DNA from: a virus
Length of the DNA stretch: 64,000 nucleotides
Virus record (IMG/VR): IMGVR_UViG_3300020438_004435
Reading direction: 5' to 3' (one strand)
A model generated the notes under the pieces. The model made no database searches, had not been told where the DNA came from, and was given only the letters and a program-made list of their open reading frames with translations. Made by a program: the position numbers and the translations under genes. Positions 1-64,000 of the stretch are shown one piece after another (position 1 is the stretch's first letter; each line of letters starts with the position of its first letter).

Positions 1-396
1 TTGCGTTTGAATGCCATCTATTGACTCCGATGTTTTTACTTTAGTTTCCTTTACCGATTTATCTAAGTCTTCTATTTCACCTAATGTATCTAATAATTGT
101 TTTTTCTCTTCTTCAGAGATACCGAAATCAGCGTCATTGCCTGATCCATTATTAGCTATCATTCGTTGAATTAATGAAGAAAGTTTAACTATCAATTCAT
201 CATTCTTTACACCAATTTCTAAATAGTCTTTAATTAACGGTACTATAATAGTAGCATCGCCTATATTACTAATTAATGGTTTTAATTCAGCAATAAGTAA
301 ATTAATTTGGGTTTCTTTCTTTTTAGATGTAGAATAAATGTCCTCAGCTAAATTTGCAAAAGATTTGCCCTTAAATATTTCAGTATCCTTATCCAT
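1..396 (-). CDS. conserved phage hypothetical protein, 3'-truncated by window edge
   Basis: Hand-translated, not in ORF track: MDKDTEIFKGKSFANLAEDIYSTSKKKETQINLLIAELKPL...; frame open to base 1. Confidence 0.8.
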   Translation of the reverse strand, partial: MDKDTEIFKGKSFANLAEDIYSTSKKKETQINLLIAELKPLISNIGDATIIVPLIKDYLEIGVKNDELIVKLSSLIQRMIANNGSGNDADFGISEEEKKQLLDTLGEIEDLDKSVKETKVKTSESIDGIQTQ

Positions 397-408
397 ATAA
401 TATAAATA

Positions 409-1206
409 TTAGAAATGTCTAGATTTACTTACGGTTTGTTTCAATGGCTTGTTGGTTTTATATCTTAAATACATTTCAGCATATTCCTTTTTCATTTCCT
501 TTACTACCTTAGTAATGTATTGAGTTTTTATTCCAGTCATTTCTCGAATCATTATATACAATGCCTTCTTATTAAAGATCTCTATATTTTCTCTTCTTCT
601 AAATAATTCTACTATTGCGGCTGCAACTGAAAGATCTTTCTTACGCGTAAATTTGGTTGGTAGATGTACATCCCAATAATCAACCATTAAATCCATAAAG
701 TCTTTTTGTGAATCCTTTACCTCCTGTCTTACTACCTCACCAACTATATCCCTTTTGATATCCACTACATCTAATGTAGCTCTCTTAATCATCTTCTTAT
801 AATTTTCCTGGCTGTTAAAAATTAAATAATTTTTAGCCACTATACTGAAGTATGAAAATGCTCTACCCTTATCCGGTGTATATTTATCGATCTTCTCTAT
901 AAGGTATGCTATAACCTCATTCTGAACATCTGAGTATCCTCCTGGAAGATTATAAAACTTAAATGTGTGGATTATATTTTCCGCTAATTTAAGAAATGCT
1001 TTATGTACATATTTTGTATATAACCTATCTCTTTGTATTCTACATTCCTCATTATTATAAGCTATAACAGCTTGTTCCGTTACAATATTAAAATAATAAT
1101 TTTTAGTAGCTTTACGGCCCCTTTTAGGTTTAGGGTTTTTTAATTCTTCTTCATACTCTATAAGCCATTTATCAAAAGCTTTAGCATCAAATATTTTTTC
1201 CATCAT
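409..1206 (-). CDS. phage RNA polymerase sigma factor (T4 gp55-like / sigma70 region 2)
   Basis: YSDVQNEVIAYLIEKIDKYTPDKGRAFSYFSIVAKNYL resembles the sigma region 2 core of phage late sigma factors. Confidence 0.7.
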   Translation of the reverse strand: MMEKIFDAKAFDKWLIEYEEELKNPKPKRGRKATKNYYFNIVTEQAVIAYNNEECRIQRDRLYTKYVHKAFLKLAENIIHTFKFYNLPGGYSDVQNEVIAYLIEKIDKYTPDKGRAFSYFSIVAKNYLIFNSQENYKKMIKRATLDVVDIKRDIVGEVVRQEVKDSQKDFMDLMVDYWDVHLPTKFTRKKDLSVAAAIVELFRRRENIEIFNKKALYIMIREMTGIKTQYITKVVKEMKKEYAEMYLRYKTNKPLKQTVSKSRHF

Positions 1207-1474
1207 CTTCTTTTCCCAATGTATTTAATTGATTCATAATAGATTTTAATTCTTTGAAAAAATAACCAACCTCATCATCAGCTTCGAAAGATCCTTTTTT
1301 ATCTATGTCGTTCATACGCGATTGCATATCGGTAATAGATTTTGCAAATCTTTGTAACCAGCTTTCCAAATTTTCTACATACTCTTCACTCTGTTCATAA
1401 TTTCTTAATAGATTATAAATTACAAACAAAGATGATATAAGCAATAACGATAATATTATAATTGTTATTATCAT
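1187..1474 (-). CDS. membrane-anchored coiled-coil hypothetical protein
   Basis: N-terminal hydrophobic helix then heptad-rich region; overlaps neighbours operon-style. Confidence 0.7.
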   Translation of the reverse strand: MIITIIILSLLLISSLFVIYNLLRNYEQSEEYVENLESWLQRFAKSITDMQSRMNDIDKKGSFEADDEVGYFFKELKSIMNQLNTLGKEDDGKNI

Positions 1475-2316
1475 CCGAATAACTCATCAAATAATTTACT
1501 TGCATCAGATCCCGAATTCAATGCGGATTGTCTTGAATTAGGTGTCACCTGTTTAACAGCTTTTTCCTTTTTCGGTACTGGTGGATTATATATATTGGAT
1601 TGGGTAGGAATGTGTTCCTTAATTTTATCCATAGGAGCATCCTTTAATGTTCTAACATTTTGTAACCCGTTCTCTCCAAATTTCCATCTTTCATATTCAA
1701 TTCGGGAAGCCATCATATCCGCTTGATGTAATACATATGGAAGATTAACCTGTATTCTTGTATCAGGATTATATCCCATTAGATATGGTTTATTAGAATC
1801 ATCATACATTCCATCATGTAATTTTATTCCTAGAAATTCATTCCAACTATATTTAATACCAAATTGATTTAATAAAAATAAACTACGATCCGGAACCAAT
1901 GCAAATGGTGTTTCTGAATTTGCTTTATAAAGTTGACCTTGATTCTTTCTATGCCATTCACTAGGATTAGGAATATATGCATCTGTATTCATGTCACCAA
2001 CCTTACCAAGATCATGATTAAGGGCACTAAACAATAATTCCTCTATTGTATAATTATCCGTATATCCTCCAGTACTTACCCAACTATTGTAAACCTCAAA
2101 TGCACAATCCATTACTCTTAATACATGATCTACATATCCGCCTACGAAACAATTATGAAAATGTTCTCTTGAGCTTGCTGGAGCAAACATCATTCTTTCC
2201 TCAAAATAGGAATACATTTCTAAAAGCTTTTCTTTACGCTCACCTTCAAACTGATGATCAATTCGACCCATAAGGTCCTTCCAATTTTCTTTAATTTGTT
2301 TTTCGTCTAATTTCAT
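1471..2316 (-). CDS. HD-domain phosphohydrolase (YhaM-like)
   Basis: APAS..H..H..GG..DH, HDLGK, HDG and HQAD motifs. Confidence 0.8.
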   Translation of the reverse strand: MKLDEKQIKENWKDLMGRIDHQFEGERKEKLLEMYSYFEERMMFAPASSREHFHNCFVGGYVDHVLRVMDCAFEVYNSWVSTGGYTDNYTIEELLFSALNHDLGKVGDMNTDAYIPNPSEWHRKNQGQLYKANSETPFALVPDRSLFLLNQFGIKYSWNEFLGIKLHDGMYDDSNKPYLMGYNPDTRIQVNLPYVLHQADMMASRIEYERWKFGENGLQNVRTLKDAPMDKIKEHIPTQSNIYNPPVPKKEKAVKQVTPNSRQSALNSGSDASKLFDELFG

Positions 2317-2317
2317 A

Positions 2318-2995
2318 TTATGTTATTATTATATCTATTACACCTAATTTTAATGCATCCTTAGAATTAAGATACATATCGGTTTTTATATTTGCATCCC
2401 AAAATTTCTTATCCTTATGGGTTTTTTGTTCTAATAAATCATTGGCCATATTATTAAGATAATCAAAATACTTTCCTGCTGCCTTTACATCTGATTGTTT
2501 ACCTGAAGCCATTGATGATCCTTCATGTAACATAATAGTACTTCTCTTACTAGCCATTCTCTTACCAGTCCCTGCTGCTAATATTACTGCTGCTGCTGAC
2601 AATGCTTTACCTCTACACATTGTATTAATTTTTATACCTAGATTCTTATCCAAGCTTTCCATATAATCTATCATACCAAACATTTCAAAAACATCACCGC
2701 CGTTACTATCAATAACCAAATTAATAGGATCACTTTCTTTATCAGTGCCTGCATGGTATTTCATTATTGTTCTACATCTTGACATAAAATCATATAAAGC
2801 ATAATCTTCTATTTCTCCACAAAGATATATTACTCTATCCTCTACATCAACTGCAAATTCTATTTCTCGATAAAGATATTTTTTATAATCCATTATCTTT
2901 TTTTTAATTTCATTTGTAGGCTTTTCAAATGTACCTTCTTCTAATGTTTCAATTCTTGGAGATTCATATTCTTCTCCATATAAATTATCTGCCAT
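2318..2995 (-). CDS. clpP: ATP-dependent Clp protease proteolytic subunit
   Basis: IDSNGGDV, GKALSAAAVILAAG (catalytic Ser), IMLHEGSS (His), DMYLNSKDA (Asp). Confidence 0.9.
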   Translation of the reverse strand: MADNLYGEEYESPRIETLEEGTFEKPTNEIKKKIMDYKKYLYREIEFAVDVEDRVIYLCGEIEDYALYDFMSRCRTIMKYHAGTDKESDPINLVIDSNGGDVFEMFGMIDYMESLDKNLGIKINTMCRGKALSAAAVILAAGTGKRMASKRSTIMLHEGSSMASGKQSDVKAAGKYFDYLNNMANDLLEQKTHKDKKFWDANIKTDMYLNSKDALKLGVIDIIIT

Positions 2996-2997
2996 AA

Positions 2998-3249
2998 CTA
3001 CCCTTTAAGTATTTGTTTAATATTCTTTGACGTAGATTCATTTCCATAATTATTACCAAAGGCTTCCTCTACGCTTTTACTACTATAACCTAATGCACAA
3101 GCTAATCTTTTACATATTAATTTGAATTCATGTACATCCAAATTTTCTGTTACATCCAATTCTATCTTCTGAACTTCTTTAGAATATGTTCCTCTTGTAT
3201 AAATTATTTTATCCATTCTTATCCTCATTAATATACGGTGCCCTCGCAT
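2998..3249 (-). CDS. hypothetical protein (start uncertain)
   Basis: ORF track; fits the operon. Confidence 0.6.
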   Translation of the reverse strand: MRGHRILMRIRMDKIIYTRGTYSKEVQKIELDVTENLDVHEFKLICKRLACALGYSSKSVEEAFGNNYGNESTSKNIKQILKG

Positions 3250-3448
3250 ATGCTATTATTATATACATTATATTTAATCCTAACATCATCATGAATGAAT
3301 TGAAGAATGATAATTCATCATATCCTATTATTGGACTTATTACAAAATTCCAAACAATGTATAATGGTAATGTGTAAAAGAACCAAAACATTATTACTAA
3401 TGCTGATACTATTGTTAACGAAATTGCTAGAGTTATAAAATCCTTCAT
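3209..3448 (-). CDS. small membrane protein
   Basis: Two hydrophobic segments; start moved to ATG (MKDF) because the track's TTG start lies inside a promoter motif. Confidence 0.65.
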   Translation of the reverse strand: MKDFITLAISLTIVSALVIMFWFFYTLPLYIVWNFVISPIIGYDELSFFNSFMMMLGLNIMYIIIAYARAPYINEDKNG

Positions 3449-3487
3449 ATTATATATAATATACAAAAATTATTTTAATTAACCTAA

Positions 3488-4051
3488 TTATTTCGTAACT
3501 TTCTTTACCTTCTTGGTTCTCTTGACCGGAAAATATTTTCTTTGAATTTTATTGATAGCGGTTTGAATTGGTTTTTTATCTTTCTTTAATTTAGCTTTTG
3601 CTAATTTCTTTTTAAGATCATATAAATAAGACATATCTGTCGCTTTAGTCTTTTCCCGTTCCCTCTTGGTAGGTCTTTTCTTTTTCTTTTTAGATACTAT
3701 CTTGGTTGGTTTTAATGTGCCTTTTAATTTAGGTTGTTCCTTACCCTTGTGATATACCGTTCCATCTGCATCTACAAATTCCTTCATCCATTGCCAACCT
3801 GGTGGTCGACCTGTAGGTTTATATCTTGCAGAAATCTTTGGTGGCTCAGTAATTTTATTAACACATTTATGGCATAATACTCCAGTTACCTCAGATCCTA
3901 CTTTGTCCCAATTAAAACATCTAGGAATATCCTTTAATAAATTCCAACCCCAATAAGATGTATCTTCAACGCTATTTCTACAGATCATATAGCGCTGACC
4001 TTTCTCAGTGTAGGTCTTAAATTCTATTTTGGATTTCTTTTTCTTTGCCAT
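3488..4051 (-). CDS. basic hypothetical protein with CxxC
   Basis: ORF track; Lys-rich; promoter motif upstream. Confidence 0.7.
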   Translation of the reverse strand: MAKKKKSKIEFKTYTEKGQRYMICRNSVEDTSYWGWNLLKDIPRCFNWDKVGSEVTGVLCHKCVNKITEPPKISARYKPTGRPPGWQWMKEFVDADGTVYHKGKEQPKLKGTLKPTKIVSKKKKKRPTKREREKTKATDMSYLYDLKKKLAKAKLKKDKKPIQTAINKIQRKYFPVKRTKKVKKVTK

Positions 4052-4072
4052 AACATTATTATGTGTTTATAT

Positions 4073-4103
4073 TAAATATACAAAAAATAAATTAAATAAC
4101 CAA
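4073..4103 (-). promoter_or_regulatory. Bacteroidota-type sigma70 promoter
   Basis: Minus strand TTGG-N19-TATATTTA; matches the TTG/TAnnTTTG consensus. Confidence 0.6.
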
Positions 4104-4109
4104 CTTTTA

Positions 4110-5372
4110 CTATATATTTGTATAATTTTTTGTATAACCCGGTGGTTTATCGCCTTTAAGACGCTTTTTATTACCTACCTTTTTTCTGGTTCTTTTTTTA
4201 GAATCACCTCTTCTAGTAACACCTTTCTCCTTTCCATGATATAATTCGTGTTCACCGTCTTTAGATTCCTGCTGTTCTTCTTCCTCTTCTAATATTTCTA
4301 TTAAAGCATCTAATCCAGTCTCCTTAGGTTCATTCATATCTTGATCAGGTAACCATTTTTCTTCTTCAAAGGGTAATTCTTCAAGATCATCCATTACGAT
4401 ATCTTTCTTTTCTATTTCTATACTTTCGGTTATACTAGACTTTAATTTATCTTGATTATCTTTTACTCTTTGTTTTAATGCAGGAGAAGGTTCCTTCCAC
4501 TCTTCCGGTATAGGATATGGTTTATTAAATTCCATACCTTTAGGTACTGACATTTTAACAACAGGTGTATTCTTTTTTATTTGGGCAAATGCCATATTAG
4601 CCGCTACTACTAATGCTATAGCTAATGGATCGAATACAAATATAATAAGTAATAGGAACCAGTTAACTACTATTCCCATATCTTGTCCTGTTGTTTCTGC
4701 CAGATATTTTAATGGACCTAATTCACTTTCCGCTTCATTGGAATATTCCTTATCTAATAAAGCTATGTCGGTCTTGTTAATAGAATCCATTACAGCCTCG
4801 ATTCTAATATTAATATTATCTCTATTATCTGTAGCAATAGTTAATTCGTTTTGTAAAGCTCTACGTGCTGAAGATGATGATGTTGTAATTAATTGACCCG
4901 ATTCCTTATCTATATATTGAACCTGTGCTGGATTAGATAATGCTATACGTAAATCAGATATGGATTTAGTTAAACCATTTTTTTCTATTTTAAGATCTTC
5001 CTTTTGTTCTTCGAACCTAATTTGTTTTTGATTGAGAATGGATAATGATTTATCTAATAATTCGGATTGGGTTGCAGTAGATTGATATGCTCCTGATAGG
5101 AATCCATATATACCTCCTGAGGTTATTAGTATCAATATAAAACAAGCTATACCTAAATAAAATCTTAGGAACTTATTTATAGTATCCCAGTATTGATATA
5201 ATAAAGATGCTACGACTAATTTAGCAAATTCTAAAGAGCCGGCCATTATAATTACCTCTGTAGATGCTCCTGCAAATAATTTACTTAATCCAAATACTGA
5301 ATAGAATGCTGCAGAACCCGATACTGCTAATGCTGACAATGCTATTAGAAATGGAAATAATCGTTTTTTCAT
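4110..5372 (-). CDS. multi-pass membrane protein with coiled coil
   Basis: Three N-terminal TM helices, long coiled coil, GPLKY..FVFDPLAIAL TM segment, acidic tail. Confidence 0.75.
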   Translation of the reverse strand: MKKRLFPFLIALSALAVSGSAAFYSVFGLSKLFAGASTEVIIMAGSLEFAKLVVASLLYQYWDTINKFLRFYLGIACFILILITSGGIYGFLSGAYQSTATQSELLDKSLSILNQKQIRFEEQKEDLKIEKNGLTKSISDLRIALSNPAQVQYIDKESGQLITTSSSSARRALQNELTIATDNRDNINIRIEAVMDSINKTDIALLDKEYSNEAESELGPLKYLAETTGQDMGIVVNWFLLLIIFVFDPLAIALVVAANMAFAQIKKNTPVVKMSVPKGMEFNKPYPIPEEWKEPSPALKQRVKDNQDKLKSSITESIEIEKKDIVMDDLEELPFEEEKWLPDQDMNEPKETGLDALIEILEEEEEQQESKDGEHELYHGKEKGVTRRGDSKKRTRKKVGNKKRLKGDKPPGYTKNYTNI

Positions 5373-5374
5373 AC

Positions 5375-5548
5375 TTAATCTTCAAGTTCTAGTAGTTCTC
5401 TTGTTGACTCAATTTTTTTAGTTAATGTAGATAATGCTGCAACGGTTTCGGCTGCAGTAATTTGGCCACCTTCTAATTGTTTAGAAATGTGTGATGCTAA
5501 ATTCTCAAGTGCTTCTAGCTGATTTAATAGTTGTTGTTTATATTTCAT
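5375..5548 (-). CDS. small coiled-coil protein (57 aa)
   Basis: Hand-translated MKYKQQLLNQLEALENLASHISKQLEGG...ELED*; AAAGGAG upstream. Confidence 0.7.
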   Translation of the reverse strand: MKYKQQLLNQLEALENLASHISKQLEGGQITAAETVAALSTLTKKIESTRELLELED

Positions 5549-5675
5549 AGTGTTCTCCTTTATTATATTATATATATAAATATTATAATATTATTAATAT
5601 TATACTTTTTTTCCATTCGTTAATAGAAAATATACAAAAAATATCAATACGATCCTAATGATTTACAGATTATTT

Positions 5676-5927
5676 TTAATATTTTTTATTTTCCTCATAT
5701 TCTATATCTTCTATTCTTTCGCAGAATAGGAAGTTCCCATTCTTCTGAAATACTTTATTTATAGATTTATGATTGTCTTTTAACCATTCAGCCCAAACCC
5801 TTACGATCTTATTTACATCATTAGAATTAATACCATAATGATTAGGATGCATTTGAGTTTCAGGAATAGCTCTGTGTATTATATATAATGAACCTTTATG
5901 GTTCCATATTTTATGTTTGATATTCAT
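5676..5927 (-). CDS. hypothetical protein
   Basis: ORF track. Confidence 0.65.
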   Translation of the reverse strand: MNIKHKIWNHKGSLYIIHRAIPETQMHPNHYGINSNDVNKIVRVWAEWLKDNHKSINKVFQKNGNFLFCERIEDIEYEENKKY

Positions 5928-5952
5928 AACGTATTGACGTGCGGGTCAGCCT

Positions 5953-6189
5953 TTATTTTTTTTCTATAACCTTTTTTACGTTCTTGTCTATACCATATTT
6001 ACATTTAATCCAAGTACGTTCATGAAAATAATACAAAACCATTTTTGTAATTATCTCTAATCCGCTAACAGTTAATCCTGCAGTAATACTGCCAGTGACT
6101 AACCAAGTCAATAAAAGAGTATCCAAGCTGGCAATAGTTCTCCAACTTAGGGTCTTTAATAAACTTCTTCTCTTACTTGCAAACATCAT
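5953..6189 (-). CDS. DUF2061-like small membrane protein
   Basis: RSLLKTLSWR...YYFHERTW signature. Confidence 0.75.
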   Translation of the reverse strand: MMFASKRRSLLKTLSWRTIASLDTLLLTWLVTGSITAGLTVSGLEIITKMVLYYFHERTWIKCKYGIDKNVKKVIEKK

Positions 6190-6197
6190 AATAGACT

Positions 6198-6611
6198 CTA
6201 CTTAATCGTAACCTGTTTAGGTTTAGCTTCATCTGCGAGTGGTGCAAATAAAGTTAATAAACCATTTTCTAATTTAGCTTCTAATTTTGATAAATCAAAT
6301 CTTCCACTGATTCTCCATCCAAAGTTAAATGCCCGCTTAGCTATATTTCTCTGAATGTATTCTGCCGAAGTAGAACCAGGTTCCTTCTTGTATTCTACTC
6401 GAAGTATATCTCCCTCAATAGTAAGATCAATATCTTTCTTTGTTAATCCAACACAAGCTATATCAATATTAAGACCTTCATTGGCCTCATATATGTCTAC
6501 TGGATGGTTTAGTTTAGTTGCATCTGCAAACTGATAGTCTACATCTGTTTTGAAAAAGTCCTTAAATAGGACGTCGAATGGCGAAGTGCCGAATGGTGTT
6601 AATTCTCCCAT
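6198..6611 (-). CDS. small heat-shock protein (Hsp20/alpha-crystallin)
   Basis: PVDIYE...ACVGL...GDILRV...AKLENGLLT...IK pattern. Confidence 0.9.
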   Translation of the reverse strand: MGELTPFGTSPFDVLFKDFFKTDVDYQFADATKLNHPVDIYEANEGLNIDIACVGLTKKDIDLTIEGDILRVEYKKEPGSTSAEYIQRNIAKRAFNFGWRISGRFDLSKLEAKLENGLLTLFAPLADEAKPKQVTIK

Positions 6612-6699
6612 AATAAATCTCCTTAGATAATTTTAATTATTAAACATTATTGTTTTAACATAACTTGCTGACCCGCAGTATCAATAAGTTACTTTAATA

Positions 6700-6730
6700 T
6701 AAATATACAAAAAATTTCTTTAACTACCAA
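6700..6730 (-). promoter_or_regulatory. Bacteroidota-type promoter for hsp20
   Basis: TTGG-N19-TATATTTA on minus strand. Confidence 0.6.
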
Positions 6731-6731
6731 A

Positions 6732-7316
6732 TTAATAGTGAATTATTGGAGTAGTAAATACACCAGGAACCGATACGGATCCTAAAAGCATAAGAATAGG
6801 TGGATCAGTACAACATGTTCCATTAGCCCAACCTCCTGTAGTACAATCATCCAACACTTCCATAGATATAGATAACTGATCTGGTGTGCAAGTAGGACCG
6901 ACTGTTACCTGAAAGCTCATGGTAAATGGTCCAGTGGAACTTGTTCCCCATCCAGCTGTTCCTGAGTTTATGAATCTCCATCCTGGACCAAAATTATATC
7001 CACCAGGATAAGTATGTTGTAAATCCCATACCCAATTACCAATAGCTCCTGCAGGATTACCAGGTGCAGTAATAGGTGTTAAATTTGTAAACCCTGGTCC
7101 TAGGATAATTTGAAATGCATGGATCCAATTTATATTAATTCCATTAAATGATTGAAGGGTATATGTAAGTGTAATTACCTGGCCAGGTATAAAAGTCCCA
7201 ATAGGTAGTGTGGGTGATGAGATTGGTGAATATGAATGGGTTTGAGTTCCAAGGCATGGTTGTGCAACAGCATTAAAACTAAATAGGATACATATTATAA
7301 TTATTATTTTTTTCAT
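6732..7316 (-). CDS. secreted beta-rich protein
   Basis: Signal peptide MKKIIIIICILFSFNAVAQ; ends TTPIIHY. Confidence 0.7.
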   Translation of the reverse strand: MKKIIIIICILFSFNAVAQPCLGTQTHSYSPISSPTLPIGTFIPGQVITLTYTLQSFNGININWIHAFQIILGPGFTNLTPITAPGNPAGAIGNWVWDLQHTYPGGYNFGPGWRFINSGTAGWGTSSTGPFTMSFQVTVGPTCTPDQLSISMEVLDDCTTGGWANGTCCTDPPILMLLGSVSVPGVFTTPIIHY

Positions 7317-7879
7317 CTTACTAATGTTATAGGTCTTACAAATCTATTATTTTTTATAAAAACATTTATGGTATAAACGCCTATAGGATTATCCTTTCCA
7401 TCCCATGGCATATTACTATTGGCTTCAAATATTCGTTGTCCCCATCTATTATAGATTGCAATATATTCTATATCATTAACCGATCTACCACCTACATTAT
7501 ACTGTTCATTAATACCATCACCATTAGGAGTAAAAGAACTAGGAAAGAATAAAGTTGCATAAGGACAAGGAGATATAGAGACCTGATATTCTGATGTATC
7601 TCCATCGCACCCAAACCTAGTCGTATAAACTGATATAAGGTAGTCTCCTGCACTATCTGGCCATTGCACGGTGATAGTGTTAGATGATGCGGAAATGATG
7701 TCTCCGTGCGAGATTGACCAATAGTATATTTTATCAGCTTCATAATCAACCTGATAGGATTGTGGTTGTATAATTGAACAATCGTTATAGGTTTCTTGAG
7801 CTAATAAATGAAGGGGTAGTAATATTAATACCCACCATCTCATATTAAAAATGTTGGATCGGACCAGTGATAGGTCCAT
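7313..7879 (-). CDS. PKD-like protein with gliding-motility-associated (T9SS type B) C-terminal domain
   Basis: FPSSFTPNGDGINE, IYNRWGQRIF, WDG motifs; likely true start at MRWWVL. Confidence 0.85.
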   Translation of the reverse strand: MDLSLVRSNIFNMRWWVLILLPLHLLAQETYNDCSIIQPQSYQVDYEADKIYYWSISHGDIISASSNTITVQWPDSAGDYLISVYTTRFGCDGDTSEYQVSISPCPYATLFFPSSFTPNGDGINEQYNVGGRSVNDIEYIAIYNRWGQRIFEANSNMPWDGKDNPIGVYTINVFIKNNRFVRPITLVR

Positions 7880-8384
7880 TATTTACGGTTACATTTATTG
7901 TAGTATTACATCCAGCCATAGAATAGGTTAATACATAATTACCAACTCCAGTTGATGGTTGAAAATTATTACCTACTACACCTGTACCAGACCAAGTCCC
8001 TCCTGCAGGGCTACCTACTAATGGTGTTGTTGGATCACCAGGACAAAATGGTCCTATGGTATTACCTGATAGATCTAAAATAAATACATCTAAGAGTTGT
8101 GGTGTGCCAGGACAACCAGTCGCATTAGATTCTATTACTTCTACTGCATTAGGATAAAGACCAGATACACCTCCCCAATCTACTGTAATAGAACTTGTGG
8201 TTTGGCCTGTTTGTAAAATACCACCACCACCTGTTATTGTCCATTGATAGGTTGATGTAGGTGTGACAGCAACATAATATTGTTCTCCTGTTGCATTAAC
8301 ACATACTGTGTCTGGGTTAATTGTTGTTTGTGATATTGCAGATATCGATAATGATACCAACAAGATTGTTAGAAATTTTTTCAT
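7845..8384 (-). CDS. secreted PKD-like domain protein
   Basis: Signal peptide; DTVCV..YQWTITGG..ITVDWG..ESNATGC; GGTWSG; ends TGPIQHF. Confidence 0.75.
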   Translation of the reverse strand: MKKFLTILLVSLSISAISQTTINPDTVCVNATGEQYYVAVTPTSTYQWTITGGGGILQTGQTTSSITVDWGGVSGLYPNAVEVIESNATGCPGTPQLLDVFILDLSGNTIGPFCPGDPTTPLVGSPAGGTWSGTGVVGNNFQPSTGVGNYVLTYSMAGCNTTINVTVNNGPITGPIQHF

Positions 8385-8396
8385 AATACATCTCCT

Positions 8397-9284
8397 TTAT
8401 TTATTTGGCATTTCGAATATATAAGTATGAACCAGATTGCCTGCCTGATTTACTTTCTTACGATATTCGCAATTGCCTACGTTTGATTTATTTACTATTT
8501 TTTCCTTAAGGTAATCTAATCGTGATTTGTTTAGAGAACATATAATTAACATACCATCTACCGTAGTACATCTAACCATTCCATCATTTAGGTTTTCCAG
8601 CAATGCACTATTAAACATGTTCTGTACAAATTCATAATCCAATTCAGAATTTGGAACTACACCAAATGCCTTTAATGTATTAATGTTTGGAGACCATGGT
8701 TTGAATTTAGGTATTAATCTTTTACCATTGATAAGTCGTTCCATATAAAAATCAATATTTTCAGGATCAAGAGTGTCGAACCACTTTTCATATTTAGAAT
8801 AATCATTCATAAATATTTCTTCCTTATCTATCGCTCTTAATTTTTCCCATACTAGTGTAGCTATTATTTCATTAGCTTCACCAATCATTTGGGAGTACTG
8901 CATTTGCTGATCATCATTCAATGAGTCGAACCATTCATCAAAATTAAAATTATCATTTTTTAGTTCACTCGGATCAAATAATTTATCTGAATGAGACGTC
9001 CATTGTCCTGACTTAGTAATATCATCTAATCTTGGAAATGAATCATCTAATTCCTTTTTATAATCTTCTGGTGTTATTCTCCTTATAGGAGGTTCAGGTT
9101 TTATTATTTCCTGTCGTTGAAAATCAATACTCCTATCTGATAATATTTTATTACGAATTTCATCATCTAACATATCTAAATAATTGAACATTAATTCATC
9201 ATCACAATTATAGTATTCAAGGTTGTATTTTTTACCTTCAACCTTAACACGCTTCTTTAGATATGGTGCAACAATTTTCTTCAT
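8397..9284 (-). CDS. acidic hypothetical protein (295 aa)
   Basis: Start reassigned to MKKIVAPY; the track's 33-aa extension runs through the tmRNA. Confidence 0.7.
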   Translation of the reverse strand: MKKIVAPYLKKRVKVEGKKYNLEYYNCDDELMFNYLDMLDDEIRNKILSDRSIDFQRQEIIKPEPPIRRITPEDYKKELDDSFPRLDDITKSGQWTSHSDKLFDPSELKNDNFNFDEWFDSLNDDQQMQYSQMIGEANEIIATLVWEKLRAIDKEEIFMNDYSKYEKWFDTLDPENIDFYMERLINGKRLIPKFKPWSPNINTLKAFGVVPNSELDYEFVQNMFNSALLENLNDGMVRCTTVDGMLIICSLNKSRLDYLKEKIVNKSNVGNCEYRKKVNQAGNLVHTYIFEMPNK

Positions 9285-9304
9285 AATATTCCTAATAAAA
9301 ATAA

Positions 9305-9515
9305 CCAACCACCACCGGGCTTTAACGACTTGCCCTATTAATGCCGTTGGGTCAGGGTGCCTAAGCCGCCATCGCCATTTCAACTTGTTCGCCAGTTACG
9401 CGTCGACCTTCCTATACCCTTATCATTGTGTCAAATCCAGTCACCCCCATGAAGTTAAATAATTTAGTGGAGGTGGAGGGTATCGAACCCTCGTCCATCA
9501 ATGCAGCTAATATAA
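9305..9515 (-). ncRNA. ssrA: circularly permuted (two-piece) tmRNA; tag (A)GEQVEMAMAA
   Basis: T-arm plus 3' acceptor strand GAGGGTTCGATACCCTC-CACCTCCA (9492-9468) lies upstream of the 5' strand GGGGGTGACTGGATTTGAC (from 9448); 7-bp stem with G3.U70; tag ORF 9393-9361 follows GTAACT. Confidence 0.9.
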
Positions 9516-9516
9516 G

Positions 9517-9801
9517 TCAAACAGTCGTTTCCTTATCAAGTATTGATTCTTTAATCTGAACCAACCTTGCACATCTTTCATACGCTTCAATTGAAATATA
9601 ATATTCAATCATCGTATCAATAGTATCTATAGAGTTTGCATTAGATAATAACCAAGAACCTGGTTTAATATCTTCTATCTTTTTTTTGCCATTAAGAAAC
9701 CTAAACGTATTGTTAACAGCTAAATGCAAAAGCTTGTCATCAGTGCTATGTATAGGATCTATATTCATAAACCCGTCAACAACCCTTTGGACAGTGCGCA
9801 A
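9517..9801 (-). CDS. small protein with C-terminal UvrB/UvrC (UVR)-like motif
   Basis: IEYYISIEAYERCARLVQIKE. Confidence 0.65.
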   Translation of the reverse strand: MRTVQRVVDGFMNIDPIHSTDDKLLHLAVNNTFRFLNGKKKIEDIKPGSWLLSNANSIDTIDTMIEYYISIEAYERCARLVQIKESILDKETTV

Positions 9802-9876
9802 CTCTTGGTAACATAAATCTAATAGTAATCATAATATCCTCTCTTATTGTTTATAATAAATAGTATATAATAAGTG

Positions 9877-10341
9877 TTAACTTGGCTTGAGAAATGTATT
9901 TATTTTTTTATGTTCCTTATATATATCATTCATACGTATTTTTTCTTTTGTATAAATTTTATCTATAGCTTCATAATTAAAAATCATATCATTAATAAAT
10001 TTTTTATCATTGATGTATGATTCGGTATCAAAATTATTTAGATCCTTACTTAACTCTATATTTTCTAAGACTATGTCTTTAAGAGATTGAAGCTTGGATC
10101 TAAATTTATCACCCTTTGTACTTTCTATATAATCATTAGATACGTTATCAATGATTCCACTAATAGTATTTCTAATTCTAGCACCCTGAACAGGATCATT
10201 TTCAGCAATACGTTTTAATTCATCTTGTATTTCTAATTGGTTAAGAGTTCGATCAGCTAATTGCTTTAGCTTTTTTCGCTTTTCCTTTTCCACCCACGTT
10301 AGCTTTTTTGCTGACGATGACTGCCGCTTTCTTTTTGCCAT
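9877..10341 (-). CDS. hypothetical coiled-coil protein
   Basis: ORF track. Confidence 0.65.
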   Translation of the reverse strand: MAKRKRQSSSAKKLTWVEKEKRKKLKQLADRTLNQLEIQDELKRIAENDPVQGARIRNTISGIIDNVSNDYIESTKGDKFRSKLQSLKDIVLENIELSKDLNNFDTESYINDKKFINDMIFNYEAIDKIYTKEKIRMNDIYKEHKKINTFLKPS

Positions 10342-10504
10342 TTCTTTTATAGTTTCTGGAAGGTCTTCTAGTCTTAGATAGTGTTAACTTTCTTCTAAGC
10401 TCATCTATAACTTTATCTAATTCACCTTTTCTTTTATTGTTTACATAATTAGCCGATATTATTCCTGCTAATAAACCTAGTACTCCTGCTATTGCATATA
10501 ACAT
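10253..10504 (-). CDS. membrane-anchored protein with basic tail
   Basis: N-terminal TM, short coiled coil, Lys/Arg-rich end. Confidence 0.6.
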   Translation of the reverse strand: MLYAIAGVLGLLAGIISANYVNNKRKGELDKVIDELRRKLTLSKTRRPSRNYKRNGKKKAAVIVSKKANVGGKGKAKKAKAIS

Positions 10505-10527
10505 ATTTTTCCCTTTATTCTTTTTAA

Positions 10528-10583
10528 GTAGAAGGTAGACGATATAAATACGGGATGTAAATTATACCGCCTACCACTTCTAC
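10528..10583 (-). other. long intergenic hairpin
   Basis: GTAGAAG/CTTCTAC, GTAGGCG/CGTCTAC and GTATAA/TTATAT arms on minus strand. Confidence 0.55.
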
Positions 10584-10595
10584 AAAATTATACAA

Positions 10596-10820
10596 TTACT
10601 TCTTAACGAAAAAAGAAGCTAGTAAAACTAATACAATTAACCCTACAAATCCACCATTACCTAATGATGTGATAAGTGCTGTTAAGTTAGCTACTACATC
10701 CATTCCGAAAACTGATCCACCTGTTAAGATGTACCAAAGGATTGTTACTGGAAGAACTGCCATTAAGACTGTTCCTAATCCTGTAAAGAATCCACTTACA
10801 TATTTGATTACATTATCCAT
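10596..10820 (-). CDS. small hydrophobic two-TM protein
   Basis: Almost entirely hydrophobic, 74 aa; GGAG upstream. Confidence 0.75.
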   Translation of the reverse strand: MDNVIKYVSGFFTGLGTVLMAVLPVTILWYILTGGSVFGMDVVANLTALITSLGNGGFVGLIVLVLLASFFVKK

Positions 10821-10874
10821 GTTAAAATCTCCTATATTTTTGTCGTCCTACTTGTTATTGGACACTATTGTCCT

Positions 10875-11386
10875 ATTAACTATGAAGGGTCCCCATTATG
10901 GGATTATTAGAATCGGTATGCCAACCCTAGGTTGAAGCTACCTTCTCGTTCCCCGTTTTCGTCTTCTTTAAGACCCATGCTGTAATTTGGTTCAACATGT
11001 AAACCATTCCACACAGCGAAAGAGTAACCAAGGCCAATTGTTAAATTGTCCATCATCTCTTCGGTTGGCGCTTGAACTGCAACATACATATTTGCATTCC
11101 AATTGTATCTACCCCAAAGATCATAATTAGTATTACCTTCAGCGTCTTCGCCATTCTTTACTAGACCAACAACATAAGTATCACCTATTTTATATCCGAT
11201 ACCCATATTGTCTGTTAAATTTGCAACTTCAAATGATTCGCCTTCCTCTGCAGCATTATAGGTAGTCACTACCATAAAATTTTGAGCTGAAGCAAACATT
11301 GTAGCGCATGCTAATGTTAGTGTTAAAAATAAATTTCTCATATTTTTTCTCTCCTTTATAAATTAAAATTTACCTTCATAGTTAAT
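10875..11386. repeat. 14-bp perfect inverted repeat flanking the omp gene
   Basis: ATTAACTATGAAGG (10875-10888) and CCTTCATAGTTAAT (11373-11386). Confidence 0.65.
10907..11341 (-). CDS. small outer-membrane beta-barrel protein
   Basis: Signal peptide, amphipathic strands (GIGYKIG, IGLGYSF, VEPNY), C-terminal FNLGLAYRF. Confidence 0.8.
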   Translation of the reverse strand: MRNLFLTLTLACATMFASAQNFMVVTTYNAAEEGESFEVANLTDNMGIGYKIGDTYVVGLVKNGEDAEGNTNYDLWGRYNWNANMYVAVQAPTEEMMDNLTIGLGYSFAVWNGLHVEPNYSMGLKEDENGEREGSFNLGLAYRF

Positions 11387-11485
11387 TGTTAATAAAATAT
11401 TCGTGCACCGAATCTTACTGAGTATAATTATAACCCGCAGGTTTTTTATATATTGTCATATAATCTTCTATACACGAACACTTAA

Positions 11486-11692
11486 TTATTGCACCTTGGC
11501 TTTCACCTTTCTAGGTGCCTTATATGCATTCTTTTTAGTCTTATTAGTATTAGTTTTCAGTAGACTGATTACTAAATCTTTATCTAGCATTCTATCTTTT
11601 AATTCACTAATTTTGTTACTAAAATACCAAAAAGAAGCCAGAGCTCCGACAAGGGCTCCGACAACTGCTAATATAATTCCTGTTAATTCCAT
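11486..11692 (-). CDS. membrane-anchored protein with basic tail
   Basis: TM + coiled coil + Lys-rich end; GGAG upstream. Confidence 0.7.
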   Translation of the reverse strand: MELTGIILAVVGALVGALASFWYFSNKISELKDRMLDKDLVISLLKTNTNKTKKNAYKAPRKVKAKVQ

Positions 11693-11700
11693 ATTATCTC

Positions 11701-11976
11701 CTATAATGTACCTAAACTTTTTGCAACCTTATAAGAATGTTTACCTGCCTCTAATACGTCTCCTATCTTACTACATTCAGTAAACGTTAGTGGCACTCTA
11801 ATATCTCCAATCACTAATTCTCCGATTGTAGTATTATTGTATCCATCCTTACCATCTCCTCTCATTCCTTCTTTAATTTCGAAATCGATTTGGTTCCATA
11901 AATTTCCATACTTTTTTTCTCTTGGGTGCGTATGCAATCCCGCTTGGGCAACACTGCCTCTAAACTTCTGATTCAT
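11701..11976 (-). CDS. hypothetical protein
   Basis: ORF track. Confidence 0.65.
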   Translation of the reverse strand: MNQKFRGSVAQAGLHTHPREKKYGNLWNQIDFEIKEGMRGDGKDGYNNTTIGELVIGDIRVPLTFTECSKIGDVLEAGKHSYKVAKSLGTL

Positions 11977-12040
11977 CTTTTTATTATTTATTGATTAATT
12001 ATATATAATATACAAAATTTATTTGTAATATCCTACTGTT

Positions 12041-12379
12041 TTATGATTTATATCTATTACCGCGTCTTTTATTTATACGGTTAATTTTAGCTTCTACCAT
12101 TTCTCCTGTAAATTTATCAGGATGTGTTCGTCTTATATTCCTGGATAATTTAACTCCATACTCAGCAGCATTATACCATGCTTCCCATATAGTCTTAGAT
12201 GGTGGAATCATTAGATCATCACCCAATACTCCTCCTATACCATTTGATACAAAATATCTACCATCTAATTGTCTGCTTGTAGTTGCTCTTGGATATACCT
12301 TTGTAACCTTCTTTTTCAATTTTGTGAATAATTTCCTTTTCTTTTCTGTAGGAAATTCACGTAACTCATTTATATTCAT
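12041..12379 (-). CDS. hypothetical protein
   Basis: ORF track. Confidence 0.65.
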   Translation of the reverse strand: MNINELREFPTEKKRKLFTKLKKKVTKVYPRATTSRQLDGRYFVSNGIGGVLGDDLMIPPSKTIWEAWYNAAEYGVKLSRNIRRTHPDKFTGEMVEAKINRINKRRGNRYKS

Positions 12380-12859
12380 TTATATTATTTTTGGTTCTTT
12401 ACTAAATTCCTTTATGTCTCCTGTTATTAAATCCTCTTCTACCCACTTTCCTATCAATTCGGATTCACTAGCTAAATAGGTAACCCTAGCATATACTAAT
12501 TTATCCAAATTATCTTTTACATTGGTACGAAAATTAACAAGATCATTATCAGTAGGAACAGGACCCATCTGATAACCTATCATATCTTTTTCTTTTAATT
12601 TGAATTGTGCTATAGGATTAATTGTGTAATGATTATACTTCGCTTTCCACTTAGCTTTCTCTGTTCCTTTCTTAGGACCTCTTTTATATAATCTATCTTC
12701 TAAATTTTCTACTTCAGATCTAACCTGGGTTCCACATCTTGTACATAATAATGTTTCTGCTAAGGTTTCTGGTGAGGTGGTTTTGATTGCATGAGCATAT
12801 CCACATCTTGGACATACTTCTAAATCTTGGATTTCATGTGTTTCTGTTTTCATATTCAT
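12380..12859 (-). CDS. zinc-ribbon hypothetical protein
   Basis: CPRCG and CTRCG pairs. Confidence 0.7.
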   Translation of the reverse strand: MNMKTETHEIQDLEVCPRCGYAHAIKTTSPETLAETLLCTRCGTQVRSEVENLEDRLYKRGPKKGTEKAKWKAKYNHYTINPIAQFKLKEKDMIGYQMGPVPTDNDLVNFRTNVKDNLDKLVYARVTYLASESELIGKWVEEDLITGDIKEFSKEPKII

Positions 12860-12865
12860 AACTCC

Positions 12866-13114
12866 TTAATTGCTTATATAATTCTTTACTTCCATTTCTG
12901 TTGGGTAGCCAAGAGTTGTATCACAGCCCTCACAAACCCATCTTATATCAACCTGCGAGGGTGAAAGATTTTTTGGGATCAAACGAATCACTTTAATTTC
13001 GTGTTTACATTTATCTCTTATAACTTTTAGCTCTCGCTCGACATCACGTTTCCTGGTGAGAAGAATCTCAACCTTTCTGTTAGTTGCCATAGGTATATAA
13101 ATAGTGCCTACCAT
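12866..13114 (-). CDS. small putative zinc-binding protein (start uncertain)
   Basis: CKHE...CEGC. Confidence 0.6.
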   Translation of the reverse strand: MVGTIYIPMATNRKVEILLTRKRDVERELKVIRDKCKHEIKVIRLIPKNLSPSQVDIRWVCEGCDTTLGYPTEMEVKNYISN

Positions 13115-13371
13115 TCTTTCAACTTCGTTAATTTAGCACATTTTTCATACTCCTCGGTTGTAATATAATACTCTATAATCTCATCAAGAAGCCTTCTTTT
13201 CTTATATTTTGAACCAGGCCATTCATTCCACATAGTGATATCTTCTAGTATAACTTTATACATCATATTATACCATGAACTACTTAATTCATTTAACTTA
13301 TCTATTAAATCTTGTGCTGTTATATCGTCTGGATTTATATCCATATTTGCTATTTTTAGTTGATTTAACAA
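13108..13371 (-). CDS. small protein with C-terminal UVR-like motif
   Basis: IIEYYITTEEYEKCAKLTKLKE. Confidence 0.65.
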   Translation of the reverse strand: MLNQLKIANMDINPDDITAQDLIDKLNELSSSWYNMMYKVILEDITMWNEWPGSKYKKRRLLDEIIEYYITTEEYEKCAKLTKLKEW

Positions 13372-13421
13372 GAGATCTCTAACTCACACACATATGTAAG
13401 TAGGGAGCCACTGTAACCATA

Positions 13422-13868
13422 TTATACCTGCTTGTTCATATATTCCATTACACTATCCCATCCTGGATATTTTTTAGATCCGAAATGTAACCATTCGCCT
13501 TCAAAATCCTTTTGACCTCTATAAAAGGTATCATCAATAAGATAATCACCCTTTGCTAAATTTTTATGATGACTTAATATTAATCTTCTTTTAGCTTTAG
13601 GAATATACTTTTCAATCCAATTCTTTTTATGTATCCATGCATCAGGATTTCTCCACGGTGGAGTAGATAAAATATATACATCAAACATTTCAAACAATTT
13701 TTCAAATGCATCTATAGCGCCAGGCATAGGATCCAAATTATCAAATATACCAGGCATCATATCATATGTACTTTTACTATACTTATCCTTATCAGGATGC
13801 TTTTGGATGGCTCCATAAAAATCACATAAGACTCCATCCATATCAATGTAACAAATTTTCTTTTTCAT
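13422..13868 (-). CDS. 5'(3')-deoxyribonucleotidase (NT5C, HAD family)
   Basis: YIDMDGVLCDF, ILSTP, K..W, GDYLIDD. Confidence 0.9.
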   Translation of the reverse strand: MKKKICYIDMDGVLCDFYGAIQKHPDKDKYSKSTYDMMPGIFDNLDPMPGAIDAFEKLFEMFDVYILSTPPWRNPDAWIHKKNWIEKYIPKAKRRLILSHHKNLAKGDYLIDDTFYRGQKDFEGEWLHFGSKKYPGWDSVMEYMNKQV

Positions 13869-13875
13869 ATTATTA

Positions 13876-15972
13876 TTATTTAGTTAGAAATAAATTATTT
13901 AATGTCTTTGCTAATGGCACTAATGAAGATACATCAACATTAGCTGATGACTTACCATACATCTTTCTAAATGTACTACCTACCTCATCTCTCTTATATC
14001 CTGAAATGAAATAACTAAGAACCTTAATACCTTTCTTTCTCATTTTATCAATCTCACCTTTCGTATGAGCTGCAGCTTCATCACCTGCATAATAAAATCC
14101 TTTAGGATTACAATAAGGTTCTCCATCAGAGAAATTAATAAAATAACTTTCTCTATCCCCAGAAGCTTTTACTAAATGATTTTGAATAGCTTCGAATGTT
14201 AAACCTTCAGGTGTTAAAGAAGAAGGTGTAATATACTTAAACAAACTTCTAATCTTATTAAATTTATCTACTCTAGAATCATAAGCAATCATCACACAAG
14301 GTATTCCTTCCTTACCTGTTGTTGTTCTATATGATAATTGTATATCTAAATTATCCACCATCGAAGCTGCCTTAGCAATAGCAACCACTGCTGTCTGACT
14401 AGAATACCATTTATCTCCACTCATCGAACCACTAGCATCAATACTAATATGAACATTAGCAGGAGTATATTTATCATTCATTACCTGCTGAAATACTCTC
14501 TCCGCACCATAACCTAATGAAGCGATTAATCTCTTATCAATCTTACCAGAATCTAATCTAGAAAATTTAGTATTTCTTTCTTCACTTCTTAATTTTAATT
14601 TCTTACCGAGCATCGTACCTAATCTAATACCCTTTACTATGGCTTCCGCATTTGCTTCCTTTCTCCATCTATGATATTCATGACTAATCAAAAAATCATA
14701 ACCACCACTATCAATTAACCCTTTTGTTAATTTATTAATAACAATACATTCTGTATCAGGCTTTTTATTTTTACTCACCCATCTATTAAAATACGTGGAT
14801 CCTACCTTTTTAATTTCCGAACCCGACTCTTCTAAAGCCTTCATTTTCTTTTGATCCGTTTTATTCATTTTTGTTTTCTTTATCTCACCACGAATAAAAT
14901 CTTCCTGCTTCTTAATAGCATTAGCTAATTTTCTATTCTGAGGAGGAGACATAGGACCATTACCAACCGAACTTGAACCACCAGACTTCTTAGCTTCTTC
15001 TCCTTCAGCCTTCGAACCATCATCATCACTATCGCCTTCAATAGATCCTTTAGGACTTGAACATCCTAAATTATCACCTTGACAATCCGAATCTTCTCCT
15101 CTATTATCATCATTGGATTCTTCATCCCCTGTATTATCATCTTTCTGAAATAAATCAGGTGCAGGTATATTTTCCTCTACTTCATAAAATATTTCCAATG
15201 CAATCTTAAGAGCATCTTCTGTATTTTTTATCTTACCAATATTTTTAAGATCCATTATTTTCCAAATCTTTCTTAATCCAGGTAATGCATCAAGATCTCT
15301 ATTCTCATTTGTAATATTACAAATTCTAAACATATAAGAATCCCAATCAAGATCTCTCTTCTCCGAAGACATAAGACCTTTATCAATTATCTTAGCATTA
15401 AAATACTTTTCATATAATGCATGATAATAACCTTTATAACCAGGAGCAGACTTAAAAATAAAATTATCAATTCTTCTATCCTCTACTATATTTAATAATG
15501 GCTTAACATGATCTCTAATATATCTAAATGTTTTATCCGTTTGATATTGATGATCATTTCTTAAATGATCAAAATACTTTTTAGCAATATTATTTACCAA
15601 TTCGATTTCATCATTAAGAATATCATCCTTCCTAAGAAAATCCTTTAACACTTGAAAATCTGTTAACTTAATATGAGATCCCTCATGTAAAGCTAAACCA
15701 ACAGCAGCATCAAAATCTTTATCTTTTAATGAAGCAGATATATTAACCGCTTTACCATCCGTATAAGAATCTGAACCACTAAAATATACAGGAACATTTT
15801 TACCTGTAACTATATTAACGAAATTAGCTATTGCTCTTCGATAACCAGCAAGCTTAATTAAATCTTGTGTCTTATCCTTTACCTCTAAACCAGTAAGGAT
15901 ATCTACATTATTATTATCGAATAGGCTATCTCCTAGCCACCATGATGAATTTGAATTGTTATTGTATTGCAT
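13876..15972 (-). CDS. vWA-domain protein (CobT-like partner of MoxR AAA) with N-terminal HExxH region
   Basis: LALHEGSH, NIVEDRRID, acidic linker, MIDAS IDASGSMS...T...SDGEP. Confidence 0.85.
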   Translation of the reverse strand: MQYNNNSNSSWWLGDSLFDNNNVDILTGLEVKDKTQDLIKLAGYRRAIANFVNIVTGKNVPVYFSGSDSYTDGKAVNISASLKDKDFDAAVGLALHEGSHIKLTDFQVLKDFLRKDDILNDEIELVNNIAKKYFDHLRNDHQYQTDKTFRYIRDHVKPLLNIVEDRRIDNFIFKSAPGYKGYYHALYEKYFNAKIIDKGLMSSEKRDLDWDSYMFRICNITNENRDLDALPGLRKIWKIMDLKNIGKIKNTEDALKIALEIFYEVEENIPAPDLFQKDDNTGDEESNDDNRGEDSDCQGDNLGCSSPKGSIEGDSDDDGSKAEGEEAKKSGGSSSVGNGPMSPPQNRKLANAIKKQEDFIRGEIKKTKMNKTDQKKMKALEESGSEIKKVGSTYFNRWVSKNKKPDTECIVINKLTKGLIDSGGYDFLISHEYHRWRKEANAEAIVKGIRLGTMLGKKLKLRSEERNTKFSRLDSGKIDKRLIASLGYGAERVFQQVMNDKYTPANVHISIDASGSMSGDKWYSSQTAVVAIAKAASMVDNLDIQLSYRTTTGKEGIPCVMIAYDSRVDKFNKIRSLFKYITPSSLTPEGLTFEAIQNHLVKASGDRESYFINFSDGEPYCNPKGFYYAGDEAAAHTKGEIDKMRKKGIKVLSYFISGYKRDEVGSTFRKMYGKSSANVDVSSLVPLAKTLNNLFLTK

Positions 15973-16008
15973 ATAATTTATTGTTTTATTATCTCTCTTT
16001 ATCTATGA

Positions 16009-16064
16009 TAAAGATACGAAGAATAAATGAGATAACCTACTGAAATCATAAAAAGTTATGAACA
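16009..16064 (-). promoter_or_regulatory. promoter (TATCTTTA -7 box) with upstream AAGTTATGAACA box
   Basis: Repeated module also at 16116-16180, 23356-23421 and 23882-23958. Confidence 0.6.
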
Positions 16065-16115
16065 ATTTACATTTAATATAGCTATCGCTTTTAATCATCT
16101 CTCATCTTTATAATA

Positions 16116-16180
16116 TAAAGATACGAAAAATAATTGACATATACACGCTTTTTGGCATTTATTTTTATAAGTTATGAACA
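16116..16180 (-). promoter_or_regulatory. second promoter plus AAGTTATGAACA box
   Basis: TAATATAAAGATACGAAAAATA...GGCATTTATTTT..AAGTTATGAACA is shared with 23877-23958. Confidence 0.55.
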
Positions 16181-16186
16181 AAAATA

Positions 16187-16330
16187 AAAAAAAGGCTCTC
16201 GGTCGATTATCAGTTGGATATATAAGTGAGCAACTATAATCTTAACACTCTACACCACGTGAAGGTGGCCTTTATTCGTAAAGCTATGGAAGTATAGAGG
16301 AACCCATTGACTTCCATATAACGTAACTAT
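16187..16330 (-). ncRNA. candidate structured ncRNA of unknown family
   Basis: Own promoter (16338-16368), several perfect stems, possible pseudoknot, ends in a U-tract. Confidence 0.5.
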
Positions 16331-16337
16331 ATTATAT

Positions 16338-16368
16338 ATAATATACAAAAAATATATTTAATAACCAA
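16338..16368 (-). promoter_or_regulatory. Bacteroidota-type promoter
   Basis: TTGG-N19-TATATTAT. Confidence 0.55.
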
Positions 16369-16392
16369 ATGTTTCTTCATTTATTTTATTGA

Positions 16393-16554
16393 TTACCATT
16401 GTCTTGGTTTATCCGGACATTTAGCTCCTGGAACCTTTGTTTTAACTATCATAAAACATTTACATATACTACACTGTCTGGTTATCTTCCAGAAGTTAGA
16501 ACATGCCTTACATATTGCCATTCGCTTACTTGGATCCTTTTCTATGTGTTCCAC
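16393..16554 (-). CDS. small Cys-rich (zinc-binding) phage protein
   Basis: Hand-translated (GTG start; alternative ATG at 16521): ...RMAICKACSNFWKITRQCSICKCFMIVKTKVPGAKCPDKPRQW*. Confidence 0.7.
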   Translation of the reverse strand: MEHIEKDPSKRMAICKACSNFWKITRQCSICKCFMIVKTKVPGAKCPDKPRQW

Positions 16555-16741
16555 TTTTCTTTCCCTTATTGTCCTTAACTATTTGATATGCTGCATCCAT
16601 TCTATCACATACTTCCATCCATTTATATTTATCTTGTGTTGATAGGCTTTTAGATACTCTCATCACCTCATCATAGATGCCTTCATCATATGCCTGATAT
16701 AATATATCTTCGACATTGCTCATCGCTAATAACTCTTCCAA
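16526..16741 (-). CDS. hypothetical protein
   Basis: ORF track. Confidence 0.65.
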   Translation of the reverse strand: MEELLAMSNVEDILYQAYDEGIYDEVMRVSKSLSTQDKYKWMEVCDRMDAAYQIVKDNKGKKSGTHRKGSK

Positions 16742-17028
16742 TTGCTGTCGTTCAATAAACCTTCAAGGCGGGTAATTTTATCTCCTTGGTTTCTTATTAT
16801 ATTTTGTAAGTTTTTCATCTGCGTATTATTATCCAAATGTGTTTTGTTAATCTTTACATGAATAAGTTCATCAGCATCATCTAGATGTTTAGATTCCCTT
16901 TCAATGGCATCATCAAGATCCATTAATTTAATATCTAGATAGTCTAATCTTTTATTTAATTTATGATTGTCATATATCATATAACCTAATACCATAATTG
17001 CTACTGTTGATGTAATTGTTGTAACCAT
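16726..17028 (-). CDS. membrane-anchored coiled-coil protein
   Basis: N-terminal TM, heptads. Confidence 0.65.
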   Translation of the reverse strand: MVTTITSTVAIMVLGYMIYDNHKLNKRLDYLDIKLMDLDDAIERESKHLDDADELIHVKINKTHLDNNTQMKNLQNIIRNQGDKITRLEGLLNDSNWKSY

Positions 17029-17185
17029 AATTTACCCTTTGTTAATAATTTAGTAATAAACTCTTCATATATAATTATATACTTTGAGCATTATTTATGT
17101 TATTTATTTTCATGAAATCAAAGATAGACATTAGCCCCTTCATATATATTATATTAATGATAACGGTATTTGCATTAGGCGTTAA

Positions 17186-17710
17186 TTAGGAATTAATATA
17201 TAACTTTGCATCAGTATATCTATACGCTTCAGTACCTACTGATTCTAGAAAATCTATCTTATTCCTAAATCTTTTATTCATAGCATCTCTAACAATATAG
17301 TATCCAGTCTTATGTCCAGCTTCTACATAAACGGTATCTCCATATCGAATAGGACCATCATTGAACCATAATAGATCCTGACTTACTGCTATCCAATTAA
17401 GATGGCTGCAACTATCAATATTAGGTATCTTAGTTTGATCAGCTGTAATATCTGGAGTATCATCACATTGGCCTATTACGGGATGATACATGGTTGCGAA
17501 TACCTCAATTTTATTTATATCATTAATAATCATAATAGTATCATCTGGTACTATGGTATCCACTGGGCATATAGTATCATTCATTTGAATAGGCTCATTT
17601 ACTTTATCATTACGATCTTCATCTAAGGATTTATTTAATCCTATAATTGCACCTATAAGGCATGTGGATGCTATCATCCAAAATGCTACTCTTAAATATT
17701 CTTTTTTCAT
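17186..17710 (-). CDS. 3D (MltA-like) domain cell-wall protein
   Basis: ATMYHP..CD..P.ITAD, WIAVSQDLL, YGDTVYV, VRD...IDFL; N-terminal TM. Confidence 0.75.
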   Translation of the reverse strand: MKKEYLRVAFWMIASTCLIGAIIGLNKSLDEDRNDKVNEPIQMNDTICPVDTIVPDDTIMIINDINKIEVFATMYHPVIGQCDDTPDITADQTKIPNIDSCSHLNWIAVSQDLLWFNDGPIRYGDTVYVEAGHKTGYYIVRDAMNKRFRNKIDFLESVGTEAYRYTDAKLYINS

Positions 17711-17973
17711 TTTATTATTTTTAATTGTTTATTCAGAAATGTTATTATCTTATTTATTAAATACTTATTTTCTATTCCAGCACCTGTATTCATATCCGTT
17801 ACGATTGTTATATTTTCATGTGCTTCAAAAATAGTAACCATATAGTTTACATCGATGCCATCAGCATCCTCAAGAAGTATTTGATATCGTCTAATTAGGC
17901 CATCATTTGTTACTTGTGAACTCTTCAAATAAAAAGCTGCACCTCTATATTGTCTTTTATGCATTTCCTCCAT
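17707..17973 (-). CDS. hypothetical protein
   Basis: ORF track. Confidence 0.6.
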   Translation of the reverse strand: MEEMHKRQYRGAAFYLKSSQVTNDGLIRRYQILLEDADGIDVNYMVTIFEAHENITIVTDMNTGAGIENKYLINKIITFLNKQLKIIK

Positions 17974-17974
17974 A

Positions 17975-18085
17975 TTAATAATATCTTCTTCTTTCTTTAC
18001 TCTTACTTAATTGATCTAATAGTTGTTGGCATACCTCTTGGGTTATCTTACCATCATAATATAACTGATGTATTAATCTATTCAT
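17975..18085 (-). CDS. small protein (36 aa)
   Basis: Hand-translated MNRLIHQLYYDGKITQEVCQQLLDQLSKSKERRRYY*; fills the gap with coupled junctions. Confidence 0.55.
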   Translation of the reverse strand: MNRLIHQLYYDGKITQEVCQQLLDQLSKSKERRRYY

Positions 18086-18284
18086 CAATTATACTTTTAT
18101 CATCCATAACCTTTTGATCACATTCAGCTAATACCTGATCTATAATTCTTTTATGTTCTCTTGTAGGATCATACGACCCGCCATCTGTTAATGCATTCTG
18201 TAATGCTACTCTCACTGATATCTTTGAATATCTTGGATTCCATTTTGGAATCGGTTTACTTTTAGGTCTTCCTCTTTTAGCCAT
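18078..18284 (-). CDS. hypothetical protein with AT-hook-like N-terminus
   Basis: KRGRPKSK. Confidence 0.6.
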   Translation of the reverse strand: MAKRGRPKSKPIPKWNPRYSKISVRVALQNALTDGGSYDPTREHKRIIDQVLAECDQKVMDDKSIIDE

Positions 18285-18600
18285 TTATTTTCTCTTTAAT
18301 TTTTACTAGTTCTGAACACTTCTCATACTCTTCTGTCTCTACATAAAAATCAATCATTGAATCGATTAAATCATTACCATTAACATCATTATGCAAGTGT
18401 GGAAATTTTGGATTATAATCATCTGACATAGGGTTAAATAATAACGCTGTATCATTATGCTGATCTATACTACCTGGTTGCATAGATACTTTATCCATTA
18501 AACTATCCCATGTAGCTTTACCAGTTAGGATCTTATATGTATTCTCCATTGCGGATCTTAACATACGCTGATCATTTTCCATCTCTTCTATTTCATCCAT
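18277..18600 (-). CDS. small protein with C-terminal UVR-like motif
   Basis: MIDFYVETEEYEKCSELVKIKEK. Confidence 0.65.
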   Translation of the reverse strand: MDEIEEMENDQRMLRSAMENTYKILTGKATWDSLMDKVSMQPGSIDQHNDTALLFNPMSDDYNPKFPHLHNDVNGNDLIDSMIDFYVETEEYEKCSELVKIKEKING

Positions 18601-19107
18601 TTATTTAATTTTTAATTTTTTATTATTAATTTTAAGATATGTATCAACATTCATACCTTGATCTTTTATTATATGATAATATAATGACTCTGTAGTATCA
18701 TCCCAAGTATCCATTATATCTCTTACATAATCCTTTTGCACATCAAACTCATTACACAAATCTTCTACTAATGTATTAAGGTGCCTCAATTCCATTTCAT
18801 GAGCATCCTCCATAAGTCTATTATATCTCTTAATATACTTTCTTCCTATATCATGATATAATGAATCGCCCATATAATCTCTACCTTGATACTTTGATAC
18901 AAATTCCTTCTGATCATCTTCCATCCATTTCAATTCCCATTTAGCATGTTCGAATAAAGCTGGATATTCAAAATCGCCATTCTTTATCCTAGCTAATAAT
19001 CCCCTACGAGTTGGAAGATATTTATGAGGCCTAAACCTACGCCACCATGTAAATCTTGATCTATTCCTACCTGTAGGCTTTGCTGGTATCTTATTTATAT
19101 TTGCCAT
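18601..19107 (-). CDS. hypothetical protein
   Basis: ORF track. Confidence 0.7.
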   Translation of the reverse strand: MANINKIPAKPTGRNRSRFTWWRRFRPHKYLPTRRGLLARIKNGDFEYPALFEHAKWELKWMEDDQKEFVSKYQGRDYMGDSLYHDIGRKYIKRYNRLMEDAHEMELRHLNTLVEDLCNEFDVQKDYVRDIMDTWDDTTESLYYHIIKDQGMNVDTYLKINNKKLKIK

Positions 19108-19636
19108 TCAAAAATTCTTTTTGATTATCAATAGCTTTATCTAATTCATTAACCTCATCATTTGATAAACCTAATACTTCTTCCTTTGTACTCTTAACCA
19201 TTAGATCATCCATCTTAATACTTGAATCCCAATCCTGATAATTAGTCTCCTTGAGACCTGAAAAATTATCTACTACTTCACCATCTAACATACTAGGTCC
19301 ATTCATCCAAGCTTCATCTTCATGAGGTCTAGGTACTGTAGGTAGACGAGGCTTATCCGATCTCTCTGCAAGACCATATGTATCGGTACCATCATAATAA
19401 AAATTTGTATCTCTATAAAATACAGGCCCGAAATATTCCTCTTCCGTTGTACTAACTACTGGCTGCCTATGAGCTGTCGTATGCTTTATAATTTTTCTTC
19501 TGCCTTTCCAAGATCTAAAGGTTCCAGGCAATGCTCTATGCCATACCATCTTATCCTCACTTGTCTTGAAAAGTATAAACAGAGCATCTCCAACAAACGG
19601 CTCCCATAACTTTTCTTTGCGATTATCATCACTCAT
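19091..19636 (-). CDS. hypothetical protein
   Basis: ORF track; promoter motif at 19658-19688. Confidence 0.7.
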   Translation of the reverse strand: MSDDNRKEKLWEPFVGDALFILFKTSEDKMVWHRALPGTFRSWKGRRKIIKHTTAHRQPVVSTTEEEYFGPVFYRDTNFYYDGTDTYGLAERSDKPRLPTVPRPHEDEAWMNGPSMLDGEVVDNFSGLKETNYQDWDSSIKMDDLMVKSTKEEVLGLSNDEVNELDKAIDNQKEFLNGKYK

Positions 19637-19689
19637 ACGATTAATTTTATTATTACTTTAATATACAAAAAATATTTGACATATCCAAA

Positions 19690-19848
19690 TTATTTAGATC
19701 TTTTATTATCTCTTGGATCACCTATTTTTGATTTGGCAGAAGCCCATGCAGATCTCTCTGCAGCAGTTAATGATTCATACCAAGCTTGCCATTCACCACC
19801 TTTAATGGTTTGAGCCTTAGCCCAAATTCTTTTTTCTAAATCATTCAT
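19690..19848 (-). CDS. small protein (52 aa)
   Basis: Start reassigned to MNDLEKRIWAK, overlapping the upstream stop. Confidence 0.6.
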   Translation of the reverse strand: MNDLEKRIWAKAQTIKGGEWQAWYESLTAAERSAWASAKSKIGDPRDNKRSK

Positions 19849-20069
19849 TATACTATTTCTCTTTCCATCATTATTCGATCTCTCGATTTGATACGATCTA
19901 ATTTCCATTGGGCACCTGATAATGATGGTGCACCAACAGTACCACGCATGACTACATCCAATCCTAGATCTCTTGTCCAACTGACCATCCATAGGAATGA
20001 TTTCCTACGCTCTATCACATACTGAACCTTATCAGTTAAATGATTTACTTCTCTTACAATTCTATACAT
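19848..20069 (-). CDS. hypothetical protein
   Basis: ORF track; GGAG upstream. Confidence 0.65.
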   Translation of the reverse strand: MYRIVREVNHLTDKVQYVIERRKSFLWMVSWTRDLGLDVVMRGTVGAPSLSGAQWKLDRIKSRDRIMMEREIV

Positions 20070-20070
20070 A

Positions 20071-20454
20071 TTATTCTCCTTTTTTTATATAACTATACCA
20101 CCACCCGGCTATTCCCATTATTGTTATAATGGAACCAAATGTATATACCAAAACCCATGGTGTCTTCTCTGCACCAAATAATATAGCTGGTGTTCCCATT
20201 ATGAGTAGCCATAATATGAATATCAATCCTACATTGGTTTCTAATTTCCTTTCAACCTTTACGGTTCTTTCTGTATGCATTAATCTAGCTAATGCTCCTT
20301 GCATATCTTTACCATATGCTGGTTGTGTATGAACAGTACCATCTAACTCAGCGATGGTAACCATATACTTACAGTACCCTGGATTAGCTTTGCTCCTTGA
20401 TACCAACTTACAATCAATAGCCCTACGTCTATTGTATTTACTTTTCTTTACCAT
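20071..20454 (-). CDS. hypothetical protein with two C-terminal TM helices
   Basis: ORF track. Confidence 0.7.
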   Translation of the reverse strand: MVKKSKYNRRRAIDCKLVSRSKANPGYCKYMVTIAELDGTVHTQPAYGKDMQGALARLMHTERTVKVERKLETNVGLIFILWLLIMGTPAILFGAEKTPWVLVYTFGSIITIMGIAGWWYSYIKKGE

Positions 20455-20569
20455 AATTTTTTATTCTATATAATACATAACCTAATACTGGTGTGCCATA
20501 TAACATTGTTAACAAACTAGGATGAGGCTCACCACATAATCCTGTTGCATGTTTCAAAAATTCTATCAT
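20438..20569 (-). CDS. small protein (43 aa)
   Basis: Hand-translated MIEFLKHATGLCGEPHPSLLTMLYGTPVLGYVLYRIKNYGKEK*. Confidence 0.65.
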   Translation of the reverse strand: MIEFLKHATGLCGEPHPSLLTMLYGTPVLGYVLYRIKNYGKEK

Positions 20570-20712
20570 TTGTTCTTCTTATCAAATTTATTCATATTAT
20601 CCATTAACTCCTTATTCTGATCAAAGCTAGATCCTAATGCATAACCTATTATTGAGATTAATGCTATTGAGGTACAAGCCACGACGAATACTATTCCTAT
20701 TATCTGTATCAT
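20566..20712 (-). CDS. small membrane protein (48 aa)
   Basis: Hand-translated MIQIIGIVFVVACTSIALISIIGYALGSSFDQN...; ATGA overlap with the next gene. Confidence 0.6.
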   Translation of the reverse strand: MIQIIGIVFVVACTSIALISIIGYALGSSFDQNKELMDNMNKFDKKNK

Positions 20713-20751
20713 ATTATTTTCCTTTATTCATATTAATTACTTTACTCTTTT

Positions 20752-20828
20752 GTGCGGAATCCCCGATAGCCGTTCGCGCCACACTCGACAACCGTAAGCG
20801 CCGGCAAGCCGACGTCAACCATTGGGGC
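20752..20828 (-). ncRNA. GC-rich candidate structured RNA element
   Basis: About 66% GC over 68 nt; closing stem CCCCAAUGGUUG/CGGCUAUCGGGG and hairpin CGUCGG-CUUG-CCGGCG. Confidence 0.4.
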
Positions 20829-21449
20829 TTATATATTTGTATACTTACCATCTAATGTTTTCATACTACTTTCATCTCGATTCTTGAGCCTATATTTCCT
20901 ATATGTATTATTAAGATAATGCATCATATCATTATCAATGAAATACATATCCCTAGCTAATTGTTGTTTAATATATGTGTGATTCTCTGGCTCTAACATA
21001 GAAGCTATATTAGATAGATTTCTTGCTGCAATATCATACGAGGTTTTAGATGTAAGAGGATCACCTGAATTAACATACCTGTATACTCTATTATAACATT
21101 TAATTAATTTGGGCATTACTGTATTAAATTTATATAGATGATCTTTCATAGGTATAGCATGACCTGAAAACTCTCTAAGATCTAAATCACCATTAACTAA
21201 AACATCTGTATAACGAGGATCTTCAGATAGAGGCTTATCAACCAACCTACCTTCATATTCATAAGACTTAGATATATACGTTGCGTTAGTAGTATCAAAC
21301 CAATACTGTCTACGAATAGTACTTGCATCTGATAATAAAATATCATGATCAATATCTAGATACTGTAAATCATCATTCATATGATACATTGAGATGTGAG
21401 GACCTATAGCCCAGCGACCACTCATATTATGAAAGTAAGCATCTCCCAT
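20829..21449 (-). CDS. hypothetical protein
   Basis: ORF track. Confidence 0.7.
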   Translation of the reverse strand: MGDAYFHNMSGRWAIGPHISMYHMNDDLQYLDIDHDILLSDASTIRRQYWFDTTNATYISKSYEYEGRLVDKPLSEDPRYTDVLVNGDLDLREFSGHAIPMKDHLYKFNTVMPKLIKCYNRVYRYVNSGDPLTSKTSYDIAARNLSNIASMLEPENHTYIKQQLARDMYFIDNDMMHYLNNTYRKYRLKNRDESSMKTLDGKYTNI

Positions 21450-21450
21450 A

Positions 21451-21702
21451 CTATTGTGCTCCAGAGTCCTTTACAAGATTAGAAGCCCATCCAACTTTCT
21501 TATCCATCTCCTTGAGCATTGCTGCTTGCTTAGGATCCTTAATAATCTCGGTCTCCATATACTCTGTCTTACCAGATACTATATTCCTTAAATACCACTG
21601 GCTCGTAGTCGAGCATGCTACACAAGTAGTAGCATCAGGTATAGCTTTTATTCTACCCTCTTGGATAGGTCCTTGACATTTGTTACAATTTCTCATATTC
21701 AT
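21451..21702 (-). CDS. TraR/DksA C4-type zinc-finger protein
   Basis: CNKCQGPIQEGRIKAIPDATTCVAC matches CxxCGxxIxxxRLxAxPxxxxCxxC. Confidence 0.8.
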   Translation of the reverse strand: MNMRNCNKCQGPIQEGRIKAIPDATTCVACSTTSQWYLRNIVSGKTEYMETEIIKDPKQAAMLKEMDKKVGWASNLVKDSGAQ

Positions 21703-21873
21703 TCTTATTAATTATTTTTATATACATTATACGTTTAACGTAGAGCTATGTATGAACCCCCTATAGCAAAAAAAATGAGCTCGCTATAAAAAGCACTGTG
21801 TGGCCGATTAAATCAAAAAAGTGCCTATAGGCTATTTTATTCCTGTTCATAACTTTATGCTATTGTTCGTAAA

Positions 21874-22134
21874 TTATTGATTGTTCATTTCTTTCTTCAT
21901 TAGGTGTTCATTTCTATAGAAAACACTGCCTATAGCATGATTTGTATAGAAAACACGCATGTCTATGCCTATATACCGTAGTATACCATAGACTATAGCC
22001 ATATATACAGAGGTAGGTCGTGTAGGGGAGAAGAACTCTCCCCCTTGACCATTGATACGAGTGCTAACGTCATATCGGATACCTATTGTGTTGTATATAT
22101 ACGTGTCTGTCATATATCTATTGTTTCCATTCAT
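21874..22134 (-). CDS. doubtful ORF in a CTATAG-rich region
   Basis: Overlaps repetitive low-complexity DNA. Confidence 0.3.
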   Translation of the reverse strand: MNGNNRYMTDTYIYNTIGIRYDVSTRINGQGGEFFSPTRPTSVYMAIVYGILRYIGIDMRVFYTNHAIGSVFYRNEHLMKKEMNNQ

Positions 22135-23304
22135 TTAGCTGGCTTTTGTGTACTCCATTGAATCATCATTTTCTTCCACATTGAATAGATCCTCTTCTGT
22201 ACCATCATCACAGAACTTCTGTACGATTTGCTTAACGAATGTTCTTTCACTATCTATCCCACCGTCATTACTATACTGTGGATACATCGTTATCTCAGCG
22301 GCTTCTTCCAACTTAAATCCATCGAATAATAAGCCCGCTACTTCAACCGATGTTCTTGTGCTCACAGGTGATGACAATCGAGATTCTTCTTTATTACATT
22401 CCTGTCTTGTCATTGCCGTGATCTGAGCCACATTATCTAATGCCTTCTTATTAACCAGCGGAAACATGTATTGTAATAGATCACTCTCTTCCGTTGAAGA
22501 TAATAGATCCATTTCAATGATTGTGAACCTATCCATCAAGGCTTTATCCATTGTACGTGTAGATGTGTATTCATTCCCTATATTAGCCGTAGCTATGAAT
22601 GTAACACCATCAGCTACCTTGATTGTAGCTTGATCTTCCGCTTCATCTAATCTTAAGTATCTTTGACCACTATCTAATACAGTCATTAGTATATTCCAGG
22701 CATCGGGGTGTGCTCTAGATAACTCATCTAGCAATATTACAGCATTCTCTTGTTGTATAGCCTTTACAAACAGAGCTTCAGAGAAAGACGTTCCCGTCTC
22801 CTTATCAAATGTAACATTACCTATTAAGGTAGCCCTTGGATCTTGTGTAGCTCCAAGATTGAAATAATAATCAGGTCTATCTAAAGCATTGACTAATGCC
22901 TTCGCAGCCATGGTCTTACCACAACCAGCTGGTCCTGTCATCATTATATTCTTACCTCTCACCCCTGAGCGAATAAGATACTTCCATTTTAACTCATTCA
23001 TTTTCAAGCCTTTAGGCTTAAGATCATAACTACTATGAATCATATTCATAACAGCTAAATGTTCTTCTGGCATTTCTGAATCTGGTGTAGGCGTAGCCAC
23101 CTTATTAGCTTCAGCTTCATATTCCTTCATAGGAACCTGCTTCCACTTACCACCATCAAACCATAACGCATTACCGTTGTTTAATACTTTAGCCTTCATT
23201 TGGCTATACAATGTTCCTGGTACCTTTGTTACTACGTTACCATTAACATCCTTTACTATCGACTTTGTTGTCGAGAATTTTTCTACCTTGTAATATCCGA
23301 TCAT
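22135..23304 (-). CDS. MoxR-family AAA+ ATPase (CbbQ/NirQ/CobS-like)
   Basis: Walker A GPAGCGKT, Walker B ILLDELSRA, ATAN, ALMDRF. Confidence 0.9.
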   Translation of the reverse strand: MIGYYKVEKFSTTKSIVKDVNGNVVTKVPGTLYSQMKAKVLNNGNALWFDGGKWKQVPMKEYEAEANKVATPTPDSEMPEEHLAVMNMIHSSYDLKPKGLKMNELKWKYLIRSGVRGKNIMMTGPAGCGKTMAAKALVNALDRPDYYFNLGATQDPRATLIGNVTFDKETGTSFSEALFVKAIQQENAVILLDELSRAHPDAWNILMTVLDSGQRYLRLDEAEDQATIKVADGVTFIATANIGNEYTSTRTMDKALMDRFTIIEMDLLSSTEESDLLQYMFPLVNKKALDNVAQITAMTRQECNKEESRLSSPVSTRTSVEVAGLLFDGFKLEEAAEITMYPQYSNDGGIDSERTFVKQIVQKFCDDGTEEDLFNVEENDDSMEYTKAS

Positions 23305-23355
23305 ATTTTAATTTTTAATTATTATTCGAGGTTAGCACTCTTAATTATTTATATA

Positions 23356-23421
23356 TAAATATACAAACTTTTTTGCGATTTTCCTACTCTTTTCTGAGTT
23401 ATTTTTTATAAGTTATGAACA
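23356..23421 (-). promoter_or_regulatory. promoter for the MoxR gene with AAGTTATGAACA box
   Basis: TATATTTA -7 box; box at 23410-23421. Confidence 0.55.
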
Positions 23422-23864
23422 GCTGAATTAGATAAATCAGCCTCTGTGCAGAAACTATAATCATGTTTCTCCCAATCAAACCCGACCATCATAAATCGTG
23501 TTCTAGGAACAATGCCTTTGAAGCATAAGTAACTATACTCTTCATGAAGCATCCAGTTAGCCATATTATCAAGATGATTCAGGGCTCCCTGTAATACATC
23601 ATCTAGTTCATATCCATCACCATAGCCCACGCCTTCGATAGCCATACCTATATCTCTTAAATGTTTCTCACCAATAGCTTCTAATTTCACATCATGGTCT
23701 CCATCTTCGTTCATAGCTTTATCATAATTCTCAGATAAGGCTTGTCCCATGTTACTCTTCATAGCATGTGCCACTTCATCATTGTGTTGATACATCTCTT
23801 TCGAGAATGGCTTAGTAATTTTAATTCCGTATTTTGTTTCTAGTTCTTTAGGCATGTTAATCAT
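23406..23864 (-). CDS. hypothetical protein
   Basis: ORF track. Confidence 0.7.
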   Translation of the reverse strand: MINMPKELETKYGIKITKPFSKEMYQHNDEVAHAMKSNMGQALSENYDKAMNEDGDHDVKLEAIGEKHLRDIGMAIEGVGYGDGYELDDVLQGALNHLDNMANWMLHEEYSYLCFKGIVPRTRFMMVGFDWEKHDYSFCTEADLSNSAVHNL

Positions 23865-23881
23865 CTTTATTATTTATAATA

Positions 23882-24012
23882 TAAAGATACGAAAAATATA
23901 TGACTTATCCTACTAAAAAGGCATTTATTTTCAAAAAACTTTTAGAAAGTTATGAACAATAGGATTGCTCGGAAATAATCATAACTAAAAAAAGTTATGA
24001 AAAGTTATGAAC
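23882..24012 (-). promoter_or_regulatory. promoter plus cluster of three AAGTTATGAA(CA) boxes
   Basis: TATCTTTA -7 box; boxes at 23947-23958, 23992-24001 and 24002-24012. Confidence 0.6.
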
Positions 24013-24029
24013 TTTTAACTAGTTGATAA

Positions 24030-24545
24030 TCAAAGGTCTAACCCTGTATTACGACCAGTGACATTACCCACCATAAGGTAGTAACAATTATAACATAGGA
24101 GTCTGAGATTGTCAACATAATGGTTGGTACGATCACCATCAATATGCTCTATTAATAATGGGACCGTATAGTCGGTAACCCTACGTTCACAGAAGCCACA
24201 GTTGTCACACTTTTCTTCTAGGATAGCATTGGTGATGATCCGCTTCTTCAGATTAGATATAGGATACTCAGGATACTGACCTTCCAATATATCTTCCAAC
24301 GCATACTTGCCTTTCTTAATATTATATGGCTTACGAATCCCAGTCCCAGCTTGATTCTTATGCAATTCAAATAGGGATTGTCCAGTCTCATCATCCTTAT
24401 AAAGTTTTGCATACTTCTTATAGGTAGGATACGATACACGAAGGAACCTAGCCGCCTCCGCATTGGATTTACTATTCTCCATTGCGTAGAGCACCTTGCT
24501 CTTTAATAAATTGATAGGCTCTCTGCCTTTTCCGAATTGTCCCAT
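24030..24545 (-). CDS. HNH endonuclease-family protein with N-terminal HTH-like region
   Basis: CDNCG...EHIDGDRTNHYVDNLRLLCYNC. Confidence 0.8.
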   Translation of the reverse strand: MGQFGKGREPINLLKSKVLYAMENSKSNAEAARFLRVSYPTYKKYAKLYKDDETGQSLFELHKNQAGTGIRKPYNIKKGKYALEDILEGQYPEYPISNLKKRIITNAILEEKCDNCGFCERRVTDYTVPLLIEHIDGDRTNHYVDNLRLLCYNCYYLMVGNVTGRNTGLDL

Positions 24546-24811
24546 AAAAAAATTCCTCTATAAAAATTTGTTTTTCTCACATAAAATACACACGCATAGG
24601 TTGATTATATTTCAATACATGTTATATGTCTATGTTATATTATACTATGTAAATAAATATATAAATCATTAAAAAAGACATAGATCTAGAACACTGTTAT
24701 TTATTCTTATAATCTGTAAGAGTATGCAATTTATAGGCTCGGACACGCACATACCTGAGGTCTAATAGGAGATAACATTCGCGGGCCAATGATACCTTAC
24801 ACAGCTTACCC

Positions 24812-25582
24812 CTAGAATTTATAACCAAACCGATCTATATCATCTCTATATAACACCCGTACTATCTCTACTTCTTCTTCAGAATACATGTCTCTATAAT
24901 GAATATCAACCATATCTTTATTGATAAGACTTACATTATATTTATTACGTTTATTCTTATGACCTAACCTACCATTAGATTCATATCCTATACTCCTATA
25001 CACGTTCAGCATATCCGTATCAAGATTCTCGTATCTGACAATATGATAATTCTGTTCATGTTTATTATTACTACTATCTATCCACTTACATTGACTCTTC
25101 ATTGTATTATATAAAGCCGACTCATGTTCAATATCTTCCCTTTCAATATTCTTATATTCAGGTTGATTCTCTATATCTTTCAAAGATAGTTTAGGAATAA
25201 TCTTTTTATAATCCCAACTAATAGCTCGTCCATCTTCTATACGTCTTCCCTTCTCTGCAGCTCTTATTAATTTATCATATGCCTCTAGAAATTTTGAAAA
25301 CGCCCAACCTTCAGGAATTGTCTTTCCTAATTCATACCAATATATAGATACCATCCTATCCCATGGGTTTCGCACTACACAAAATTTATAATAATCTCCA
25401 TACTCGTTTTTGAGTAGCTTTCTCATGTGATTGTCATTTGCGTGTTTCCCATATGCTAAGGGAATATCTTTAGACTTAATTTCCGCAAATAACTCACACA
25501 TTCCTCTCAATTCATGATTGATAGATGATCCCGCATTCTTTGGAATATGGACGAATATAAATTTATGTTTATGTGATATCAT
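24812..25582 (-). CDS. sulfotransferase family protein
   Basis: PAPS-binding FVHIPKNAGSSI and VRNPWDRMVSIY. Confidence 0.85.
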   Translation of the reverse strand: MISHKHKFIFVHIPKNAGSSINHELRGMCELFAEIKSKDIPLAYGKHANDNHMRKLLKNEYGDYYKFCVVRNPWDRMVSIYWYELGKTIPEGWAFSKFLEAYDKLIRAAEKGRRIEDGRAISWDYKKIIPKLSLKDIENQPEYKNIEREDIEHESALYNTMKSQCKWIDSSNNKHEQNYHIVRYENLDTDMLNVYRSIGYESNGRLGHKNKRNKYNVSLINKDMVDIHYRDMYSEEEVEIVRVLYRDDIDRFGYKF

Positions 25583-25716
25583 TGCTTCTTCTTTACTCGT
25601 TTATTTCTCTTACTTGGATCTCTATTGAATTCTTCATAGGATTCTTTTTTCTTACGAATAATCTTTTCCTTATAAGGTCTATAATTATCCAATTCATCTC
25701 TTCTTATTTTAGGCAT
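25579..25716 (-). CDS. small basic protein (45 aa)
   Basis: Hand-translated MPKIRRDELDNYRPYKEKIIRKKK...; ATGA overlap. Confidence 0.55.
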   Translation of the reverse strand: MPKIRRDELDNYRPYKEKIIRKKKESYEEFNRDPSKRNKRVKKKQ

Positions 25717-25770
25717 ATTATTTAGGTAGTGTGTCTATAACTTGTAATTTTACCGGGCGTACGGTTTTCG

Positions 25771-26127
25771 TTATTCCGGCGTCTCGGTCATCTTTGTTTG
25801 GTGTCTGTATCCTACATAGTTCCATACACGATCTGCTTGGTGTTTGTAATCTACAAAGTATATTTTGAAATCTGCTTGGTGTGAGTATTTTGTATAATAT
25901 ATTCTTCCATTCCCAACCTCGTGAGAATACTTTACTAAATATACTAAATCATCTGCTTGATGTTTGTAGTCTGTAACATATATAGTCCAATCAGCTTGAT
26001 GTTTATATTGAGTAATATAAACCGTTTGACCATATGTAATTGTTATTGATAGTATTAATGATAATACTAAAATAATTCTTTTATAATTTCCCATATAATA
26101 AATCCAACTAGAAAGTATGTCAAACAT
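25771..26127 (-). CDS. secreted YKHQAD-repeat protein (DUF6150-like)
   Basis: Signal peptide then about 5 copies of hYhxxY(K/S)HQAD. Confidence 0.65.
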   Translation of the reverse strand: MFDILSSWIYYMGNYKRIILVLSLILSITITYGQTVYITQYKHQADWTIYVTDYKHQADDLVYLVKYSHEVGNGRIYYTKYSHQADFKIYFVDYKHQADRVWNYVGYRHQTKMTETPE

Positions 26128-26142
26128 TCAAATAATAATTTT

Positions 26143-26376
26143 TTAGTTGATGGTTTCATCGTTTCCTTTTAATATTCCTATAGCCTTTTCCATAGCTGCT
26201 ACTCTTGCTGCATTATCTTTAATGCCTTTAGCACTTTTACTTTTCTTTTGTAATTTACTATAAATGTTCATTACTTCATCAACATCCTTATTTCTTTTCA
26301 TCTTCTTTGATCCCCAAATGTAAAAGAATATCATTGTTGATATTACTCCTAATAAAAATCCAATAACATATTCCAT
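26143..26376 (-). CDS. membrane-anchored hypothetical protein
   Basis: N-terminal TM. Confidence 0.65.
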   Translation of the reverse strand: MEYVIGFLLGVISTMIFFYIWGSKKMKRNKDVDEVMNIYSKLQKKSKSAKGIKDNAARVAAMEKAIGILKGNDETIN

Positions 26377-26378
26377 AT

Positions 26379-26534
26379 CTATTTCTCTTTTAATTTTTCA
26401 TGATTGCAACAATTTGTTCCGCAGCAATCCTTATATTTTTCTTCGTATTTACGATTATATCTTCGATCAGTAGCCCATCTCCCCAATCCTGATAAGATTG
26501 ATACTATAAATAAAAGTATAAATAATTCTATCAT
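26379..26534 (-). CDS. small membrane protein with CCxxxCC tail (51 aa)
   Basis: Hand-translated MIELFILLFIVSILSGLGRW...DCCGTNCCNHEKLKEK*. Confidence 0.55.
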   Translation of the reverse strand: MIELFILLFIVSILSGLGRWATDRRYNRKYEEKYKDCCGTNCCNHEKLKEK

Positions 26535-26535
26535 A

Positions 26536-26988
26536 TTATTCCTCTAACCATTCTATTGTACTATCATCTATATCACCATCACTATTAGTATCTAATACCT
26601 CATACCAATGTTTCATATATGCATTGATACTATCTTCTTCTCTTTGCATTTCAATAGTATCATAATATATACAATCCGGTTCTTTTGATAACATTTCCTC
26701 TTTAGTCAGTTCTCCTTGTGTTGTGCCCGTCCAATCCGTATCATTTTTATCTAGTACCATATAATTTGATAAGTGATTAGCTGGTCTAGGATCATTGGAT
26801 ATGCCTTCTGATATCTCTTTACTAAATATACATGAAATATCTATAAATGTTATTAACATAACCATAATTATTCCACCAAATGACCAAAATGCTAATTTAT
26901 ATGAGCTTTCTATTTGATCCTTTCTTTTACCTTGCCAATTATTTTTATTCTTCATCATCTTCATTTCCTTGTGGTACTGTATGGTCAT
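26536..26988 (-). CDS. membrane-anchored hypothetical protein
   Basis: TM; C-terminal DTNSDGDID loop is EF-hand-like. Confidence 0.6.
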   Translation of the reverse strand: MTIQYHKEMKMMKNKNNWQGKRKDQIESSYKLAFWSFGGIIMVMLITFIDISCIFSKEISEGISNDPRPANHLSNYMVLDKNDTDWTGTTQGELTKEEMLSKEPDCIYYDTIEMQREEDSINAYMKHWYEVLDTNSDGDIDDSTIEWLEE

Positions 26989-27451
26989 GTTCTATACCAT
27001 TTATTACCTTTCTATTTCTTAATTTTGGTCCATTATATACTTTTTTACCTGTTACTGGATCTACCGATATTAAGGGTTTTGATTCCTTCTTCTCTTCAGT
27101 AACTTGTTTGGATGCTGGTGCATCCTTTTTTAATGCTTGTACTACTGCAGCAGGAGGCAATTCAATTTTAGGAGATGGTGTTGGATTTAATGATCCTCCT
27201 TGACCTAATTGTATTTTTTCAGTGTATTGTTCACGAGTATCAGTTGAATTAAATCTATTGTTGCCATAAACATTATTATTATCCGTTTTGTTAAGAGCTT
27301 CAAATACTGCCTTCTTTGATTCCAATTTCATCATTTGCTGTAATAATTTCATATCTCCAGCTTCTATTTGTGCACCATATTCATTCATAAATGATTCATA
27401 TTCAATGACAATCTTATCATATTCCTCTTGCTTTGCTTTATCCAAATCCAT
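26945..27451 (-). CDS. hypothetical protein
   Basis: ORF track. Confidence 0.65.
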   Translation of the reverse strand: MDLDKAKQEEYDKIVIEYESFMNEYGAQIEAGDMKLLQQMMKLESKKAVFEALNKTDNNNVYGNNRFNSTDTREQYTEKIQLGQGGSLNPTPSPKIELPPAAVVQALKKDAPASKQVTEEKKESKPLISVDPVTGKKVYNGPKLRNRKVINGIEHDHTVPQGNEDDEE

Positions 27452-27452
27452 T

Positions 27453-28460
27453 TTATTTAACCTCTTTAATTGTTTGTATTATTCTGTTTGTGATTTTATA
27501 AGGATTAGCATTAGATGAAGGTCTTCTATCTTCCAAATAACCTTTATATTCATTTAATACAGTCCATATAGGTATTCTAATACTAGCTCCTCTATCTCCA
27601 ACTCCATATGAAAATATTTCCATATTTTGTGTTTCATGCTTTCCTGTCAATCTTTCTTTATTATCCGAACCATATACTATCATATGTGCCTGATGCATTA
27701 ATTTTAATTGTTCGCATATACCTTTCATCATTGATTCACCACCAACCTCTCTCATTTTATCATTTGAAAAGTTTACATGCATACCTGAACCATTCCAATC
27801 ACCTTTAATAGGTTTAGGATGATAATTTATTGTTATATTTTCGACTTCAACCAATCTTTGCAATATATATCTACTGATCCATAGATCGTCTGAAGTATTC
27901 TTTGCTCCTTTGCCAAATAATTGATATTCCCATTGACCTAGTAATACCTCTGCATTTGTTCCAGTAATGATAAGTCCAGCTGTAAGGCATGCATTCATAT
28001 GGTCTTCCATAATATCCCTGCCAACAACATTATTATTTCCTATTCCACAATAATAATTTCCTTGTGGTAAAGGATAGCCATCTTCAGGCCAACCTAATAT
28101 CCTACCATTTTTATATAAAACATATTCTTGTTCAAATCCAAACCACCATTCCTCATTATCATCTGATATTTTATTTCTATCATTTGATAAGTGTGGTTCT
28201 CCCTTATCATTTAATACTTCACATAGAACTAAATATCCATCATCTCTAAATGGATCAGGATAAATTCTTTCTGGTTGTAAAATGCAATCAGATTTATTTC
28301 CTAATGCTTGATTAGTAGAACTGCCATCAAATGTCCATGATGGTAAATCATCTACAATTGGAACCGTATCTGGATCCATATTAATTATACGCGTTTTACT
28401 ACGTAAATTAGGTTCTGGTGTATAACCATCTAACCAGATGTATTCAAATTTTAATTTCAT
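27453..28460 (-). CDS. glnII: glutamine synthetase type II
   Basis: FEYIWLDG, LRSKT, WTFDGSST, GFEQEY, GTNAEV..GQWEYQ, WNGSGMH, RLTGKHET, DRGASIRIP, GYLEDRRP. Confidence 0.95.
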   Translation of the reverse strand: MKLKFEYIWLDGYTPEPNLRSKTRIINMDPDTVPIVDDLPSWTFDGSSTNQALGNKSDCILQPERIYPDPFRDDGYLVLCEVLNDKGEPHLSNDRNKISDDNEEWWFGFEQEYVLYKNGRILGWPEDGYPLPQGNYYCGIGNNNVVGRDIMEDHMNACLTAGLIITGTNAEVLLGQWEYQLFGKGAKNTSDDLWISRYILQRLVEVENITINYHPKPIKGDWNGSGMHVNFSNDKMREVGGESMMKGICEQLKLMHQAHMIVYGSDNKERLTGKHETQNMEIFSYGVGDRGASIRIPIWTVLNEYKGYLEDRRPSSNANPYKITNRIIQTIKEVK

Positions 28461-28684
28461 TGTTTTGGAAAGTTTATATGATAATCTATTAAATTTGATA
28501 AGGATACAAGATTTTCCTTTTCTTTTAGAGTAATAATTAAATCATTAATATCCGTTGCTAATCCATCCTCTGTGATAACCGCATCACATCCTTTGGTATA
28601 CCATTCACAAACCTTTTGTATTCCATATGCCTTATACATTTCTATAACCTGATTATTATTAATATACCTTTTATGGAATCCCAA
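28457..28684 (-). CDS. hypothetical protein
   Basis: ORF track. Confidence 0.65.
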   Translation of the reverse strand: MGFHKRYINNNQVIEMYKAYGIQKVCEWYTKGCDAVITEDGLATDINDLIITLKEKENLVSLSNLIDYHINFPKQ

Positions 28685-29242
28685 TTATTTACTCATATTG
28701 AATCCAAGCATAATAGATATCCTTGAACCAGTATTATATTTATATTCTTCACCATTATATCTGTTGCCAGTTAATTTTCTTCCTGGCATAAATACTAGAT
28801 TAACAGGTAGATTAAGATTACCTGATTTGAAATTATAACCTACACCAAATACCATACCAACTCCTGATAATGATAGGTTTGGACCTACTCCAAATTCTAA
28901 TCCTTTATCTGTTCTTGCTCCAATTACAGATGTTGCAGATGGTAAAAATTTACCTTGCTCCATTCCTGCTACTAATACTATCCATTCTACAATACCTACA
29001 ATCTCTCCACCACCATCAGCAAATCTTGATTCCCATTGCCAACCATATTGAGTTGTTATTGCCGATCCTGTACTTCCAAATCCATCTTCTTCATCGAAAT
29101 CAAATCCTTCATGTAAAAAATCTGCTACTGGTCCTGCGCCAATCAAAGTTATTCCAATTCTAGGTCCTGATAATTTTTCAATCTGTGCGTTAGCTGTTAG
29201 TAATCCTAACCCTAATGCTATTGTTAATATAATTCTTTTCAT
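28685..29242 (-). CDS. Bacteroidota-type secreted / beta-barrel-like protein
   Basis: Signal peptide; amphipathic Gly/aromatic strands. Confidence 0.65.
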   Translation of the reverse strand: MKRIILTIALGLGLLTANAQIEKLSGPRIGITLIGAGPVADFLHEGFDFDEEDGFGSTGSAITTQYGWQWESRFADGGGEIVGIVEWIVLVAGMEQGKFLPSATSVIGARTDKGLEFGVGPNLSLSGVGMVFGVGYNFKSGNLNLPVNLVFMPGRKLTGNRYNGEEYKYNTGSRISIMLGFNMSK

Positions 29243-29754
29243 TATTTTACTCTAATAAATTTCTTATTGTTTCTAATATACATCTGACCAATAGTTACAT
29301 TAGTAACCTCTTTTCCTAACATATTATAAATTTTATTATCATAAATATTGGCAAATGATAATTCATTTATTGAAGTCGGTAACATATTAAGTAATACCCA
29401 TGAAAAACTATTCTGATCGAATACTAACCAATCTTCTCTACTACATACTTCAGCTATACCATTTTCATAAAGATAAACATCGTAACCAACCTTTAATGTA
29501 TCATATACTGTAACCTGAGGGAAATAATCATACATACCATCTCCTGAATAACATAAACCATTAGTACATACTGTCCACCATACCTCTATTGAATCTGGAT
29601 TATGAACTATGTTTGATGTATCTAGACCAATATTAAATCCTTGAGCCTGGTCTGTCCAATAAGTTATTGAATCACAACAGAAATATGGTGTTGATTGTTG
29701 TGCTTGTGTTTGTAGTCCTATCAGGACTAATGCTACTAATAAAATTCTTTTCAT
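29242..29754 (-). CDS. secreted protein with short T9SS-like C-terminal tail
   Basis: Signal peptide; ...TSINEL...KIYNMLGKEV....GQMYIRNNKKFIRVK. Confidence 0.65.
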   Translation of the reverse strand: MKRILLVALVLIGLQTQAQQSTPYFCCDSITYWTDQAQGFNIGLDTSNIVHNPDSIEVWWTVCTNGLCYSGDGMYDYFPQVTVYDTLKVGYDVYLYENGIAEVCSREDWLVFDQNSFSWVLLNMLPTSINELSFANIYDNKIYNMLGKEVTNVTIGQMYIRNNKKFIRVK

Positions 29755-29788
29755 TTTCTTTTTCTTTTAATTAATTTAGTTATTATTA

Positions 29789-29819
29789 TAAATATACAAA
29801 AAATTTATCACTAATCCAA
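29789..29819 (-). promoter_or_regulatory. Bacteroidota-type promoter
   Basis: TTG-N20-TATATTTA. Confidence 0.6.
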
Positions 29820-30395
29820 CATAAATGCCTCTGGATTTGTGGTTTTTCCATTTCTTCTTACCTCATAATGTAAATGAGGACCTGTAACAGCTCCTGAGTT
29901 TCCTGCTCTAGCTATAGCCTGACCTTTATAAACCGTATCTCCCTTTTTAACAAAATATTTATGAAGATGAGCGTATTTTGATTCATATCCCCATGCATGT
30001 TCTATAATTATACATCTACCATAACCTCCAATCCATCTTGATCTACTTACTACTCCATTTCCAGTTGCATATACAGTATCGTGCCATGCTGCCATATAAT
30101 CTGTTCCTCCATGCATTTGCCATCCAACATTGAAGGGACTCCTTCTCCAACCATATTCGCTTGATATTTCCAATGAATCTAATGGAGATCCTAATGGAAG
30201 ACTATCCACAATATTTAATAAACTATCATAATGTAAATTAAGTTTGCGTAATTCATTTAATGCAGAATCTATTCTTATTTCAGAATTTTTTATTATACTC
30301 TTTAGATGTCTACGTTGTGTATCTACAGTATAAATAATATGACTCATTGCTATTAGAGCCAGTATACATAATGTTATTTTTCCTTCTTTATTCAT
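29811..30395 (-). CDS. M23 family metallopeptidase (peptidoglycan hydrolase)
   Basis: HGGTDY, YAHL, GPHLHYEV; N-terminal TM. Confidence 0.9.
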   Translation of the reverse strand: MNKEGKITLCILALIAMSHIIYTVDTQRRHLKSIIKNSEIRIDSALNELRKLNLHYDSLLNIVDSLPLGSPLDSLEISSEYGWRRSPFNVGWQMHGGTDYMAAWHDTVYATGNGVVSRSRWIGGYGRCIIIEHAWGYESKYAHLHKYFVKKGDTVYKGQAIARAGNSGAVTGPHLHYEVRRNGKTTNPEAFMLD

Positions 30396-30431
30396 AATAT
30401 ATAATATACAAAAATTAAATCATTTATCCAA

Positions 30432-30923
30432 CTATTTGATCACTACTTTTCCTGATTTAATTTTAACAATTCCTGAACTTATTGATGTAGATAAAGAAAA
30501 GACAATTGATGCCGTATAATGTATAGTAACCTGAAATGCGTCATGATAGAATGTCCCAGATTCTGTAAACATTTTAGTGGTTATTGCATTTGCCTGGGCA
30601 GGTGTCCATGTAAGTCCCCATAATTGTGTTGATGATCCATAAGTAACCGTAGAAATGTCTGAGTAAATCTCTGGTGTGCTATTTGCTGCTAATACCGAGC
30701 TATTACCTGATCCTCCATATGCAACAGTCATCACCTCTGCACCTACATCTACACCACTACTATACCCACCAGTCCATGTTATTACTATTCCGTTTACTAT
30801 TGCTCCTGTAGGAACTGATAAATCATGGTATCCTTCAACAGTAAAATTTGCATTTCTAGTTACAATTCCATCGATTGCTGTAATTTGTACTGGTGAGTCT
30901 CCAAATGATGTTGTAGTTGCCAT
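30432..30923 (-). CDS. putative virion structural protein
   Basis: Ser/Thr/Gly-rich beta protein with YGSSTQLWGLTWTP. Confidence 0.55.
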   Translation of the reverse strand: MATTTSFGDSPVQITAIDGIVTRNANFTVEGYHDLSVPTGAIVNGIVITWTGGYSSGVDVGAEVMTVAYGGSGNSSVLAANSTPEIYSDISTVTYGSSTQLWGLTWTPAQANAITTKMFTESGTFYHDAFQVTIHYTASIVFSLSTSISSGIVKIKSGKVVIK

Positions 30924-30926
30924 ATA

Positions 30927-31502
30927 TTATCCAGCTGGATGCTCACCTGGAGCAATTAAATATATATTAGATCCTATAGTTATCTGCAATGCATTACCTT
31001 TCATTGAAAAAACAATAGATGCACCTGTGTTATTATCTATACCCTTACCCTGATTAGCTGTCATAAAAGTAATTGCATTTGCTTGTGCTGTCGATATAGT
31101 TGTTGTATTACCTGCCTTTGCTTGTGTTGCTCTTGTACCTATTACTAATGGTGTTTTTGCTCTATTAGTTGCTATAGAGGTTGCAGATGATCCTGATAGG
31201 TTTGATTGAGCATCTGCCAGTTTATTTAATCCAACTGAAAGTTCAGTCACCCTTTTATCAAGATAATGAACAGGTTCATGCCAAGGCTCCTCATAATCAC
31301 TTCCAACAGATAAATTATCTAATAAATTCAATGTATCCTTAGTAGAGCCTATTGTTCCACCCTTTATCGATGATGAAACATTTAATATTGATGCACTTCC
31401 TGTTGGAACAACAAATAATCCTTTTGGATTTTTTGGTGTATCTAATCCATCATACCTTTCAAATTCCTTATCAACATATTCTTCATCATATTTTGGTGCC
31501 AT
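30927..31502 (-). CDS. putative tail/fibre-associated protein
   Basis: Context next to fibre-like gene; short coiled coil. Confidence 0.5.
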   Translation of the reverse strand: MAPKYDEEYVDKEFERYDGLDTPKNPKGLFVVPTGSASILNVSSSIKGGTIGSTKDTLNLLDNLSVGSDYEEPWHEPVHYLDKRVTELSVGLNKLADAQSNLSGSSATSIATNRAKTPLVIGTRATQAKAGNTTTISTAQANAITFMTANQGKGIDNNTGASIVFSMKGNALQITIGSNIYLIAPGEHPAG

Positions 31503-31512
31503 AGTATTCTCC

Positions 31513-33546
31513 TTATCCGATTATTCTTTTATATTTTACTGATAGATATATTGCATATGTTGAATCTGAACCATCATCCTCAAATAAATTAGCTCTGAAT
31601 CTAGGATATATCCAATCACCTTTTGCTACCTTATATGGTAATGTTGAATTATCAGCAGCAGATGCTGAAAAATCATACATATTATATTTGAACATACCAG
31701 AATTTGTATTAGCCGGATGTTGTCTAGATAATGCAGAACATATATGATTCAACCTTGTTAATCCCATATTTGCATCGAGTGAACTTGTAGTATTAACAGC
31801 TCCAGCCTGTCCATGCCATAATGAACATGTAAATTGTTGTTCAATTCCAAGTGTAACATTACTATTAGGTTGAGCCATTAAATCAAATCCAATTATACTA
31901 GCACTATATGGAACTCTCCAACCTGTACTGGCTTCAGTACGTAATACATCCACTGTAGCAGTAATATCATCAAAAGCATTACCATAATCATAATTCCAAT
32001 CAGCTCTTGTATGAATACCATAATTATTAGGTCCTTGCCAATTTGTATCATTATCACTATCCACTCTAGCAGATACTTCCCAATGTTCTTCATTAGCTGA
32101 ATAAATATATCCACTTGAACTTATATCACCCGAGGCTGTTACTGCAGAAGTCATTTCAATACCTACTGTACTTCTTAATTTTGTAAATTTAGCAGTGCTA
32201 CCAAATAAGTGAGTATCTGATGCATAATCTATTGCGTTTACACCATCTATTGTATATAATGTAGAGTCAATAGAAGTAACACCTGTTATATTATTTACTG
32301 TTAAATCTCCACTTGCACTTATATTACCTGATGCTGATATTGATGTTAGAACTACATCACCATAATTAGATGGTGCTGAACCGCTACCAATTGTTAAGGT
32401 ATTAAATGATCCACTTGTCATTGATAAATAACTTCCACTTATATTTCCTGATGCTGTAACATGTCCTGTTTTAATAAGTCCGGTTGCTTCTATATTTCCT
32501 GTAACATAAATCGCTTCACCTACATTACTCGCGTAGGATGATCCAAATCCAATATTTCTGTTGAAATAAGATGCTCCAAGTCCCATAAGACTAATTGCAG
32601 TTGCTCCGTTAGACATAATTGTTAAATAACCAAATTGACTTCCACCACCCAATATAAATGATTTATTACTAACCGAATCAGTTTCGTATCCAGTAATTCC
32701 ATAAGTAGGATCCATTGTGAAATGCCCAGATCCTGGTGTCCCAAATATAGCATAACTTGCAGATATATTTGTTGCATTAAGATTACTTGCGCTTACTATA
32801 CTTGCTGAAAGATAATGACTCGTAGAACCGCTTAACCATAAATGACCATTCACTTCCAATCCTACAGTATCTCCTACACCCCTAATCTCTGGAGTTTGAA
32901 TATGGTTACTTGCACTTATTCTTGGAGCCGTTAATAAAGATGCAGATACTGAACCTTCAGTGCTTATTGCAGATGCTGATAATTCTCCATCTACAGTAAG
33001 TATAGCTGCTGTTGTTGCATCGGTTCCTACTGCTACCTTTGAAGAAGCTATATATAATGTATTATCAGTATTTGTATTTACAACAAAGTTTTTAGATGAC
33101 CATCCATCTGGATTAAATGTAAATCCTGTATATAGTGATATTAAATTTACTCCATAACTATAGATATTAAGAGCAGAACCATTATTATATATCCCTCTAG
33201 ATCCGTTCCCAAATTTTATACTACTATTATTATTCGCTAGATGAATAAAACTGGATGTCATTCTAGAAGCACTAATGACTCCGGATGCTGTTATATTTCC
33301 TATAAATGTCTGTGTGTCTGAAGCTTCATCACCAAATATACTTGATCCACTTGTATAAACGACTGATGAGGTCACCCTTGAAGATGATATAGATAAAGCA
33401 TTCAAATTACCAGTTATGGTAACATCATTTCCTGAAATTGTTATTGGTAATGCACTTCCTGTTCCATCAGAAAGTATCCCGTCTTCATATTGGACTACCC
33501 TTTGATATGTATCCGATATATTTTGCCCTTCTAAATTATTTGGCAT
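31513..33546 (-). CDS. tail-fibre-like protein with (I/V)(S/T)AS repeats
   Basis: More than 10 ISAS/ITAS/VSAS motifs, Ser/Gly-rich shaft, distinct C-terminal domain. Confidence 0.65.
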   Translation of the reverse strand: MPNNLEGQNISDTYQRVVQYEDGILSDGTGSALPITISGNDVTITGNLNALSISSSRVTSSVVYTSGSSIFGDEASDTQTFIGNITASGVISASRMTSSFIHLANNNSSIKFGNGSRGIYNNGSALNIYSYGVNLISLYTGFTFNPDGWSSKNFVVNTNTDNTLYIASSKVAVGTDATTAAILTVDGELSASAISTEGSVSASLLTAPRISASNHIQTPEIRGVGDTVGLEVNGHLWLSGSTSHYLSASIVSASNLNATNISASYAIFGTPGSGHFTMDPTYGITGYETDSVSNKSFILGGGSQFGYLTIMSNGATAISLMGLGASYFNRNIGFGSSYASNVGEAIYVTGNIEATGLIKTGHVTASGNISGSYLSMTSGSFNTLTIGSGSAPSNYGDVVLTSISASGNISASGDLTVNNITGVTSIDSTLYTIDGVNAIDYASDTHLFGSTAKFTKLRSTVGIEMTSAVTASGDISSSGYIYSANEEHWEVSARVDSDNDTNWQGPNNYGIHTRADWNYDYGNAFDDITATVDVLRTEASTGWRVPYSASIIGFDLMAQPNSNVTLGIEQQFTCSLWHGQAGAVNTTSSLDANMGLTRLNHICSALSRQHPANTNSGMFKYNMYDFSASAADNSTLPYKVAKGDWIYPRFRANLFEDDGSDSTYAIYLSVKYKRIIG

Positions 33547-33558
33547 ATTTTATAACCT

Positions 33559-34134
33559 TTATTTACGTTTAGATAAAACCTTGATTATTCCATTAATAAT
33601 CTTTTTTTGTTTTGATTCCTTTATTGGATTTTTAGAAATGTAATTAGAAATAATTTTATTTACTAATGATTTCTTTTTAGGTAAATTTCTAACATTTATG
33701 TTTTCCTTTACCATTATTTTCATAATGTTTAGGATATGAACATTTTCCGAAATAGATTTCGCCGAACCTTTGATTCCTGATACTTTCATTATAGGTTTCC
33801 TAGATTCTACTATTTTATTTTTATTTTGTGATTTAACCTCTACTCTAACCTGTTTTGAAGCTTCTACAACAAATTCACTTTCCCAAGGAGTAAAATATGT
33901 ATCATCTGCAATTACTTCTAATTTAAGAGTTCCAGTTACATTTTCACCTAATAATCCACCTAATTTCTTTATAGGAACCTTGCAATCTCCTTGTGATCCA
34001 ATTGTTCCTTTATATAAAAGATTTACATTATCAGATTCGATTATCAATCTAACTATAGAAGAATCTAATGATGCGCCTGATATACCTATATTGCATTCAA
34101 ATATTTCGGTTTTGTCTGTATATAATTTATACAT
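33559..34134 (-). CDS. conserved phage hypothetical protein
   Basis: ORF track. Confidence 0.7.
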   Translation of the reverse strand: MYKLYTDKTEIFECNIGISGASLDSSIVRLIIESDNVNLLYKGTIGSQGDCKVPIKKLGGLLGENVTGTLKLEVIADDTYFTPWESEFVVEASKQVRVEVKSQNKNKIVESRKPIMKVSGIKGSAKSISENVHILNIMKIMVKENINVRNLPKKKSLVNKIISNYISKNPIKESKQKKIINGIIKVLSKRK

Positions 34135-34486
34135 GATTCATCTCCATGGTTACCTTAACTTCCTTGACAATCAATTTAATATCATCAATCTTTGTTTGTA
34201 TTTCCTTTACCTCTTTAGATTCATCATACAACTTAATACCTCTGCGTCGCATAATCAATCTTATTAATCTTTTCTTCTTTTCAGAAGGTAATTCATCAAT
34301 GATTGCAGATATATCTGCTCCTGCTCCACTAATAAATTCTATTAAAACATAATCATCCCAAGATAATCCTAAATCAGCATTTGCTTCAGCTTCTTGTACT
34401 GCTGCTGTAAATGACCAAGGTCTTGTAGCGGTATCCCATTTTAATCTAGTCCGAGTAGCTGTTCCTTTCTCTGCTGGTGTTGGCAT
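34127..34486 (-). CDS. hypothetical protein
   Basis: ORF track; GGAG upstream. Confidence 0.7.
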   Translation of the reverse strand: MPTPAEKGTATRTRLKWDTATRPWSFTAAVQEAEANADLGLSWDDYVLIEFISGAGADISAIIDELPSEKKKRLIRLIMRRRGIKLYDESKEVKEIQTKIDDIKLIVKEVKVTMEMNHV

Positions 34487-34495
34487 ATAAATCTC

Positions 34496-34705
34496 CTAGA
34501 TAAATTCCTGAAGGATTTCTATAATTTCTTGTCGAACCTTTTTTGGTAAACCTTTATGTTTTGTACTAGCAAAATCATCTACATCTTTTTTATTCATACT
34601 ATTAGCAAGTTTTTTAACAGCGGGAGAAGCATTTTTCATCTTCCCCTGCTGATAATTTTTTACTATAGCAAAAAACTTTTGTTGTGCTTGACTTTTTGCT
34701 GGCAT
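34496..34705 (-). CDS. conserved small phage protein (DUF3008-like)
   Basis: MPAKSQAQQKFF...DFASTKHKGLP. Confidence 0.7.
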   Translation of the reverse strand: MPAKSQAQQKFFAIVKNYQQGKMKNASPAVKKLANSMNKKDVDDFASTKHKGLPKKVRQEIIEILQEFI

Positions 34706-34708
34706 ATA

Positions 34709-34891
34709 TTACTTTTTGCTTTCTTCAACAGAAGCTTTTCTATATTCAGTAACCAATTTCTTGATCTCACCTAAAGATTTTCTAGCTCTCTGTGCAGCTG
34801 CTTTATTACCTTTTTCATTAAATTTTCTATGGTTTTCTTGAAATACTTCCCAAAGATTATCTAAATTTGTGTATAAATCTACTGTACTCAT
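34709..34891 (-). CDS. histone H1-like nucleoid protein (Hc1 type, Bacteroidota-like)
   Basis: KGNKAAAQRARKSLGEIKKLVTEYRKASVEESKK. Confidence 0.8.
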   Translation of the reverse strand: MSTVDLYTNLDNLWEVFQENHRKFNEKGNKAAAQRARKSLGEIKKLVTEYRKASVEESKK

Positions 34892-34937
34892 TTTATTTCT
34901 CCTTTATTTAATTAATACTATAACCGATTTTCGGTCC

Positions 34938-35621
34938 TTATTTTTCCATCTGTTTATAATCGCGCAGATAATGTTTTACCATTCCTATATAATCTGCTGC
35001 TTTAGTTAATTTTGATTGAACCCATGCTTCTAATTGTGCTTCATCCTCAACCATATTATAGATATCCTTAGAATATCTATTAATTTTTCTCATCTGAGCT
35101 CTTACCATTCTTCCTTCATAATCCATTTCAGAATCCTTCATCATTGATCCATCTGGCATTTTATGATATCCATCTGTTGGGTCTTCATCCTGTGCTTTAA
35201 TAACTCCAACCTCTGGACCTTTTTGAAATTTATTCATATATTTCATACCAGTTGATATCGCTCCGGATTCCTTTATATATTTTCCTGATGCACCTTTTTT
35301 CTTTACCTGACCACCTCTTCTCATTGCATCCCTATAATTATTCTTTAACTTTTCAGAAAAATTACTAGCTGCTAATTTAGATAATTTAGTAGATGTAGAC
35401 AATCCTTTTAATGAATTTCTAAATATTTGCCATGTTTTACCACCATAATTTTGGTTTTTTGCCTTATGTTTTGGTATCCCTTCATATTCCTTGAGTTCAT
35501 CCTCACTAGTGCCGCCAGGTGATTTTAATTTTTTACCTTTAGTAGTATGAGTATAGCCACAACTTTCTAAAAATTGTATTAATTCCTCATTAACGATTCT
35601 ATGTATGTCTTTCTTTTTCAT
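34938..35621 (-). CDS. putative internal head protein (modular)
   Basis: LxE-separated modules; YHKMPDG and LEAWVQSKLTKAADY motifs. Confidence 0.6.
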   Translation of the reverse strand: MKKKDIHRIVNEELIQFLESCGYTHTTKGKKLKSPGGTSEDELKEYEGIPKHKAKNQNYGGKTWQIFRNSLKGLSTSTKLSKLAASNFSEKLKNNYRDAMRRGGQVKKKGASGKYIKESGAISTGMKYMNKFQKGPEVGVIKAQDEDPTDGYHKMPDGSMMKDSEMDYEGRMVRAQMRKINRYSKDIYNMVEDEAQLEAWVQSKLTKAADYIGMVKHYLRDYKQMEK

Positions 35622-35647
35622 TTAATATAAATAGTAGTAATCACCTT

Positions 35648-36940
35648 TTAACGCTCATTATTATCGATTTTTGTGTTTTTAACATGTTCAACCCTTATTT
35701 TAATCTGTGGCTTGTAATGATCCGGTGTTCTATCATCAATACCAAAGAATTCAGATTTATCCTGATCCATTCTTATAATAAATTCTAAATCATTAAGGTT
35801 CATCATAATTTGGCCTGTAGTAGATAATATATCCGTTTTATTAGGATTCTTTACCATATCTGCATTTCTAAATGGATTGTTTCTCATATTATCAACTGGC
35901 CAGTAACCACTAAGACCATCTAGTATATCATTAGGTTTCTTTGCCTTATTTAATACCTTTTGAGCTATTGCCCACCTTATTTCAGATGATGATTTACTAG
36001 GTCCAGATGTATATCCAGAATCTTTATATGCATATCCATGATTAGTTCTAGCATGATTAAATTTTCTATTTAATTTTTTTAGGATTGGTTGATGTTCTGA
36101 TGTCAATTCTATAGCAAATGAAGCTTTTGGTGTAGCTATAAATGTATGACCTTTTACTCCTACATCTATTTTATCTTCTCCTGTATAATTAACTATTGAT
36201 TCCATTGCAGCAGCAGGACTCTTATAACTTAAAGCCTTACGTATTTTTAATCCATCCTCAGATGGTTTACCTTTTTTCTTTGCAATCTTCTTTTCTTTTT
36301 CATCTGCGTTTACCATAAGAGCTGAATTAACTATTCCTATACCAAAATTATTCATTCCTTCAGACCAATCAGTATCTTTATCTAGAATATAAACTAATTC
36401 CACATCTCCTAGAAGCTCTCTGACTATAGATACTTTAGCCGTATAAGCTCTATCTCTATTTTTAGCTAGTAATACCTTACCATCTAATACGCTATGTGTT
36501 ATAATGCATTCATTTAAGTCTTTTGATTCATTAGTCTTTATATATTTTGTATACCTTTTCCAATTCCTTTCCGCTCTATGTGCAGCTTTTTCATATGGAT
36601 TATTTGCATATCCTTTTTCTCTATATAATTCAAACTTTTTTCGGTCTTGTGTAGCATGAGTATATTCATGAAGTAAGGCTTTAATTATTTCCTCTACATT
36701 AGTCATCCTAGGTGTATACAAATATATTTTATTTTTATCCCAATCATATTCAGCATGTGGATTTGCTTCTCCAGTAGCCTGTTGATCTCCACTAAGTCTA
36801 GCATAGATATTCGTATGAAATTCTACCTTTGGTATGCCTCTTTTGGCACTACCTAAATTTCTTACAATAAAAGGATACACCTTATCTACTGTATCCTGTT
36901 TATTAAATCCTTCATTTAATATGTCTTTTAGTTTTATCAT
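35648..36940 (-). CDS. leader + HExxH metallopeptidase-like domain + Ntn-hydrolase-like domain
   Basis: MIKLKDILNE leader; LLHEYTH; LNE-CIIT...AKNRD...SEGMN..GI.NSAL. Confidence 0.7.
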   Translation of the reverse strand: MIKLKDILNEGFNKQDTVDKVYPFIVRNLGSAKRGIPKVEFHTNIYARLSGDQQATGEANPHAEYDWDKNKIYLYTPRMTNVEEIIKALLHEYTHATQDRKKFELYREKGYANNPYEKAAHRAERNWKRYTKYIKTNESKDLNECIITHSVLDGKVLLAKNRDRAYTAKVSIVRELLGDVELVYILDKDTDWSEGMNNFGIGIVNSALMVNADEKEKKIAKKKGKPSEDGLKIRKALSYKSPAAAMESIVNYTGEDKIDVGVKGHTFIATPKASFAIELTSEHQPILKKLNRKFNHARTNHGYAYKDSGYTSGPSKSSSEIRWAIAQKVLNKAKKPNDILDGLSGYWPVDNMRNNPFRNADMVKNPNKTDILSTTGQIMMNLNDLEFIIRMDQDKSEFFGIDDRTPDHYKPQIKIRVEHVKNTKIDNNER

Positions 36941-37293
36941 TTTTTCCATCTGGTTGTGCTAAACCAATAAGCTAATATAATTCTATTTAGTTTCTTACCA
37001 TTAGCTCCAAACTGGTGTTTATCTAAATAATTGTCTTTGTGCGCAGGCCAGATATCATCCTCTGTTTTAATAAAGTTATTAAGTAATTTCATCTCTCTCC
37101 TCCAATAACTAGTTGATGGATCCTTGATGTCTGCATTATCTTTATGGATATAAGGATTATGGGGAGGATGGGTTGCTGCCCACTTCAAAATCTTTTTACC
37201 TGTCGCAGGATCATATTTAGCTGTTTTGATTATCTTATCTAAGGTACCCCACTTTATATCGCTTTCATTTAATATGTCTATTAGTTTTATCAT
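36911..37293. repeat. 30-bp direct repeat encoding the MIKL(K/I)DILNE leader
   Basis: 36911-36940 and 37264-37293 differ at one base. Confidence 0.8.
36937..37293 (-). CDS. LxE-leader protein, unknown function
   Basis: MIKLIDILNE. Confidence 0.7.
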   Translation of the reverse strand: MIKLIDILNESDIKWGTLDKIIKTAKYDPATGKKILKWAATHPPHNPYIHKDNADIKDPSTSYWRREMKLLNNFIKTEDDIWPAHKDNYLDKHQFGANGKKLNRIILAYWFSTTRWKK

Positions 37294-37814
37294 TATTTTA
37301 CCAAGCTAGTTACAATTTTTACTTTTGGATATTTTTTCTTTAATTTATCTACTGCTTTTATATTTTTAGGACTATCATCCATAAAGTATATCGGATCATA
37401 CCCTTTTAATATTTCAGCTTCAATATAATCTGCTTTGTCTTGAGGATTTGCACTTCCTAATGGTACTACATAAGGATTGATGCCTATTGTTCTAAAAAAA
37501 TGATTGATAGGTGCACCTAATCGTCTAGCTGTAAGTATCGTTACTTTCCTACCACCTTTCTTTAATTGTTTACGTAATAAGTCTACATTCTTTTTAATTA
37601 GTCTAGGATTACGTAATTTTCTATCGAAATCTCTGAAATCATATTCTTCACCATCTTTTAATGTATGGACGGCAAATTCTGCAGGATCTAATTTATCTAC
37701 TTCCTTTCCATTGAGTGTTACATATACCCATGAATCTGATTTAGCTAATGTATCATCAAAATCAAAGATACTTAACATTCGTGCTTCGAATAATATATCT
37801 TTTAACTTAATCAT
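37293..37814 (-). CDS. HAD-family phosphatase with LxE leader
   Basis: MIKLKDILFE; FDFDDTL, ILTAR, K, FMDDS. Confidence 0.8.
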   Translation of the reverse strand: MIKLKDILFEARMLSIFDFDDTLAKSDSWVYVTLNGKEVDKLDPAEFAVHTLKDGEEYDFRDFDRKLRNPRLIKKNVDLLRKQLKKGGRKVTILTARRLGAPINHFFRTIGINPYVVPLGSANPQDKADYIEAEILKGYDPIYFMDDSPKNIKAVDKLKKKYPKVKIVTSLVK

Positions 37815-38293
37815 TACTTACCTTTTCTCCACGTTCCACCATTTTTCTTATATATTTTTGCTGCGAATGCATTTGCATAAGCTGATGGATAAACCTTATA
37901 TTTTTTCTTAGCTTGGGATTTTGCATACGACCATTTGGCCGCATCAGATGGTATATTCTTTTCTATTAATCTATTGATTTCTTTAAGAAATGTTTCGTTT
38001 TTAGGATCCGTGTTAATCATTTTAGGACTTTTAGAAGGTTTACCTTTACCAGAATAGGCTTTTCTTTTTCTTCTTGTAGCAGATTCCTTATCCTTTTTAC
38101 TCATTGAAGCTGCCTTAGATTTTTTAACACATTTAGGATAAGCTCTTTTACCACCAGATCTTGACTTCTTACCTGCCGATGCTCCACATTCAGGATGCTT
38201 ACCACTTTTAGTTTTTCTAGATACATCAACCCATTTTTCCTTAAACCATTTACCTAATCCACCCTGAACCTCTATTAAATCCATAAGTTTCAT
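37814..38293 (-). CDS. basic conserved phage protein with leader
   Basis: MKLMDLIE; GLGKWFKEKWVD, YPKCV, YPSAYAN. Confidence 0.7.
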   Translation of the reverse strand: MKLMDLIEVQGGLGKWFKEKWVDVSRKTKSGKHPECGASAGKKSRSGGKRAYPKCVKKSKAASMSKKDKESATRRKRKAYSGKGKPSKSPKMINTDPKNETFLKEINRLIEKNIPSDAAKWSYAKSQAKKKYKVYPSAYANAFAAKIYKKNGGTWRKGK

Positions 38294-38295
38294 AA

Positions 38296-38697
38296 TTAGC
38301 TCACATCCATTGATTCATCATAGGTTAATTTAATACCTTGTTTTTTTAGGTCTTTAGCAGCCTTATCTAATTTATCGTGGTCTATATTTCTTAAATATAT
38401 CTTCCAACCTAATAATTTTGATAATGACTCTTCAGCATCTCTCCAACTATCCCAGCCTCTAACCCTTTTCTTTCCATCAATAACAGTTCTATAGAATCTA
38501 CCTCTATCTGTAAACCATATATCTATTGTCTTTATATTAGCTTCATTAACGGGTTTAGCATCTAAAAAAGCTTGATCTACTAAATCTTCATTTTTTACAC
38601 AATTAGGCACTCTTTTACCAAACATTGTTTTTGTGCCCTTTTTGGTATAGCCCTTCCAGCATCTAGTACCTTCTAATATGTCTTTTAATTTAATCAT
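38296..38697 (-). CDS. LxE-leader modular protein
   Basis: MIKLKDILE; CWKGY...VPNCV; internal VNE. Confidence 0.7.
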   Translation of the reverse strand: MIKLKDILEGTRCWKGYTKKGTKTMFGKRVPNCVKNEDLVDQAFLDAKPVNEANIKTIDIWFTDRGRFYRTVIDGKKRVRGWDSWRDAEESLSKLLGWKIYLRNIDHDKLDKAAKDLKKQGIKLTYDESMDVS

Positions 38698-39185
38698 TAT
38701 TTTCCAAATTTTACGTAAGCATTTACCATGTCAGCACCAGCTGCACCTCTATGAGTTTTTATATATGGTCTTGCTGGACCTTTTTGGATTGCTTGTACTA
38801 CCTCTTCCAAACCAAATACTTTACCAGTTTTCGTAATTTGAAAATTTCCATCAACCATCTTTGAAAAGATCATTTTTCCAATTCCTACTGTTTCATTTTT
38901 TTTCATAGCTTTAAGTCTTGTTCTGAGATTGACTCTAAAATTTCTTGCTCTTTGTGAATAGTCTTCATTTAATTTACCTTCAATAACAAAATCACTAAAT
39001 TCACCTATTCTATCATATAAGCCTGCATTATGAGCTAGCCTACCTGTTTTTTTATTCTTCCATGAATTATTACCAATTTTAGTCCAAGGCGAATAACCTC
39101 CACCAGAAGCCTTAGCTCCTTTTTTAGCATTGATAATAGCTTTCATTGCTGATTCTTCATTTAACAATTCCTTTAATTTTATCAT
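38697..39185 (-). CDS. LxE-leader two-module protein
   Basis: MIKLKELLNE; internal GKLNE. Confidence 0.7.
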   Translation of the reverse strand: MIKLKELLNEESAMKAIINAKKGAKASGGGYSPWTKIGNNSWKNKKTGRLAHNAGLYDRIGEFSDFVIEGKLNEDYSQRARNFRVNLRTRLKAMKKNETVGIGKMIFSKMVDGNFQITKTGKVFGLEEVVQAIQKGPARPYIKTHRGAAGADMVNAYVKFGK

Positions 39186-41071
39186 TAGTATTGCTCCATT
39201 CTATCTAATTTAGCCATAAGTTTTTTGAATTCAGCTTTTTTCTTTTTATATTCTTTTTCTTTCTTTTCGATCTCTCTACCATATCTAGTAGCTTTAGGAC
39301 CACCTTCTGGTTCAGCTTCCTGTTCCATATCTTTATGAAGTTGACTTAAGTCTTTTGTAATCATCTTCATATCATATTCTAAATCCATAACAGTATCTTG
39401 CAATTTCCATTTTGCATCTAAATGTTTCCAAACAGATGTAGCTTCGGTCTTTGGTGCTCCACCAGCTCCTGTATAATCCATAATTTCTGAATATAAATCT
39501 TTACCTTTATGTTTACCTTTGTATGTAATTCTATCAGCTTCAATTGGATGAAAACTTCCAGGCATTGATGGTAATTTTATATAAGCTACCTTACCTTTAA
39601 CCTTGTTAACTACACCATATTCTCCGTCATCCATTTTGATAGCATCACCTTTCCGTATCTTAGCTTCTTTTAATTTACCACCTTTAACAATTTTATAGAA
39701 TTGGATAATATCTTTCTTTTCATCTCCAGAGGTTGTAAAATCTTCAACCGATTTTCCTTTTTTAGATATTATTAGTCTAGAGGAATTAGATTTTTTAACT
39801 AATTGATATCCATCCTGATTCGCTATAACACTAAATCTTAATCTTTCTGTTAAATTATTTTCCTTAGCCATTTGAATTTTAGCTGTAGGTATTGAATCAA
39901 TAATCTTTTTAGCCTTTTCAAAATCTTTCTTATCCAATTTCAATGCAGTCATTGTCACAGATAGTCTATTCATCTGAAAACCTTTGATTCCAGCTCTTTC
40001 TAATTCACCTTTCAATTGATTAGGTTTGAAATTTGCTTTGGTTTGTATACCAATCATACTTTCGGTTAATTTGCCTTCTTCTAATTTAGTTATATTTCTA
40101 GCATCTACACCTAACATTTCACCTTTATCCATATTGAGATAGATACCTCCACCTGCTCTCTTCTTCTTTAGAGCATAATCACCAGGACTATATATTGTTC
40201 CATCGATGGTTTGTTTAGTCTTTACTGTAAATCGTTTAGGTAATTTAGCTTCATTAACACCTTCGAAAACTGATTTAATTGATTTACCTCTTAATACATC
40301 TTTACATGCTTTATTAAATGCTTTAAGTGCTTTTGTAGCCAGGCCTTGTTTTCCATCTTGTTTATTTTCAATAGCTATATTTAAGTAACTAGCTACATCT
40401 TCAGCTACTTCATCATCTATTCTATCAAACCTATCTGATAAATCTAGTAATGCGTCTTCAGACATAGTCTTCCAACTAACCTTTGAACCTAGCGTTAATA
40501 ATGGTTTTAGACCTCTTGCCAATTTTTCATTTAATTTGTATATTCTTTCATTTAATTTGTATATTGATAATAAATGTTTGTTTTCTAAGGTAGTAAGTTT
40601 ATTACCTGAACGTTTAATGATTAAATTATCTTTCTTCATCATTACAGCTAATGCTCTACCAAAATCTTTTCCTTGAGGTCCTTTATTAGGAATACTACTC
40701 CATTGTTTTGCTTTTTTATTTGCCCATGCTAACCATACCTGTCTTAATGCGAGAAATAAATATGTGCCATCTCCACGATTATCTTTTAGAGCTTTTAATA
40801 AGATATTCTTTACTGCTGATCTATTTTTATATGCCCATTTCTTAAAGTCTAAATATGCAAACTCGTTAGGAGTATCTTGAAACATTGGTCTTTGTTCATT
40901 TAATTCAGTAATTGATCCATCTGTTGATAATATATCAGATGCTTTAGTCCTACCTGTACCTTTGTTATATGATACACTGTAGTATGTTTTACCATTATAA
41001 TCCTTAACATTTGTTATAACGCCTGGACTACCTAGATATTTTACCTTATCACCTTTCTTAAATTGTTTCAT
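39185..41071 (-). CDS. putative polyprotein of small domains joined by LxE linkers
   Basis: ELNE, KLNE x2, GVNE, KLEE/KLTE, NLTE, KLKE, LYSE junctions. Confidence 0.65.
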   Translation of the reverse strand: MKQFKKGDKVKYLGSPGVITNVKDYNGKTYYSVSYNKGTGRTKASDILSTDGSITELNEQRPMFQDTPNEFAYLDFKKWAYKNRSAVKNILLKALKDNRGDGTYLFLALRQVWLAWANKKAKQWSSIPNKGPQGKDFGRALAVMMKKDNLIIKRSGNKLTTLENKHLLSIYKLNERIYKLNEKLARGLKPLLTLGSKVSWKTMSEDALLDLSDRFDRIDDEVAEDVASYLNIAIENKQDGKQGLATKALKAFNKACKDVLRGKSIKSVFEGVNEAKLPKRFTVKTKQTIDGTIYSPGDYALKKKRAGGGIYLNMDKGEMLGVDARNITKLEEGKLTESMIGIQTKANFKPNQLKGELERAGIKGFQMNRLSVTMTALKLDKKDFEKAKKIIDSIPTAKIQMAKENNLTERLRFSVIANQDGYQLVKKSNSSRLIISKKGKSVEDFTTSGDEKKDIIQFYKIVKGGKLKEAKIRKGDAIKMDDGEYGVVNKVKGKVAYIKLPSMPGSFHPIEADRITYKGKHKGKDLYSEIMDYTGAGGAPKTEATSVWKHLDAKWKLQDTVMDLEYDMKMITKDLSQLHKDMEQEAEPEGGPKATRYGREIEKKEKEYKKKKAEFKKLMAKLDRMEQY

Positions 41072-41700
41072 CTTGGAGTTCTCCTTACTGGTCTGGTCGA
41101 TCTTTTATTAGTATTGACCTTTATATTATTTCTATTTGTATTGACCTTTATATTATTTCTATTTGTATTTACTTTAACATTATTTCTATTTGTATTTACT
41201 TTAACATTATTTCTATTTGTATTGATTTTTACATTATTTCTATTTGTATTAATCTTTACATTATTTCTATTTGTAGATTTTACTTTATTAATTGAAGGTC
41301 TTGGAGTATATGTTCTACCCTTGCCATTATTAAATTTGGATCCTCTAGGATTTCTTACTATTCTTGAATTATTTAATTGAATAGAAACATGTGTGTGAGA
41401 ACTATAAGTGTAAGGGGGTAGTATGGTATACCAATACCACCACGGATATAAATGTGGTACACCATAATAATAATAAAAATTGTTATGGAATCCCCAATAT
41501 GGTAAATCATCATGATAATAAACCTGTGTCGAGTGATCTCTGGAATCACAACATGAATGATCAGATAGACAATGTTGCCCTCTTTCCATTAATTCACAAT
41601 TATGAGCCTGTGAACTGTATGTGCCTTCATAGATTGTGCATCCTGACATCATTGCTAGACTTATTATTATAATTAAATTTTTCATATTATTTTCCTTCAT
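41068..41700 (-). CDS. lipoprotein with Tyr/His-rich core and 9-aa tandem repeat tail
   Basis: Lipobox-like MMSGC; (NRNNVKINT) x6. Confidence 0.7.
   Translation of the reverse strand: MKENNMKNLIIIISLAMMSGCTIYEGTYSSQAHNCELMERGQHCLSDHSCCDSRDHSTQVYYHDDLPYWGFHNNFYYYYGVPHLYPWWYWYTILPPYTYSSHTHVSIQLNNSRIVRNPRGSKFNNGKGRTYTPRPSINKVKSTNRNNVKINTNRNNVKINTNRNNVKVNTNRNNVKVNTNRNNIKVNTNRNNIKVNTNKRSTRPVRRTPR
41111..41274. repeat. 27-bp coding tandem repeat x6
   Basis: Unit GTATTGACCTTTATATTATTTCTATTT with synonymous and conservative variants. Confidence 0.9.
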
Positions 41701-42316
41701 GCATTTTATGATGTTCCCATGCTAAATCCGAAACCACCTTCATAAATTGTTTTCTAGCTTTTTTGTATATTGATTTATGTTTCGATTCCTTTAACCCTCT
41801 TTCAAATTTATCTAGGTCCACAGTTAGAAAGTTTTGTAGTGCTGTAATTTTACTAAATTCAGATCCACCATATTCGCTTACTAATTCAGCATCTCTATCT
41901 AGCATAGTAATTACTCTTTCCATTTCAGCTTCTGCCTTTTTTCTTTTTGCGGTAAGCTGTCGAGCTATATCCATATATTTTTTAGTATCCTTTCCTGCTG
42001 CCTTAGCTGCTTTGTATTTGTCTATATTAGCCAACATTACTAAATTTATTTTAGATACTGCATCATATGCTTTGGATATATCCTTTGCACCTACTTTTGC
42101 TTCTGTCTTCATGCCTAATTTACCTTTATATAATTTAACAAGTCTTGCATTGCCAGCTGATTGATGTTTTCTTAAAAGTCTTTTATGATCTTTATCAGGG
42201 TTAGCTGTAGTATGTTCGTATGGTCCATCCTTATATGTTACAGGCTTACCATCCTTCTTTGCCTTTTTCTTTTTAGCTATAGCAATAGCCGCATTTTGAG
42301 CTATTGATTTCCCCAT
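41687..42316 (-). CDS. basic modular hypothetical protein
   Basis: ORF track; internal KTE and VSE junctions. Confidence 0.65.
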   Translation of the reverse strand: MGKSIAQNAAIAIAKKKKAKKDGKPVTYKDGPYEHTTANPDKDHKRLLRKHQSAGNARLVKLYKGKLGMKTEAKVGAKDISKAYDAVSKINLVMLANIDKYKAAKAAGKDTKKYMDIARQLTAKRKKAEAEMERVITMLDRDAELVSEYGGSEFSKITALQNFLTVDLDKFERGLKESKHKSIYKKARKQFMKVVSDLAWEHHKMHEGK

Positions 42317-43335
42317 TAGTATGCTCGTCCTAAAGTTTTAACATCAACATATGCTTTAGCTTTATCAAGTTTAGATAGTTCCATTTTCAATTTATTGAAT
42401 TCATCTTTAACTTCTTTAGCTTTGTTAGCCATTGATGATTTTTCATAGTCGACGCTATATTTAGCTTGATCTGGTTTATCTTTATACTTGGCTTTAACCG
42501 CTTCTATATTAGCTCCTGCTCGCATATATTCTTCGAATGCTCTAATCATATAATTATATCTATGTCCAATAGTTTTTACTGTATCAGCGTAATATGAATC
42601 TCTTGGAATAAATCCTTGTTTCATTTTAGTAAGCTTTTCTTGTAGAGCTGCTTCATACATTTTAGTAGCTGTTTCTAATAATTTTATTATTGGACCTTTA
42701 CCAGCTTCTCCTGCTTTTATAGTCAATGCTTTTCTATATCTAGCTATATTATCTTGTTTCATTTTTTTAGCGTCCATCATTGCCGTTGCACCTGCTTTTG
42801 CAGCTGCTCGATCTGCGATTTTCTGTTTTGCACCTCTAGCTGCTTCATCTGGATCTAAATGGTATACCTGTGCACCATCAATTTTCATTATATCTTTAAT
42901 AGAAGCAAATCCACGTTTATCTAATCCGATAAATGCTCTGCCTGATCCTGCTCCTGTTCTGATGCCTCTACCTATCCATACTCTTTTACCTTTAATTGTA
43001 ACCGCTAATAGTTGACCTGCTCCTATACGAGTTCTCCAGTCATATCTAGAGGAAGCTGGTATTTCTGTATCTTTTGAAGCTATTACTATATCAATACCTT
43101 TGTTATCTATTCGCGTGTCAGGACCCTTTACCATATCATCAGTAAGTTGATCCCATTGAACTCCATATTGTCTAGCCATATCATCTAAAAATGATTTGTC
43201 TTTACCCCATTTACCTACCTTTCCAAATAATGATGCTATTTTTCTAGATGCAAATTTTTCATTAAGAATTAATTTAGATTCCTTAATAATTGATGTTAAT
43301 TCTTCCTTGATAATTTTTCTAATAATTTTTTTCAT
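42316..43335 (-). CDS. LxE-leader protein, unknown function
   Basis: MKKIIRKIIKEELTSIIKESKLILNE. Confidence 0.7.
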   Translation of the reverse strand: MKKIIRKIIKEELTSIIKESKLILNEKFASRKIASLFGKVGKWGKDKSFLDDMARQYGVQWDQLTDDMVKGPDTRIDNKGIDIVIASKDTEIPASSRYDWRTRIGAGQLLAVTIKGKRVWIGRGIRTGAGSGRAFIGLDKRGFASIKDIMKIDGAQVYHLDPDEAARGAKQKIADRAAAKAGATAMMDAKKMKQDNIARYRKALTIKAGEAGKGPIIKLLETATKMYEAALQEKLTKMKQGFIPRDSYYADTVKTIGHRYNYMIRAFEEYMRAGANIEAVKAKYKDKPDQAKYSVDYEKSSMANKAKEVKDEFNKLKMELSKLDKAKAYVDVKTLGRAY

Positions 43336-43341
43336 AATTTC

Positions 43342-43731
43342 CTAACCCTTAAATATTTGTTTTTTACCGCCATTATATACGTATGCATGGCCTTCAGTTA
43401 TAAGTGCATCATTAATACATATTTGTTTACCATCCTTATCCATAATAAATAGTTCTCCAAGGACTCTACCATATTTACCTAGACCATAAGATTTTAATCT
43501 AAAGTATCCTGGTTTATCACTTACTTCCTCTATTAATTGTTTATTTCTTGCTTTAGCAGCTAGACCTAATTTTTTTTCTTCAAGGTCTCTTGTTCGGCTT
43601 TCCCATGCATCAAGACCTTTATATCTGATTCTTTTTTTGACCCAAATATCAAACCCTACGTCAATCATTGCATCAACCGTATCACCATCAACTACTCTAT
43701 CTAACTTTGCTCTGTAAATATACTTTTCCAT
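43342..43731 (-). CDS. thermonuclease (SNase family)
   Basis: RVVDGDTV, RIRYKGLDAWE, GKYGRVLG, LITEGHA. Confidence 0.9.
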   Translation of the reverse strand: MEKYIYRAKLDRVVDGDTVDAMIDVGFDIWVKKRIRYKGLDAWESRTRDLEEKKLGLAAKARNKQLIEEVSDKPGYFRLKSYGLGKYGRVLGELFIMDKDGKQICINDALITEGHAYVYNGGKKQIFKG

Positions 43732-46700
43732 TATTTCCCTAAAACTATTCTTCTATTATATATTACGTTATTATATTCAATGTATAAATTATATACTCCT
43801 GGTTTATAATTTGCAATATCAATTGGCTCTTTAACATCCTTAATAAACATTATATTATTACCTAACATATCAGTAATACCAACATCAAATGAGCCTTTTG
43901 CCTCTATTATAAATAGGCCTTTTGTAGGATTAGGATATATTTTTATGCTATTTCTATCAATTAGATCTGTAGTAGATAAGGGATCTCCAAATGCACAATT
44001 ATTATATTGTGATTGACAAAAGTTATCCCATTGATTGTTTAAGCAATAAGGATCTACCTCATATACTACCCATGCATAACAGGTATCATTTAACCAATAC
44101 GGATTTCCAGCTCCTGTTACTGTATTTAGGTCATAGTATAAACAGCTACCATCATCAGTATTGGCTAGTGGATCATAATTGTTAACTATTACAGTATTAA
44201 ATCCTGGAATATAGTTTGGATAAGTATTATATAAATAACCTTGAAAGTCATAATCATCTGTACATCCGTAAACTGTTGCAATACAAGTTCCATTATCTAC
44301 ATTTGCTAAAGGATCATAATTAAATGCTGTTGAATCAGTACAACCAAATATCTGAGCTATACAAGGATCTGATACATCTGTTGATGATACCTGATTTGTA
44401 TTACAGGGTGCGCAATAATTAAGAGCTGGTAATCCATCTCCATTAAAATCATTACCTTGACCATCATCCATACATCCATATATAAATGGTACACAAACAT
44501 TAGCTGGTTGTGTATTTGCTAATGGATTATAATTAAACATTGTAGTATCCATGCATCCATAAACAAAAGGTATGCAAGATCCATTGTCTACATTTGCTAG
44601 TGGATTGTAATTAAACATTGTAATATCCATACATCCAAACACTTTTGTTATACATGTTCCATTTTCTGTATTTGCTAATGGATTATAATTAAGTGCTGGC
44701 AATCCATCTCCATCATAATCAATAACAATTCCATCATCCATACATCCTAATACTACTCCTATACAACTACCATCATCAATATTTGCTAGAGAATTATAAT
44801 TGAATGATATTGGATTCATACATCCATATACCGCTAGATCTGTACAGCTTCCATTATCGTAGTCTGCAGTAAATCCTTGAGTCCAGAATTGAAGATACAA
44901 TGGATCAGTACAACCTGGATTATAATAACATGAGCCATCTAATGTATTTGCTAGAGGGTTATAATTAGCTGCAGTTGCATCTGTACATCCATATATAAAT
45001 GGAATACATGTCCCATTATCAGTATTAGCTGCTGGATTATAATTCCACATTGTAGAATCCATACAACCATATATAAATGGTATACAACTACCATCGGCTA
45101 AATTAGCTTGTGGGTTATAGTTAAATTGTGTAGCATCCATACATCCATATATAACGGAATCAATACACGAGCCATCATCATAATCAGCTGTAAATCCTTG
45201 ATTCCAAAATTGTATAAAATTAGGATCAGTGCATCCAGGAGCATAATAACAAGAACCATCTGTTGTATTTGCAAGTGGATTAAAATTAGCAGCTGTCATA
45301 TCCATACACCCATATACAAAAGGAATGCAGGTTCCATTATCCGTATTGGCTAGTGGATTATAGTTAAACATAGTAGTATCCATACAACCATAAATATATG
45401 GAACACAGGACCCATTATCAATATTCGCATTAGCATTATAGTTGAACATTGTATTATCCATACAACCATATAATACAGAATCAACACAACTACCATCATC
45501 AAAATCCGCTACAAAACCTTGCGTATAAAATTGTAGGAAATTTGCATCAGTACAACCTGGATTATAGTAACAACTATTATCATTCGTATTTGCTAATTGA
45601 TCCCAATTTGCCGCAAGAGGATCAGTACAGCCGTATATAAATGGAACACATGTTCCGTTATCAGTATTGGCTAATGGATTATAATTCCACATTGTAGAAT
45701 CTGTACATCCATAGATATATGATACACAGCTGTTATCATTAGTATTAGCGTTAGGGTCATAATTTAACGCAGTAGGATCGGTACAACCATATATAAATGG
45801 TATACAGGTACCATTATCTGTATTGGCTAGAGGGTCATAATTAAATGCTGTTGTATCTGTGCAACCATAAATAAAAGGTTCACAACTTCCATTATCTGTA
45901 TTGGCTAATATATCATAATTCCACATAGTAGGATCAGTACAACCATATATAAATGGTATACATGAACTATCACTAGTATTTGCAAATACATCATAATTCC
46001 ACATCAATGGATCTATACATCCATAAATAAATGGAATACAACTTCCGTCATTAGTGTTTGCTAATGAATCATAATTATACATTGTAGAATCGGTACAGCC
46101 GTAAATATAAGGTATGCATGAACCATCATCTGTATTTGCTAATATATTATAATTTAATGCCGTTGAGTCTGTACATCCTAATTGTTCTGCTATACAACTT
46201 CCATCGTCTGTATTTGCTAAGGCATTATAATTTATAGCAGTTGAATCTGTACATCCATATAGGAAAGGTATGCATGTTCCATCATTTGTATTTGCTAATG
46301 GATCATAATTTAACATTGTAGAATCTGTACATCCATAAACATAAGGTAGGCATGAACCATTATCAGTATTGGCGGTTATATCGTAGTTCCACATTGTAGA
46401 GTCCATACAACCATATATTACTGGAATACATGAATAATCTTCTGTATTACAAAAAGAACAATAATTAAATGCTGCTGGATCCAAACATCCAAATACTTTT
46501 GTTATACATGGATCTGTTGTATCAACTACAGAGGTCCATTGAACTGTAGCATATTGATCGAAATTAAACATAGTTGAATCAGTACAACCAAATATTGCAT
46601 ATGTACTACAAGATCCATCATTAAAGTCTGCAACGTATCCTTGTGTATGATATTCTAGATAAGCTGGATCAGTACATCCAGGATTAAAATAACAAGATGT

Positions 46701-48851
46701 ATCTGATGTATTTGCTAATGGGTTATAATTTACTGCTAATGGATTAGTACATCCGAATACTCTCGGTATGCAAACATTACCACAAAGAGCGGTTCCAGTA
46801 TAATAATGTTGATATAGGTTATATTCTAAAATTGGATCAGTATAAGGATTAGTTCCACCTGTTGCAATAACAGTTCCTATAGGATTTATTATTGCAAACA
46901 TACATTGTTCCGATGTGGTTTGGGAGTTACCAAATGAGTAGAAAAATACTTTTACTTCGTGTGCTGTATTCAAAGGTATAGCAGTAGTAAATGTTGAACC
47001 GGTATCAACAGTGAAAGGACCCCAATGATTATTACCTTGAGTTACTACTAAAAATGATCCTGCCCATCCATTACCTGCCCAATCAGTTAAAACCAAAGTA
47101 TTAAGACAACCAGGATTTAACTGCATGCTAGTTACAGTTGGATCATAATTAAATGCTGCTGGATCTGTACAACCATAAGTGTGAGGTGTTATACAGAATG
47201 TGGTGTCCATCTGATTAGCAAGAGGATTATATTCTACAAAATTAGGATTAGTACATCCTACAATTAAATTTGTTATACAGCTATTTACGGTTCCGGTATC
47301 AGAATAATTATATCCAAAATCTCCTCCTCCCATCGAAATAGTATCACAGTCAGTATATACTATCCATTCTCCATCTATACCACCAAATTGAGCTCCACCC
47401 AATCCATCACCGTATGAATCATTTATTTGAAACTCAATAGGCATTCCATTATCTATACAGATTTCTTGTGTTACTATTGCTCCTGTAGGAAATCCTGAAT
47501 ATGTTCCTTGTGTAACTTGAGTATGTATTCCAACGGAGTCAAATAATATCCATCCTGTTTCATTAGCATATTGATCTAACATTATTTCGATTGTTAGTTT
47601 TGTTTTTCCTGGAGAACATACAATGCCTCCTCCACCTACACATGTTCCATCATCTTGAGTTGCTGCTGGATTATAGTTAGTTGATGTTGAATCCATACAA
47701 CCTGTAATAAATAAACAGCTACCATCATCTAATCCTGCTGTATCAACATAATTTATTGCTAGTGAATCGGTACAACCTTCGATGTATTCACAAGGTGAAA
47801 TATACCAATAATCCCCTACTGTAACAGGAGCATATAATCCACCACTAGGATCAAAAGTCCAGATATTTCCATCAGCTTGTGATTGATTTCTTACTACATA
47901 AACTAGAATAGCGGGACTATTGCAATTTTGTGGCCAGTCAATACCATCAACAAAATACTCGTTACCATCTAACCATATTTTATTTCCTACATCCCATGCT
48001 GTTATATTACCAATCCAATCCATAAAGGATATACCAAAGTAGTTTGCAGTCCATTGTTGAGTGTTACAAGTTCCACCTGCAGCTACATATCCACTTACAA
48101 AACCTTGAGTAGCAGTTGAATCATAATTGTAAGCTATAGGATCTTGACAACCGAATATATAAATACAAAGTCCATTGTCTTGAGTAGCAAGTGAGTCATA
48201 ATTTTCTGCAATAGTGTCCATACAACCATAGAGGTATGTACAGCTTCCATCATTACCAGTAGCCAAAGAATCATAATTTTCTGCAATACTATCCGTACAA
48301 CCCCAGATTGGAGGGTTACCTATTTCTACATCATCTATAGCAATATCACTAGTCCAACTAATTCCTGTTTCTGCTTCGAATGATACTAAAAAATTACCCA
48401 CTAAACCTAAACTGTCGAGTGGGTATGCTTTGAAAAGCCAAAAATCTCCTTGATCACCCACGATTGAATCTAAATGAAACCATCCATTATCATCGTGAAT
48501 AAAAATATCTAGACGACCCATGTCGTCTCCATACATATGATACCAGAATTTTAATGCTTGACCTGGTGTTCCTGATATATCGAATGAATCGGTTTGGCAT
48601 ACAAATAATTTTTCTGGATGATTAGGAACAGATGATTCTACATACCAGTAATTACCACCACCTGTCATATCATCCGAAGGGCCTGTATTTACCGACCAAG
48701 TAGGACCTGAATTTAATATCCAATCACCATCATCGTCTTGTATGTTTTCTAAATCTCCACCGGTATCAAAATTTTCTATCCATGGAAATGAGGTTATTTG
48801 TGTATGACCTAATAAAGGTATCAGTAGTAGTAGTAGTATTAATTTTTTCAT
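43731..48851 (-). CDS. giant secreted protein: MAM-like domain, about 38 GC(T/M)D...NY...ANxxxGSC repeats, T9SS type A CTD
   Basis: Signal peptide; FWYHMYG..MGRL...DIAIDDV (MAM); C-terminal IYPNP...DMLG...GVYNL...RIVLGK. Confidence 0.85.
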   Translation of the reverse strand: MKKLILLLLLIPLLGHTQITSFPWIENFDTGGDLENIQDDDGDWILNSGPTWSVNTGPSDDMTGGGNYWYVESSVPNHPEKLFVCQTDSFDISGTPGQALKFWYHMYGDDMGRLDIFIHDDNGWFHLDSIVGDQGDFWLFKAYPLDSLGLVGNFLVSFEAETGISWTSDIAIDDVEIGNPPIWGCTDSIAENYDSLATGNDGSCTYLYGCMDTIAENYDSLATQDNGLCIYIFGCQDPIAYNYDSTATQGFVSGYVAAGGTCNTQQWTANYFGISFMDWIGNITAWDVGNKIWLDGNEYFVDGIDWPQNCNSPAILVYVVRNQSQADGNIWTFDPSGGLYAPVTVGDYWYISPCEYIEGCTDSLAINYVDTAGLDDGSCLFITGCMDSTSTNYNPAATQDDGTCVGGGGIVCSPGKTKLTIEIMLDQYANETGWILFDSVGIHTQVTQGTYSGFPTGAIVTQEICIDNGMPIEFQINDSYGDGLGGAQFGGIDGEWIVYTDCDTISMGGGDFGYNYSDTGTVNSCITNLIVGCTNPNFVEYNPLANQMDTTFCITPHTYGCTDPAAFNYDPTVTSMQLNPGCLNTLVLTDWAGNGWAGSFLVVTQGNNHWGPFTVDTGSTFTTAIPLNTAHEVKVFFYSFGNSQTTSEQCMFAIINPIGTVIATGGTNPYTDPILEYNLYQHYYTGTALCGNVCIPRVFGCTNPLAVNYNPLANTSDTSCYFNPGCTDPAYLEYHTQGYVADFNDGSCSTYAIFGCTDSTMFNFDQYATVQWTSVVDTTDPCITKVFGCLDPAAFNYCSFCNTEDYSCIPVIYGCMDSTMWNYDITANTDNGSCLPYVYGCTDSTMLNYDPLANTNDGTCIPFLYGCTDSTAINYNALANTDDGSCIAEQLGCTDSTALNYNILANTDDGSCIPYIYGCTDSTMYNYDSLANTNDGSCIPFIYGCIDPLMWNYDVFANTSDSSCIPFIYGCTDPTMWNYDILANTDNGSCEPFIYGCTDTTAFNYDPLANTDNGTCIPFIYGCTDPTALNYDPNANTNDNSCVSYIYGCTDSTMWNYNPLANTDNGTCVPFIYGCTDPLAANWDQLANTNDNSCYYNPGCTDANFLQFYTQGFVADFDDGSCVDSVLYGCMDNTMFNYNANANIDNGSCVPYIYGCMDTTMFNYNPLANTDNGTCIPFVYGCMDMTAANFNPLANTTDGSCYYAPGCTDPNFIQFWNQGFTADYDDGSCIDSVIYGCMDATQFNYNPQANLADGSCIPFIYGCMDSTMWNYNPAANTDNGTCIPFIYGCTDATAANYNPLANTLDGSCYYNPGCTDPLYLQFWTQGFTADYDNGSCTDLAVYGCMNPISFNYNSLANIDDGSCIGVVLGCMDDGIVIDYDGDGLPALNYNPLANTENGTCITKVFGCMDITMFNYNPLANVDNGSCIPFVYGCMDTTMFNYNPLANTQPANVCVPFIYGCMDDGQGNDFNGDGLPALNYCAPCNTNQVSSTDVSDPCIAQIFGCTDSTAFNYDPLANVDNGTCIATVYGCTDDYDFQGYLYNTYPNYIPGFNTVIVNNYDPLANTDDGSCLYYDLNTVTGAGNPYWLNDTCYAWVVYEVDPYCLNNQWDNFCQSQYNNCAFGDPLSTTDLIDRNSIKIYPNPTKGLFIIEAKGSFDVGITDMLGNNIMFIKDVKEPIDIANYKPGVYNLYIEYNNVIYNRRIVLGK

Positions 48852-48853
48852 TT

Positions 48854-51265
48854 TTATAAATTCCCTTTAAGTGATATTATGAAATTTCTTCCTGGTGCAG
48901 AAATACCAGATGCGAAAGTTCTGTAGTGTTGATCTAGAATATTTTCAATTCCAAATTGTATTTTAAGGTTATCATTAACCTTGTATTGAGCCGAAGTATT
49001 TAGCGTCCACCAAGAAGGGTAACCTTCATCGGTTCCTAAATCGTCATTATCGACACCGCTAGAATTCATTTCTTCTATATACTTCCATGCAGTGTATATT
49101 CCCCAAATTTTATATTCTAGCTTGCCTGTCTTAATCTTAAATAATGATTTTCCAAATGCAGGAGGTATGTGACCTAGTGGTTCATTATTAGATACATCCC
49201 ATCCTTTTTGCCAAGTAAATGATTCCTCATAGAATAACAAATCTTTGTATAATCTTGATTTTACACCAAATGACCATCCATAAATATATGCCTCAGGTGA
49301 GTTCATTAATGTCTGAACATTTACATCTTCATACTCATGTATTTGAGAATATCCTAAATCTTGTTTTACAATTGCATCCTTCAGGTGTGTATAAAATACG
49401 TTACCTGTACTTTGCATTCTTGGCTTTTTCCAGGTAATACTCATTTCACCATTATATGCATACTCTGGAGTTAGATCCGGATTAGGTATAACCATATTAC
49501 CTTTCTTAACAAATACCTTCCCATAATCATCTATATTTGGATTTCTAAATCCTGATGAAGCTACCCAATCAAATTTCCATTTTTCCGATGGTTTATAAAT
49601 TAAATTAAGATTACCTGTAAGAGCCCCATTATTAAATTCAATCTCATCCGTTACAAATACAGGATCAGTATCTCTAAACACCATATCACCTATAACTCTT
49701 GAATACCTTAATCCAGCATTCCAAACAAAAAATCTATTTACCTCTTTTTTATATGAACTATATAATGCTGCAGTTGATAAATTACTACCACCAGATGGAT
49801 ATCTTGCTTGAGTGCCTTCAGTTGCTGTTGATAATACATTATTATGGGTTAATTCTATTCCATAAACTAATTTATCTAATGAGAAGTCCCAATTAAAACT
49901 AAATACATCTACATCTATATATGTGTTATTATATTCCTCTGATTGATATTTTCTAGTAATCCTATCCTCTTCTATAAATTGATATGCTAATGTAATATTA
50001 TGACTATTAAAGAATTTATTTGTGGTATATGTGTTTATATCTAAAGAAGACATAAATCTTGTTTGAGGTCCATAAGACCATTCACTCCATTTTAATGTTC
50101 CATCCTTATATTCCTGAAGGTTATCATATCTTGGTATATTTGTTGTAGTAGAGAATTGATTGTTAAATCTTACAAAAACATTTTCTGATGTTCTCCATGC
50201 CATGTTGTTTAATATATCTATTTGTCTATATCCTGTGCCGATTTGTATATAAGGATTTTCATTTGATACCATCTGATCATTTTCATCCATATAATAGTTT
50301 ACTAATCCCCAATCACTATATCCATGAGGTCTCCATTGACCCATTTTAAGATCTCCAAATTCCTTAGCTGTTATAGAAAGAAAATTAGCAAAATTATCAC
50401 CACCAATATTATTACTTACATGAAAGGAGTATTCATTGGCTGCAGATCCATATCTAACTTCCGCATTTGTTTTATAGTATGTTTTATCATTTTTACTAAA
50501 TACTGGCTTTTTAGTATAAAAATGAACTACTCCTCCTAATGCATCACTACCATAAATTGTTGATGATGGACCAAAAACCACTTCAACTATTTCTAATGCA
50601 TTTGGATCTACTGTTAAAGCATTTTGTAAATGACCTGAACGATAAATTGCATTATTCATTCGGACTCCATCTACTACCAACAATACTCTATTAGCTTCAA
50701 ATCCTCTAATGATAGGTGAACCTCCGCCTAATTGAGATTTTTGTATAACTACACCTTGATTTGCAGTAAGAAGATCAGCTGTTGTAGATGCATTTGCATT
50801 TTGAATTTGTTTTACATCCAGGGATTGTATTTGGTAGGCTACATTTTCTCGAAGCTCTCTTGCCTTACTAGCTGATATAACGACATCTTCTAAATATTTT
50901 GATGATTGAGCTAATAAGATTACATAATCCTTCTTAGCCATTTCCTCTTTACTAATGTGCCGGGATTCATAACCAATAAAAGATATTGTAATTAATATAA
51001 CATCCGACTTAAATATAGAAAGATCTGCTTGACCATTTATATCTGTAGTAGTTCCTTTGCGTATAGAGTCTTTGAATGTCGTATTATTTCCAGGACTTAT
51101 AAGTAATTGTTTAGATACAATATTAGCAAAAGGAATAGGTTCTAATGTTTGCTGATCCTTTAGCGTTAAGGTTTGTGCGTTAATTGTTTGAGTCATTAGG
51201 AGTAATATTAAAAATACTATATAACCTAATAACAATTTGGAAGATGACCATTTTGTTGTTTTCAT
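48854..51265 (-). CDS. TonB-dependent receptor (Bacteroidota type, heme/iron-receptor-like)
   Basis: Signal peptide, carboxypeptidase-regulatory-like domain, plug (SPIIRGFEANRVLLVVDGV, GPSSTIYGSDALGGV), barrel ending ENILD..Y...PGRNF. Confidence 0.92.
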   Translation of the reverse strand: MKTTKWSSSKLLLGYIVFLILLLMTQTINAQTLTLKDQQTLEPIPFANIVSKQLLISPGNNTTFKDSIRKGTTTDINGQADLSIFKSDVILITISFIGYESRHISKEEMAKKDYVILLAQSSKYLEDVVISASKARELRENVAYQIQSLDVKQIQNANASTTADLLTANQGVVIQKSQLGGGSPIIRGFEANRVLLVVDGVRMNNAIYRSGHLQNALTVDPNALEIVEVVFGPSSTIYGSDALGGVVHFYTKKPVFSKNDKTYYKTNAEVRYGSAANEYSFHVSNNIGGDNFANFLSITAKEFGDLKMGQWRPHGYSDWGLVNYYMDENDQMVSNENPYIQIGTGYRQIDILNNMAWRTSENVFVRFNNQFSTTTNIPRYDNLQEYKDGTLKWSEWSYGPQTRFMSSLDINTYTTNKFFNSHNITLAYQFIEEDRITRKYQSEEYNNTYIDVDVFSFNWDFSLDKLVYGIELTHNNVLSTATEGTQARYPSGGSNLSTAALYSSYKKEVNRFFVWNAGLRYSRVIGDMVFRDTDPVFVTDEIEFNNGALTGNLNLIYKPSEKWKFDWVASSGFRNPNIDDYGKVFVKKGNMVIPNPDLTPEYAYNGEMSITWKKPRMQSTGNVFYTHLKDAIVKQDLGYSQIHEYEDVNVQTLMNSPEAYIYGWSFGVKSRLYKDLLFYEESFTWQKGWDVSNNEPLGHIPPAFGKSLFKIKTGKLEYKIWGIYTAWKYIEEMNSSGVDNDDLGTDEGYPSWWTLNTSAQYKVNDNLKIQFGIENILDQHYRTFASGISAPGRNFIISLKGNL

Positions 51266-51269
51266 TTCA

Positions 51270-51470
51270 CTACTCCTTATGGTTTTTGCTAAACCAATAA
51301 TCTATAACCTTACCGAATGCTGTAAGAAATGCTCCAATAATAATAAAAAGAAGATCTCTTGTTGTTCCAGTAATGTTTTCAAATACTATCAATTTCAATA
51401 TGTACCAAAAGATAGCAAAAATTGCGGCTGATAATATAAGCCTTGTTAATATATCCCAAATAGCATTCAT
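51270..51470 (-). CDS. small two-TM membrane protein (holin-like topology)
   Basis: Two TM helices; GKVIDYWFS end. Confidence 0.6.
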   Translation of the reverse strand: MNAIWDILTRLILSAAIFAIFWYILKLIVFENITGTTRDLLFIIIGAFLTAFGKVIDYWFSKNHKE

Positions 51471-52807
51471 TACAGCTTATATTTAATACCAAATGTTGTT
51501 TTATAATCCTGCACACCATAATAATTTGATATTTCTCCTGATATTGCAAAACTAAATTTCTTACCTAATTTTATTCCAGCCTCTAAACCGCCATCATATT
51601 CAAAAACATTATCTGTTGGTGCCCAATCGGCTTCCATACCAAATGCTTTTATTTCCTCACCATTACCAGAGGTTATCGTTTTAATTGATGGAACCTTTAG
51701 GTCTGTTTGTTGTGGATAAAAATTTACCCAAACATTAAAGAAATAATATTCAGATTCATTAAATACATCTAATCCTATAACTGGTGAGCCTGTGTATGCC
51801 CATAATCTTCTTTTAGCATTATATTCATTTGTAATATATGGTTCGGCTAATACAGGGTTTAATATTTCCGTATAAGTTCCTACTAATTCATCATTAGCCC
51901 ATTCTCCATTATTATCAAAATCATAAAATACATTTTGTGCGGCTGATGTAGTATCCCAATATGTATTTTCAAAGAATCCTATAAATTCATCAGTATAAGC
52001 CGCCCAAGGTGTTGCTCTAACATTATATCCTACTGTAAGATTGACATTATTATTAACCCTATACATTAATCTAATACCACTCTTTGCAAATTCCTGATTG
52101 GATCCATAATCTTCAATTAAAGCATTTACTCTATTTTTATGATCCGCTTCTATCCAAAATCCATAACGAGTAAAGATTTTAGTATATCTTATATATTGCC
52201 TTGATTCCGAGTATTCCCTTCCATCATTTCGAATCCAATCCCATGTAATTTTATATTCCATGCCTTGTTTATTGAAAGCATATGAATCCTTTGATTCATC
52301 CTTTTTCAATTCTTCATCATCTCTACCAAATAAATTCTGAGGACATGTAACACATTGATCGGATGCTTTTTTCTTTATACCAAATGAATATACATAATCA
52401 TCTGGAATAGATAGGTCGGCAAAATCCTTAGGCCTAGACATAAACCCACCGAATTGTAATTCAATTGATTCAAATAAATTTGTCTTCCCCCACTTTATAA
52501 TATCCTCAGTACTAATATCCCTTAAATTTATACTATCCCATCTAACCTCTTTACGAATATCTGCAAAAGAAAAGGTTAATTTTGTTTGCAATCCAAGTGT
52601 GTCGGTTTTTTTTCTTTCTCTTTCACAAGCCATATAATTTTTCCAATCAGTAATAAAGGAAGATATTTCTGGAGACATAATATAGTCCCCAGAATACTTA
52701 TATACCTTTTTATCCCAATTAGGAAAGATTGGTTTTTCACATACTACCTGTGAAGATACAACCTGCGCCAATAGAATGAATAATAATATTAATACCGTTT
52801 TTTTCAT
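51470..52807 (-). CDS. secreted protein, probable outer-membrane beta-barrel
   Basis: Signal peptide; amphipathic strands; ends TTFGIKYKL. Confidence 0.6.
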   Translation of the reverse strand: MKKTVLILLFILLAQVVSSQVVCEKPIFPNWDKKVYKYSGDYIMSPEISSFITDWKNYMACERERKKTDTLGLQTKLTFSFADIRKEVRWDSINLRDISTEDIIKWGKTNLFESIELQFGGFMSRPKDFADLSIPDDYVYSFGIKKKASDQCVTCPQNLFGRDDEELKKDESKDSYAFNKQGMEYKITWDWIRNDGREYSESRQYIRYTKIFTRYGFWIEADHKNRVNALIEDYGSNQEFAKSGIRLMYRVNNNVNLTVGYNVRATPWAAYTDEFIGFFENTYWDTTSAAQNVFYDFDNNGEWANDELVGTYTEILNPVLAEPYITNEYNAKRRLWAYTGSPVIGLDVFNESEYYFFNVWVNFYPQQTDLKVPSIKTITSGNGEEIKAFGMEADWAPTDNVFEYDGGLEAGIKLGKKFSFAISGEISNYYGVQDYKTTFGIKYKL

Positions 52808-52812
52808 TTATC

Positions 52813-52977
52813 TTACAATTTGCAATCGCGTCTGCAATATGCTAAATATGCTGCAGCTGCTAGTGCTGGCAATGCAACTATCCAATCACCTTTAGCTAAT
52901 TCCCAACCTGCAAATAATGCTACAGCGTATCCACCATAACAATTTGCATAACATTTTACTTTGTCTAAAATTTCCAT
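52813..52977 (-). CDS. small membrane protein (54 aa)
   Basis: Hand-translated MEILDKVKCYANCYGGYAVALFAGWELAKGDWIVALPALAAAAYLAYCRRDCKL*; GGAG upstream. Confidence 0.65.
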   Translation of the reverse strand: MEILDKVKCYANCYGGYAVALFAGWELAKGDWIVALPALAAAAYLAYCRRDCKL

Positions 52978-52989
52978 TTGATTCTCCGT

Positions 52990-53367
52990 TTATTTAATTA
53001 TGTCGTGACCACCGAGCGTTTTTAATTTAAGGTCTATTGCTTTGAACTCTACGTCAATTTCTTTTGTAATATCAAATACTTTTTTTTCTAGAGTGTTAAT
53101 TGTTTTAATTTTTTTATCTAATCTTTGTTCTACCGTCTCAATCTCCAGTTGTAATTTATCTTCTAGAGTTACGAATTTATCTAAAACCATTGCTGTTTCT
53201 TCTTCAAAAGCTTCATCAAATATTTTTTGTTTTTCCTCGAATATATGGATTTGATTTTTCATTGCATTAAATTCTCCATATATAATACCTAAGGTAAATA
53301 CAAATCCAATAAGGGTAATCCACATTTGTGGATCTATTTTTTCTAAATAGCTTTTTGTTACAGGCAT
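52990..53367 (-). CDS. membrane-anchored coiled-coil protein
   Basis: TM then long heptad repeat. Confidence 0.65.
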   Translation of the reverse strand: MPVTKSYLEKIDPQMWITLIGFVFTLGIIYGEFNAMKNQIHIFEEKQKIFDEAFEEETAMVLDKFVTLEDKLQLEIETVEQRLDKKIKTINTLEKKVFDITKEIDVEFKAIDLKLKTLGGHDIIK

Positions 53368-53368
53368 T

Positions 53369-53956
53369 TTATCTCTCCAACGTTATTTCTCTGTACTGGT
53401 AATGAGCTCCAGTTAGTTCTAATTCATCGTCATAACGTCTTATATTTTCAAGTACCCACTTGTTATAAGTTTTATATGTAGTTGTCCACTCTTCTGTATC
53501 TAACCCTAAATAATATGTAGCTGGAACATATACATAATCATAAGGTGTTGTATTGCAAAGTGGTTTTTCTGCTTTCCAATTCCATCCTAGAATGGATGAA
53601 TCTTGTAGTGTTGAGTTGTGATTATTACCCCATCTCATATTGGATGGATATCCTTCTGCACGTGTTCCGTATATTAAATCAAATTCTGCTGCACCATTAA
53701 ATATTACGGTTCCAATATCAAATGTAGAATCATTAACATATTCCACCCAGGCAGATACATCTAATCTGAATCCTTCCTCTAATAAATAAAATTTAGTGAT
53801 ATTCCATTCACCTGCAATCTCAGTAGGATCTACTGCCTCTGGTAAAGTAAATGGCTCTACAGGTTCTTTTTCACATGATACTACTAATAGTGTCCAAAAT
53901 ATAACCAGTATAGCCAGATAAATTTTATTAAGATTTGATTTGACAAACATTTGCAT
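53369..53956 (-). CDS. lipoprotein (lipocalin-like Bacteroidota type)
   Basis: LLVVSC-EKE lipobox with acidic +2/+3 residues; IAGEWNIT. Confidence 0.7.
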   Translation of the reverse strand: MQMFVKSNLNKIYLAILVIFWTLLVVSCEKEPVEPFTLPEAVDPTEIAGEWNITKFYLLEEGFRLDVSAWVEYVNDSTFDIGTVIFNGAAEFDLIYGTRAEGYPSNMRWGNNHNSTLQDSSILGWNWKAEKPLCNTTPYDYVYVPATYYLGLDTEEWTTTYKTYNKWVLENIRRYDDELELTGAHYQYREITLER

Positions 53957-53968
53957 ATAAATAACTTT

Positions 53969-54487
53969 TTATCTTTTACGGTTGATGATTTCCATCATAT
54001 GCATCTTTACAAATGCTATATCTCTTGTCATATCCGTCATTGGTGTCATATTTGCTCCCGTACAACCTAATTCATATGCAAATAAAGCTACATTATCAAT
54101 TGATGTTTCTATTTGTTCTGGAGCTGCTGAATCTTCTTCTACTACATCCTTCTCTATACCAAAAACTATATCAAGAAATTTTGCTGCTTTAGCTGCATAT
54201 ACCTGAGCTAATTTATTTGAATTTTCTGGTGTTATTTTTTTGAATAATAATACAGCCGATTTGCATATATCAAAATGTTTTGTTTGATAACCAAATACTT
54301 CAATATTTTCTCCGCTTCCAAAATGACCTGGCTTATCACCTTCTTCTTGTTCATTCATTCTTTTGCCATATGTATCAGTTACTGCGAATGGAGGATTATC
54401 CTTCATTGTATTAACGGCTCCTATTCTTCCACCGTTTACACGCATCATTTTTTCACTTAATAAGTCTTTTAATTTTAATCTTTTCAT
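53969..54487 (-). CDS. LxE-leader modular protein
   Basis: MKRLKLKDLLSE; internal RMNE. Confidence 0.7.
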   Translation of the reverse strand: MKRLKLKDLLSEKMMRVNGGRIGAVNTMKDNPPFAVTDTYGKRMNEQEEGDKPGHFGSGENIEVFGYQTKHFDICKSAVLLFKKITPENSNKLAQVYAAKAAKFLDIVFGIEKDVVEEDSAAPEQIETSIDNVALFAYELGCTGANMTPMTDMTRDIAFVKMHMMEIINRKR

Positions 54488-54506
54488 TTTATTTCCCTTT
54501 TAATAA

Positions 54507-54917
54507 TTAGGATGCCTTTCCAATAACGTTTACTCTTTTAAGAGCTGCTAGAAATTTATCTGTATCTACATAAGCCTCACCAATGTCTTTTGTTTTCATA
54601 GAAACTCCCTTACCTGCATAAGGTTCTGTTAATTTATCAACATATAAATGTGTAACATTAACTTCCTTATCTCTTAAATAAAGTTGTCTTTGGTGTAGCT
54701 TAAATTGTCCTTCCTTTGTTTCAATAACGTGATATTGCACATGAACAAACATTTTACCACCTTCAAAAGATTTAATTCTAGCTAATGCTTTTCTATCTGG
54801 AGCTACTCCTCTGAATCCTATTTTATTTAATATACTACCTACAGCACTTGGATTAACTTCACGATCTACCTGGAAATTCATTGATGTAAATTCTTTTAAC
54901 AATTGTTTTAATTTCAT
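54507..54917 (-). CDS. LxE-leader protein
   Basis: MKLKQLLKE. Confidence 0.7.
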   Translation of the reverse strand: MKLKQLLKEFTSMNFQVDREVNPSAVGSILNKIGFRGVAPDRKALARIKSFEGGKMFVHVQYHVIETKEGQFKLHQRQLYLRDKEVNVTHLYVDKLTEPYAGKGVSMKTKDIGEAYVDTDKFLAALKRVNVIGKAS

Positions 54918-54930
54918 AATTATCTACCTC

Positions 54931-55290
54931 TTATGGTTTAGTTGCCGCTGTTTGGCTCATTAATACGGTTGCCGAGCAACCATTGGTAGTAACTTCCTGT
55001 ATCGAAAATTCGTACAGTGATCCTGATGTAGCATTAAATCCTTCTGATGGATCTAAATTTATTGAACCACTGCCGGTTAATGTTACTATCGTTCCTGGTC
55101 CTGTTGTTCCTGAATCACCAACCATATTATGAAATATGATTCCACCTGCTCCAGCCATTGAGCCTGTAAACGCTACTGTATGGCCTGCTTGTATGTGATG
55201 TGCTTTTATCCATTTTCCAGGATGGTACATTATATTGCTAAATAGGCTAGCCGTTGGGTTTACTGGTGCGCTATATCCTTCATATGACAT
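54931..55290 (-). CDS. hypothetical (possibly virion) protein
   Basis: Gly/Ser/Thr-rich; GGAG upstream. Confidence 0.65.
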   Translation of the reverse strand: MSYEGYSAPVNPTASLFSNIMYHPGKWIKAHHIQAGHTVAFTGSMAGAGGIIFHNMVGDSGTTGPGTIVTLTGSGSINLDPSEGFNATSGSLYEFSIQEVTTNGCSATVLMSQTAATKP

Positions 55291-55293
55291 AAT

Positions 55294-56145
55294 TTATTCT
55301 CCTAATTCTTTTATCATTTCTATTACTGCAGGTTGTGGAGATACATCAAATTTATCCGGTCTGACATTTGTATGAGTCCATACGCCTTCAGCTCCTGCTA
55401 ATGCTTGTTTATTTAATTCAAATGCTTTACCTTTTAATGCTTCCTTATAGGAATCTATAGCATAATTTGTATTACTCGTTGATCCTCCTGCTAATCCATC
55501 CTCTGTTAATGCTTTACCATTACCACCAATGTATCCTTGAACATTAAGCCATTTTTGTTGACCAAGTGTATCCAATCCTTCTGGCATAATAGATGGTCCA
55601 TCTAATAACATTTTCATGCCTTTGGATAAATCTATATTAAAATCCTTACCTAATTTGGTAACCAGATCTTTGGTTGCTTGTATTTGTGCTGGAGTATATG
55701 CATGATAGTATCTGAATCCTCTAAATTCGTATCCAAGATCTACTACATCTGCTGCTGGTACCTTGCTATTTACATAAGTAAAATATTCGTCATCCTTCTT
55801 AGTAAGAGGCCCATAATTACAAATTTCTATACCAATACTTTCCTGATTTAGTTTTTTATTATTTCTAGCCTTTATTCCTAAATGGTGTGCCCACTTTTCT
55901 GGTGGATGGCATTCAACAACTACTCCATCAAAATCAGTGTTTGCGTTTCGAGTGGATTTACCACCTATTACATAAGCGGTTGCGATGTGACGAACTCCAC
56001 CTGAACCTGTTTTGTCTCTTTCCCATGAAGCTACTACCCAATCAGGTCTATGAGAACCTGCTGTATGATGTATGTAAATTGTCTTTTTAGTTACAACGTC
56101 GTGGTAATATTCTTCGTTTTCAAGATATTGTTTCTTTATATCCAT
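55294..56145 (-). CDS. N-acetylmuramoyl-L-alanine amidase (Amidase_2), putative endolysin
   Basis: IYIHHTAG, SIGIEIC, WTHTNVRPDKFDVSP. Confidence 0.85.
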   Translation of the reverse strand: MDIKKQYLENEEYYHDVVTKKTIYIHHTAGSHRPDWVVASWERDKTGSGGVRHIATAYVIGGKSTRNANTDFDGVVVECHPPEKWAHHLGIKARNNKKLNQESIGIEICNYGPLTKKDDEYFTYVNSKVPAADVVDLGYEFRGFRYYHAYTPAQIQATKDLVTKLGKDFNIDLSKGMKMLLDGPSIMPEGLDTLGQQKWLNVQGYIGGNGKALTEDGLAGGSTSNTNYAIDSYKEALKGKAFELNKQALAGAEGVWTHTNVRPDKFDVSPQPAVIEMIKELGE

Positions 56146-56224
56146 AAGTCTTCCTTATCTGTTTAGTATATAATGTATTTTCGCTATAAATAAATATCAA
56201 AAACCAATGAAAAACAGTCTTTTT

Positions 56225-56404
56225 TTATGGTTTTATAATGGTTATATCATCTAATGATACCCAAAATAACCTACCCATTTCATCAATTACTCGCGCTTTA
56301 TTATCACTTTCATTAATTTCATCTATTATAACGGATGATTGTTTATATAATGCTCCATTAACTGATATAATGGTTTTATTTATAATTGCTTTAGTTCTAT
56401 CCAT
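56225..56404 (-). CDS. small hypothetical protein (59 aa)
   Basis: Hand-translated MDRTKAIINKTIISVNGALYK...RVIDEMGRLFWVSLDDI. Confidence 0.6.
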   Translation of the reverse strand: MDRTKAIINKTIISVNGALYKQSSVIIDEINESDNKARVIDEMGRLFWVSLDDITIIKP

Positions 56405-56636
56405 TTGACCTCACTTTCAAATTTTTAATACGATCTAAAAATTCCGATATGGAAATGGTTTCATTTTTATCTGTACGTATCTCTATGTCGGGTAATTTAT
56501 CTGGTTCTCTATCTACTATCCTCATTAAAGCGGTTAATCCTTGATCACCCCAAAATACACCAAATCCATTATCAGATCCTATTGATAGATATTCATCCGG
56601 TCTATCTGGTTTAAGTAAAAAATATTCTATATTCAT
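56397..56636 (-). CDS. hypothetical protein
   Basis: ORF track. Confidence 0.65.
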   Translation of the reverse strand: MNIEYFLLKPDRPDEYLSIGSDNGFGVFWGDQGLTALMRIVDREPDKLPDIEIRTDKNETISISEFLDRIKNLKVRSNG

Positions 56637-57904
56637 TTTATTAAATCTACCATTTCTAAATCTTTTGCAGCTTCTAAAATTGAATGAAAATCAGTATCAC
56701 ATTTATTTGATATATCAATCAATGAATGTTCACCATCGGAATAATTTAATATCCATTTGTATAGTGATATCTTTCCATCTCTTTTACCTGCTCCCATTAA
56801 ATCATACAATCCTCTATTACCTAAATTAGGTTCGCATTTAGGATTTGTATTATAATACTTTTTATTATATTCCAAGTAAAATATAATTTCCTTTAATACA
56901 TCAAATGATTCATCCATTGATTCAATATCAATAAAATCTAAATTATCAGCTGATGTATGATATTCTTCAAACTCACCATAAGGTGTTCGTGTTAAACATC
57001 CTATAGGTAAATTAATACCTGGTGAACAATATTGCCTTTCATCACTTCCTAAGGGCGCAAATTCTCTTAATTTATGTGGAACATTAGCATCATCAAATAC
57101 CTTCTTCACTACACTATCTATCATGGTATTAGATTGGCGACTAGGTTTATATTGTAAAATGCCTTTATCACCAATGCATGTAGCTACTAAGCCACCTTTA
57201 ATATTATCAAATTTATTTTCATTCATTGATAACCACGTTATTGCTCCAATTGTTTCTGGTATGAATAAAAATCTATATGAATAATAGGTATCCTCGGTTG
57301 ATAATTCTTTTGCTATTGCTGATAGTAAAGCTGGTCCTGATAAATTATCATTAGCCATTGATGGATGACAAATATATGAACTTAATAATATTTCATCCTT
57401 TACCTTACCTGGCTTGTATAATTCACCATATGTCAAATGCCCATCAGTTAATGATGAATCAATAACTATATGATATACTCCATTATTTGTTATACCATTA
57501 AGAATTTCTATTTCCTCCAGATTATTATGTGATATACAAAACCCCCAATCTTCATTATAATATGATGTTCTATAAGGAATTAAATCAGGTTTATCAGGAA
57601 TGGTATGAATAGACTTTTTCAATTCATTCCAATCCATTGTACAATTTACTGGTATACTATAATTTACTAAATGCAAATTATTTATTTTGAAATCAATTAT
57701 TCTATTTCCCTGATTATCTTTTACGTATGCATCCTTTATATTCCATTCTTTAGGAATCTTCCAATCATATACTTGGGTTCCTGATGGTATTTCAATAATA
57801 TCAAGATCAGGAATATATTCCTTTATAATATTTAAGGATTCTCTAACTCCATTACCTGTAATACTTCTACATATTGGAAATAATTTTTTAATTAATTCTA
57901 TCAT
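56633..57904 (-). CDS. DUF4910 aminopeptidase-like protein of polysaccharide loci
   Basis: LFPICRSITGNGVR, WKIPKEWNI, PYRTSYY..WGFC, ICHPSMANDNLSG, GSDERQYCSPG. Confidence 0.85.
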   Translation of the reverse strand: MIELIKKLFPICRSITGNGVRESLNIIKEYIPDLDIIEIPSGTQVYDWKIPKEWNIKDAYVKDNQGNRIIDFKINNLHLVNYSIPVNCTMDWNELKKSIHTIPDKPDLIPYRTSYYNEDWGFCISHNNLEEIEILNGITNNGVYHIVIDSSLTDGHLTYGELYKPGKVKDEILLSSYICHPSMANDNLSGPALLSAIAKELSTEDTYYSYRFLFIPETIGAITWLSMNENKFDNIKGGLVATCIGDKGILQYKPSRQSNTMIDSVVKKVFDDANVPHKLREFAPLGSDERQYCSPGINLPIGCLTRTPYGEFEEYHTSADNLDFIDIESMDESFDVLKEIIFYLEYNKKYYNTNPKCEPNLGNRGLYDLMGAGKRDGKISLYKWILNYSDGEHSLIDISNKCDTDFHSILEAAKDLEMVDLIK

Positions 57905-58560
57905 TGTTTTTCAAATATCAAATCCATACTGTTTTTCCAAAAGGGAAATTTAGTATTCATTCCTAATATTTTAAGTAAAAATTTAATATGATCCAATAAC
58001 GGATTACTATATGGCGATTTAATATATGGATATCTTTTTTCAACCAATTTGAAACCTATATTCTCCATTGCATTAATAAGCCACTTATCACTAGGAATAT
58101 AATAATTTGTTGAAGGAAAGTCTAAAAATGGTAGTGTATTCCATAATTTGAAATAAATACTACTAGAATTAGGAGTTGCTAAAAATGCTACCTTGCCTCC
58201 TTTTTTTAATGATGTATATGTTTTTTTAAGATATAAAAAAGGAGTATCTATATGTTGTATAGTACCTCTATATGTTATAATATCAAAATAATTTCTTGAA
58301 TTAAAAATATCTTTTGTAAATTTAATTCCAATCTTCTTTGCCTTGGTCTTTGCATATCTGGATATTTCCATTCCATAACAAGGACCATCCCAATCAAAAG
58401 CTTCAATCATTTCACCAGTAGAACATCCTATATCTAATAATCTTCCTGATGAAACATGATTTTTAATAAATTTAGATTCGGAGTTAAATGCTTTTACTCT
58501 TTTACTATCATTCAAAAATCTATTATTAAAATAACCTCTATCAAATACTTTCTTATTCAT
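57901..58560 (-). CDS. class I SAM-dependent methyltransferase
   Basis: LLDIGCSTG, GMEIS, FDIIT...IQH. Confidence 0.85.
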   Translation of the reverse strand: MNKKVFDRGYFNNRFLNDSKRVKAFNSESKFIKNHVSSGRLLDIGCSTGEMIEAFDWDGPCYGMEISRYAKTKAKKIGIKFTKDIFNSRNYFDIITYRGTIQHIDTPFLYLKKTYTSLKKGGKVAFLATPNSSSIYFKLWNTLPFLDFPSTNYYIPSDKWLINAMENIGFKLVEKRYPYIKSPYSNPLLDHIKFLLKILGMNTKFPFWKNSMDLIFEKQ

Positions 58561-59416
58561 CGATTATTGCTCTACCTTTTAATTGTTCCCAATCCTTTTC
58601 AGGTCTAACATTAAGATTTGTATTCCATGCGCCTTTAAGTGTATTTAATTCTACACCCAATTCATCTCCAAATTGTAATAATGCCTGAACATCTTTAGGA
58701 AAACAGCTGCCACCAAATCCTCTCCTACCATCTGGACCAGGCACTGCTAAATGCGAATGACCTATTCTACCATCACCTACAAATCCATCTATAGCAGTAT
58801 CCCATTCTACTCCACATTTGCCTGCTATATCATACATTTCATTCATAAAAGATACTTTTGTTGCAAAGAAGCAATTATTCATATACTTAATCATTTCTGC
58901 AGTTTGGGTATTTGTTTCTATAATTGATAATGCTTCACCAAATCTTGCTCTATATAAATTAGCTACTTTCTCGGTTGCATCCATATGACCACCTAATATA
59001 ACCCTTGCTTGATTTATAAAATCAAATTTAGCTGATCTTTCTGTTAAAAATTCAGGATTAAATACCAATGATAAATTAGGAAATTTAGCTTGAAGGCCTT
59101 TAGTTGTTCCTGGAGTTACCGTTGAACGAATTAGTATTACATTATCTCTTCCATTATGTACTGAATCAATATCCGATAATACTGATTCCAATATCCCTAT
59201 ATGTATACTACCATCTAAATTAGAAGGAGTTGGAACAGATAAAAATATAATATCGGATTTATTAATTGTTTCATCCAATGTATTTAATGATTTACTTTCA
59301 TCTTTATCATAAACCCTAACCGTAGCATCACAACCTGTCTGTGATCCAAAACCAAATCTTACTGCTGCTCCTACGAAGCCATTGCCTATTACACCTATAC
59401 TTGTATCTAATTTCAT
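58553..59416 (-). CDS. UDP-glucose/GDP-mannose dehydrogenase family (short form)
   Basis: GxGxxG, IRSTV.PG, FNPEFL, KY..N, GFGGSCFPKD. Confidence 0.9.
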   Translation of the reverse strand: MKLDTSIGVIGNGFVGAAVRFGFGSQTGCDATVRVYDKDESKSLNTLDETINKSDIIFLSVPTPSNLDGSIHIGILESVLSDIDSVHNGRDNVILIRSTVTPGTTKGLQAKFPNLSLVFNPEFLTERSAKFDFINQARVILGGHMDATEKVANLYRARFGEALSIIETNTQTAEMIKYMNNCFFATKVSFMNEMYDIAGKCGVEWDTAIDGFVGDGRIGHSHLAVPGPDGRRGFGGSCFPKDVQALLQFGDELGVELNTLKGAWNTNLNVRPEKDWEQLKGRAIIDE

Positions 59417-60321
59417 ATTCCTAATTCCCTTTTATATTCTGGCATCCAATCTTCTATCTTTTGCGTTGGTTCCCAATTTAATAACTCTTTTCCTTTTTTA
59501 ATATCAGCCAATGTTTCTTTTGGCTCTACTCTTGATTGTATATTAATCCTTCTACCACCTATCATTTCCGCAATTTGATTAACCGATCTATTATCTCCAT
59601 TGCCAACATTAATTACTTCACCTGATCCTACCTTATCACTAGTGGCTGCAGCTATATTTGCGTTGACTACATCTCCTACATATGTAAAGTCTCTTCTCTG
59701 TTCGCCATCACCAACTATTGTTAAATGTTCACCTGCTAATCTCTGTTTTGCAAATATACCCATCACTAAACAATATCCTCCATCTATATTTTGCCTTTCT
59801 CCATATACATTAAAATATCTTAAATTTACCGTTTCCAATCCATATTGAGTAGTAAATAATTTACAATACTCTTCACCCATTAATTTTGATAAACCATAAG
59901 GACTCATTGGATTTGTTGGCATTGATTCTACTAATGGCATGATATCTGATTCACCATAAGCTGAACTACTAGCACTGTATACAAAGCGTTTTACGCCTAC
60001 TTTAACGCTCGCTACGAGCATATTTAATGTTCCTGTTACATTTACTCGATGGTATAAACTTGGATTTTTTATTGATGGTTGAACACGAGTTCTTGATGCA
60101 ACATGAAATACTGTATCCACTCCAACCATAAATTTAGCTAATGTTCTAGGTCCCATGGTACTAATATCTATTTTATGGAAATGTGCTTGTGGATTAATAT
60201 TATCCTTTGAACCCATCGACATATCATCAAATATATGAACCTCCTTACCTTGTTCTATTAATTTATCAACCAAATGTGATCCTATAAATCCTGCTCCTCC
60301 CGTAACTACTACTTTTTCCAT
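59413..60321 (-). CDS. NAD-dependent nucleotide-sugar epimerase/dehydratase
   Basis: VTGGAGFIGSH, YxxxK (YGLSK), RYFNVYG, RDFTYV. Confidence 0.92.
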   Translation of the reverse strand: MEKVVVTGGAGFIGSHLVDKLIEQGKEVHIFDDMSMGSKDNINPQAHFHKIDISTMGPRTLAKFMVGVDTVFHVASRTRVQPSIKNPSLYHRVNVTGTLNMLVASVKVGVKRFVYSASSSAYGESDIMPLVESMPTNPMSPYGLSKLMGEEYCKLFTTQYGLETVNLRYFNVYGERQNIDGGYCLVMGIFAKQRLAGEHLTIVGDGEQRRDFTYVGDVVNANIAAATSDKVGSGEVINVGNGDNRSVNQIAEMIGGRRINIQSRVEPKETLADIKKGKELLNWEPTQKIEDWMPEYKRELGI

Positions 60322-60322
60322 A

Positions 60323-61003
60323 TTAACCCTTTATTAATTTTTTATCGTATTTTTCTACTTCTATTGCATTATGTGTTCTATTAGTATCATGTATCCTATA
60401 TTTGTATAATGGTACTGGTAGATTATATAATGTATAACCTTCATCCTTATATCTTTGTAATAAATTATGACCTTCCCTCATTTTGAAATTTTCATCATAA
60501 AATCCTACATTGCATAATGATTCATATGTAAACATTATTCCACATGCAACAGGATCGCGTTCCCAATTATGTCTACTAATTACTGATCCTGTTTTGCTTA
60601 CCTTAAAATAATCACAAGCAACTGCTTGATAATCGGTATCGATATTATCCGCCTTTGGACTTGCTGCAAGATTTTGATCTAGGAATGTAGAAAGCATATA
60701 TAAAAAATCACTAGAAACATAATCATCACAATCTACCCTTACAAAATATTTACCTAATGCTGATTTTAATATCTTATTTAATGAGCCTGGTAATCCTATA
60801 TTAGATGCATTATTAATAATTCTAATATTGAGATGTTCCTTAAATGTATCACATATACAATCCAATCTTTCTGTAGGATCATCATTTACTATTACTACCT
60901 CAAATGTTGATTTATCAATTGTTTGATCACATAAGCTTCTTAGACATCTATGTAACCACTCTCCTTGCTTATAGCAACATATTCCTACTGTTATCTTAAA
61001 CAT
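60323..61003 (-). CDS. glycosyltransferase family 2
   Basis: CLRSL..Q, VVIVNDD, N.GL...N, RVDCDD. Confidence 0.85.
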   Translation of the reverse strand: MFKITVGICCYKQGEWLHRCLRSLCDQTIDKSTFEVVIVNDDPTERLDCICDTFKEHLNIRIINNASNIGLPGSLNKILKSALGKYFVRVDCDDYVSSDFLYMLSTFLDQNLAASPKADNIDTDYQAVACDYFKVSKTGSVISRHNWERDPVACGIMFTYESLCNVGFYDENFKMREGHNLLQRYKDEGYTLYNLPVPLYKYRIHDTNRTHNAIEVEKYDKKLIKG

Positions 61004-61920
61004 TCTAATATTCCCTTTAAGGCTTTGGTTTGGCTTTCTAATGTTGCTCCTGCTACATGAGGTGTAATAATTAAATTTTCATACTTTCTATAGATATCCA
61101 TAAGACTAGAGGTTTGCAAATCGTTTTGCTTTTGTTCTCCTTGTAATACATCTGTTGCAAATATAATTTTTCTTCTTTTAACTAAATCTATAATATCATG
61201 CTCATTAACAACCTCACCTCTAGACGTATTTACTACAATTAAATTATCCTTTAATCCTTCTAAAAATTTTCCATCTATCATATTAGTGGTTTCTTCAGTA
61301 AGATAACAATTTATAGAAATAGCATCTGGATTGATTTCCTTTAATTCATCTATTGAATGTATTCTTTCATTTTGCAATTTAACATCAAAGAATTCCGAAT
61401 CAATATATGGATCATACCATTTAATATTCATACCAAATGCTTCTGCATAATTATATATCTTTTTTCCTATTCTACCATAACCAATTATTACTAATGTCTT
61501 ACCATATAATTCATTAGATCTTAAATATTGTTCATTGGATGATTCTCTCCATGATTGAATATGTAGTGGATCAATTGCTGTACTAAATTTTCTAAATGCA
61601 TTCATTATATGTAACCAAGTATATTCTGCTGATGCATGTATTGTATCCAATACTTTTCTATTATCTAATAAGCATCTATATGATATTGAATTATCATCTA
61701 ACCACTTTGTATTAAAATGATTGATACCTGTAGAAGGAGATAATACCCATTTCAAATTAGGAAAATTTACAAAATATTCTGCATCATAATATTTATCCGT
61801 TCCAGGATTTAATATTATACATTCTGTCTCTATAGAATTTTTACTATAAGATAAATTATACTCCTTTAATATTGGATCCATATCAATAAAATCAATTGGA
61901 CATTCAAAACGACATTTCAT
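60991..61920 (-). CDS. D-isomer-specific 2-hydroxyacid dehydrogenase (SerA-like)
   Basis: IIGYGRIG, NTSRGEVV, DV...E, TPHVAG. Confidence 0.88.
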   Translation of the reverse strand: MKCRFECPIDFIDMDPILKEYNLSYSKNSIETECIILNPGTDKYYDAEYFVNFPNLKWVLSPSTGINHFNTKWLDDNSISYRCLLDNRKVLDTIHASAEYTWLHIMNAFRKFSTAIDPLHIQSWRESSNEQYLRSNELYGKTLVIIGYGRIGKKIYNYAEAFGMNIKWYDPYIDSEFFDVKLQNERIHSIDELKEINPDAISINCYLTEETTNMIDGKFLEGLKDNLIVVNTSRGEVVNEHDIIDLVKRRKIIFATDVLQGEQKQNDLQTSSLMDIYRKYENLIITPHVAGATLESQTKALKGILECLR

Positions 61921-61921
61921 A

Positions 61922-62674
61922 TTATTTCCCTTTTATTATTATTTCTGCTAACCTTAAATCATTCATGGTATCAATATTAATCGATGCATCATCCTCCATG
62001 ATATATGCTATGCAATTTTTACCATGTCTTGAAAAATCCTCTACTATACAATCCCTGGTCATTCCATATATCGCACCATTTCTAATATAACATGGTTCCA
62101 GATCTTGTCTTCTACTACCTTCTCCTTCTGGAAATTCTTTACAGAAGTCTTGTAAGCAACCATCCACAATCCTTTTCATTCTTACAGGATGCTTATCTTG
62201 CATCATTGCTACTGAGGTTACACTATCTGATTGGCCCTTTATCATATTATCAAATGCTTCTAATATATGATCAGACGATCTAAGGGGTGATACACAAGGC
62301 AATTCAATAACATAATCATATTTTATATTATTTATTTTTTCCATCTCCTTGACAGCATGTTGCAGTGCATCTCTAGACCATACTGTATCTCCTGATAATT
62401 CATCAGGTCTCATAAATGGAACATTTGCTCCATATGTTTTTGATACTTCTGCTATCTCCTCGCAATCAGTACTTACAATATAATCTGTAAATAATTTAGC
62501 TCCTAATGCTGCTTTGATTGTATATGCGATAAGTGGAGTACCATTTACGTCATAAATATTTTTCTTTGGTATTCCTTTAGAACCTCCTCTTGCAAGAGTA
62601 ACTCCTAATACCTTATAATTAAATGCATTTGATGTATTCATATTATATCTCATTAGCTTTAATAAGTGTATCAA
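61922..62674 (-). CDS. neuA: CMP-nonulosonic acid synthetase (acylneuraminate cytidylyltransferase)
   Basis: LARGGSKGIPKKNI, VSTD, PFMRP..L, SPLR, NGAIY, INIDT..D. Confidence 0.9.
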   Translation of the reverse strand: MIHLLKLMRYNMNTSNAFNYKVLGVTLARGGSKGIPKKNIYDVNGTPLIAYTIKAALGAKLFTDYIVSTDCEEIAEVSKTYGANVPFMRPDELSGDTVWSRDALQHAVKEMEKINNIKYDYVIELPCVSPLRSSDHILEAFDNMIKGQSDSVTSVAMMQDKHPVRMKRIVDGCLQDFCKEFPEGEGSRRQDLEPCYIRNGAIYGMTRDCIVEDFSRHGKNCIAYIMEDDASINIDTMNDLRLAEIIIKGK

Positions 62675-63377
62675 CCATTTTTAATTGATCACCATATTCT
62701 CTTAATATTTTCAGCTCCTCCAAATTCATTGAACCTATATGATCATTACCATCCATACCTTTATTTAATGTAAAATGTTTTTCTATGATTCTTGCTCCTT
62801 TTGATATATTATATAAAGCATATCCTATTCCACATGCATGATCGCTATACCCTGTAACCTTATTATCATACTTAAAATTCTTATAATCAGAATACATTGT
62901 AGGATACTTTGATATGCAATTTAACAATGTAACATTATCCTCATCCTGAAATGGCAATACCATATCTGGATGGGTCATCATACCTAATGATGCTATAACA
63001 GGTTTACCAGTTGCAATTATTTCATCTATTAAATGAGTATCGGCTTTATTTAGACCATATCGAGCTACCGTGCGACTTGCTATCTTATAAGTCTTCATAT
63101 TTAATTGTTCGCACCACCTAAATCTTTCAATATCAAATACTGATGTCATAAATTCAATGCCGTATACATCACACATCTCTGCTACCATTGATAATTCCTT
63201 TTGGCTAAATTCGTTATGTGCTCTTGAATCATCTCCAAAAACGGTTTTAGAATTATACACTTGAAATTTTGCATAATCAGCTCCACCAGCTTTTGATTGT
63301 CTTATTAATTCCTCTATCCTTCTAAAATCTCCATTATGATTAATTCCAATTTCTGATATAATATTTAATTTGTCCAT
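62643..63377 (-). CDS. neuB: nonulosonic acid (N-acetylneuraminate-type) synthase, no C-terminal SAF domain
   Basis: ISEIGINHNGD, AKFQ, KIAS, GYSDH, IIEKHFTL...DH. Confidence 0.9.
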   Translation of the reverse strand: MDKLNIISEIGINHNGDFRRIEELIRQSKAGGADYAKFQVYNSKTVFGDDSRAHNEFSQKELSMVAEMCDVYGIEFMTSVFDIERFRWCEQLNMKTYKIASRTVARYGLNKADTHLIDEIIATGKPVIASLGMMTHPDMVLPFQDEDNVTLLNCISKYPTMYSDYKNFKYDNKVTGYSDHACGIGYALYNISKGARIIEKHFTLNKGMDGNDHIGSMNLEELKILREYGDQLKMVDTLIKANEI

Positions 63378-63400
63378 TGTATTCCTCTTTTTATTATAAT

Positions 63401-63430
63401 ATAATATACAAAAATTTTATCATATATCAA
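63401..63430 (-). promoter_or_regulatory. Bacteroidota-type promoter for the neuB operon
   Basis: TTGA-N18/19-TATATTAT, same spacing class as the other copies. Confidence 0.5.
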
Positions 63431-64000
63431 AACTTTTTAATGGTCCATTTTCACAATTATGATAATATGTATCATATATTAAGGTATCTTTATATCTGTC
63501 TGCTACAGTTTCAAATGTAGAACGATCTTCTCTATCCCAGCCCCATGTTTCTTTCCAATATATTAAATGAGGTCCATAATCACCAAAATGTTTACTGTCT
63601 CCTTGTTTTGCTGCTCTGGCTGATTTAACTGGGACATTAGCTTGTTCTTTAAGGTGTTGATCATGCCATACTACGAAATCTGGTAATACTATATTATGTA
63701 TATTCTTATTTAGGTACTGCATTGCTATATCATCATGTGCACAAAATAAATGATATTTATTAGATACTTTAATATGTTCCTTAAATAATTTTACATTCAT
63801 CATCAATAACATATCTACAGGAGCGTCTATTGAACAAGGTTTACCCCATACATTCCAATCCATTTTCATATCCGTAGATCTAAACCATCCACCTCTACCT
63901 GGTAAATCCATTAGTGGTGCTCTACCTATTATACCACATACTCCTCCAACAACTTGAGAAGGATTTGTAATACCATTTTGTGGACCCATTATATTAAATC
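63420..64000 (-). CDS. glycosyltransferase-like protein, 5'-truncated by window edge
   Basis: Frame open past 64000; HLFCAHDDIAMQY...H resembles a GT2 C-terminus; in sugar cluster. Confidence 0.55.
   Translation of the reverse strand, partial: FNIMGPQNGITNPSQVVGGVCGIIGRAPLMDLPGRGGWFRSTDMKMDWNVWGKPCSIDAPVDMLLMMNVKLFKEHIKVSNKYHLFCAHDDIAMQYLNKNIHNIVLPDFVVWHDQHLKEQANVPVKSARAAKQGDSKHFGDYGPHLIYWKETWGWDREDRSTFETVADRYKDTLIYDTYYHNCENGPLKSFDI

Follow-up and report, generated by a model that had tools for sequence, protein, structure and literature searches.

Permuted tmRNAs in bacteria and phages

Two-piece tmRNAs are textbook markers of the Alphaproteobacteria, of some Betaproteobacteria and of cyanobacteria, and pseudoknot 1 is present in nearly all tmRNAs. 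Of the 24,454 Bacteroidota tmRNA genes in the tmRNA database, 24,380 show the standard form and 48 are permuted. Two-piece tmRNAs typically retain pseudoknots 1 and 2 (PMC3985003), and a merged Rfam model, RF04321, represents the permuted form (PMC11915505). Among phages, 53 of 133 unique tmRNAs were classified as two-piece by ARAGORN, mostly from marine phages, and Cellulophaga phage phi4:1 is listed with them (PMC9004378).

The gene described here is a permuted tmRNA gene at positions 9313-9527 on the minus strand of a 64,000-nucleotide stretch of DNA from a large uncultured phage, hereafter the window. It resembles the two-piece tmRNAs of aquatic myophages, such as OM43 phage Melnitz, pelagimyophages and cyanophages (PMC9004378), in being a permuted ssrA on a large T4-like marine phage and in its presumed use of host enzymes for processing and charging, with no SmpB found in the window or its large relatives. 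However, the tmRNAs of those phages are of alpha- or cyano-type, with a lineage that matches their hosts or donors, and can carry a glutamine riboswitch (PMC9004378), whereas the window tmRNA has a Bacteroidota-style tag, lacks pseudoknot 1, is smaller and scores below the thresholds of all lineage models. No blastn similarity to the aquatic myophage tmRNAs was found in 50,697 phage records.

Closer in host range are Chryseobacterium phage MA9V-3 (PV245944) and the crAss-like phage cr50_1 (MT774375), whose permuted tmRNAs, annotated in GenBank, were confirmed with ARAGORN and Rfam. Both share with the window the permuted order, a near-identical T-arm and acceptor, a tag that begins with G, an unencoded CCA and hosts whose own tmRNA is one-piece. 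They differ in the spacer, which has 56 nt in MA9V-3, about 200 nt in cr50_1 and 19 nt in the window, and in the tag (GNVIDINKYVAKLEVAA and GNNFVTDYTAIGA); furthermore, MA9V-3 shows a terminator hairpin where the window has its post-tag pseudoknot, and neither RNA has clear similarity to that of the window beyond the tRNA-like domain. Permuted tmRNAs were already on record for Bacteroidota phages in these two annotations and in the published entry for phi4:1. The permuted call in phi4:1 was not reproduced: RF04321 gave 15.6 bits, and ARAGORN made no call at the same place. The window tmRNA is neither unique to its phage nor the first permuted tmRNA from Bacteroidota phages. In cr50_1, the long spacer itself contains a T-arm-like GGUUCGACUCC motif (L003:1530-1740), and an RAGATH-22 RNA (156 bits; L003:854-1020) is located about 450 nt upstream of the permuted tmRNA.

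The window RNA reaches the threshold of none of the three lineage models (beta, RF01850; alpha, RF01849; cyano, RF01851). The betaproteobacterial model is the best of them and shares the overall layout, in which a long helix joins the 5' part of the acceptor piece to the coding piece; nevertheless, with 44.8 bits the window RNA falls short of the threshold of 84, has a tag of another type and contains only the post-tag pseudoknot. The alpha and cyano models are unlisted for the window, being below the gathering score, and lower-scoring overlapping matches of the same clan are suppressed. Relatives of the window RNA score 46.8-54.9 bits with beta_tmRNA (threshold 84) and 32-48 bits with the cyano model (threshold 70). 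Compared with the one-piece tmRNA (RF00023) of Bacteroidota and of Cellulophaga phages Calle_1 and phi38:1, the window RNA shows 94% identity across 34 nt of T-arm and acceptor, has the same ACUA at its 3' end and begins its tag with G-E, as does the Bacteroides tag GETNYALAA; unlike the window RNA, the one-piece molecule has the standard order, about 360 nt and several pseudoknots.

Further compact permuted tmRNAs with the layout of the window RNA were found in IMG/VR, for example one with a GKV... tag. Another example (L006, L034, L035 and L044) is a second family with the tags ANDNFALAA and ADGEFALAA, which sits in dense tRNA arrays on contigs of up to 176 kb and scores 57-68 bits with RF04321, under the beta and cyano thresholds.

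Organization of the gene

This phage locus very likely encodes a functional tmRNA of the circularly permuted, two-piece form, its activity being predicted from sequence. The tmRNA is real and unusually small, and it belongs to a widespread phage family in which gene finders detect the relatives' copies. On the minus strand, the T-arm and the 3' acceptor strand come first, followed by a 19-nt spacer, the 5' acceptor strand, the tag frame and one pseudoknot (Table 1). This is the gene order required of a permuted tmRNA, with the 3' half at 9492-9468, the spacer at 9467-9449 and the 5' strand from 9448. Every coordinate of the first-pass annotation was re-read and matched the sequence.

Table 1. 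Features of the tmRNA gene and of neighboring genes in the window.
Feature	Position	Strand	Description	Basis
P2c	9523..9527 with 9404-9408	-	outer inter-piece helix, 5' strand CGACU	covariation
P2b	9510..9516 with 9411-9417	-	middle inter-piece helix, 5' strand CUUAUAU	covariation
Internal-loop strand	9504..9509 with 9418-9423	-	UAGCUG, opposite AUAAGG	near-invariant columns in the 28-sequence alignment
P2a	9499..9503 with 9424-9428	-	inner inter-piece helix, 5' strand CAUUG	covariation
T-arm	9476..9492	-	5-bp stem, loop UUCGAUA	sequence reading and RF04321
3' acceptor strand and discriminator	9475-9469; A73 at 9468	-	CACCUCC, A73	sequence reading
Intervening sequence	9449..9467	-	A/U-rich, 19 nt; presumed removed in processing	
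5' acceptor strand and D-loop analogue	9429..9448 (strand 9448-9442)	-	GGGGGUG, then ACUGGAUUUGACA	sequence reading and RF04321
3' strands of P2a, P2b and P2c	9404..9428	-	with loop AUAAGG	covariation
Resume-codon hairpin	9381..9398	-	UAACU/AGUUG, 5 bp; 8-nt loop holding GGC (9393); hairpin includes the frame-setting NUAA	covariation
Tag frame	9361..9393	-	GGC..GCU UAG, reads (A)GEQVEMAMAA; 11 codons including stop	sequence reading
Closing helix	9356-9359 with 9313-9316	-	CACC/GGUG; 3' end of the conserved RNA	covariation
H-type pseudoknot (element 9313..9359)	S1 9343-9348 with 9324-9329; S2 9332-9335 with 9317-9320	-		covariation
Downstream protein gene	8397..9284	-	295 aa, start ATG 9284; no family match	
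Upstream ORF	9517..9801	-	94 aa; stop 9517-9519 inside the start of the tmRNA gene	
Phage-encoded ClpP	2318..2995	-	6.3 kb downstream of the tmRNA, same strand	PF00574, 98 bits

In Rfam 15, the permuted model RF04321 (tmRNA_permuted) matches 9361-9528 on the minus strand with 58.0 bits (gathering score 47) and an E-value of 1e-8, covering model positions 1-213 of 213, and this is the sole Rfam match within the 64-kb window. Relatives score 57-71 bits with the same model. The score above the gathering threshold, together with covariation in 28 distinct homologues, upholds the first-pass reading of a compact, circularly permuted tmRNA, for which a search with one-piece and two-piece covariance models had been proposed.

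The acceptor stem has seven base pairs (9448-9442 with 9475-9469) and contains the alanine identity pair G3.U70 (G9446 with U9471) as well as A73. The D-loop analogue ends in UUUGAC. CCA is not encoded, since CUA follows A73; in the relatives the three bases 3' of A73 are C-N-A, and CCA is encoded in one of them, L009. T-arm and acceptor stem are invariant across the relatives, which is uninformative because the search pattern itself fixed those positions. Few parts of the gene are as poorly conserved as the spacer, with a mean column identity of 0.73 versus 0.99-1.0 in the flanking tRNA-like segments, and its length ranges between 16 and 24 nt in the relatives.

Family of relatives and phage lineage

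A scan of IMG/VR with a pattern for the permuted junction retrieved 41 loci, and about 33 of these, with 28 distinct sequences, clearly contain the RNA found in the window. Over the RNA, their identity to the window copy is 70-85%, the nearest being L007 (84.9%). Their flanking genes show the same neighborhood as positions 1-14000 of the window, with amino acid identities of 45-90%, and therefore the tmRNA is a stable feature of one phage lineage. According to CheckV, the largest fragments of 75.5 and 67 kb correspond to 45 and 39% of a genome, which places the genomes of this lineage at about 170 kb. The large terminase encoded by one related fragment shares 58.6% identity with its counterpart in Flavobacterium phage vB_FspM_immuto. 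In this Baltic Sea phage of 160 kb, the terminase gene adjoins a T4 gp20-like capsid assembly gene. The relatives are viral contigs and one has this T4-type terminase, in agreement with the first-pass assignment of the element to a phage; the lineage looks like a T4-like phage that appears to be lytic. By terminase, immuto is the nearest cultured relative, and it has no match to RF04321.

The strict pattern found no member of the family in 185,579 bacterial and archaeal species genomes (one genome each), where the only two matches were unrelated and from Actinomycetota. The permuted arrangement is therefore neither the ordinary form in the hosts nor common prophage cargo, which removes an objection raised in the first-pass annotation, that it might simply be the usual form of the host group. 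Megablast of positions 1-20000 of the window against the 50,697 phage records gave no match, and blastn of the RNA gave matches of 30-36 nt to the T-arm and acceptor only; by this search, no cultured phage among those records carries the family. No description of this compact Bacteroidota-phage tmRNA family was found in the searchable literature.

In ten relatives (L005, L009, L014, L016, L019, L030, L037, L039, L040 and L041), a conserved element absent from the window is located 40-110 nt past the tmRNA. A GAGGGU...ACCCUC hairpin comes first and then a conserved stretch with GCGUCUGAGACGUC; the element might combine a terminator with a second RNA or a binding site.

Secondary structure and covariation

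Base pairing in the proposed structure was counted after the 28 distinct copies had been aligned with MAFFT. Across these homologues, 92.9% of cells are paired, compared with 39-49% when the partners are slid by one to three columns; 16 pairs are altered on both sides, and none of 500 shuffles matched the observed values. Covariation across related phages, suggested beforehand as a check, supports the three inter-piece helices, the resume-codon hairpin, the closing helix and both stems of the pseudoknot.

Helix 2, which joins the two pieces, is divided in three segments with 90-97% of cells paired and eight pairs altered on both sides. The outer segment, P2c, shows the pair sets GACC/GGUC, GAUC/GAUC and GAAC/GUUC in the family; its 5' strand is the start of the conserved acceptor piece and overlaps the final codons of the upstream ORF. 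In P2b, 96.9% of cells are paired and three pairs are altered on both sides, and in P2a both-side changes are found at four of the six family pairs. In the nearly invariant 6x6 internal loop UAGCUG/AUAAGG within this helix, tandem G.A pairs could form. Since its conservation exceeds that of the flanking helices, the loop may serve to bind a protein or to introduce a kink.

The space between the last strand of helix 2 and the resume codon has only about 10 nt (9394-9403), so no pseudoknot 1 is possible there, and none is present. Instead, a 5-bp hairpin presents the resume codon, with 100% of cells paired in the 28 sequences. In four sequences its closing pair is A-U instead of U-A, a substitution that also turns residue 3 of the tag from Q into H. 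In E. coli, tagging survives the replacement of pseudoknot 1 by a hairpin or a single strand (PMC4236655).

The post-tag pseudoknot, placed by the first-pass annotation at 9317-9348, stands at those coordinates. S1 and S2 have seven pairs altered on both sides, and S2 is formed by at least five different sets of complementary strands in the family. On single sequences, enumeration found the pseudoknot no better than in shuffles, and the folding energy is unremarkable relative to shuffles (z 0.32). The window copy can also form a competing stem, CCCUG/UAGGG, which is not conserved in the family; the pseudoknot is preferred because family covariation alone selects it. Conservation falls beyond the closing helix. 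The mature RNA is thus predicted to have about 200 nt and a single pseudoknot, located after the tag.

Tag sequence

The resume codon is GGC rather than AUG and is preceded by GUAA at positions -6 to -3; the tag ends in AMAA. A frame-setting NUAA at -6 to -3 and an A as the second base of the +2 codon are found as in known tmRNAs, for which an AUAA or AUAG tetramer is preferred (PMC4236655).

Tags were counted in 35 family entries, among them the window copy, copies identical to one another and two loci that were retrieved anew (L051 and L052). GEQVEMAMAA is found in 13 entries and GEQVELAMAA in eight, while GETVEMAMAA, GEHVEMAMAA and GAQVEMAMAA are found in four each. In the other two entries (L017:8459-8707 and L033:9933-10182), the tag is lengthened to 37 residues inside an otherwise conserved RNA of the same scaffold and still ends in AMAA. 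Tag variation is confined to residues 2, 3 and 6, the terminal AMAA is invariant and the frame is open in all relatives. Synonymous changes are found in the codons of Ala7, Ala9, Ala10 and, where present, Leu6, and stops across the relatives are TAA, TAG and TGA. Synonymous changes beside an invariant AMAA indicate that selection acts on the peptide.

In starting with G-E and ending with AA, the tag is similar to GETNYALAA, the native tag of Bacteroides; the first-pass annotation had called it Bacteroidota-like on the general ground that Bacteroidota tags begin with GE and end with AA. Its description of the tag as novel does not hold, since the identical tag is found at 12 other IMG/VR loci, where ARAGORN reads it. 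The tag strings had no occurrence in the searchable literature.

Host and genome context

Several proteins encoded in the window are of Bacteroidota type. The product of 7313-7879 has a CHU_C domain of type IX secretion, that of 43731-48851 (1706 aa) combines a Por_Secre_tail sorting domain with a MAM domain, and that of 48854-51265 is a TonB-dependent, SusC-like receptor of 803 aa with Plug, beta-barrel and N-terminal CarboxypepD_reg domains. To our knowledge, type IX secretion is essentially confined to Bacteroidota. The type IX secretion domains, the SusC-like receptor and the flavobacterial-phage-like terminase of the lineage indicate that the host is very probably a member of Bacteroidota, as first proposed, and probably of Flavobacteriia. 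The receptor gene adjoins that of the 1706-aa protein, and a phage does not usually carry such large host-like cargo for the outer membrane and for secretion; L017 encodes a homologue of the 1706-aa protein with 41% identity.

Downstream of the tmRNA, the homologues of the neighboring protein gene in the relatives align from about 9290 downward. The 328-aa form of this ORF, which starts at the first TTG and covers the tmRNA, is an over-extension because homology begins near ATG 9284, and the first-pass suspicion of a wrongly extended ORF was correct. The reading of the tmRNA region as protein-coding, with ORFs of 328, 79 and 43 aa, was rejected. No promoter motif was found between the upstream 94-aa ORF and the tmRNA gene; most relatives show a conserved A/T-rich motif at the position of this ORF.

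Genes for Hsp20 and ClpP both lie within 7 kb of the tmRNA. ClpP is present in three of five large related contigs and missing from two; therefore a partnership between tag and protease is plausible, but not obligatory. SmpB was not found among the 56 ORFs of the window searched with Pfam or in five large related contigs; these contigs are 21-45% complete and the window covers 64 kb of its genome, so that the result points only weakly to a need for host factors.

A sugar-modification gene cluster is located at 56633-63377 and encodes a DUF4910/DUF2172 aminopeptidase-like protein, a methyltransferase, a UDP-glucose dehydrogenase-like protein, a nucleotide-sugar epimerase, a family 2 glycosyltransferase and NeuB; it may modify a surface polysaccharide or a nonulosonic acid. 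All 73 non-nested ATG-started ORFs of at least 90 aa in the window are on the minus strand. No tRNA genes are present in the 64-kb window.

Proposed function and origin

From established tmRNA biology, we infer the following processing, charging and tagging steps. The precursor would be transcribed together with the upstream ORF, probably by read-through, because no promoter-like motif is found and the stop of this ORF is inside the gene. Host RNase P would cut 5' of G9448, and the 3' side would be trimmed at A9468 and completed by the host CCA-adding enzyme, giving two pieces that remain base-paired, the acceptor piece with about 63 nt and the coding piece with about 136 nt. Host AlaRS would charge the RNA with alanine, and host SmpB and EF-Tu would bring it to ribosomes stalled on broken mRNAs, where translation would resume at GGC 9393, append AGEQVEMAMAA and release the ribosome at UAG. 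The tagged protein would then be handed to proteases of the Clp type, among them perhaps the ClpP that the phage encodes. The likely benefit for the phage would be that ribosomes are kept free and truncated proteins recycled during the destruction of host mRNA.

The RNA might act instead as a decoy that binds host SmpB, AlaRS or ribosomes and so damps or redirects host trans-translation without productive tagging. Its strong reduction, the missing pseudoknot 1 and the negative search for a phage SmpB (56 window ORFs and five contigs 21-45% complete) would suit such a role, and a tag-less tmRNA-like RNA of mycobacteriophage DS6A is reported to inhibit the endogenous tmRNA (PMC11915505). A pure decoy, however, would need neither a tag frame open in all relatives, nor synonymous Ala and Leu codons with an invariant AMAA, nor a conserved frame-setting element, and pseudoknot 1 is dispensable for tagging in E. 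coli, where a hairpin or single strand suffices (PMC4236655); we consider this role quite improbable. Even less credence, practically none, is given to a functionless remnant of a host ssrA left by an attachment site or by imprecise excision. ssrA is a frequent integration site of phages, which then carry its 3' end. Here, however, the 28 distinct copies contain the two halves as well as the tag frame and the pseudoknot, and these elements covary; the permuted order differs from that of the host gene, the family is missing from the 185,579 species genomes under the strict pattern, and the lineage resembles a lytic T4-type phage. The attachment-site remnant was rejected on these grounds.

For the tagging tmRNA itself, two origins were weighed. 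Descent from a phage-borne permuted lineage of marine T4-like phages, with later adaptation of the tag to Bacteroidota, has in our judgment a little under an even chance. Two-piece tmRNAs are common in marine myophages (PMC9004378), and beta_tmRNA is the second-best Rfam model, both here (44.8 bits) and in the relatives and another phage family (46.8-54.9 bits). The other compact permuted tmRNAs of IMG/VR also have a short spacer, a long inter-piece helix and a resume codon soon after it, while bearing the tags ANDNFALAA, ADGEFALAA and GKV...; this shared compact layout and the beta-like second-best score favor a common phage lineage. On the other hand, the beta, alpha and cyano scores are all far under the gathering scores (84 and 70), similarity to the other families is weak outside the tRNA-like domain, and the blastn matches of the tRNA-like part in the 50,697 phage records are Bacteroidota-phage tmRNAs and a tRNA-Gly gene found in two records of a single Acinetobacter phage, with no pelagiphage or cyanophage tmRNA among them. 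These matches and the Bacteroidota-like GGC GAA (G-E) start of the tag favor a Bacteroidota-type origin. A further independent permutation, which the first-pass annotation had proposed for a Bacteroidota phage and which would have arisen on a phage from a one-piece Bacteroidota-type ssrA, can accordingly be put forward only tentatively; it would have given a minimal scaffold of about 200 nt, with no pseudoknot 1, a hairpin-held resume codon and the 6x6 loop, that sets the frame unlike model tmRNAs and maybe feeds the phage ClpP, and we regard this combination as rather unlikely.

The presence of the two-piece form in phages of Bacteroidota hosts with a one-piece tmRNA implies that the permutation travels on, or arises on, phages. 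With dozens of covarying variants of a scaffold of about 200 nt and one pseudoknot, the family is a natural experiment on the minimum size of a tagging tmRNA and could guide structural and minimal-system studies of trans-translation. Furthermore, the closeness of a phage ClpP to a tag ending in AMAA raises the testable idea that tagging directed by the phage is linked to proteolysis.

Detection by gene finders

ARAGORN, proposed as a check in permuted mode, gave a divided result: with default settings it makes no call in the window, but it reports a permuted tmRNA in most relatives, several of them with exactly GEQVEMAMAA. With lowered thresholds it detects the tRNA-like domain of the window copy and reads a wrong tag. 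As Rfam 15 detects the copy that ARAGORN misses, phage annotation by ARAGORN alone under-reports such genes, which end up under false ORFs. In chimeras constructed in silico with L007, the miss depended only on the block 9399-9450, which starts shortly ahead of the 5' acceptor strand, runs up to the resume context and is one base shorter in the window copy.

Follow-up and report, generated by a model that had tools for sequence, protein, structure and literature searches.

The closest described system to the locus examined here is the capsid targeting sequence (CTS) of bacteriophage T4, which the prohead protease gp21 removes from the internal proteins IPI, IPII and IPIII and from Alt (Mullaney & Black 1996; PMC9026906, PMC3012670). 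The protease cuts after L/I-x-E, and in the IPIII leader residues 4 and 7 direct targeting and residues 8 and 10 direct processing (PMC9026906). The corresponding T4 N-termini are MKTYQEFIAE for IPII/IPIII, MAKINELLRE for the vertex protein gp24, whose record carries the entry 'cleaved by gp21', and MLKEQLIAE for the scaffold gp22; gp24 and gp22 are both substrates of gp21. A second group comprises the ejection or inner-body proteins of phiKZ and SPN3US, which are cut after S/A/G-x-E by the gp175/gp245 proteases (PMC5694885, PMC10052503).

We analyzed a 64-kb stretch of viral DNA, referred to as the window. The source phage is large, marine and of Bacteroidota type. Eight minus-strand genes of the window have an N-terminal M(I)KLKD(I/L)LxE: six consecutive genes at 35648-39185 and two at 53969-54917. 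Looser variants head two further minus-strand genes, with starts at 35621 and 43335. All ten N-termini listed in a preliminary description of this DNA were recovered at their start positions on the minus strand, and its claim that the downstream domains are unrelated holds: the best pairwise BLASTP comparison among the ten mature parts had E = 0.22, and none was significant. The core motif, K[LI]x[DEQNKST][LI][LI]x(0-1)E, has eight matches in the open frames of the window, all of them at N-termini; seven directly follow M or Mx, and the remaining one belongs to the MKRLKLK variant. In five shuffled versions of the window the motif was absent. The pI was above 9 for nine of the ten cargo proteins, versus 23% of the other genes (p = 1e-4), and the internal proteins of T4 are likewise basic. 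Pfam and PHROGs searches left most of the window cargo without annotation. A megablast search with 8.5 kb against the INPHARED phages returned no match, and exact 30-41-mers had none among IMG/VR and JGI metagenome contigs.

The genes of the six-gene cluster are given in the direction of transcription, the start being the higher coordinate of each pair (minus strand). The first (38697..39185; 162 aa) begins with the strong leader MIKLKELLNE (39156-39185) and has an LNE junction in its interior (38964-38972), behind which comes a module that in the relative L001 directly follows the leader. The second (38296..38697; 133 aa) has the strong leader MIKLKDILE (38671-38697) and a small basic Cys motif. 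Its internal junction is VNE, at 38542-38550, and the module behind that junction directly follows the leader in L002. The third (37814..38293; 159 aa) has the short but strong leader MKLMDLIE (38270-38293); G006 and G015 encode longer leader-bearing proteins whose C-terminal part is homologous to its product. The product of the fourth (37293..37814; 173 aa; strong leader MIKLKDILFE at 37785-37814) is HAD-type phosphatase-like, with a DxDxT motif (phrog_415, E = 2.9e-7). Its orthologues in L001, L002, L003 and G006 carry the leader, and a tblastn search with this HAD-like cargo against cultured phages gave no match. Family searches with the fifth (36937..37293; 118 aa; strong leader MIKLIDILNE at 37264-37293) were also without match. 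The sixth (35648..36940) encodes 430 aa from the ATG at 36940, with the strong leader MIKLKDILNE at 36911-36940. This ATG, and not the first one at 36949, is probably the start because relatives begin at MIKL and because 36940 abuts the upstream stop codon. In this protein an HExxH (DUF3920-like) domain is followed by LNE at 36509-36517 and by a Cys, at 36506-36508, that opens a predicted Cys-Ntn-hydrolase domain.

Of the two distal genes, also on the minus strand, the upstream one (54507..54917; 136 aa; strong leader MKLKQLLKE at 54891-54917) shows weak homology to a leader-bearing protein of G006 that is encoded beside the head module and adjoins the terminase gene. The other (53969..54487; 172 aa) has an extended strong leader, MKRLKLKDLLSE, at 54452-54487 and an internal MNE junction at 54350-54358, where its L092 homologue has an LNE junction. 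The weaker variants occur on two possible cargo genes. One, at 34938..35621 (minus strand; 227 aa), begins with MKKKDIHRIVNE; in L111 and L031 its C-terminal domain is preceded by the canonical leader MIKLKDILNE. The other, at 42316..43335 (minus strand; 339 aa), has the longer leader MKKIIRKIIKEE...LILNE, which is similar to the MKKxxLxxIIKE leaders of Flavobacterium phage immuto. A homologue of this 339-aa protein was looked for and not found.

The leader resembles the T4 CTS in its length of 10 residues, its hydrophobic positions 4, 7 and 8, its acidic position 6 and its Glu10; T4 has Y4 and F7 at the targeting positions. Like the CTS, it stands at the start of proteins that are unrelated to one another and mostly basic, and it closes with [L/I]-x-E, conservation breaking off at this Glu. 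The closest sequence match is the propeptide of gp24, which shares M, K3, L8 and E10 with the leader and differs conservatively at positions 4, 6 and 7; we take gp24 to be cut exactly after Glu10. A further parallel, to gp22, is that the scaffold and a small core protein of relatives begin with the same kind of motif. However, gp24 and gp22 are structural head proteins in T4, whereas the motif is found here on accessory enzymes. The leader also differs from the T4 CTS in its sequence, MIKLKDILxE, and from the T-even CTS in being much more conserved among divergent phages. The tagged genes number 8-12 per genome versus 3-5 in T4, the cargo clusters across the leader-bearing clade exceed 100, and several modules stand in series behind one leader with putative internal cut motifs. 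In addition, the lineage is very distant from T4: its capsid protein is ~27% identical to those of T4-type phages and its hosts are Bacteroidota. In phiKZ and SPN3US, too, a divergent homologue of gp21 processes many head-packaged proteins on the C-terminal side of Glu, but those phages have long propeptides, no common 10-residue leader and another cleavage motif. MIKLKDILxE is likely a capsid-targeting propeptide of the T4 type, borne by a T4-like clade distant from T4, and the tagged proteins are probably enzymes that travel in the virion and enter the host together with the DNA. The preliminary description had already read the sequence as a T4-type capsid-targeting and cleavage leader, a reading that all of the comparative tests run here favor.

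The leader is widespread. The exact form MIKLKDILxE is encoded at no fewer than 120 IMG/VR sites, and 257 leader proteins fell into at least 113 sequence clusters of cargo. Each of the relatives L001-L003, G006, G009 and G015 has 4-12 leader genes, and these encode different cargo. The leader is near-invariant at residues 1-8 and 10; from residue 11 on, the sequence is random. In an alignment of 193 leaders, in which E at position 10 follows from how the set was selected, position 4 was L in 191, position 7 was I/L in 192 and position 8 was L/I/V in 192. Swaps within the leader are conservative (I/L, D/E/N/Q, K/R), and the residue after the Glu is highly variable (A, G, M, V, S, T, I, N and others). 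Literature searches returned no description of the MIKLKDILxE leader.

Among the tagged cargo are Alt-like ADP-ribosyltransferases (ART-PolyVal, 1e-27; ADPrib_exo_Tox), a further likeness to T4, and virion-type lysozymes (M23 plus tail-lysozyme); both classes are known to travel in virions. We considered whether the common N-terminus has no specific function and reflects the shared descent of paralogues whose bodies have diverged past recognition. The genes lie close together and are similarly small, and one large BLAST cluster of cargo has 61 members, joined via the small basic Cys motif, as such descent might leave behind. Nevertheless, the cargo folds are clearly unrelated (Ntn hydrolase, HAD, ART, M23, RNase_T, NUDIX and ATP-grasp). 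Moreover, ten residues are near-invariant and the remainder is unalignable, which calls for strong selection on the leader itself and makes shared descent a very improbable explanation.

The nature of this selection was evaluated from the codons. The preliminary description had interpreted a 30-bp repeat with one mismatch (36911-36940 versus 37264-37293) as a leader copied as a DNA module. The repeat is real and its identity stops at its 30-bp limits, but copying as DNA is doubtful because selection acts mainly on the peptide. Weighed as one such pair among 15 (our estimate), a match of 29/30 nt is fairly often expected given a shared peptide and codon bias, and we rejected it as proof of recent copying. 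Leader codons 2, 3, 4, 8 and 10 show synonymous variation like that of gene bodies, and thus point to selection on the peptide. Codons 5-7 are nearly fixed as AAA-GAC-ATA (96%, 70% and 96%, versus 75%, 19% and 44% in gene bodies), and the D-I dipeptide is coded GAC-ATA in just 8% of 1388 gene-body cases. This near-fixation against normal usage indicates some nucleotide-level constraint for which the peptide model does not account.

The codon 5-7 bias is what would be expected if the conserved 30 nt acted as RNA or DNA, either as a Bacteroidota translation-initiation region or as a homology block for cassette exchange, with the peptide as a by-product. Many of the leader genes are translationally coupled, and in T4-type phages gene shuffling with conserved cassettes on the flanks is known (PMC2839356, PMC4122927). 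Yet variation is free at the remaining degenerate sites, with the amino acids fixed or conservatively changed, and 97 distinct 30-mers occur among 114 leaders. The information content at 115 leader loci is ~0 at -50 to -1 and beyond +30; there is no conserved sequence upstream of the ATG, and the block ends exactly at the Glu codon. Finally, [L/I]xE recurs at internal module joints that have no start codon. Taken together, these data render a primary role of the nucleotides improbable. The same lack of flanking conservation rules out a promoter/stem-loop cassette (the PeSL type of T4-type phages).

A T4-type targeting propeptide calls for a matching protease. A T4 gp21-type (S77) prohead protease is encoded by 10 of the 10 near-complete leader-bearing contigs, which are not phylogenetically independent; a search of contigs G001-G005 and G016-G019, which are 4-68% complete, gave no match. 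Three of the ten near-complete contigs, the relatives G006, G009 and G015, have 16-25 genes in common with the window, at identities of 30-70%. All three were inspected and have a T4-type head module consisting of terminase, gp20-like portal, protease, gp22-like scaffold and gp23-like capsid protein. From these relatives, we infer that the phage of the window also encodes an S77 protease. Leader-like N-termini occur in the head proteins of the relatives themselves: MDGKSDLLKE or MGDLLKE in the scaffold, MKISSLLE in the major capsid protein and MRIKDLLE or MAKLKNILQE in the small core protein. In G015, leader genes sit within the head module. Literature searches for a virion proteome from phages of the leader-bearing lineage found none.

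The window does contain a ClpP-like protease gene, at 2318-2995, that matches a 'head maturation protease' family (phrog_94, 1.9e-30). This gene raises the question of whether the leader, as a recognition tag or a cleavable propeptide, serves a process other than prohead entry, such as ClpP-like degradation or activation or intracellular sorting, a role that the many ordinary cytoplasmic-type enzymes among the cargo would also fit. However, G006, G009 and G015 lack a homologue of the ClpP-like gene despite their abundant leaders, which rules this gene out as the source of the leader-processing protease. More generally, the gp21 motif closes the leader, which mimics the N-termini of the T4 CTS proteins, gp24 and gp22, and in relatives the scaffold and the capsid protein begin with the same motif. 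A tag for another process is accordingly unlikely.

The motif at the end of the leader also marks module boundaries. Junctions between modules fell exactly on [LIVMF]xE in 7-9 of 22-24 cases, versus a background of 1.7%, and relatives exchange modules at [L/I]xE junctions. One such junction lies in the 430-aa protein. A model of residues 145-430, beginning at the Cys, has an Ntn-hydrolase fold (pTM 0.82). A fold search with this model matched at least 100 PDB chains at E ≤ 0.001, the matches listed being of the penicillin V acylase (PVA), bile salt hydrolase (BSH), IAT and NAAA types; a profile of the domain gave no match among PDB sequences. The Cys and an NRD motif are invariant, and [L/I]xE directly precedes the predicted catalytic Cys in 6 of 6 lineages, including L001, where the propeptide is the four-residue MINE. 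With this modelled fold and a nucleophile Cys that would be first in the mature chain, residues 145-430 are predicted to form a Cys-Ntn hydrolase of the PVA/BSH/C45 type.

By analogy with IPI-III, Alt and gp24 of T4, we infer that the tagged proteins undergo docking, cleavage, packaging and injection. In the proposed mechanism, the amphipathic leader would dock the newly made protein on the scaffolding core as the prohead assembles. The gp21-family (S77) protease would then cut after the Glu of [I/L]-[I/L]-x-E, and the same enzyme may cut after similar internal [L/I/V]-x-E joints. Cleavage would free mostly basic mature proteins within the head, to exit with the DNA at infection. In the 430-aa protein, a cut after LNE would expose the N-terminal catalytic Cys of the Ntn hydrolase, and we therefore propose that head maturation could double as zymogen activation. 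The leader and the internal [L/I]xE joints may together constitute a plug-and-play cargo grammar, in which any domain set behind a leader or a joint is loaded into the head, released by the prohead protease, sometimes activated by the cut (the Ntn zymogen) and injected. Such a grammar may be used throughout a clade of T4-like phages that infect Bacteroidota and abound in marine and fresh waters; for this broader proposal our confidence is slightly less than even. If it is true, more than 100 families of first-minute effectors could be predictable from sequence alone.

Proteins injected with phage DNA are active before any phage gene expression, and those of T4 include anti-restriction and host-takeover factors. 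The tag would allow the large, for the most part unannotated effector repertoire of an abundant group of aquatic phages to be listed from metagenomes; the candidates so far are ADP-ribosyltransferases, kinases, nucleases, cell-wall hydrolases and the putative Ntn hydrolase with its zincin domain. If foreign proteins are to be packaged into Bacteroidota phages, the leader would also be a candidate handle. The mechanism is the established one of T4, and the gain is in scope and predictive use rather than in principle.

Secretion signal peptides consist of a basic N-region followed by a hydrophobic core of ~7-15 residues. The leader is only 10 residues long and alternates charged (K3, K5, D6, E10) with hydrophobic residues, which rules out a Sec, Tat or lipoprotein signal. 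Indeed, the window also encodes true signal peptides, such as MKKLILLLLLIPLLG at 48851, and these differ from the leader.

Every gene in the window lies on the minus strand. A run of six adjacent genes bears the leader, an N-terminal peptide of about ten residues, as MIKLKELLNE (start 39185), MIKLKDILE (38697), MKLMDLIE (38293), MIKLKDILFE (37814), MIKLIDILNE (37293) and MIKLKDILNE (36940). Apart from this run, MKLKQLLKE starts at 54917 and MKRLKLKDLLSE at 54487. With looser variants at 35621 and 43335, which end in hydrophobic-hydrophobic-x-E, these eight leaders bear out the preliminary description, which reported a shared N-terminus on about ten proteins. A relaxed core motif occurred eight times in the window's open frames, each time at or adjoining a start codon, and never in five shuffles of the window. 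The downstream domains had been called unrelated: indeed, none of the ten leader-stripped proteins was significantly similar to another (best E 0.22). The pI exceeded 9 in nine of the ten, versus 23% of the remaining window proteins (Fisher p = 1e-4). That the leader is the remnant of diverged paralogues, with one common peptide before remainders so dissimilar, is a less likely reading than a targeting signal. The repeat at 36911-36940 and 37264-37293, proposed to be a copied module, is real (29 of 30 nt); it does not extend beyond the leader and offers no strong evidence of recent copying.

The window is a piece of a large phage with many relatives in IMG/VR. The phage itself gave no match in INPHARED, searched with 8.5 kb by megablast, or in IMG/VR and the JGI contigs, searched for exact 30-41-mers. 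A CobS-like ATPase at 61-74% identity is encoded by 192 contigs, and the 430-aa product of 35648..36940 (-) is 67-85% identical to its counterparts in the relatives L001-L003. In these loci, the leader occurs on several adjacent genes, part of them non-homologous to the window cargo, the protein portion behind the leader. Three near-complete contigs of 166-173 kb (G006, G009 and G015) have 16-25 genes in common with the window at 30-70% identity and carry 7-12 leader genes each. The capsid protein of G009 shares 57% identity with its counterpart in Flavobacterium phage vB_FspM_immuto, 38% with the one in Rhodothermus phage RM378 and about 27% with those in enterobacterial T4-like phages. A Bacteroidota host would fit the window's T9SS-sorted and TonB-receptor genes.

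Using a degenerate DNA pattern, exact MIKLKDILxE was matched in at least 120 IMG/VR stretches, versus a roughly estimated chance expectation of at most about 1 over the whole collection. The 257 leader proteins from pattern-matched loci and relatives fell into 113 BLAST clusters. Leader positions 1-8 and 10 were near-invariant; position 9 and all residues from 11 on varied. The leader loci had no DNA conservation 5' of the ATG or 3' of codon 10. Synonymous sites of codons 2, 3, 4, 8 and 10 varied as in gene bodies and 114 leaders comprised 97 distinct 30-mers, so selection acts mainly on the peptide. Codons 5-7 were nearly fixed (AAA 96%, GAC 70%, ATA 96%; window 36911-36940 and the leaders of L009-L128), unlike gene bodies, in which D-I was encoded by GAC-ATA in just 8% of cases; outside the leader, these genes employ GAT and ATT freely. 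The near-fixed codons point to a nucleotide-level constraint on leader nucleotides 13-21, which may have a secondary role at that level. An RNA or DNA element as the leader's main identity is less likely than a peptide signal.

The cargo is diverse. In the window, it includes a HAD-type phosphatase-like protein (phrog_415), a zincin-like HExxH domain with an Ntn hydrolase, and small basic proteins with a Cys motif; several others had no match in the family search. In relatives, the identical leader precedes ART-PolyVal (1e-27), ADPrib_exo_Tox, Peptidase_M23 with phage tail lysozyme, a cell-wall hydrolase, RNase_T, NUDIX, a Zeta-toxin-like kinase with NT5C, RimK ATP-grasp, FMN reductase and PRTase. 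Virion-borne proteins are known to include ARTs, such as T4 Alt, and peptidoglycan hydrolases.

T4-type leader systems have been known since the 1990s. In T4 (NC_000866), IPII/IPIII begin with MKTYQEFIAE, gp24 with MAKINELLRE and gp22 with MLKEQLIAE. The first ten residues of IPIII are enough for packaging, with residues 4 and 7 important for targeting and 8 and 10 for processing, and gp21 cleavage follows L/I-x-E (PMC9026906). The internal proteins of T-even phages vary widely, with the capsid targeting sequence as their sole common part (PMC3012670).

G006, G009 and G015 encode a T4-type head module comprising a large terminase, gp20-like portal, S77 protease, gp22-like scaffold and gp23-like capsid protein; that of G015 contains canonical leader genes at 128177 and 128713. 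Classes of known gp21 substrates begin with leader-like peptides in relatives: the scaffold (MDGKSDLLKE, MGDLLKE), the capsid protein (MKISSLLE, with a predicted maturation site L(V/L)KE ahead of the conserved core) and a small core protein adjoining the protease (MRIKDLLE, MAKLKNILQE). Peptidase_S77, the gp21 family, was present in all ten near-complete leader-bearing contigs tested (G006-G010, G011-G014 and G015); the fragmentary contigs gave no match, a negative that, for incomplete sequences, says nothing on the full genomes. The leader might instead serve another protease or sorting system, a less likely arrangement than an S77-dependent one.

The module joints bear on cleavage. Over its last 286 residues, starting at a Cys, the 430-aa protein was modelled with a Cys-Ntn hydrolase fold (pTM 0.82) that matched at least 100 PDB chains at E <= 0.001, with penicillin V acylase, bile salt hydrolase, IAT and NAAA among the matches listed. 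Cys-Ntn hydrolases require this Cys as a free N-terminus. In six of six lineages, [L/I]xE directly precedes it: KDLNE in the window, MINE in L001 (a separate ORF), MIKLRNLLHELNE in G006, ELKE in L003, PIEE in L004 and MTSANNNEFLNE in Chryseobacterium phage MA9V-1, in which an S77 protease is annotated. Among modules that directly follow the leader in one protein and are internal in a homologue, 7-9 of 22-24 internal junctions fell exactly on [LIVMF]xE (background 1.7%). Three lie in the window (38964-38972, 38542-38550 and 36509-36517); a fourth, at 54350-54358, has its counterpart in L092.

The capsid-loading signal proposed in the preliminary description is the best reading, and a fairly probable one, of S77 co-occurrence, likeness to the T4 sequences and the [LIVMF]xE joints: a T4-type targeting and cleavage signal. 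The leader would dock cargo on the scaffold and be cleaved by the S77 protease, and the proteins would be packaged and then injected. New elements are the lineage, the sequence of the leader, the size of its cargo set and a cut motif that also serves as module joint; a literature search found this leader in no paper.

Several further features of the window were noted. The 628-aa protein at 39185-41071 (-) has no canonical leader; its final 86 residues, preceded by ...PKTE, correspond to an independent 101-aa ORF in L001, in which ...VNE precedes the homologous stretch, and further pieces match L030 and L003. From its sequence, it looks like a chain of modules linked at xxE sites. The predicted membrane/lipoprotein-like protein at 41068-41700 (-) has a C-terminal part made of six tandem 27-nt repeats (NRNNVKVNT units, 41076-41291). 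The 1706-aa protein at 43731-48851 (-), with homologues in G006 and G009, combines a signal peptide with some 25 copies of a Cys-containing 78-nt (26-aa) repeat and, at the C-terminus, a sorting domain of the T9SS type; next comes a TonB-dependent-receptor-like gene at 48854-51265. By eye, the 69-aa protein at 34496-34705 (-) (MPAKSQAQQKFF...STKHKG) matches the N-termini of a 502-aa G015 protein (126669-128177), whose gene lies shortly downstream of the S77 protease gene, and of a 285-aa frame in L052 that runs on into a segment resembling the beginning of the 227-aa protein of the window (34938..35621, -). A ClpP-like protease at 2318-2995 (-) matches 'head maturation protease' phrog_94 (E 1.9e-30); its gene is distant from every head gene, and G006, G009 and G015 lack a homologue.

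In MA9V-1 (OR050627 126501-130544), the S77 domain occupies the N-terminal portion of a protein of 1347 aa, and adjoining genes begin with short peptides ending in INE/NE ahead of Ala (MSNYINEA, MKGFFINEA). The cultured relative immuto (NC_055915) has just one canonical leader, MIKLIDLLTE at 24569. Because it has several other recurrent N-termini likewise ending in hydrophobic-hydrophobic-x-E (MENFDLKKFLVEN three times, with the near variant MADNFNLRSFLTEN; MKKQILSEQF twice; and MKKSxLxxIIKE-like), a single phage may use several leader classes.

Follow-up and report, generated by a model that had tools for sequence, protein, structure and literature searches.

Small modules joined by head-protease motifs in a protein of a marine T4-type phage: a probable head-internal polyprotein

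Overview

A large marine T4-type phage, whose host probably belongs to the Bacteroidota, contains a 628-aa ORF whose 71-kDa product (P0001) is a chain of roughly eight small and basic modules that fold independently. As the joints between these modules carry the motif at which the head protease of T4-type phages cuts, P0001 probably undergoes cleavage into separate small head proteins. A preliminary description of this DNA had interpreted the ORF as a concatemer, and our analysis supported that interpretation. If it is true, a single gene would allow a phage to package and deliver an exchangeable set of small proteins, re-sorted by recombination at the joints, which would explain very abundant unannotated proteins of marine phages (hundreds of clusters, with modules of no known family). 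It would also provide a sequence rule by which the cargo of virions and its mature N-termini could be predicted for uncultured phages of the T4 type, as well as natural design rules for multi-cargo packaging in T4-based delivery vectors.

Genomic context

The analysed stretch, hereafter the window, comprises 64,000 nt of the IMG/VR record IMGVR_UViG_3300020438_004435. The position (39185–41071) and length of the P0001 ORF were confirmed, and we add that it lies on the minus strand, the preliminary description having given no strand. All genes in the window were coded by the minus strand, with a GC content of approximately 31%. The gene for P0001 was contained in a tightly packed 8.4-kb run (34938–43335), and its start overlapped the stop of the upstream gene in an ATGA. 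Seven packed genes, which we presume to be companion cargo genes, were located downstream (34938..39185, minus strand). Six of them opened with leaders of the MIKLKDILNE type (starts at 36949, 37293, 37814, 38293, 38697, and 39185), while the seventh (34938–35621) started with MKKKDIHRIVNEELIQFLE; the leaders of this type in the neighbour genes were coded by repeated DNA. The T4 late-promoter motif TATAAATA was without enrichment in the window (26 matches vs 27 expected).

The first gene of the run (42316..43335, minus strand) carried a leader reading MKKIIRKIIKEEL...LILNE and was homologous (E = 4e-16 and 5e-28) to leader-bearing genes in two related genomes, G002 and G003, where the homologues were located between the protease and scaffold genes. 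Because these homologues lie within the head module of the relatives, the P0001 gene cluster is tied to head assembly. Each relative genome contained two or three modular genes of the P0001 kind. Zeta_toxin, PAP2, and DUF5824 were observed in a relative, but only as independent genes in the neighbourhood.

A prohead protease gene was not present within the 64-kb window, and a protease of the family PF03420 (gp21 family) was detected in each of three IMG/VR contigs carrying P0001 relatives, at 99–103 bits against a cut-off of 27. The compared loci of G001 and G002 were syntenic with the window, as was a 167-kb ENA contig. The shared order consisted of an SNase gene (73–81% identity between the window and the syntenic loci), a type IX-secretion (T9SS) cargo gene, the modular gene, and a HAD-like gene (72–77% identity). 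In G001, the most fully read of the relatives, the head genes were arranged as portal, protease, acidic scaffold, and capsid protein, and the latter three followed the same order in G002 and G003. The capsid protein of the relatives was gp23-like and matched 2553 phage records, the closest cultured phages being the Flavobacterium 'immuto' phages, and the scaffolds contained 5.5–7.3 [LIV]xE motifs per 100 aa. The capsid protein of G001 started with LLNE followed by A; this start was not conserved in G002 and G003, and we rejected it as strong independent evidence for the specificity of the protease.

Module composition

Module borders were drawn by mapping all local blastp alignments of P0001 to its relatives, and all of the following coordinates refer to the minus strand. 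M1 (residues 1–59; 40895..41071) is small and beta-rich, perhaps SH3-like, lacks an N-terminal leader, and ends with ...GSITELNE. M2 (residues 60–175; 40547..40894) consists of four helices with a pI of 10.2 and runs into the duplicated linker YKLNE-RIYKLNE (residues 171–182; 40526..40561), which provides two candidate cleavage sites. The helical M3 (KLARGLKPLL...; residues 183–274; 40250..40525) ends with FEGVNE and is followed by M3b (AKLPKRFTVK...; residues 275–332; 40076..40249), which ends with KLEE and has few homologues and low pLDDT. The GKLTE linker behind it (residues 333–337; 40061..40075) is a second tandem site and fits the consensus joint E-G-K-L-T-E. M4 (SMIGIQTK...; residues 338–409; 39845..40060) has a ferredoxin-like beta-alpha-beta arrangement and ends with NNLTE, and M5 (residues 410–469; 39665..39844), ending with GGKLKE, is rare (4 hits) and of low pLDDT. 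M6 (AKIRKGDAIK...; residues 470–529; 39485..39664) is beta-rich and SH3/Tudor/KOW-like and ends with KGKDLYSE. A spacer, IMDYTGAGGAPKTE (residues 530–543; 39443..39484), whose KTE end is a non-canonical site with Lys at P3, leads to M7 (residues 544–628; 39188..39442), a helical hairpin with a conserved DMEQEAEPEGGP loop. The predicted fragments were all basic, with masses of about 6–13.5 kDa and pI values of 8.0–10.2.

Scans of the whole of P0001 against Pfam and PHROGs gave nothing significant, and a Pfam scan of five of its modules taken singly gave no significant family. No peptidase domain was detected in P0001 by the family scans, no module had a significant match in the PDB, and the two beta-rich modules M1 and M6 showed no sequence similarity to each other. 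Likewise, tblastn searches against 50,697 phage records returned no match for P0001 or for the neighbouring HAD-like gene.

Predicted structures

The AlphaFold2 model of P0001, based on 102 aligned sequences, showed separate domains connected by low-confidence linkers, with no global fold (pTM 0.29). The independent domains and flexible linkers anticipated by the preliminary description were thus borne out, rather than a single cooperative fold. The four helices of M2 were modelled with pLDDT values of 81–93 and the helical hairpin of M7 with about 90, followed by the helical M3 (about 70), the beta-alpha-beta M4 (about 65), and the small all-beta domains of M1 and M6 (residues 9–35 and 477–511, respectively; about 60–70). 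The linkers were unstructured, with pLDDT below 50, and a low-confidence helix was drawn through the linker at residues 167–195. The folds of M3b and M5 were not resolved in the model because these modules have few homologues.

A Foldseek search with the full model yielded weak, generic rows, namely KOW (Spt5/NusG), Tudor, RRM-like, and an occludin-like helical hairpin, all with E > 0.001. Two segments had previously been labelled SH3/KOW-like: the small all-beta domains in the model agree with this label, but none of the KOW and Tudor rows reached significance, and we use the label only tentatively. When M2 was modelled alone (pLDDT 71), Foldseek gave E ≥ 1 and VIA-align gave Z ≤ 4.2, and no fold could therefore be assigned to this module. 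In the ESM Atlas, winged-helix domains were observed at TM < 0.5, which we note as a lead only.

Protease motifs at the joints

The linkers listed in the preliminary description were all present in the protein, i.e., ELNE (residues 56–59), KLNE (172–175) with RIYKLNE (176–182), GVNE (271–274), KLEE (329–332) with GKLTE (333–337), NLTE (406–409), KLKE (466–469), LYSE (526–529), and PKTE (540–543); LYSE and PKTE, although both proposed as sites, are without an aliphatic P3. In T4, cleavage by the prohead protease gp21 takes place behind the Glu of L/I-x-E, and the joint motif of P0001 fits this published rule (PMC9026906). Nine of the eleven [LIV]xE motifs in P0001 were located inside the 97 residues that homology defined as module boundaries (binomial P = 2e-6), and the density of [LIV][NT]E was 1.11 per 100 aa, compared with 0.19 in the window proteome. 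For the relatives, a joint was scored as positive if [LIV]xE ended within −4 to +3 residues of a module start; the motif was found at 414 of 459 module starts (90%), compared with 13% of positions drawn at random from these proteins.

A logo was made from 280 distinct [LIV]xE-containing joints, a selection that fixes P3 and P1. The consensus was E-G-K-[L/V/I]-[N/T]-E, followed by A/G/S. Position by position, it comprised E at P6, G/E/S at P5, K at P4, L (60%), V (23%), or I (15%) at P3, N (44%) or T (31%) at P2, E at P1 (100%, as set by joint selection), and A/G/S at P1' (75%).

The same motif was depleted inside four of the six modules tested (M2, M4, M6, and M7). The interior of M4 contained none vs 17 expected (42 distinct interiors), that of M6 contained 1 vs 24 expected, that of M7 contained 21 vs 214 expected, corresponding to a ten-fold depletion, and that of M2 contained 40 vs 83 expected. 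No avoidance was observed in the interior of M3 (40 vs 47 expected), and the sequences of M1 were too few for a judgement. The 60 other ORFs of the window, used as a control, showed no depletion (ratio 1.09). The shuffle statistics for interior avoidance are inflated because related sequences were counted, yet the difference from the control is large. A motif that is enriched at joints and avoided in the folded parts is the pattern expected for proteins exposed to a protease whose recognition rule is very short.

Shuffling and stand-alone forms

A search of 5.8 billion proteins retrieved 298 relatives of similar length with very high scores, and the best local alignments to them spanned only 10–40% of P0001. 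The 342 metagenomic relatives obtained by blastp, each with at least one P0001 module, displayed 99 distinct architectures, in which modules adjoined one another in 44 different ordered pairs. In the closest clade, whole modules were gained or lost exactly at the linkers, even in P0004, a relative that is 94% identical in the shared parts.

Stand-alone forms of M2, with lengths of approximately 108–115 aa, were very common. In all 50 of 50 short M2 proteins, the module was immediately preceded by a leader that ended in [LIV]xE, as in MKYIKPLNE followed by ARPMFQ, and the stand-alone M2 proteins stopped just short of the start of the linker in P0001. Among 290 representative proteins (74–1005 aa), M7 occupied the very C-terminus in almost all of the best 150, and it also occurred alone behind a leader (MKLKKIVE followed by ASSVWK, or MIKLKTILE followed by KSNIWK). 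In the relatives, M6 was usually the first module, directly after the leader, and a frame made of an N-terminal SH3-like module and a C-terminal M7 was recurrent. The preliminary description had suggested looking for segments alone or in other orders; both were seen, and rather than an invariant order with unconserved linkers, we found that the order varies and that the linkers are the conserved part.

Proposed processing and alternative explanations

Judging from the sequences, we consider it reasonably likely that P0001 is a head-internal polyprotein that is cut at its joints by a gp21-type protease into small head proteins. The chain would enter the prohead along with the neighbouring leader-tagged proteins, and the head protease would cleave after the linker Glu at maturation, which would yield predicted N-termini such as QRPMFQDTPNEFAYLDFK, SMIGIQTK, ATSVWK, and similar ones. 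The small lysine-rich products may then remain associated with the DNA, as T4 internal proteins do, in which case their ejection with the DNA would be probable; a DNA-binding or anti-defence role of the products is likewise conceivable. T4 internal proteins are sent into the prohead by a 10-aa capsid-targeting sequence (CTS), which is then removed (PMC9026906). P0001 begins with MKQFKKGDKV, i.e., directly with M1 and without such a leader of about 10 residues; the leader is absent in P0001 and its six closest relatives (P0002–P0007) and present in over 90% of the relatives. The absence of an N-terminal leader is the main weakness of this reading, and the targeting of P0001 to the prohead would have to depend on another element, the candidates being the N-terminal beta domain, the constant M7, and the duplicated IYKLNE linker.

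A leaderless start would also suit a chain that is never cleaved, for example a multivalent nucleic-acid binder, in which E-G-K-L-T-E would represent conserved flexible or helix-capping linkers. The low-confidence helix through residues 167–195 is in line with such a chain, and the frame of an SH3-like N-terminus and an M7 C-terminus could mean that the protein functions as a unit. However, an aliphatic P3 and a small P1' would hardly be maintained over 44 neighbour pairs in plain linkers, which would also not match the leader ends of the stand-alone forms, and the motif avoidance inside modules would be left unexplained; we regard an uncleaved chain as unlikely. Alternatively, a protease of the host, or one of the phage other than the head enzyme, might cut the chain at its linkers in the cytoplasm, with the pieces acting undelivered in the producing cell. 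Although the missing leader fits an unpackaged protein, no Glu-specific protease other than the gp21-type head protease was identified in the lineage, the published action of gp21 takes place inside the assembled prohead (PMC9026906), and the P0001 gene is situated among leader-tagged genes, which makes cytoplasmic cutting highly improbable.

At the DNA level, the tandem duplication pointed out by the preliminary description was exact, with 20 nt (40525–40544 and 40546–40565) repeated at a spacing of 21 and IYKLNE encoded twice. This linker DNA (40525–40565) was 90% like the leader-coding DNA at 37263–37282, and the linker DNA at 39664–39690 resembled an internal joint of the next gene. Such similarities, together with module gain and loss exactly at the joints, would be explained if the linkers were recombination scars, that is, leader DNA from in-frame gene fusions, supplying microhomology only and having no role in the protein. 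Against this, the linker consensus E-G-K-L-N/T-E differs from the leader M-I-K-L-K-D-I-L-N-E, the variation of the linkers is confined to protease-compatible L/V/I and N/T at the DNA and residue levels, and scars would not yield motif avoidance inside modules. We consider it quite unlikely that the linkers are scars and nothing else; the scar reading is compatible with processing by the head protease, not exclusive of it.

With processing by the head protease as the preferred reading, linker- and leader-coding DNA would be the site where modules are gained, lost, and re-ordered. A further and more tentative possibility, to which we give less than even credence, is that P0001 represents an array of cassettes, with a constant frame and exchangeable small modules that are each flanked by a head-protease site. 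The DNA of that site would serve as the recombination joint, and a strain-specific DNA-associated or anti-defence kit would be injected from a single gene. The frame would comprise a leader or an SH3-like head, plus the terminal M7 hairpin. Such an array, if true, would be a previously undescribed route for dsDNA phages to diversify and deliver cargo.

Comparison with known systems

Our literature searches did not reveal any report of cargo polyproteins with prohead-protease sites as joints. The loading of T4 head proteins by a leader and a protease is a textbook case but, to our knowledge, no example goes beyond single proteins. The CTS system of T4, the cutting of T4 core proteins and of proteins of phiKZ-like phages at several sites, and polyvalent proteins with autoproteolysis have all been described before. 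In RNA viruses, a virus-encoded protease cuts one polyprotein product at short conserved sites, which releases the individual functional proteins. These polyproteins serve as an analogy only, since they contain essential replication and structural parts in a fixed order, whereas the modules here are accessory and their order is highly variable.

The T4 proteins IPI, IPII, IPIII, and Alt are small, basic, and diverse head-internal proteins, from which gp21 removes a leader ending in L/I-x-E (PMC9026906, PMC3012670), and the internal proteins of T-even phages are highly diverse, with only the CTS in common (PMC3012670). The lineage of P0001 and its neighbour genes share with them the motif, the protease family, and the leader type, and the predicted fragments of P0001 are small and basic as well. 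T4 internal proteins are, however, encoded by separate genes with one leader each, whereas up to eight or more unrelated modules are joined per chain in P0001-type proteins, with a cleavage-type site at each joint, and P0001 itself is leaderless with a constant C-terminal M7. Multiple L/I-x-E sites per polypeptide, as in P0001, are found in T4 gp22, gp67, and gp68, which are cut repeatedly by gp21 into several fragments inside the prohead (PMC9026906). Unlike the folding, shuffling modules of P0001, these scaffold or core proteins yield mostly small peptides that leave the head, and the Pfam and PHROGs scans revealed no sequence similarity between them and P0001.

Polyvalent proteins (Iyer et al. 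2017, PMC5512222) resemble P0001 in that numerous unrelated domains are combined within a single phage polypeptide and mosaicism is extensive, and their delivery with the DNA, sometimes with proteolytic release, has been proposed (PMC5512222). They are characterized by 2–15 unrelated domains in mosaic arrangements, a range that accommodates the approximately 8 modules of P0001 and the 99 architectures of its relatives. Polyvalent proteins contain recognisable enzymatic effector domains and are proposed to undergo autoproteolysis by an embedded zincin-like peptidase (PMC5512222). In contrast, the scans of P0001 and of five of its modules gave no match to a known family, including the known conflict effector families, and no peptidase domain, and the joints of P0001 match the head protease.

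Giant phages of the phiKZ type (201phi2-1, phiKZ, and SPN3US) contain many head-internal proteins that are cut after Glu, some of them at multiple sites (PMC9026906, PMC10052503). Their inner-body proteins have not been reported as shuffled cassettes with stand-alone module genes, and their motif is S/A-x-E, as opposed to L/V/I-x-E at P0001-type joints, where L, V, or I occupied P3 in 414 of the 459 joints, the logo having been drawn only from these.

Genes adjacent to the modular protein

The next gene after P0001, the 628-aa modular putative polyprotein, lies on the minus strand at 38697-39185 and encodes two modules, with the joint FVIEGKLNE followed by DYSQR. Its counterpart in a 95%-identical relative (L004, 3030-3749) encodes 239 aa, versus 162 aa in the window; therefore, modules have been gained or lost in this gene too. 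P0082, a metagenomic relative of P0001, starts with MKQFNTELNE and continues with module M2, and looks like P0001 minus the interior of module M1. The 10 residues before M2 form a leader-like peptide, with a pattern similar to the capsid-targeting sequence (CTS) of T4.

The 209-aa protein encoded at 41687-42316 (minus strand; N-terminus MGKSIAQNAAIAIAKKKK) has no leader. Because the same module is preceded by the leader MAKLKKILEE in two proteins (P0064 and P0071), this protein represents a second leaderless version in the phage. The gene just upstream of P0001 (41068-41700, minus strand) encodes a lipoprotein-like product in which a Cys follows the signal peptide (MMSGC); the C-terminal part consists of NTNRNNVKV units, coded by six tandem 27-nt repeats, and its tail is very basic.

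Neighboring genes in relatives and upstream flank

In a syntenic relative (L001/L002, 7452-9796), DUF5824, Zeta_toxin, and PAP2 domains are found on separate genes just upstream of the modular gene, and these are enzymes of the kind found in phage-delivered effector sets. Just downstream of the cargo cluster, a 60-aa ORF of L004 (7555-7737), the counterpart of 34709-34891 in the window, had a precomputed match to the Hc1 histone-like family (PF07432), which fits a DNA-associated protein set. A basic protein of ~111 aa (MSKFKPRTRNGQ...) is encoded between the protease and scaffold genes of relatives (L016, 8678-9016; L017, 2036-2371), and this may be the phage bS21 gene.

Directly upstream of the cargo cluster, the region 43731-51265 (minus strand) encodes a TonB-dependent receptor and a protein of 1706 aa that combines a MAM domain with a T9SS sorting tail, in support of a Bacteroidota host.
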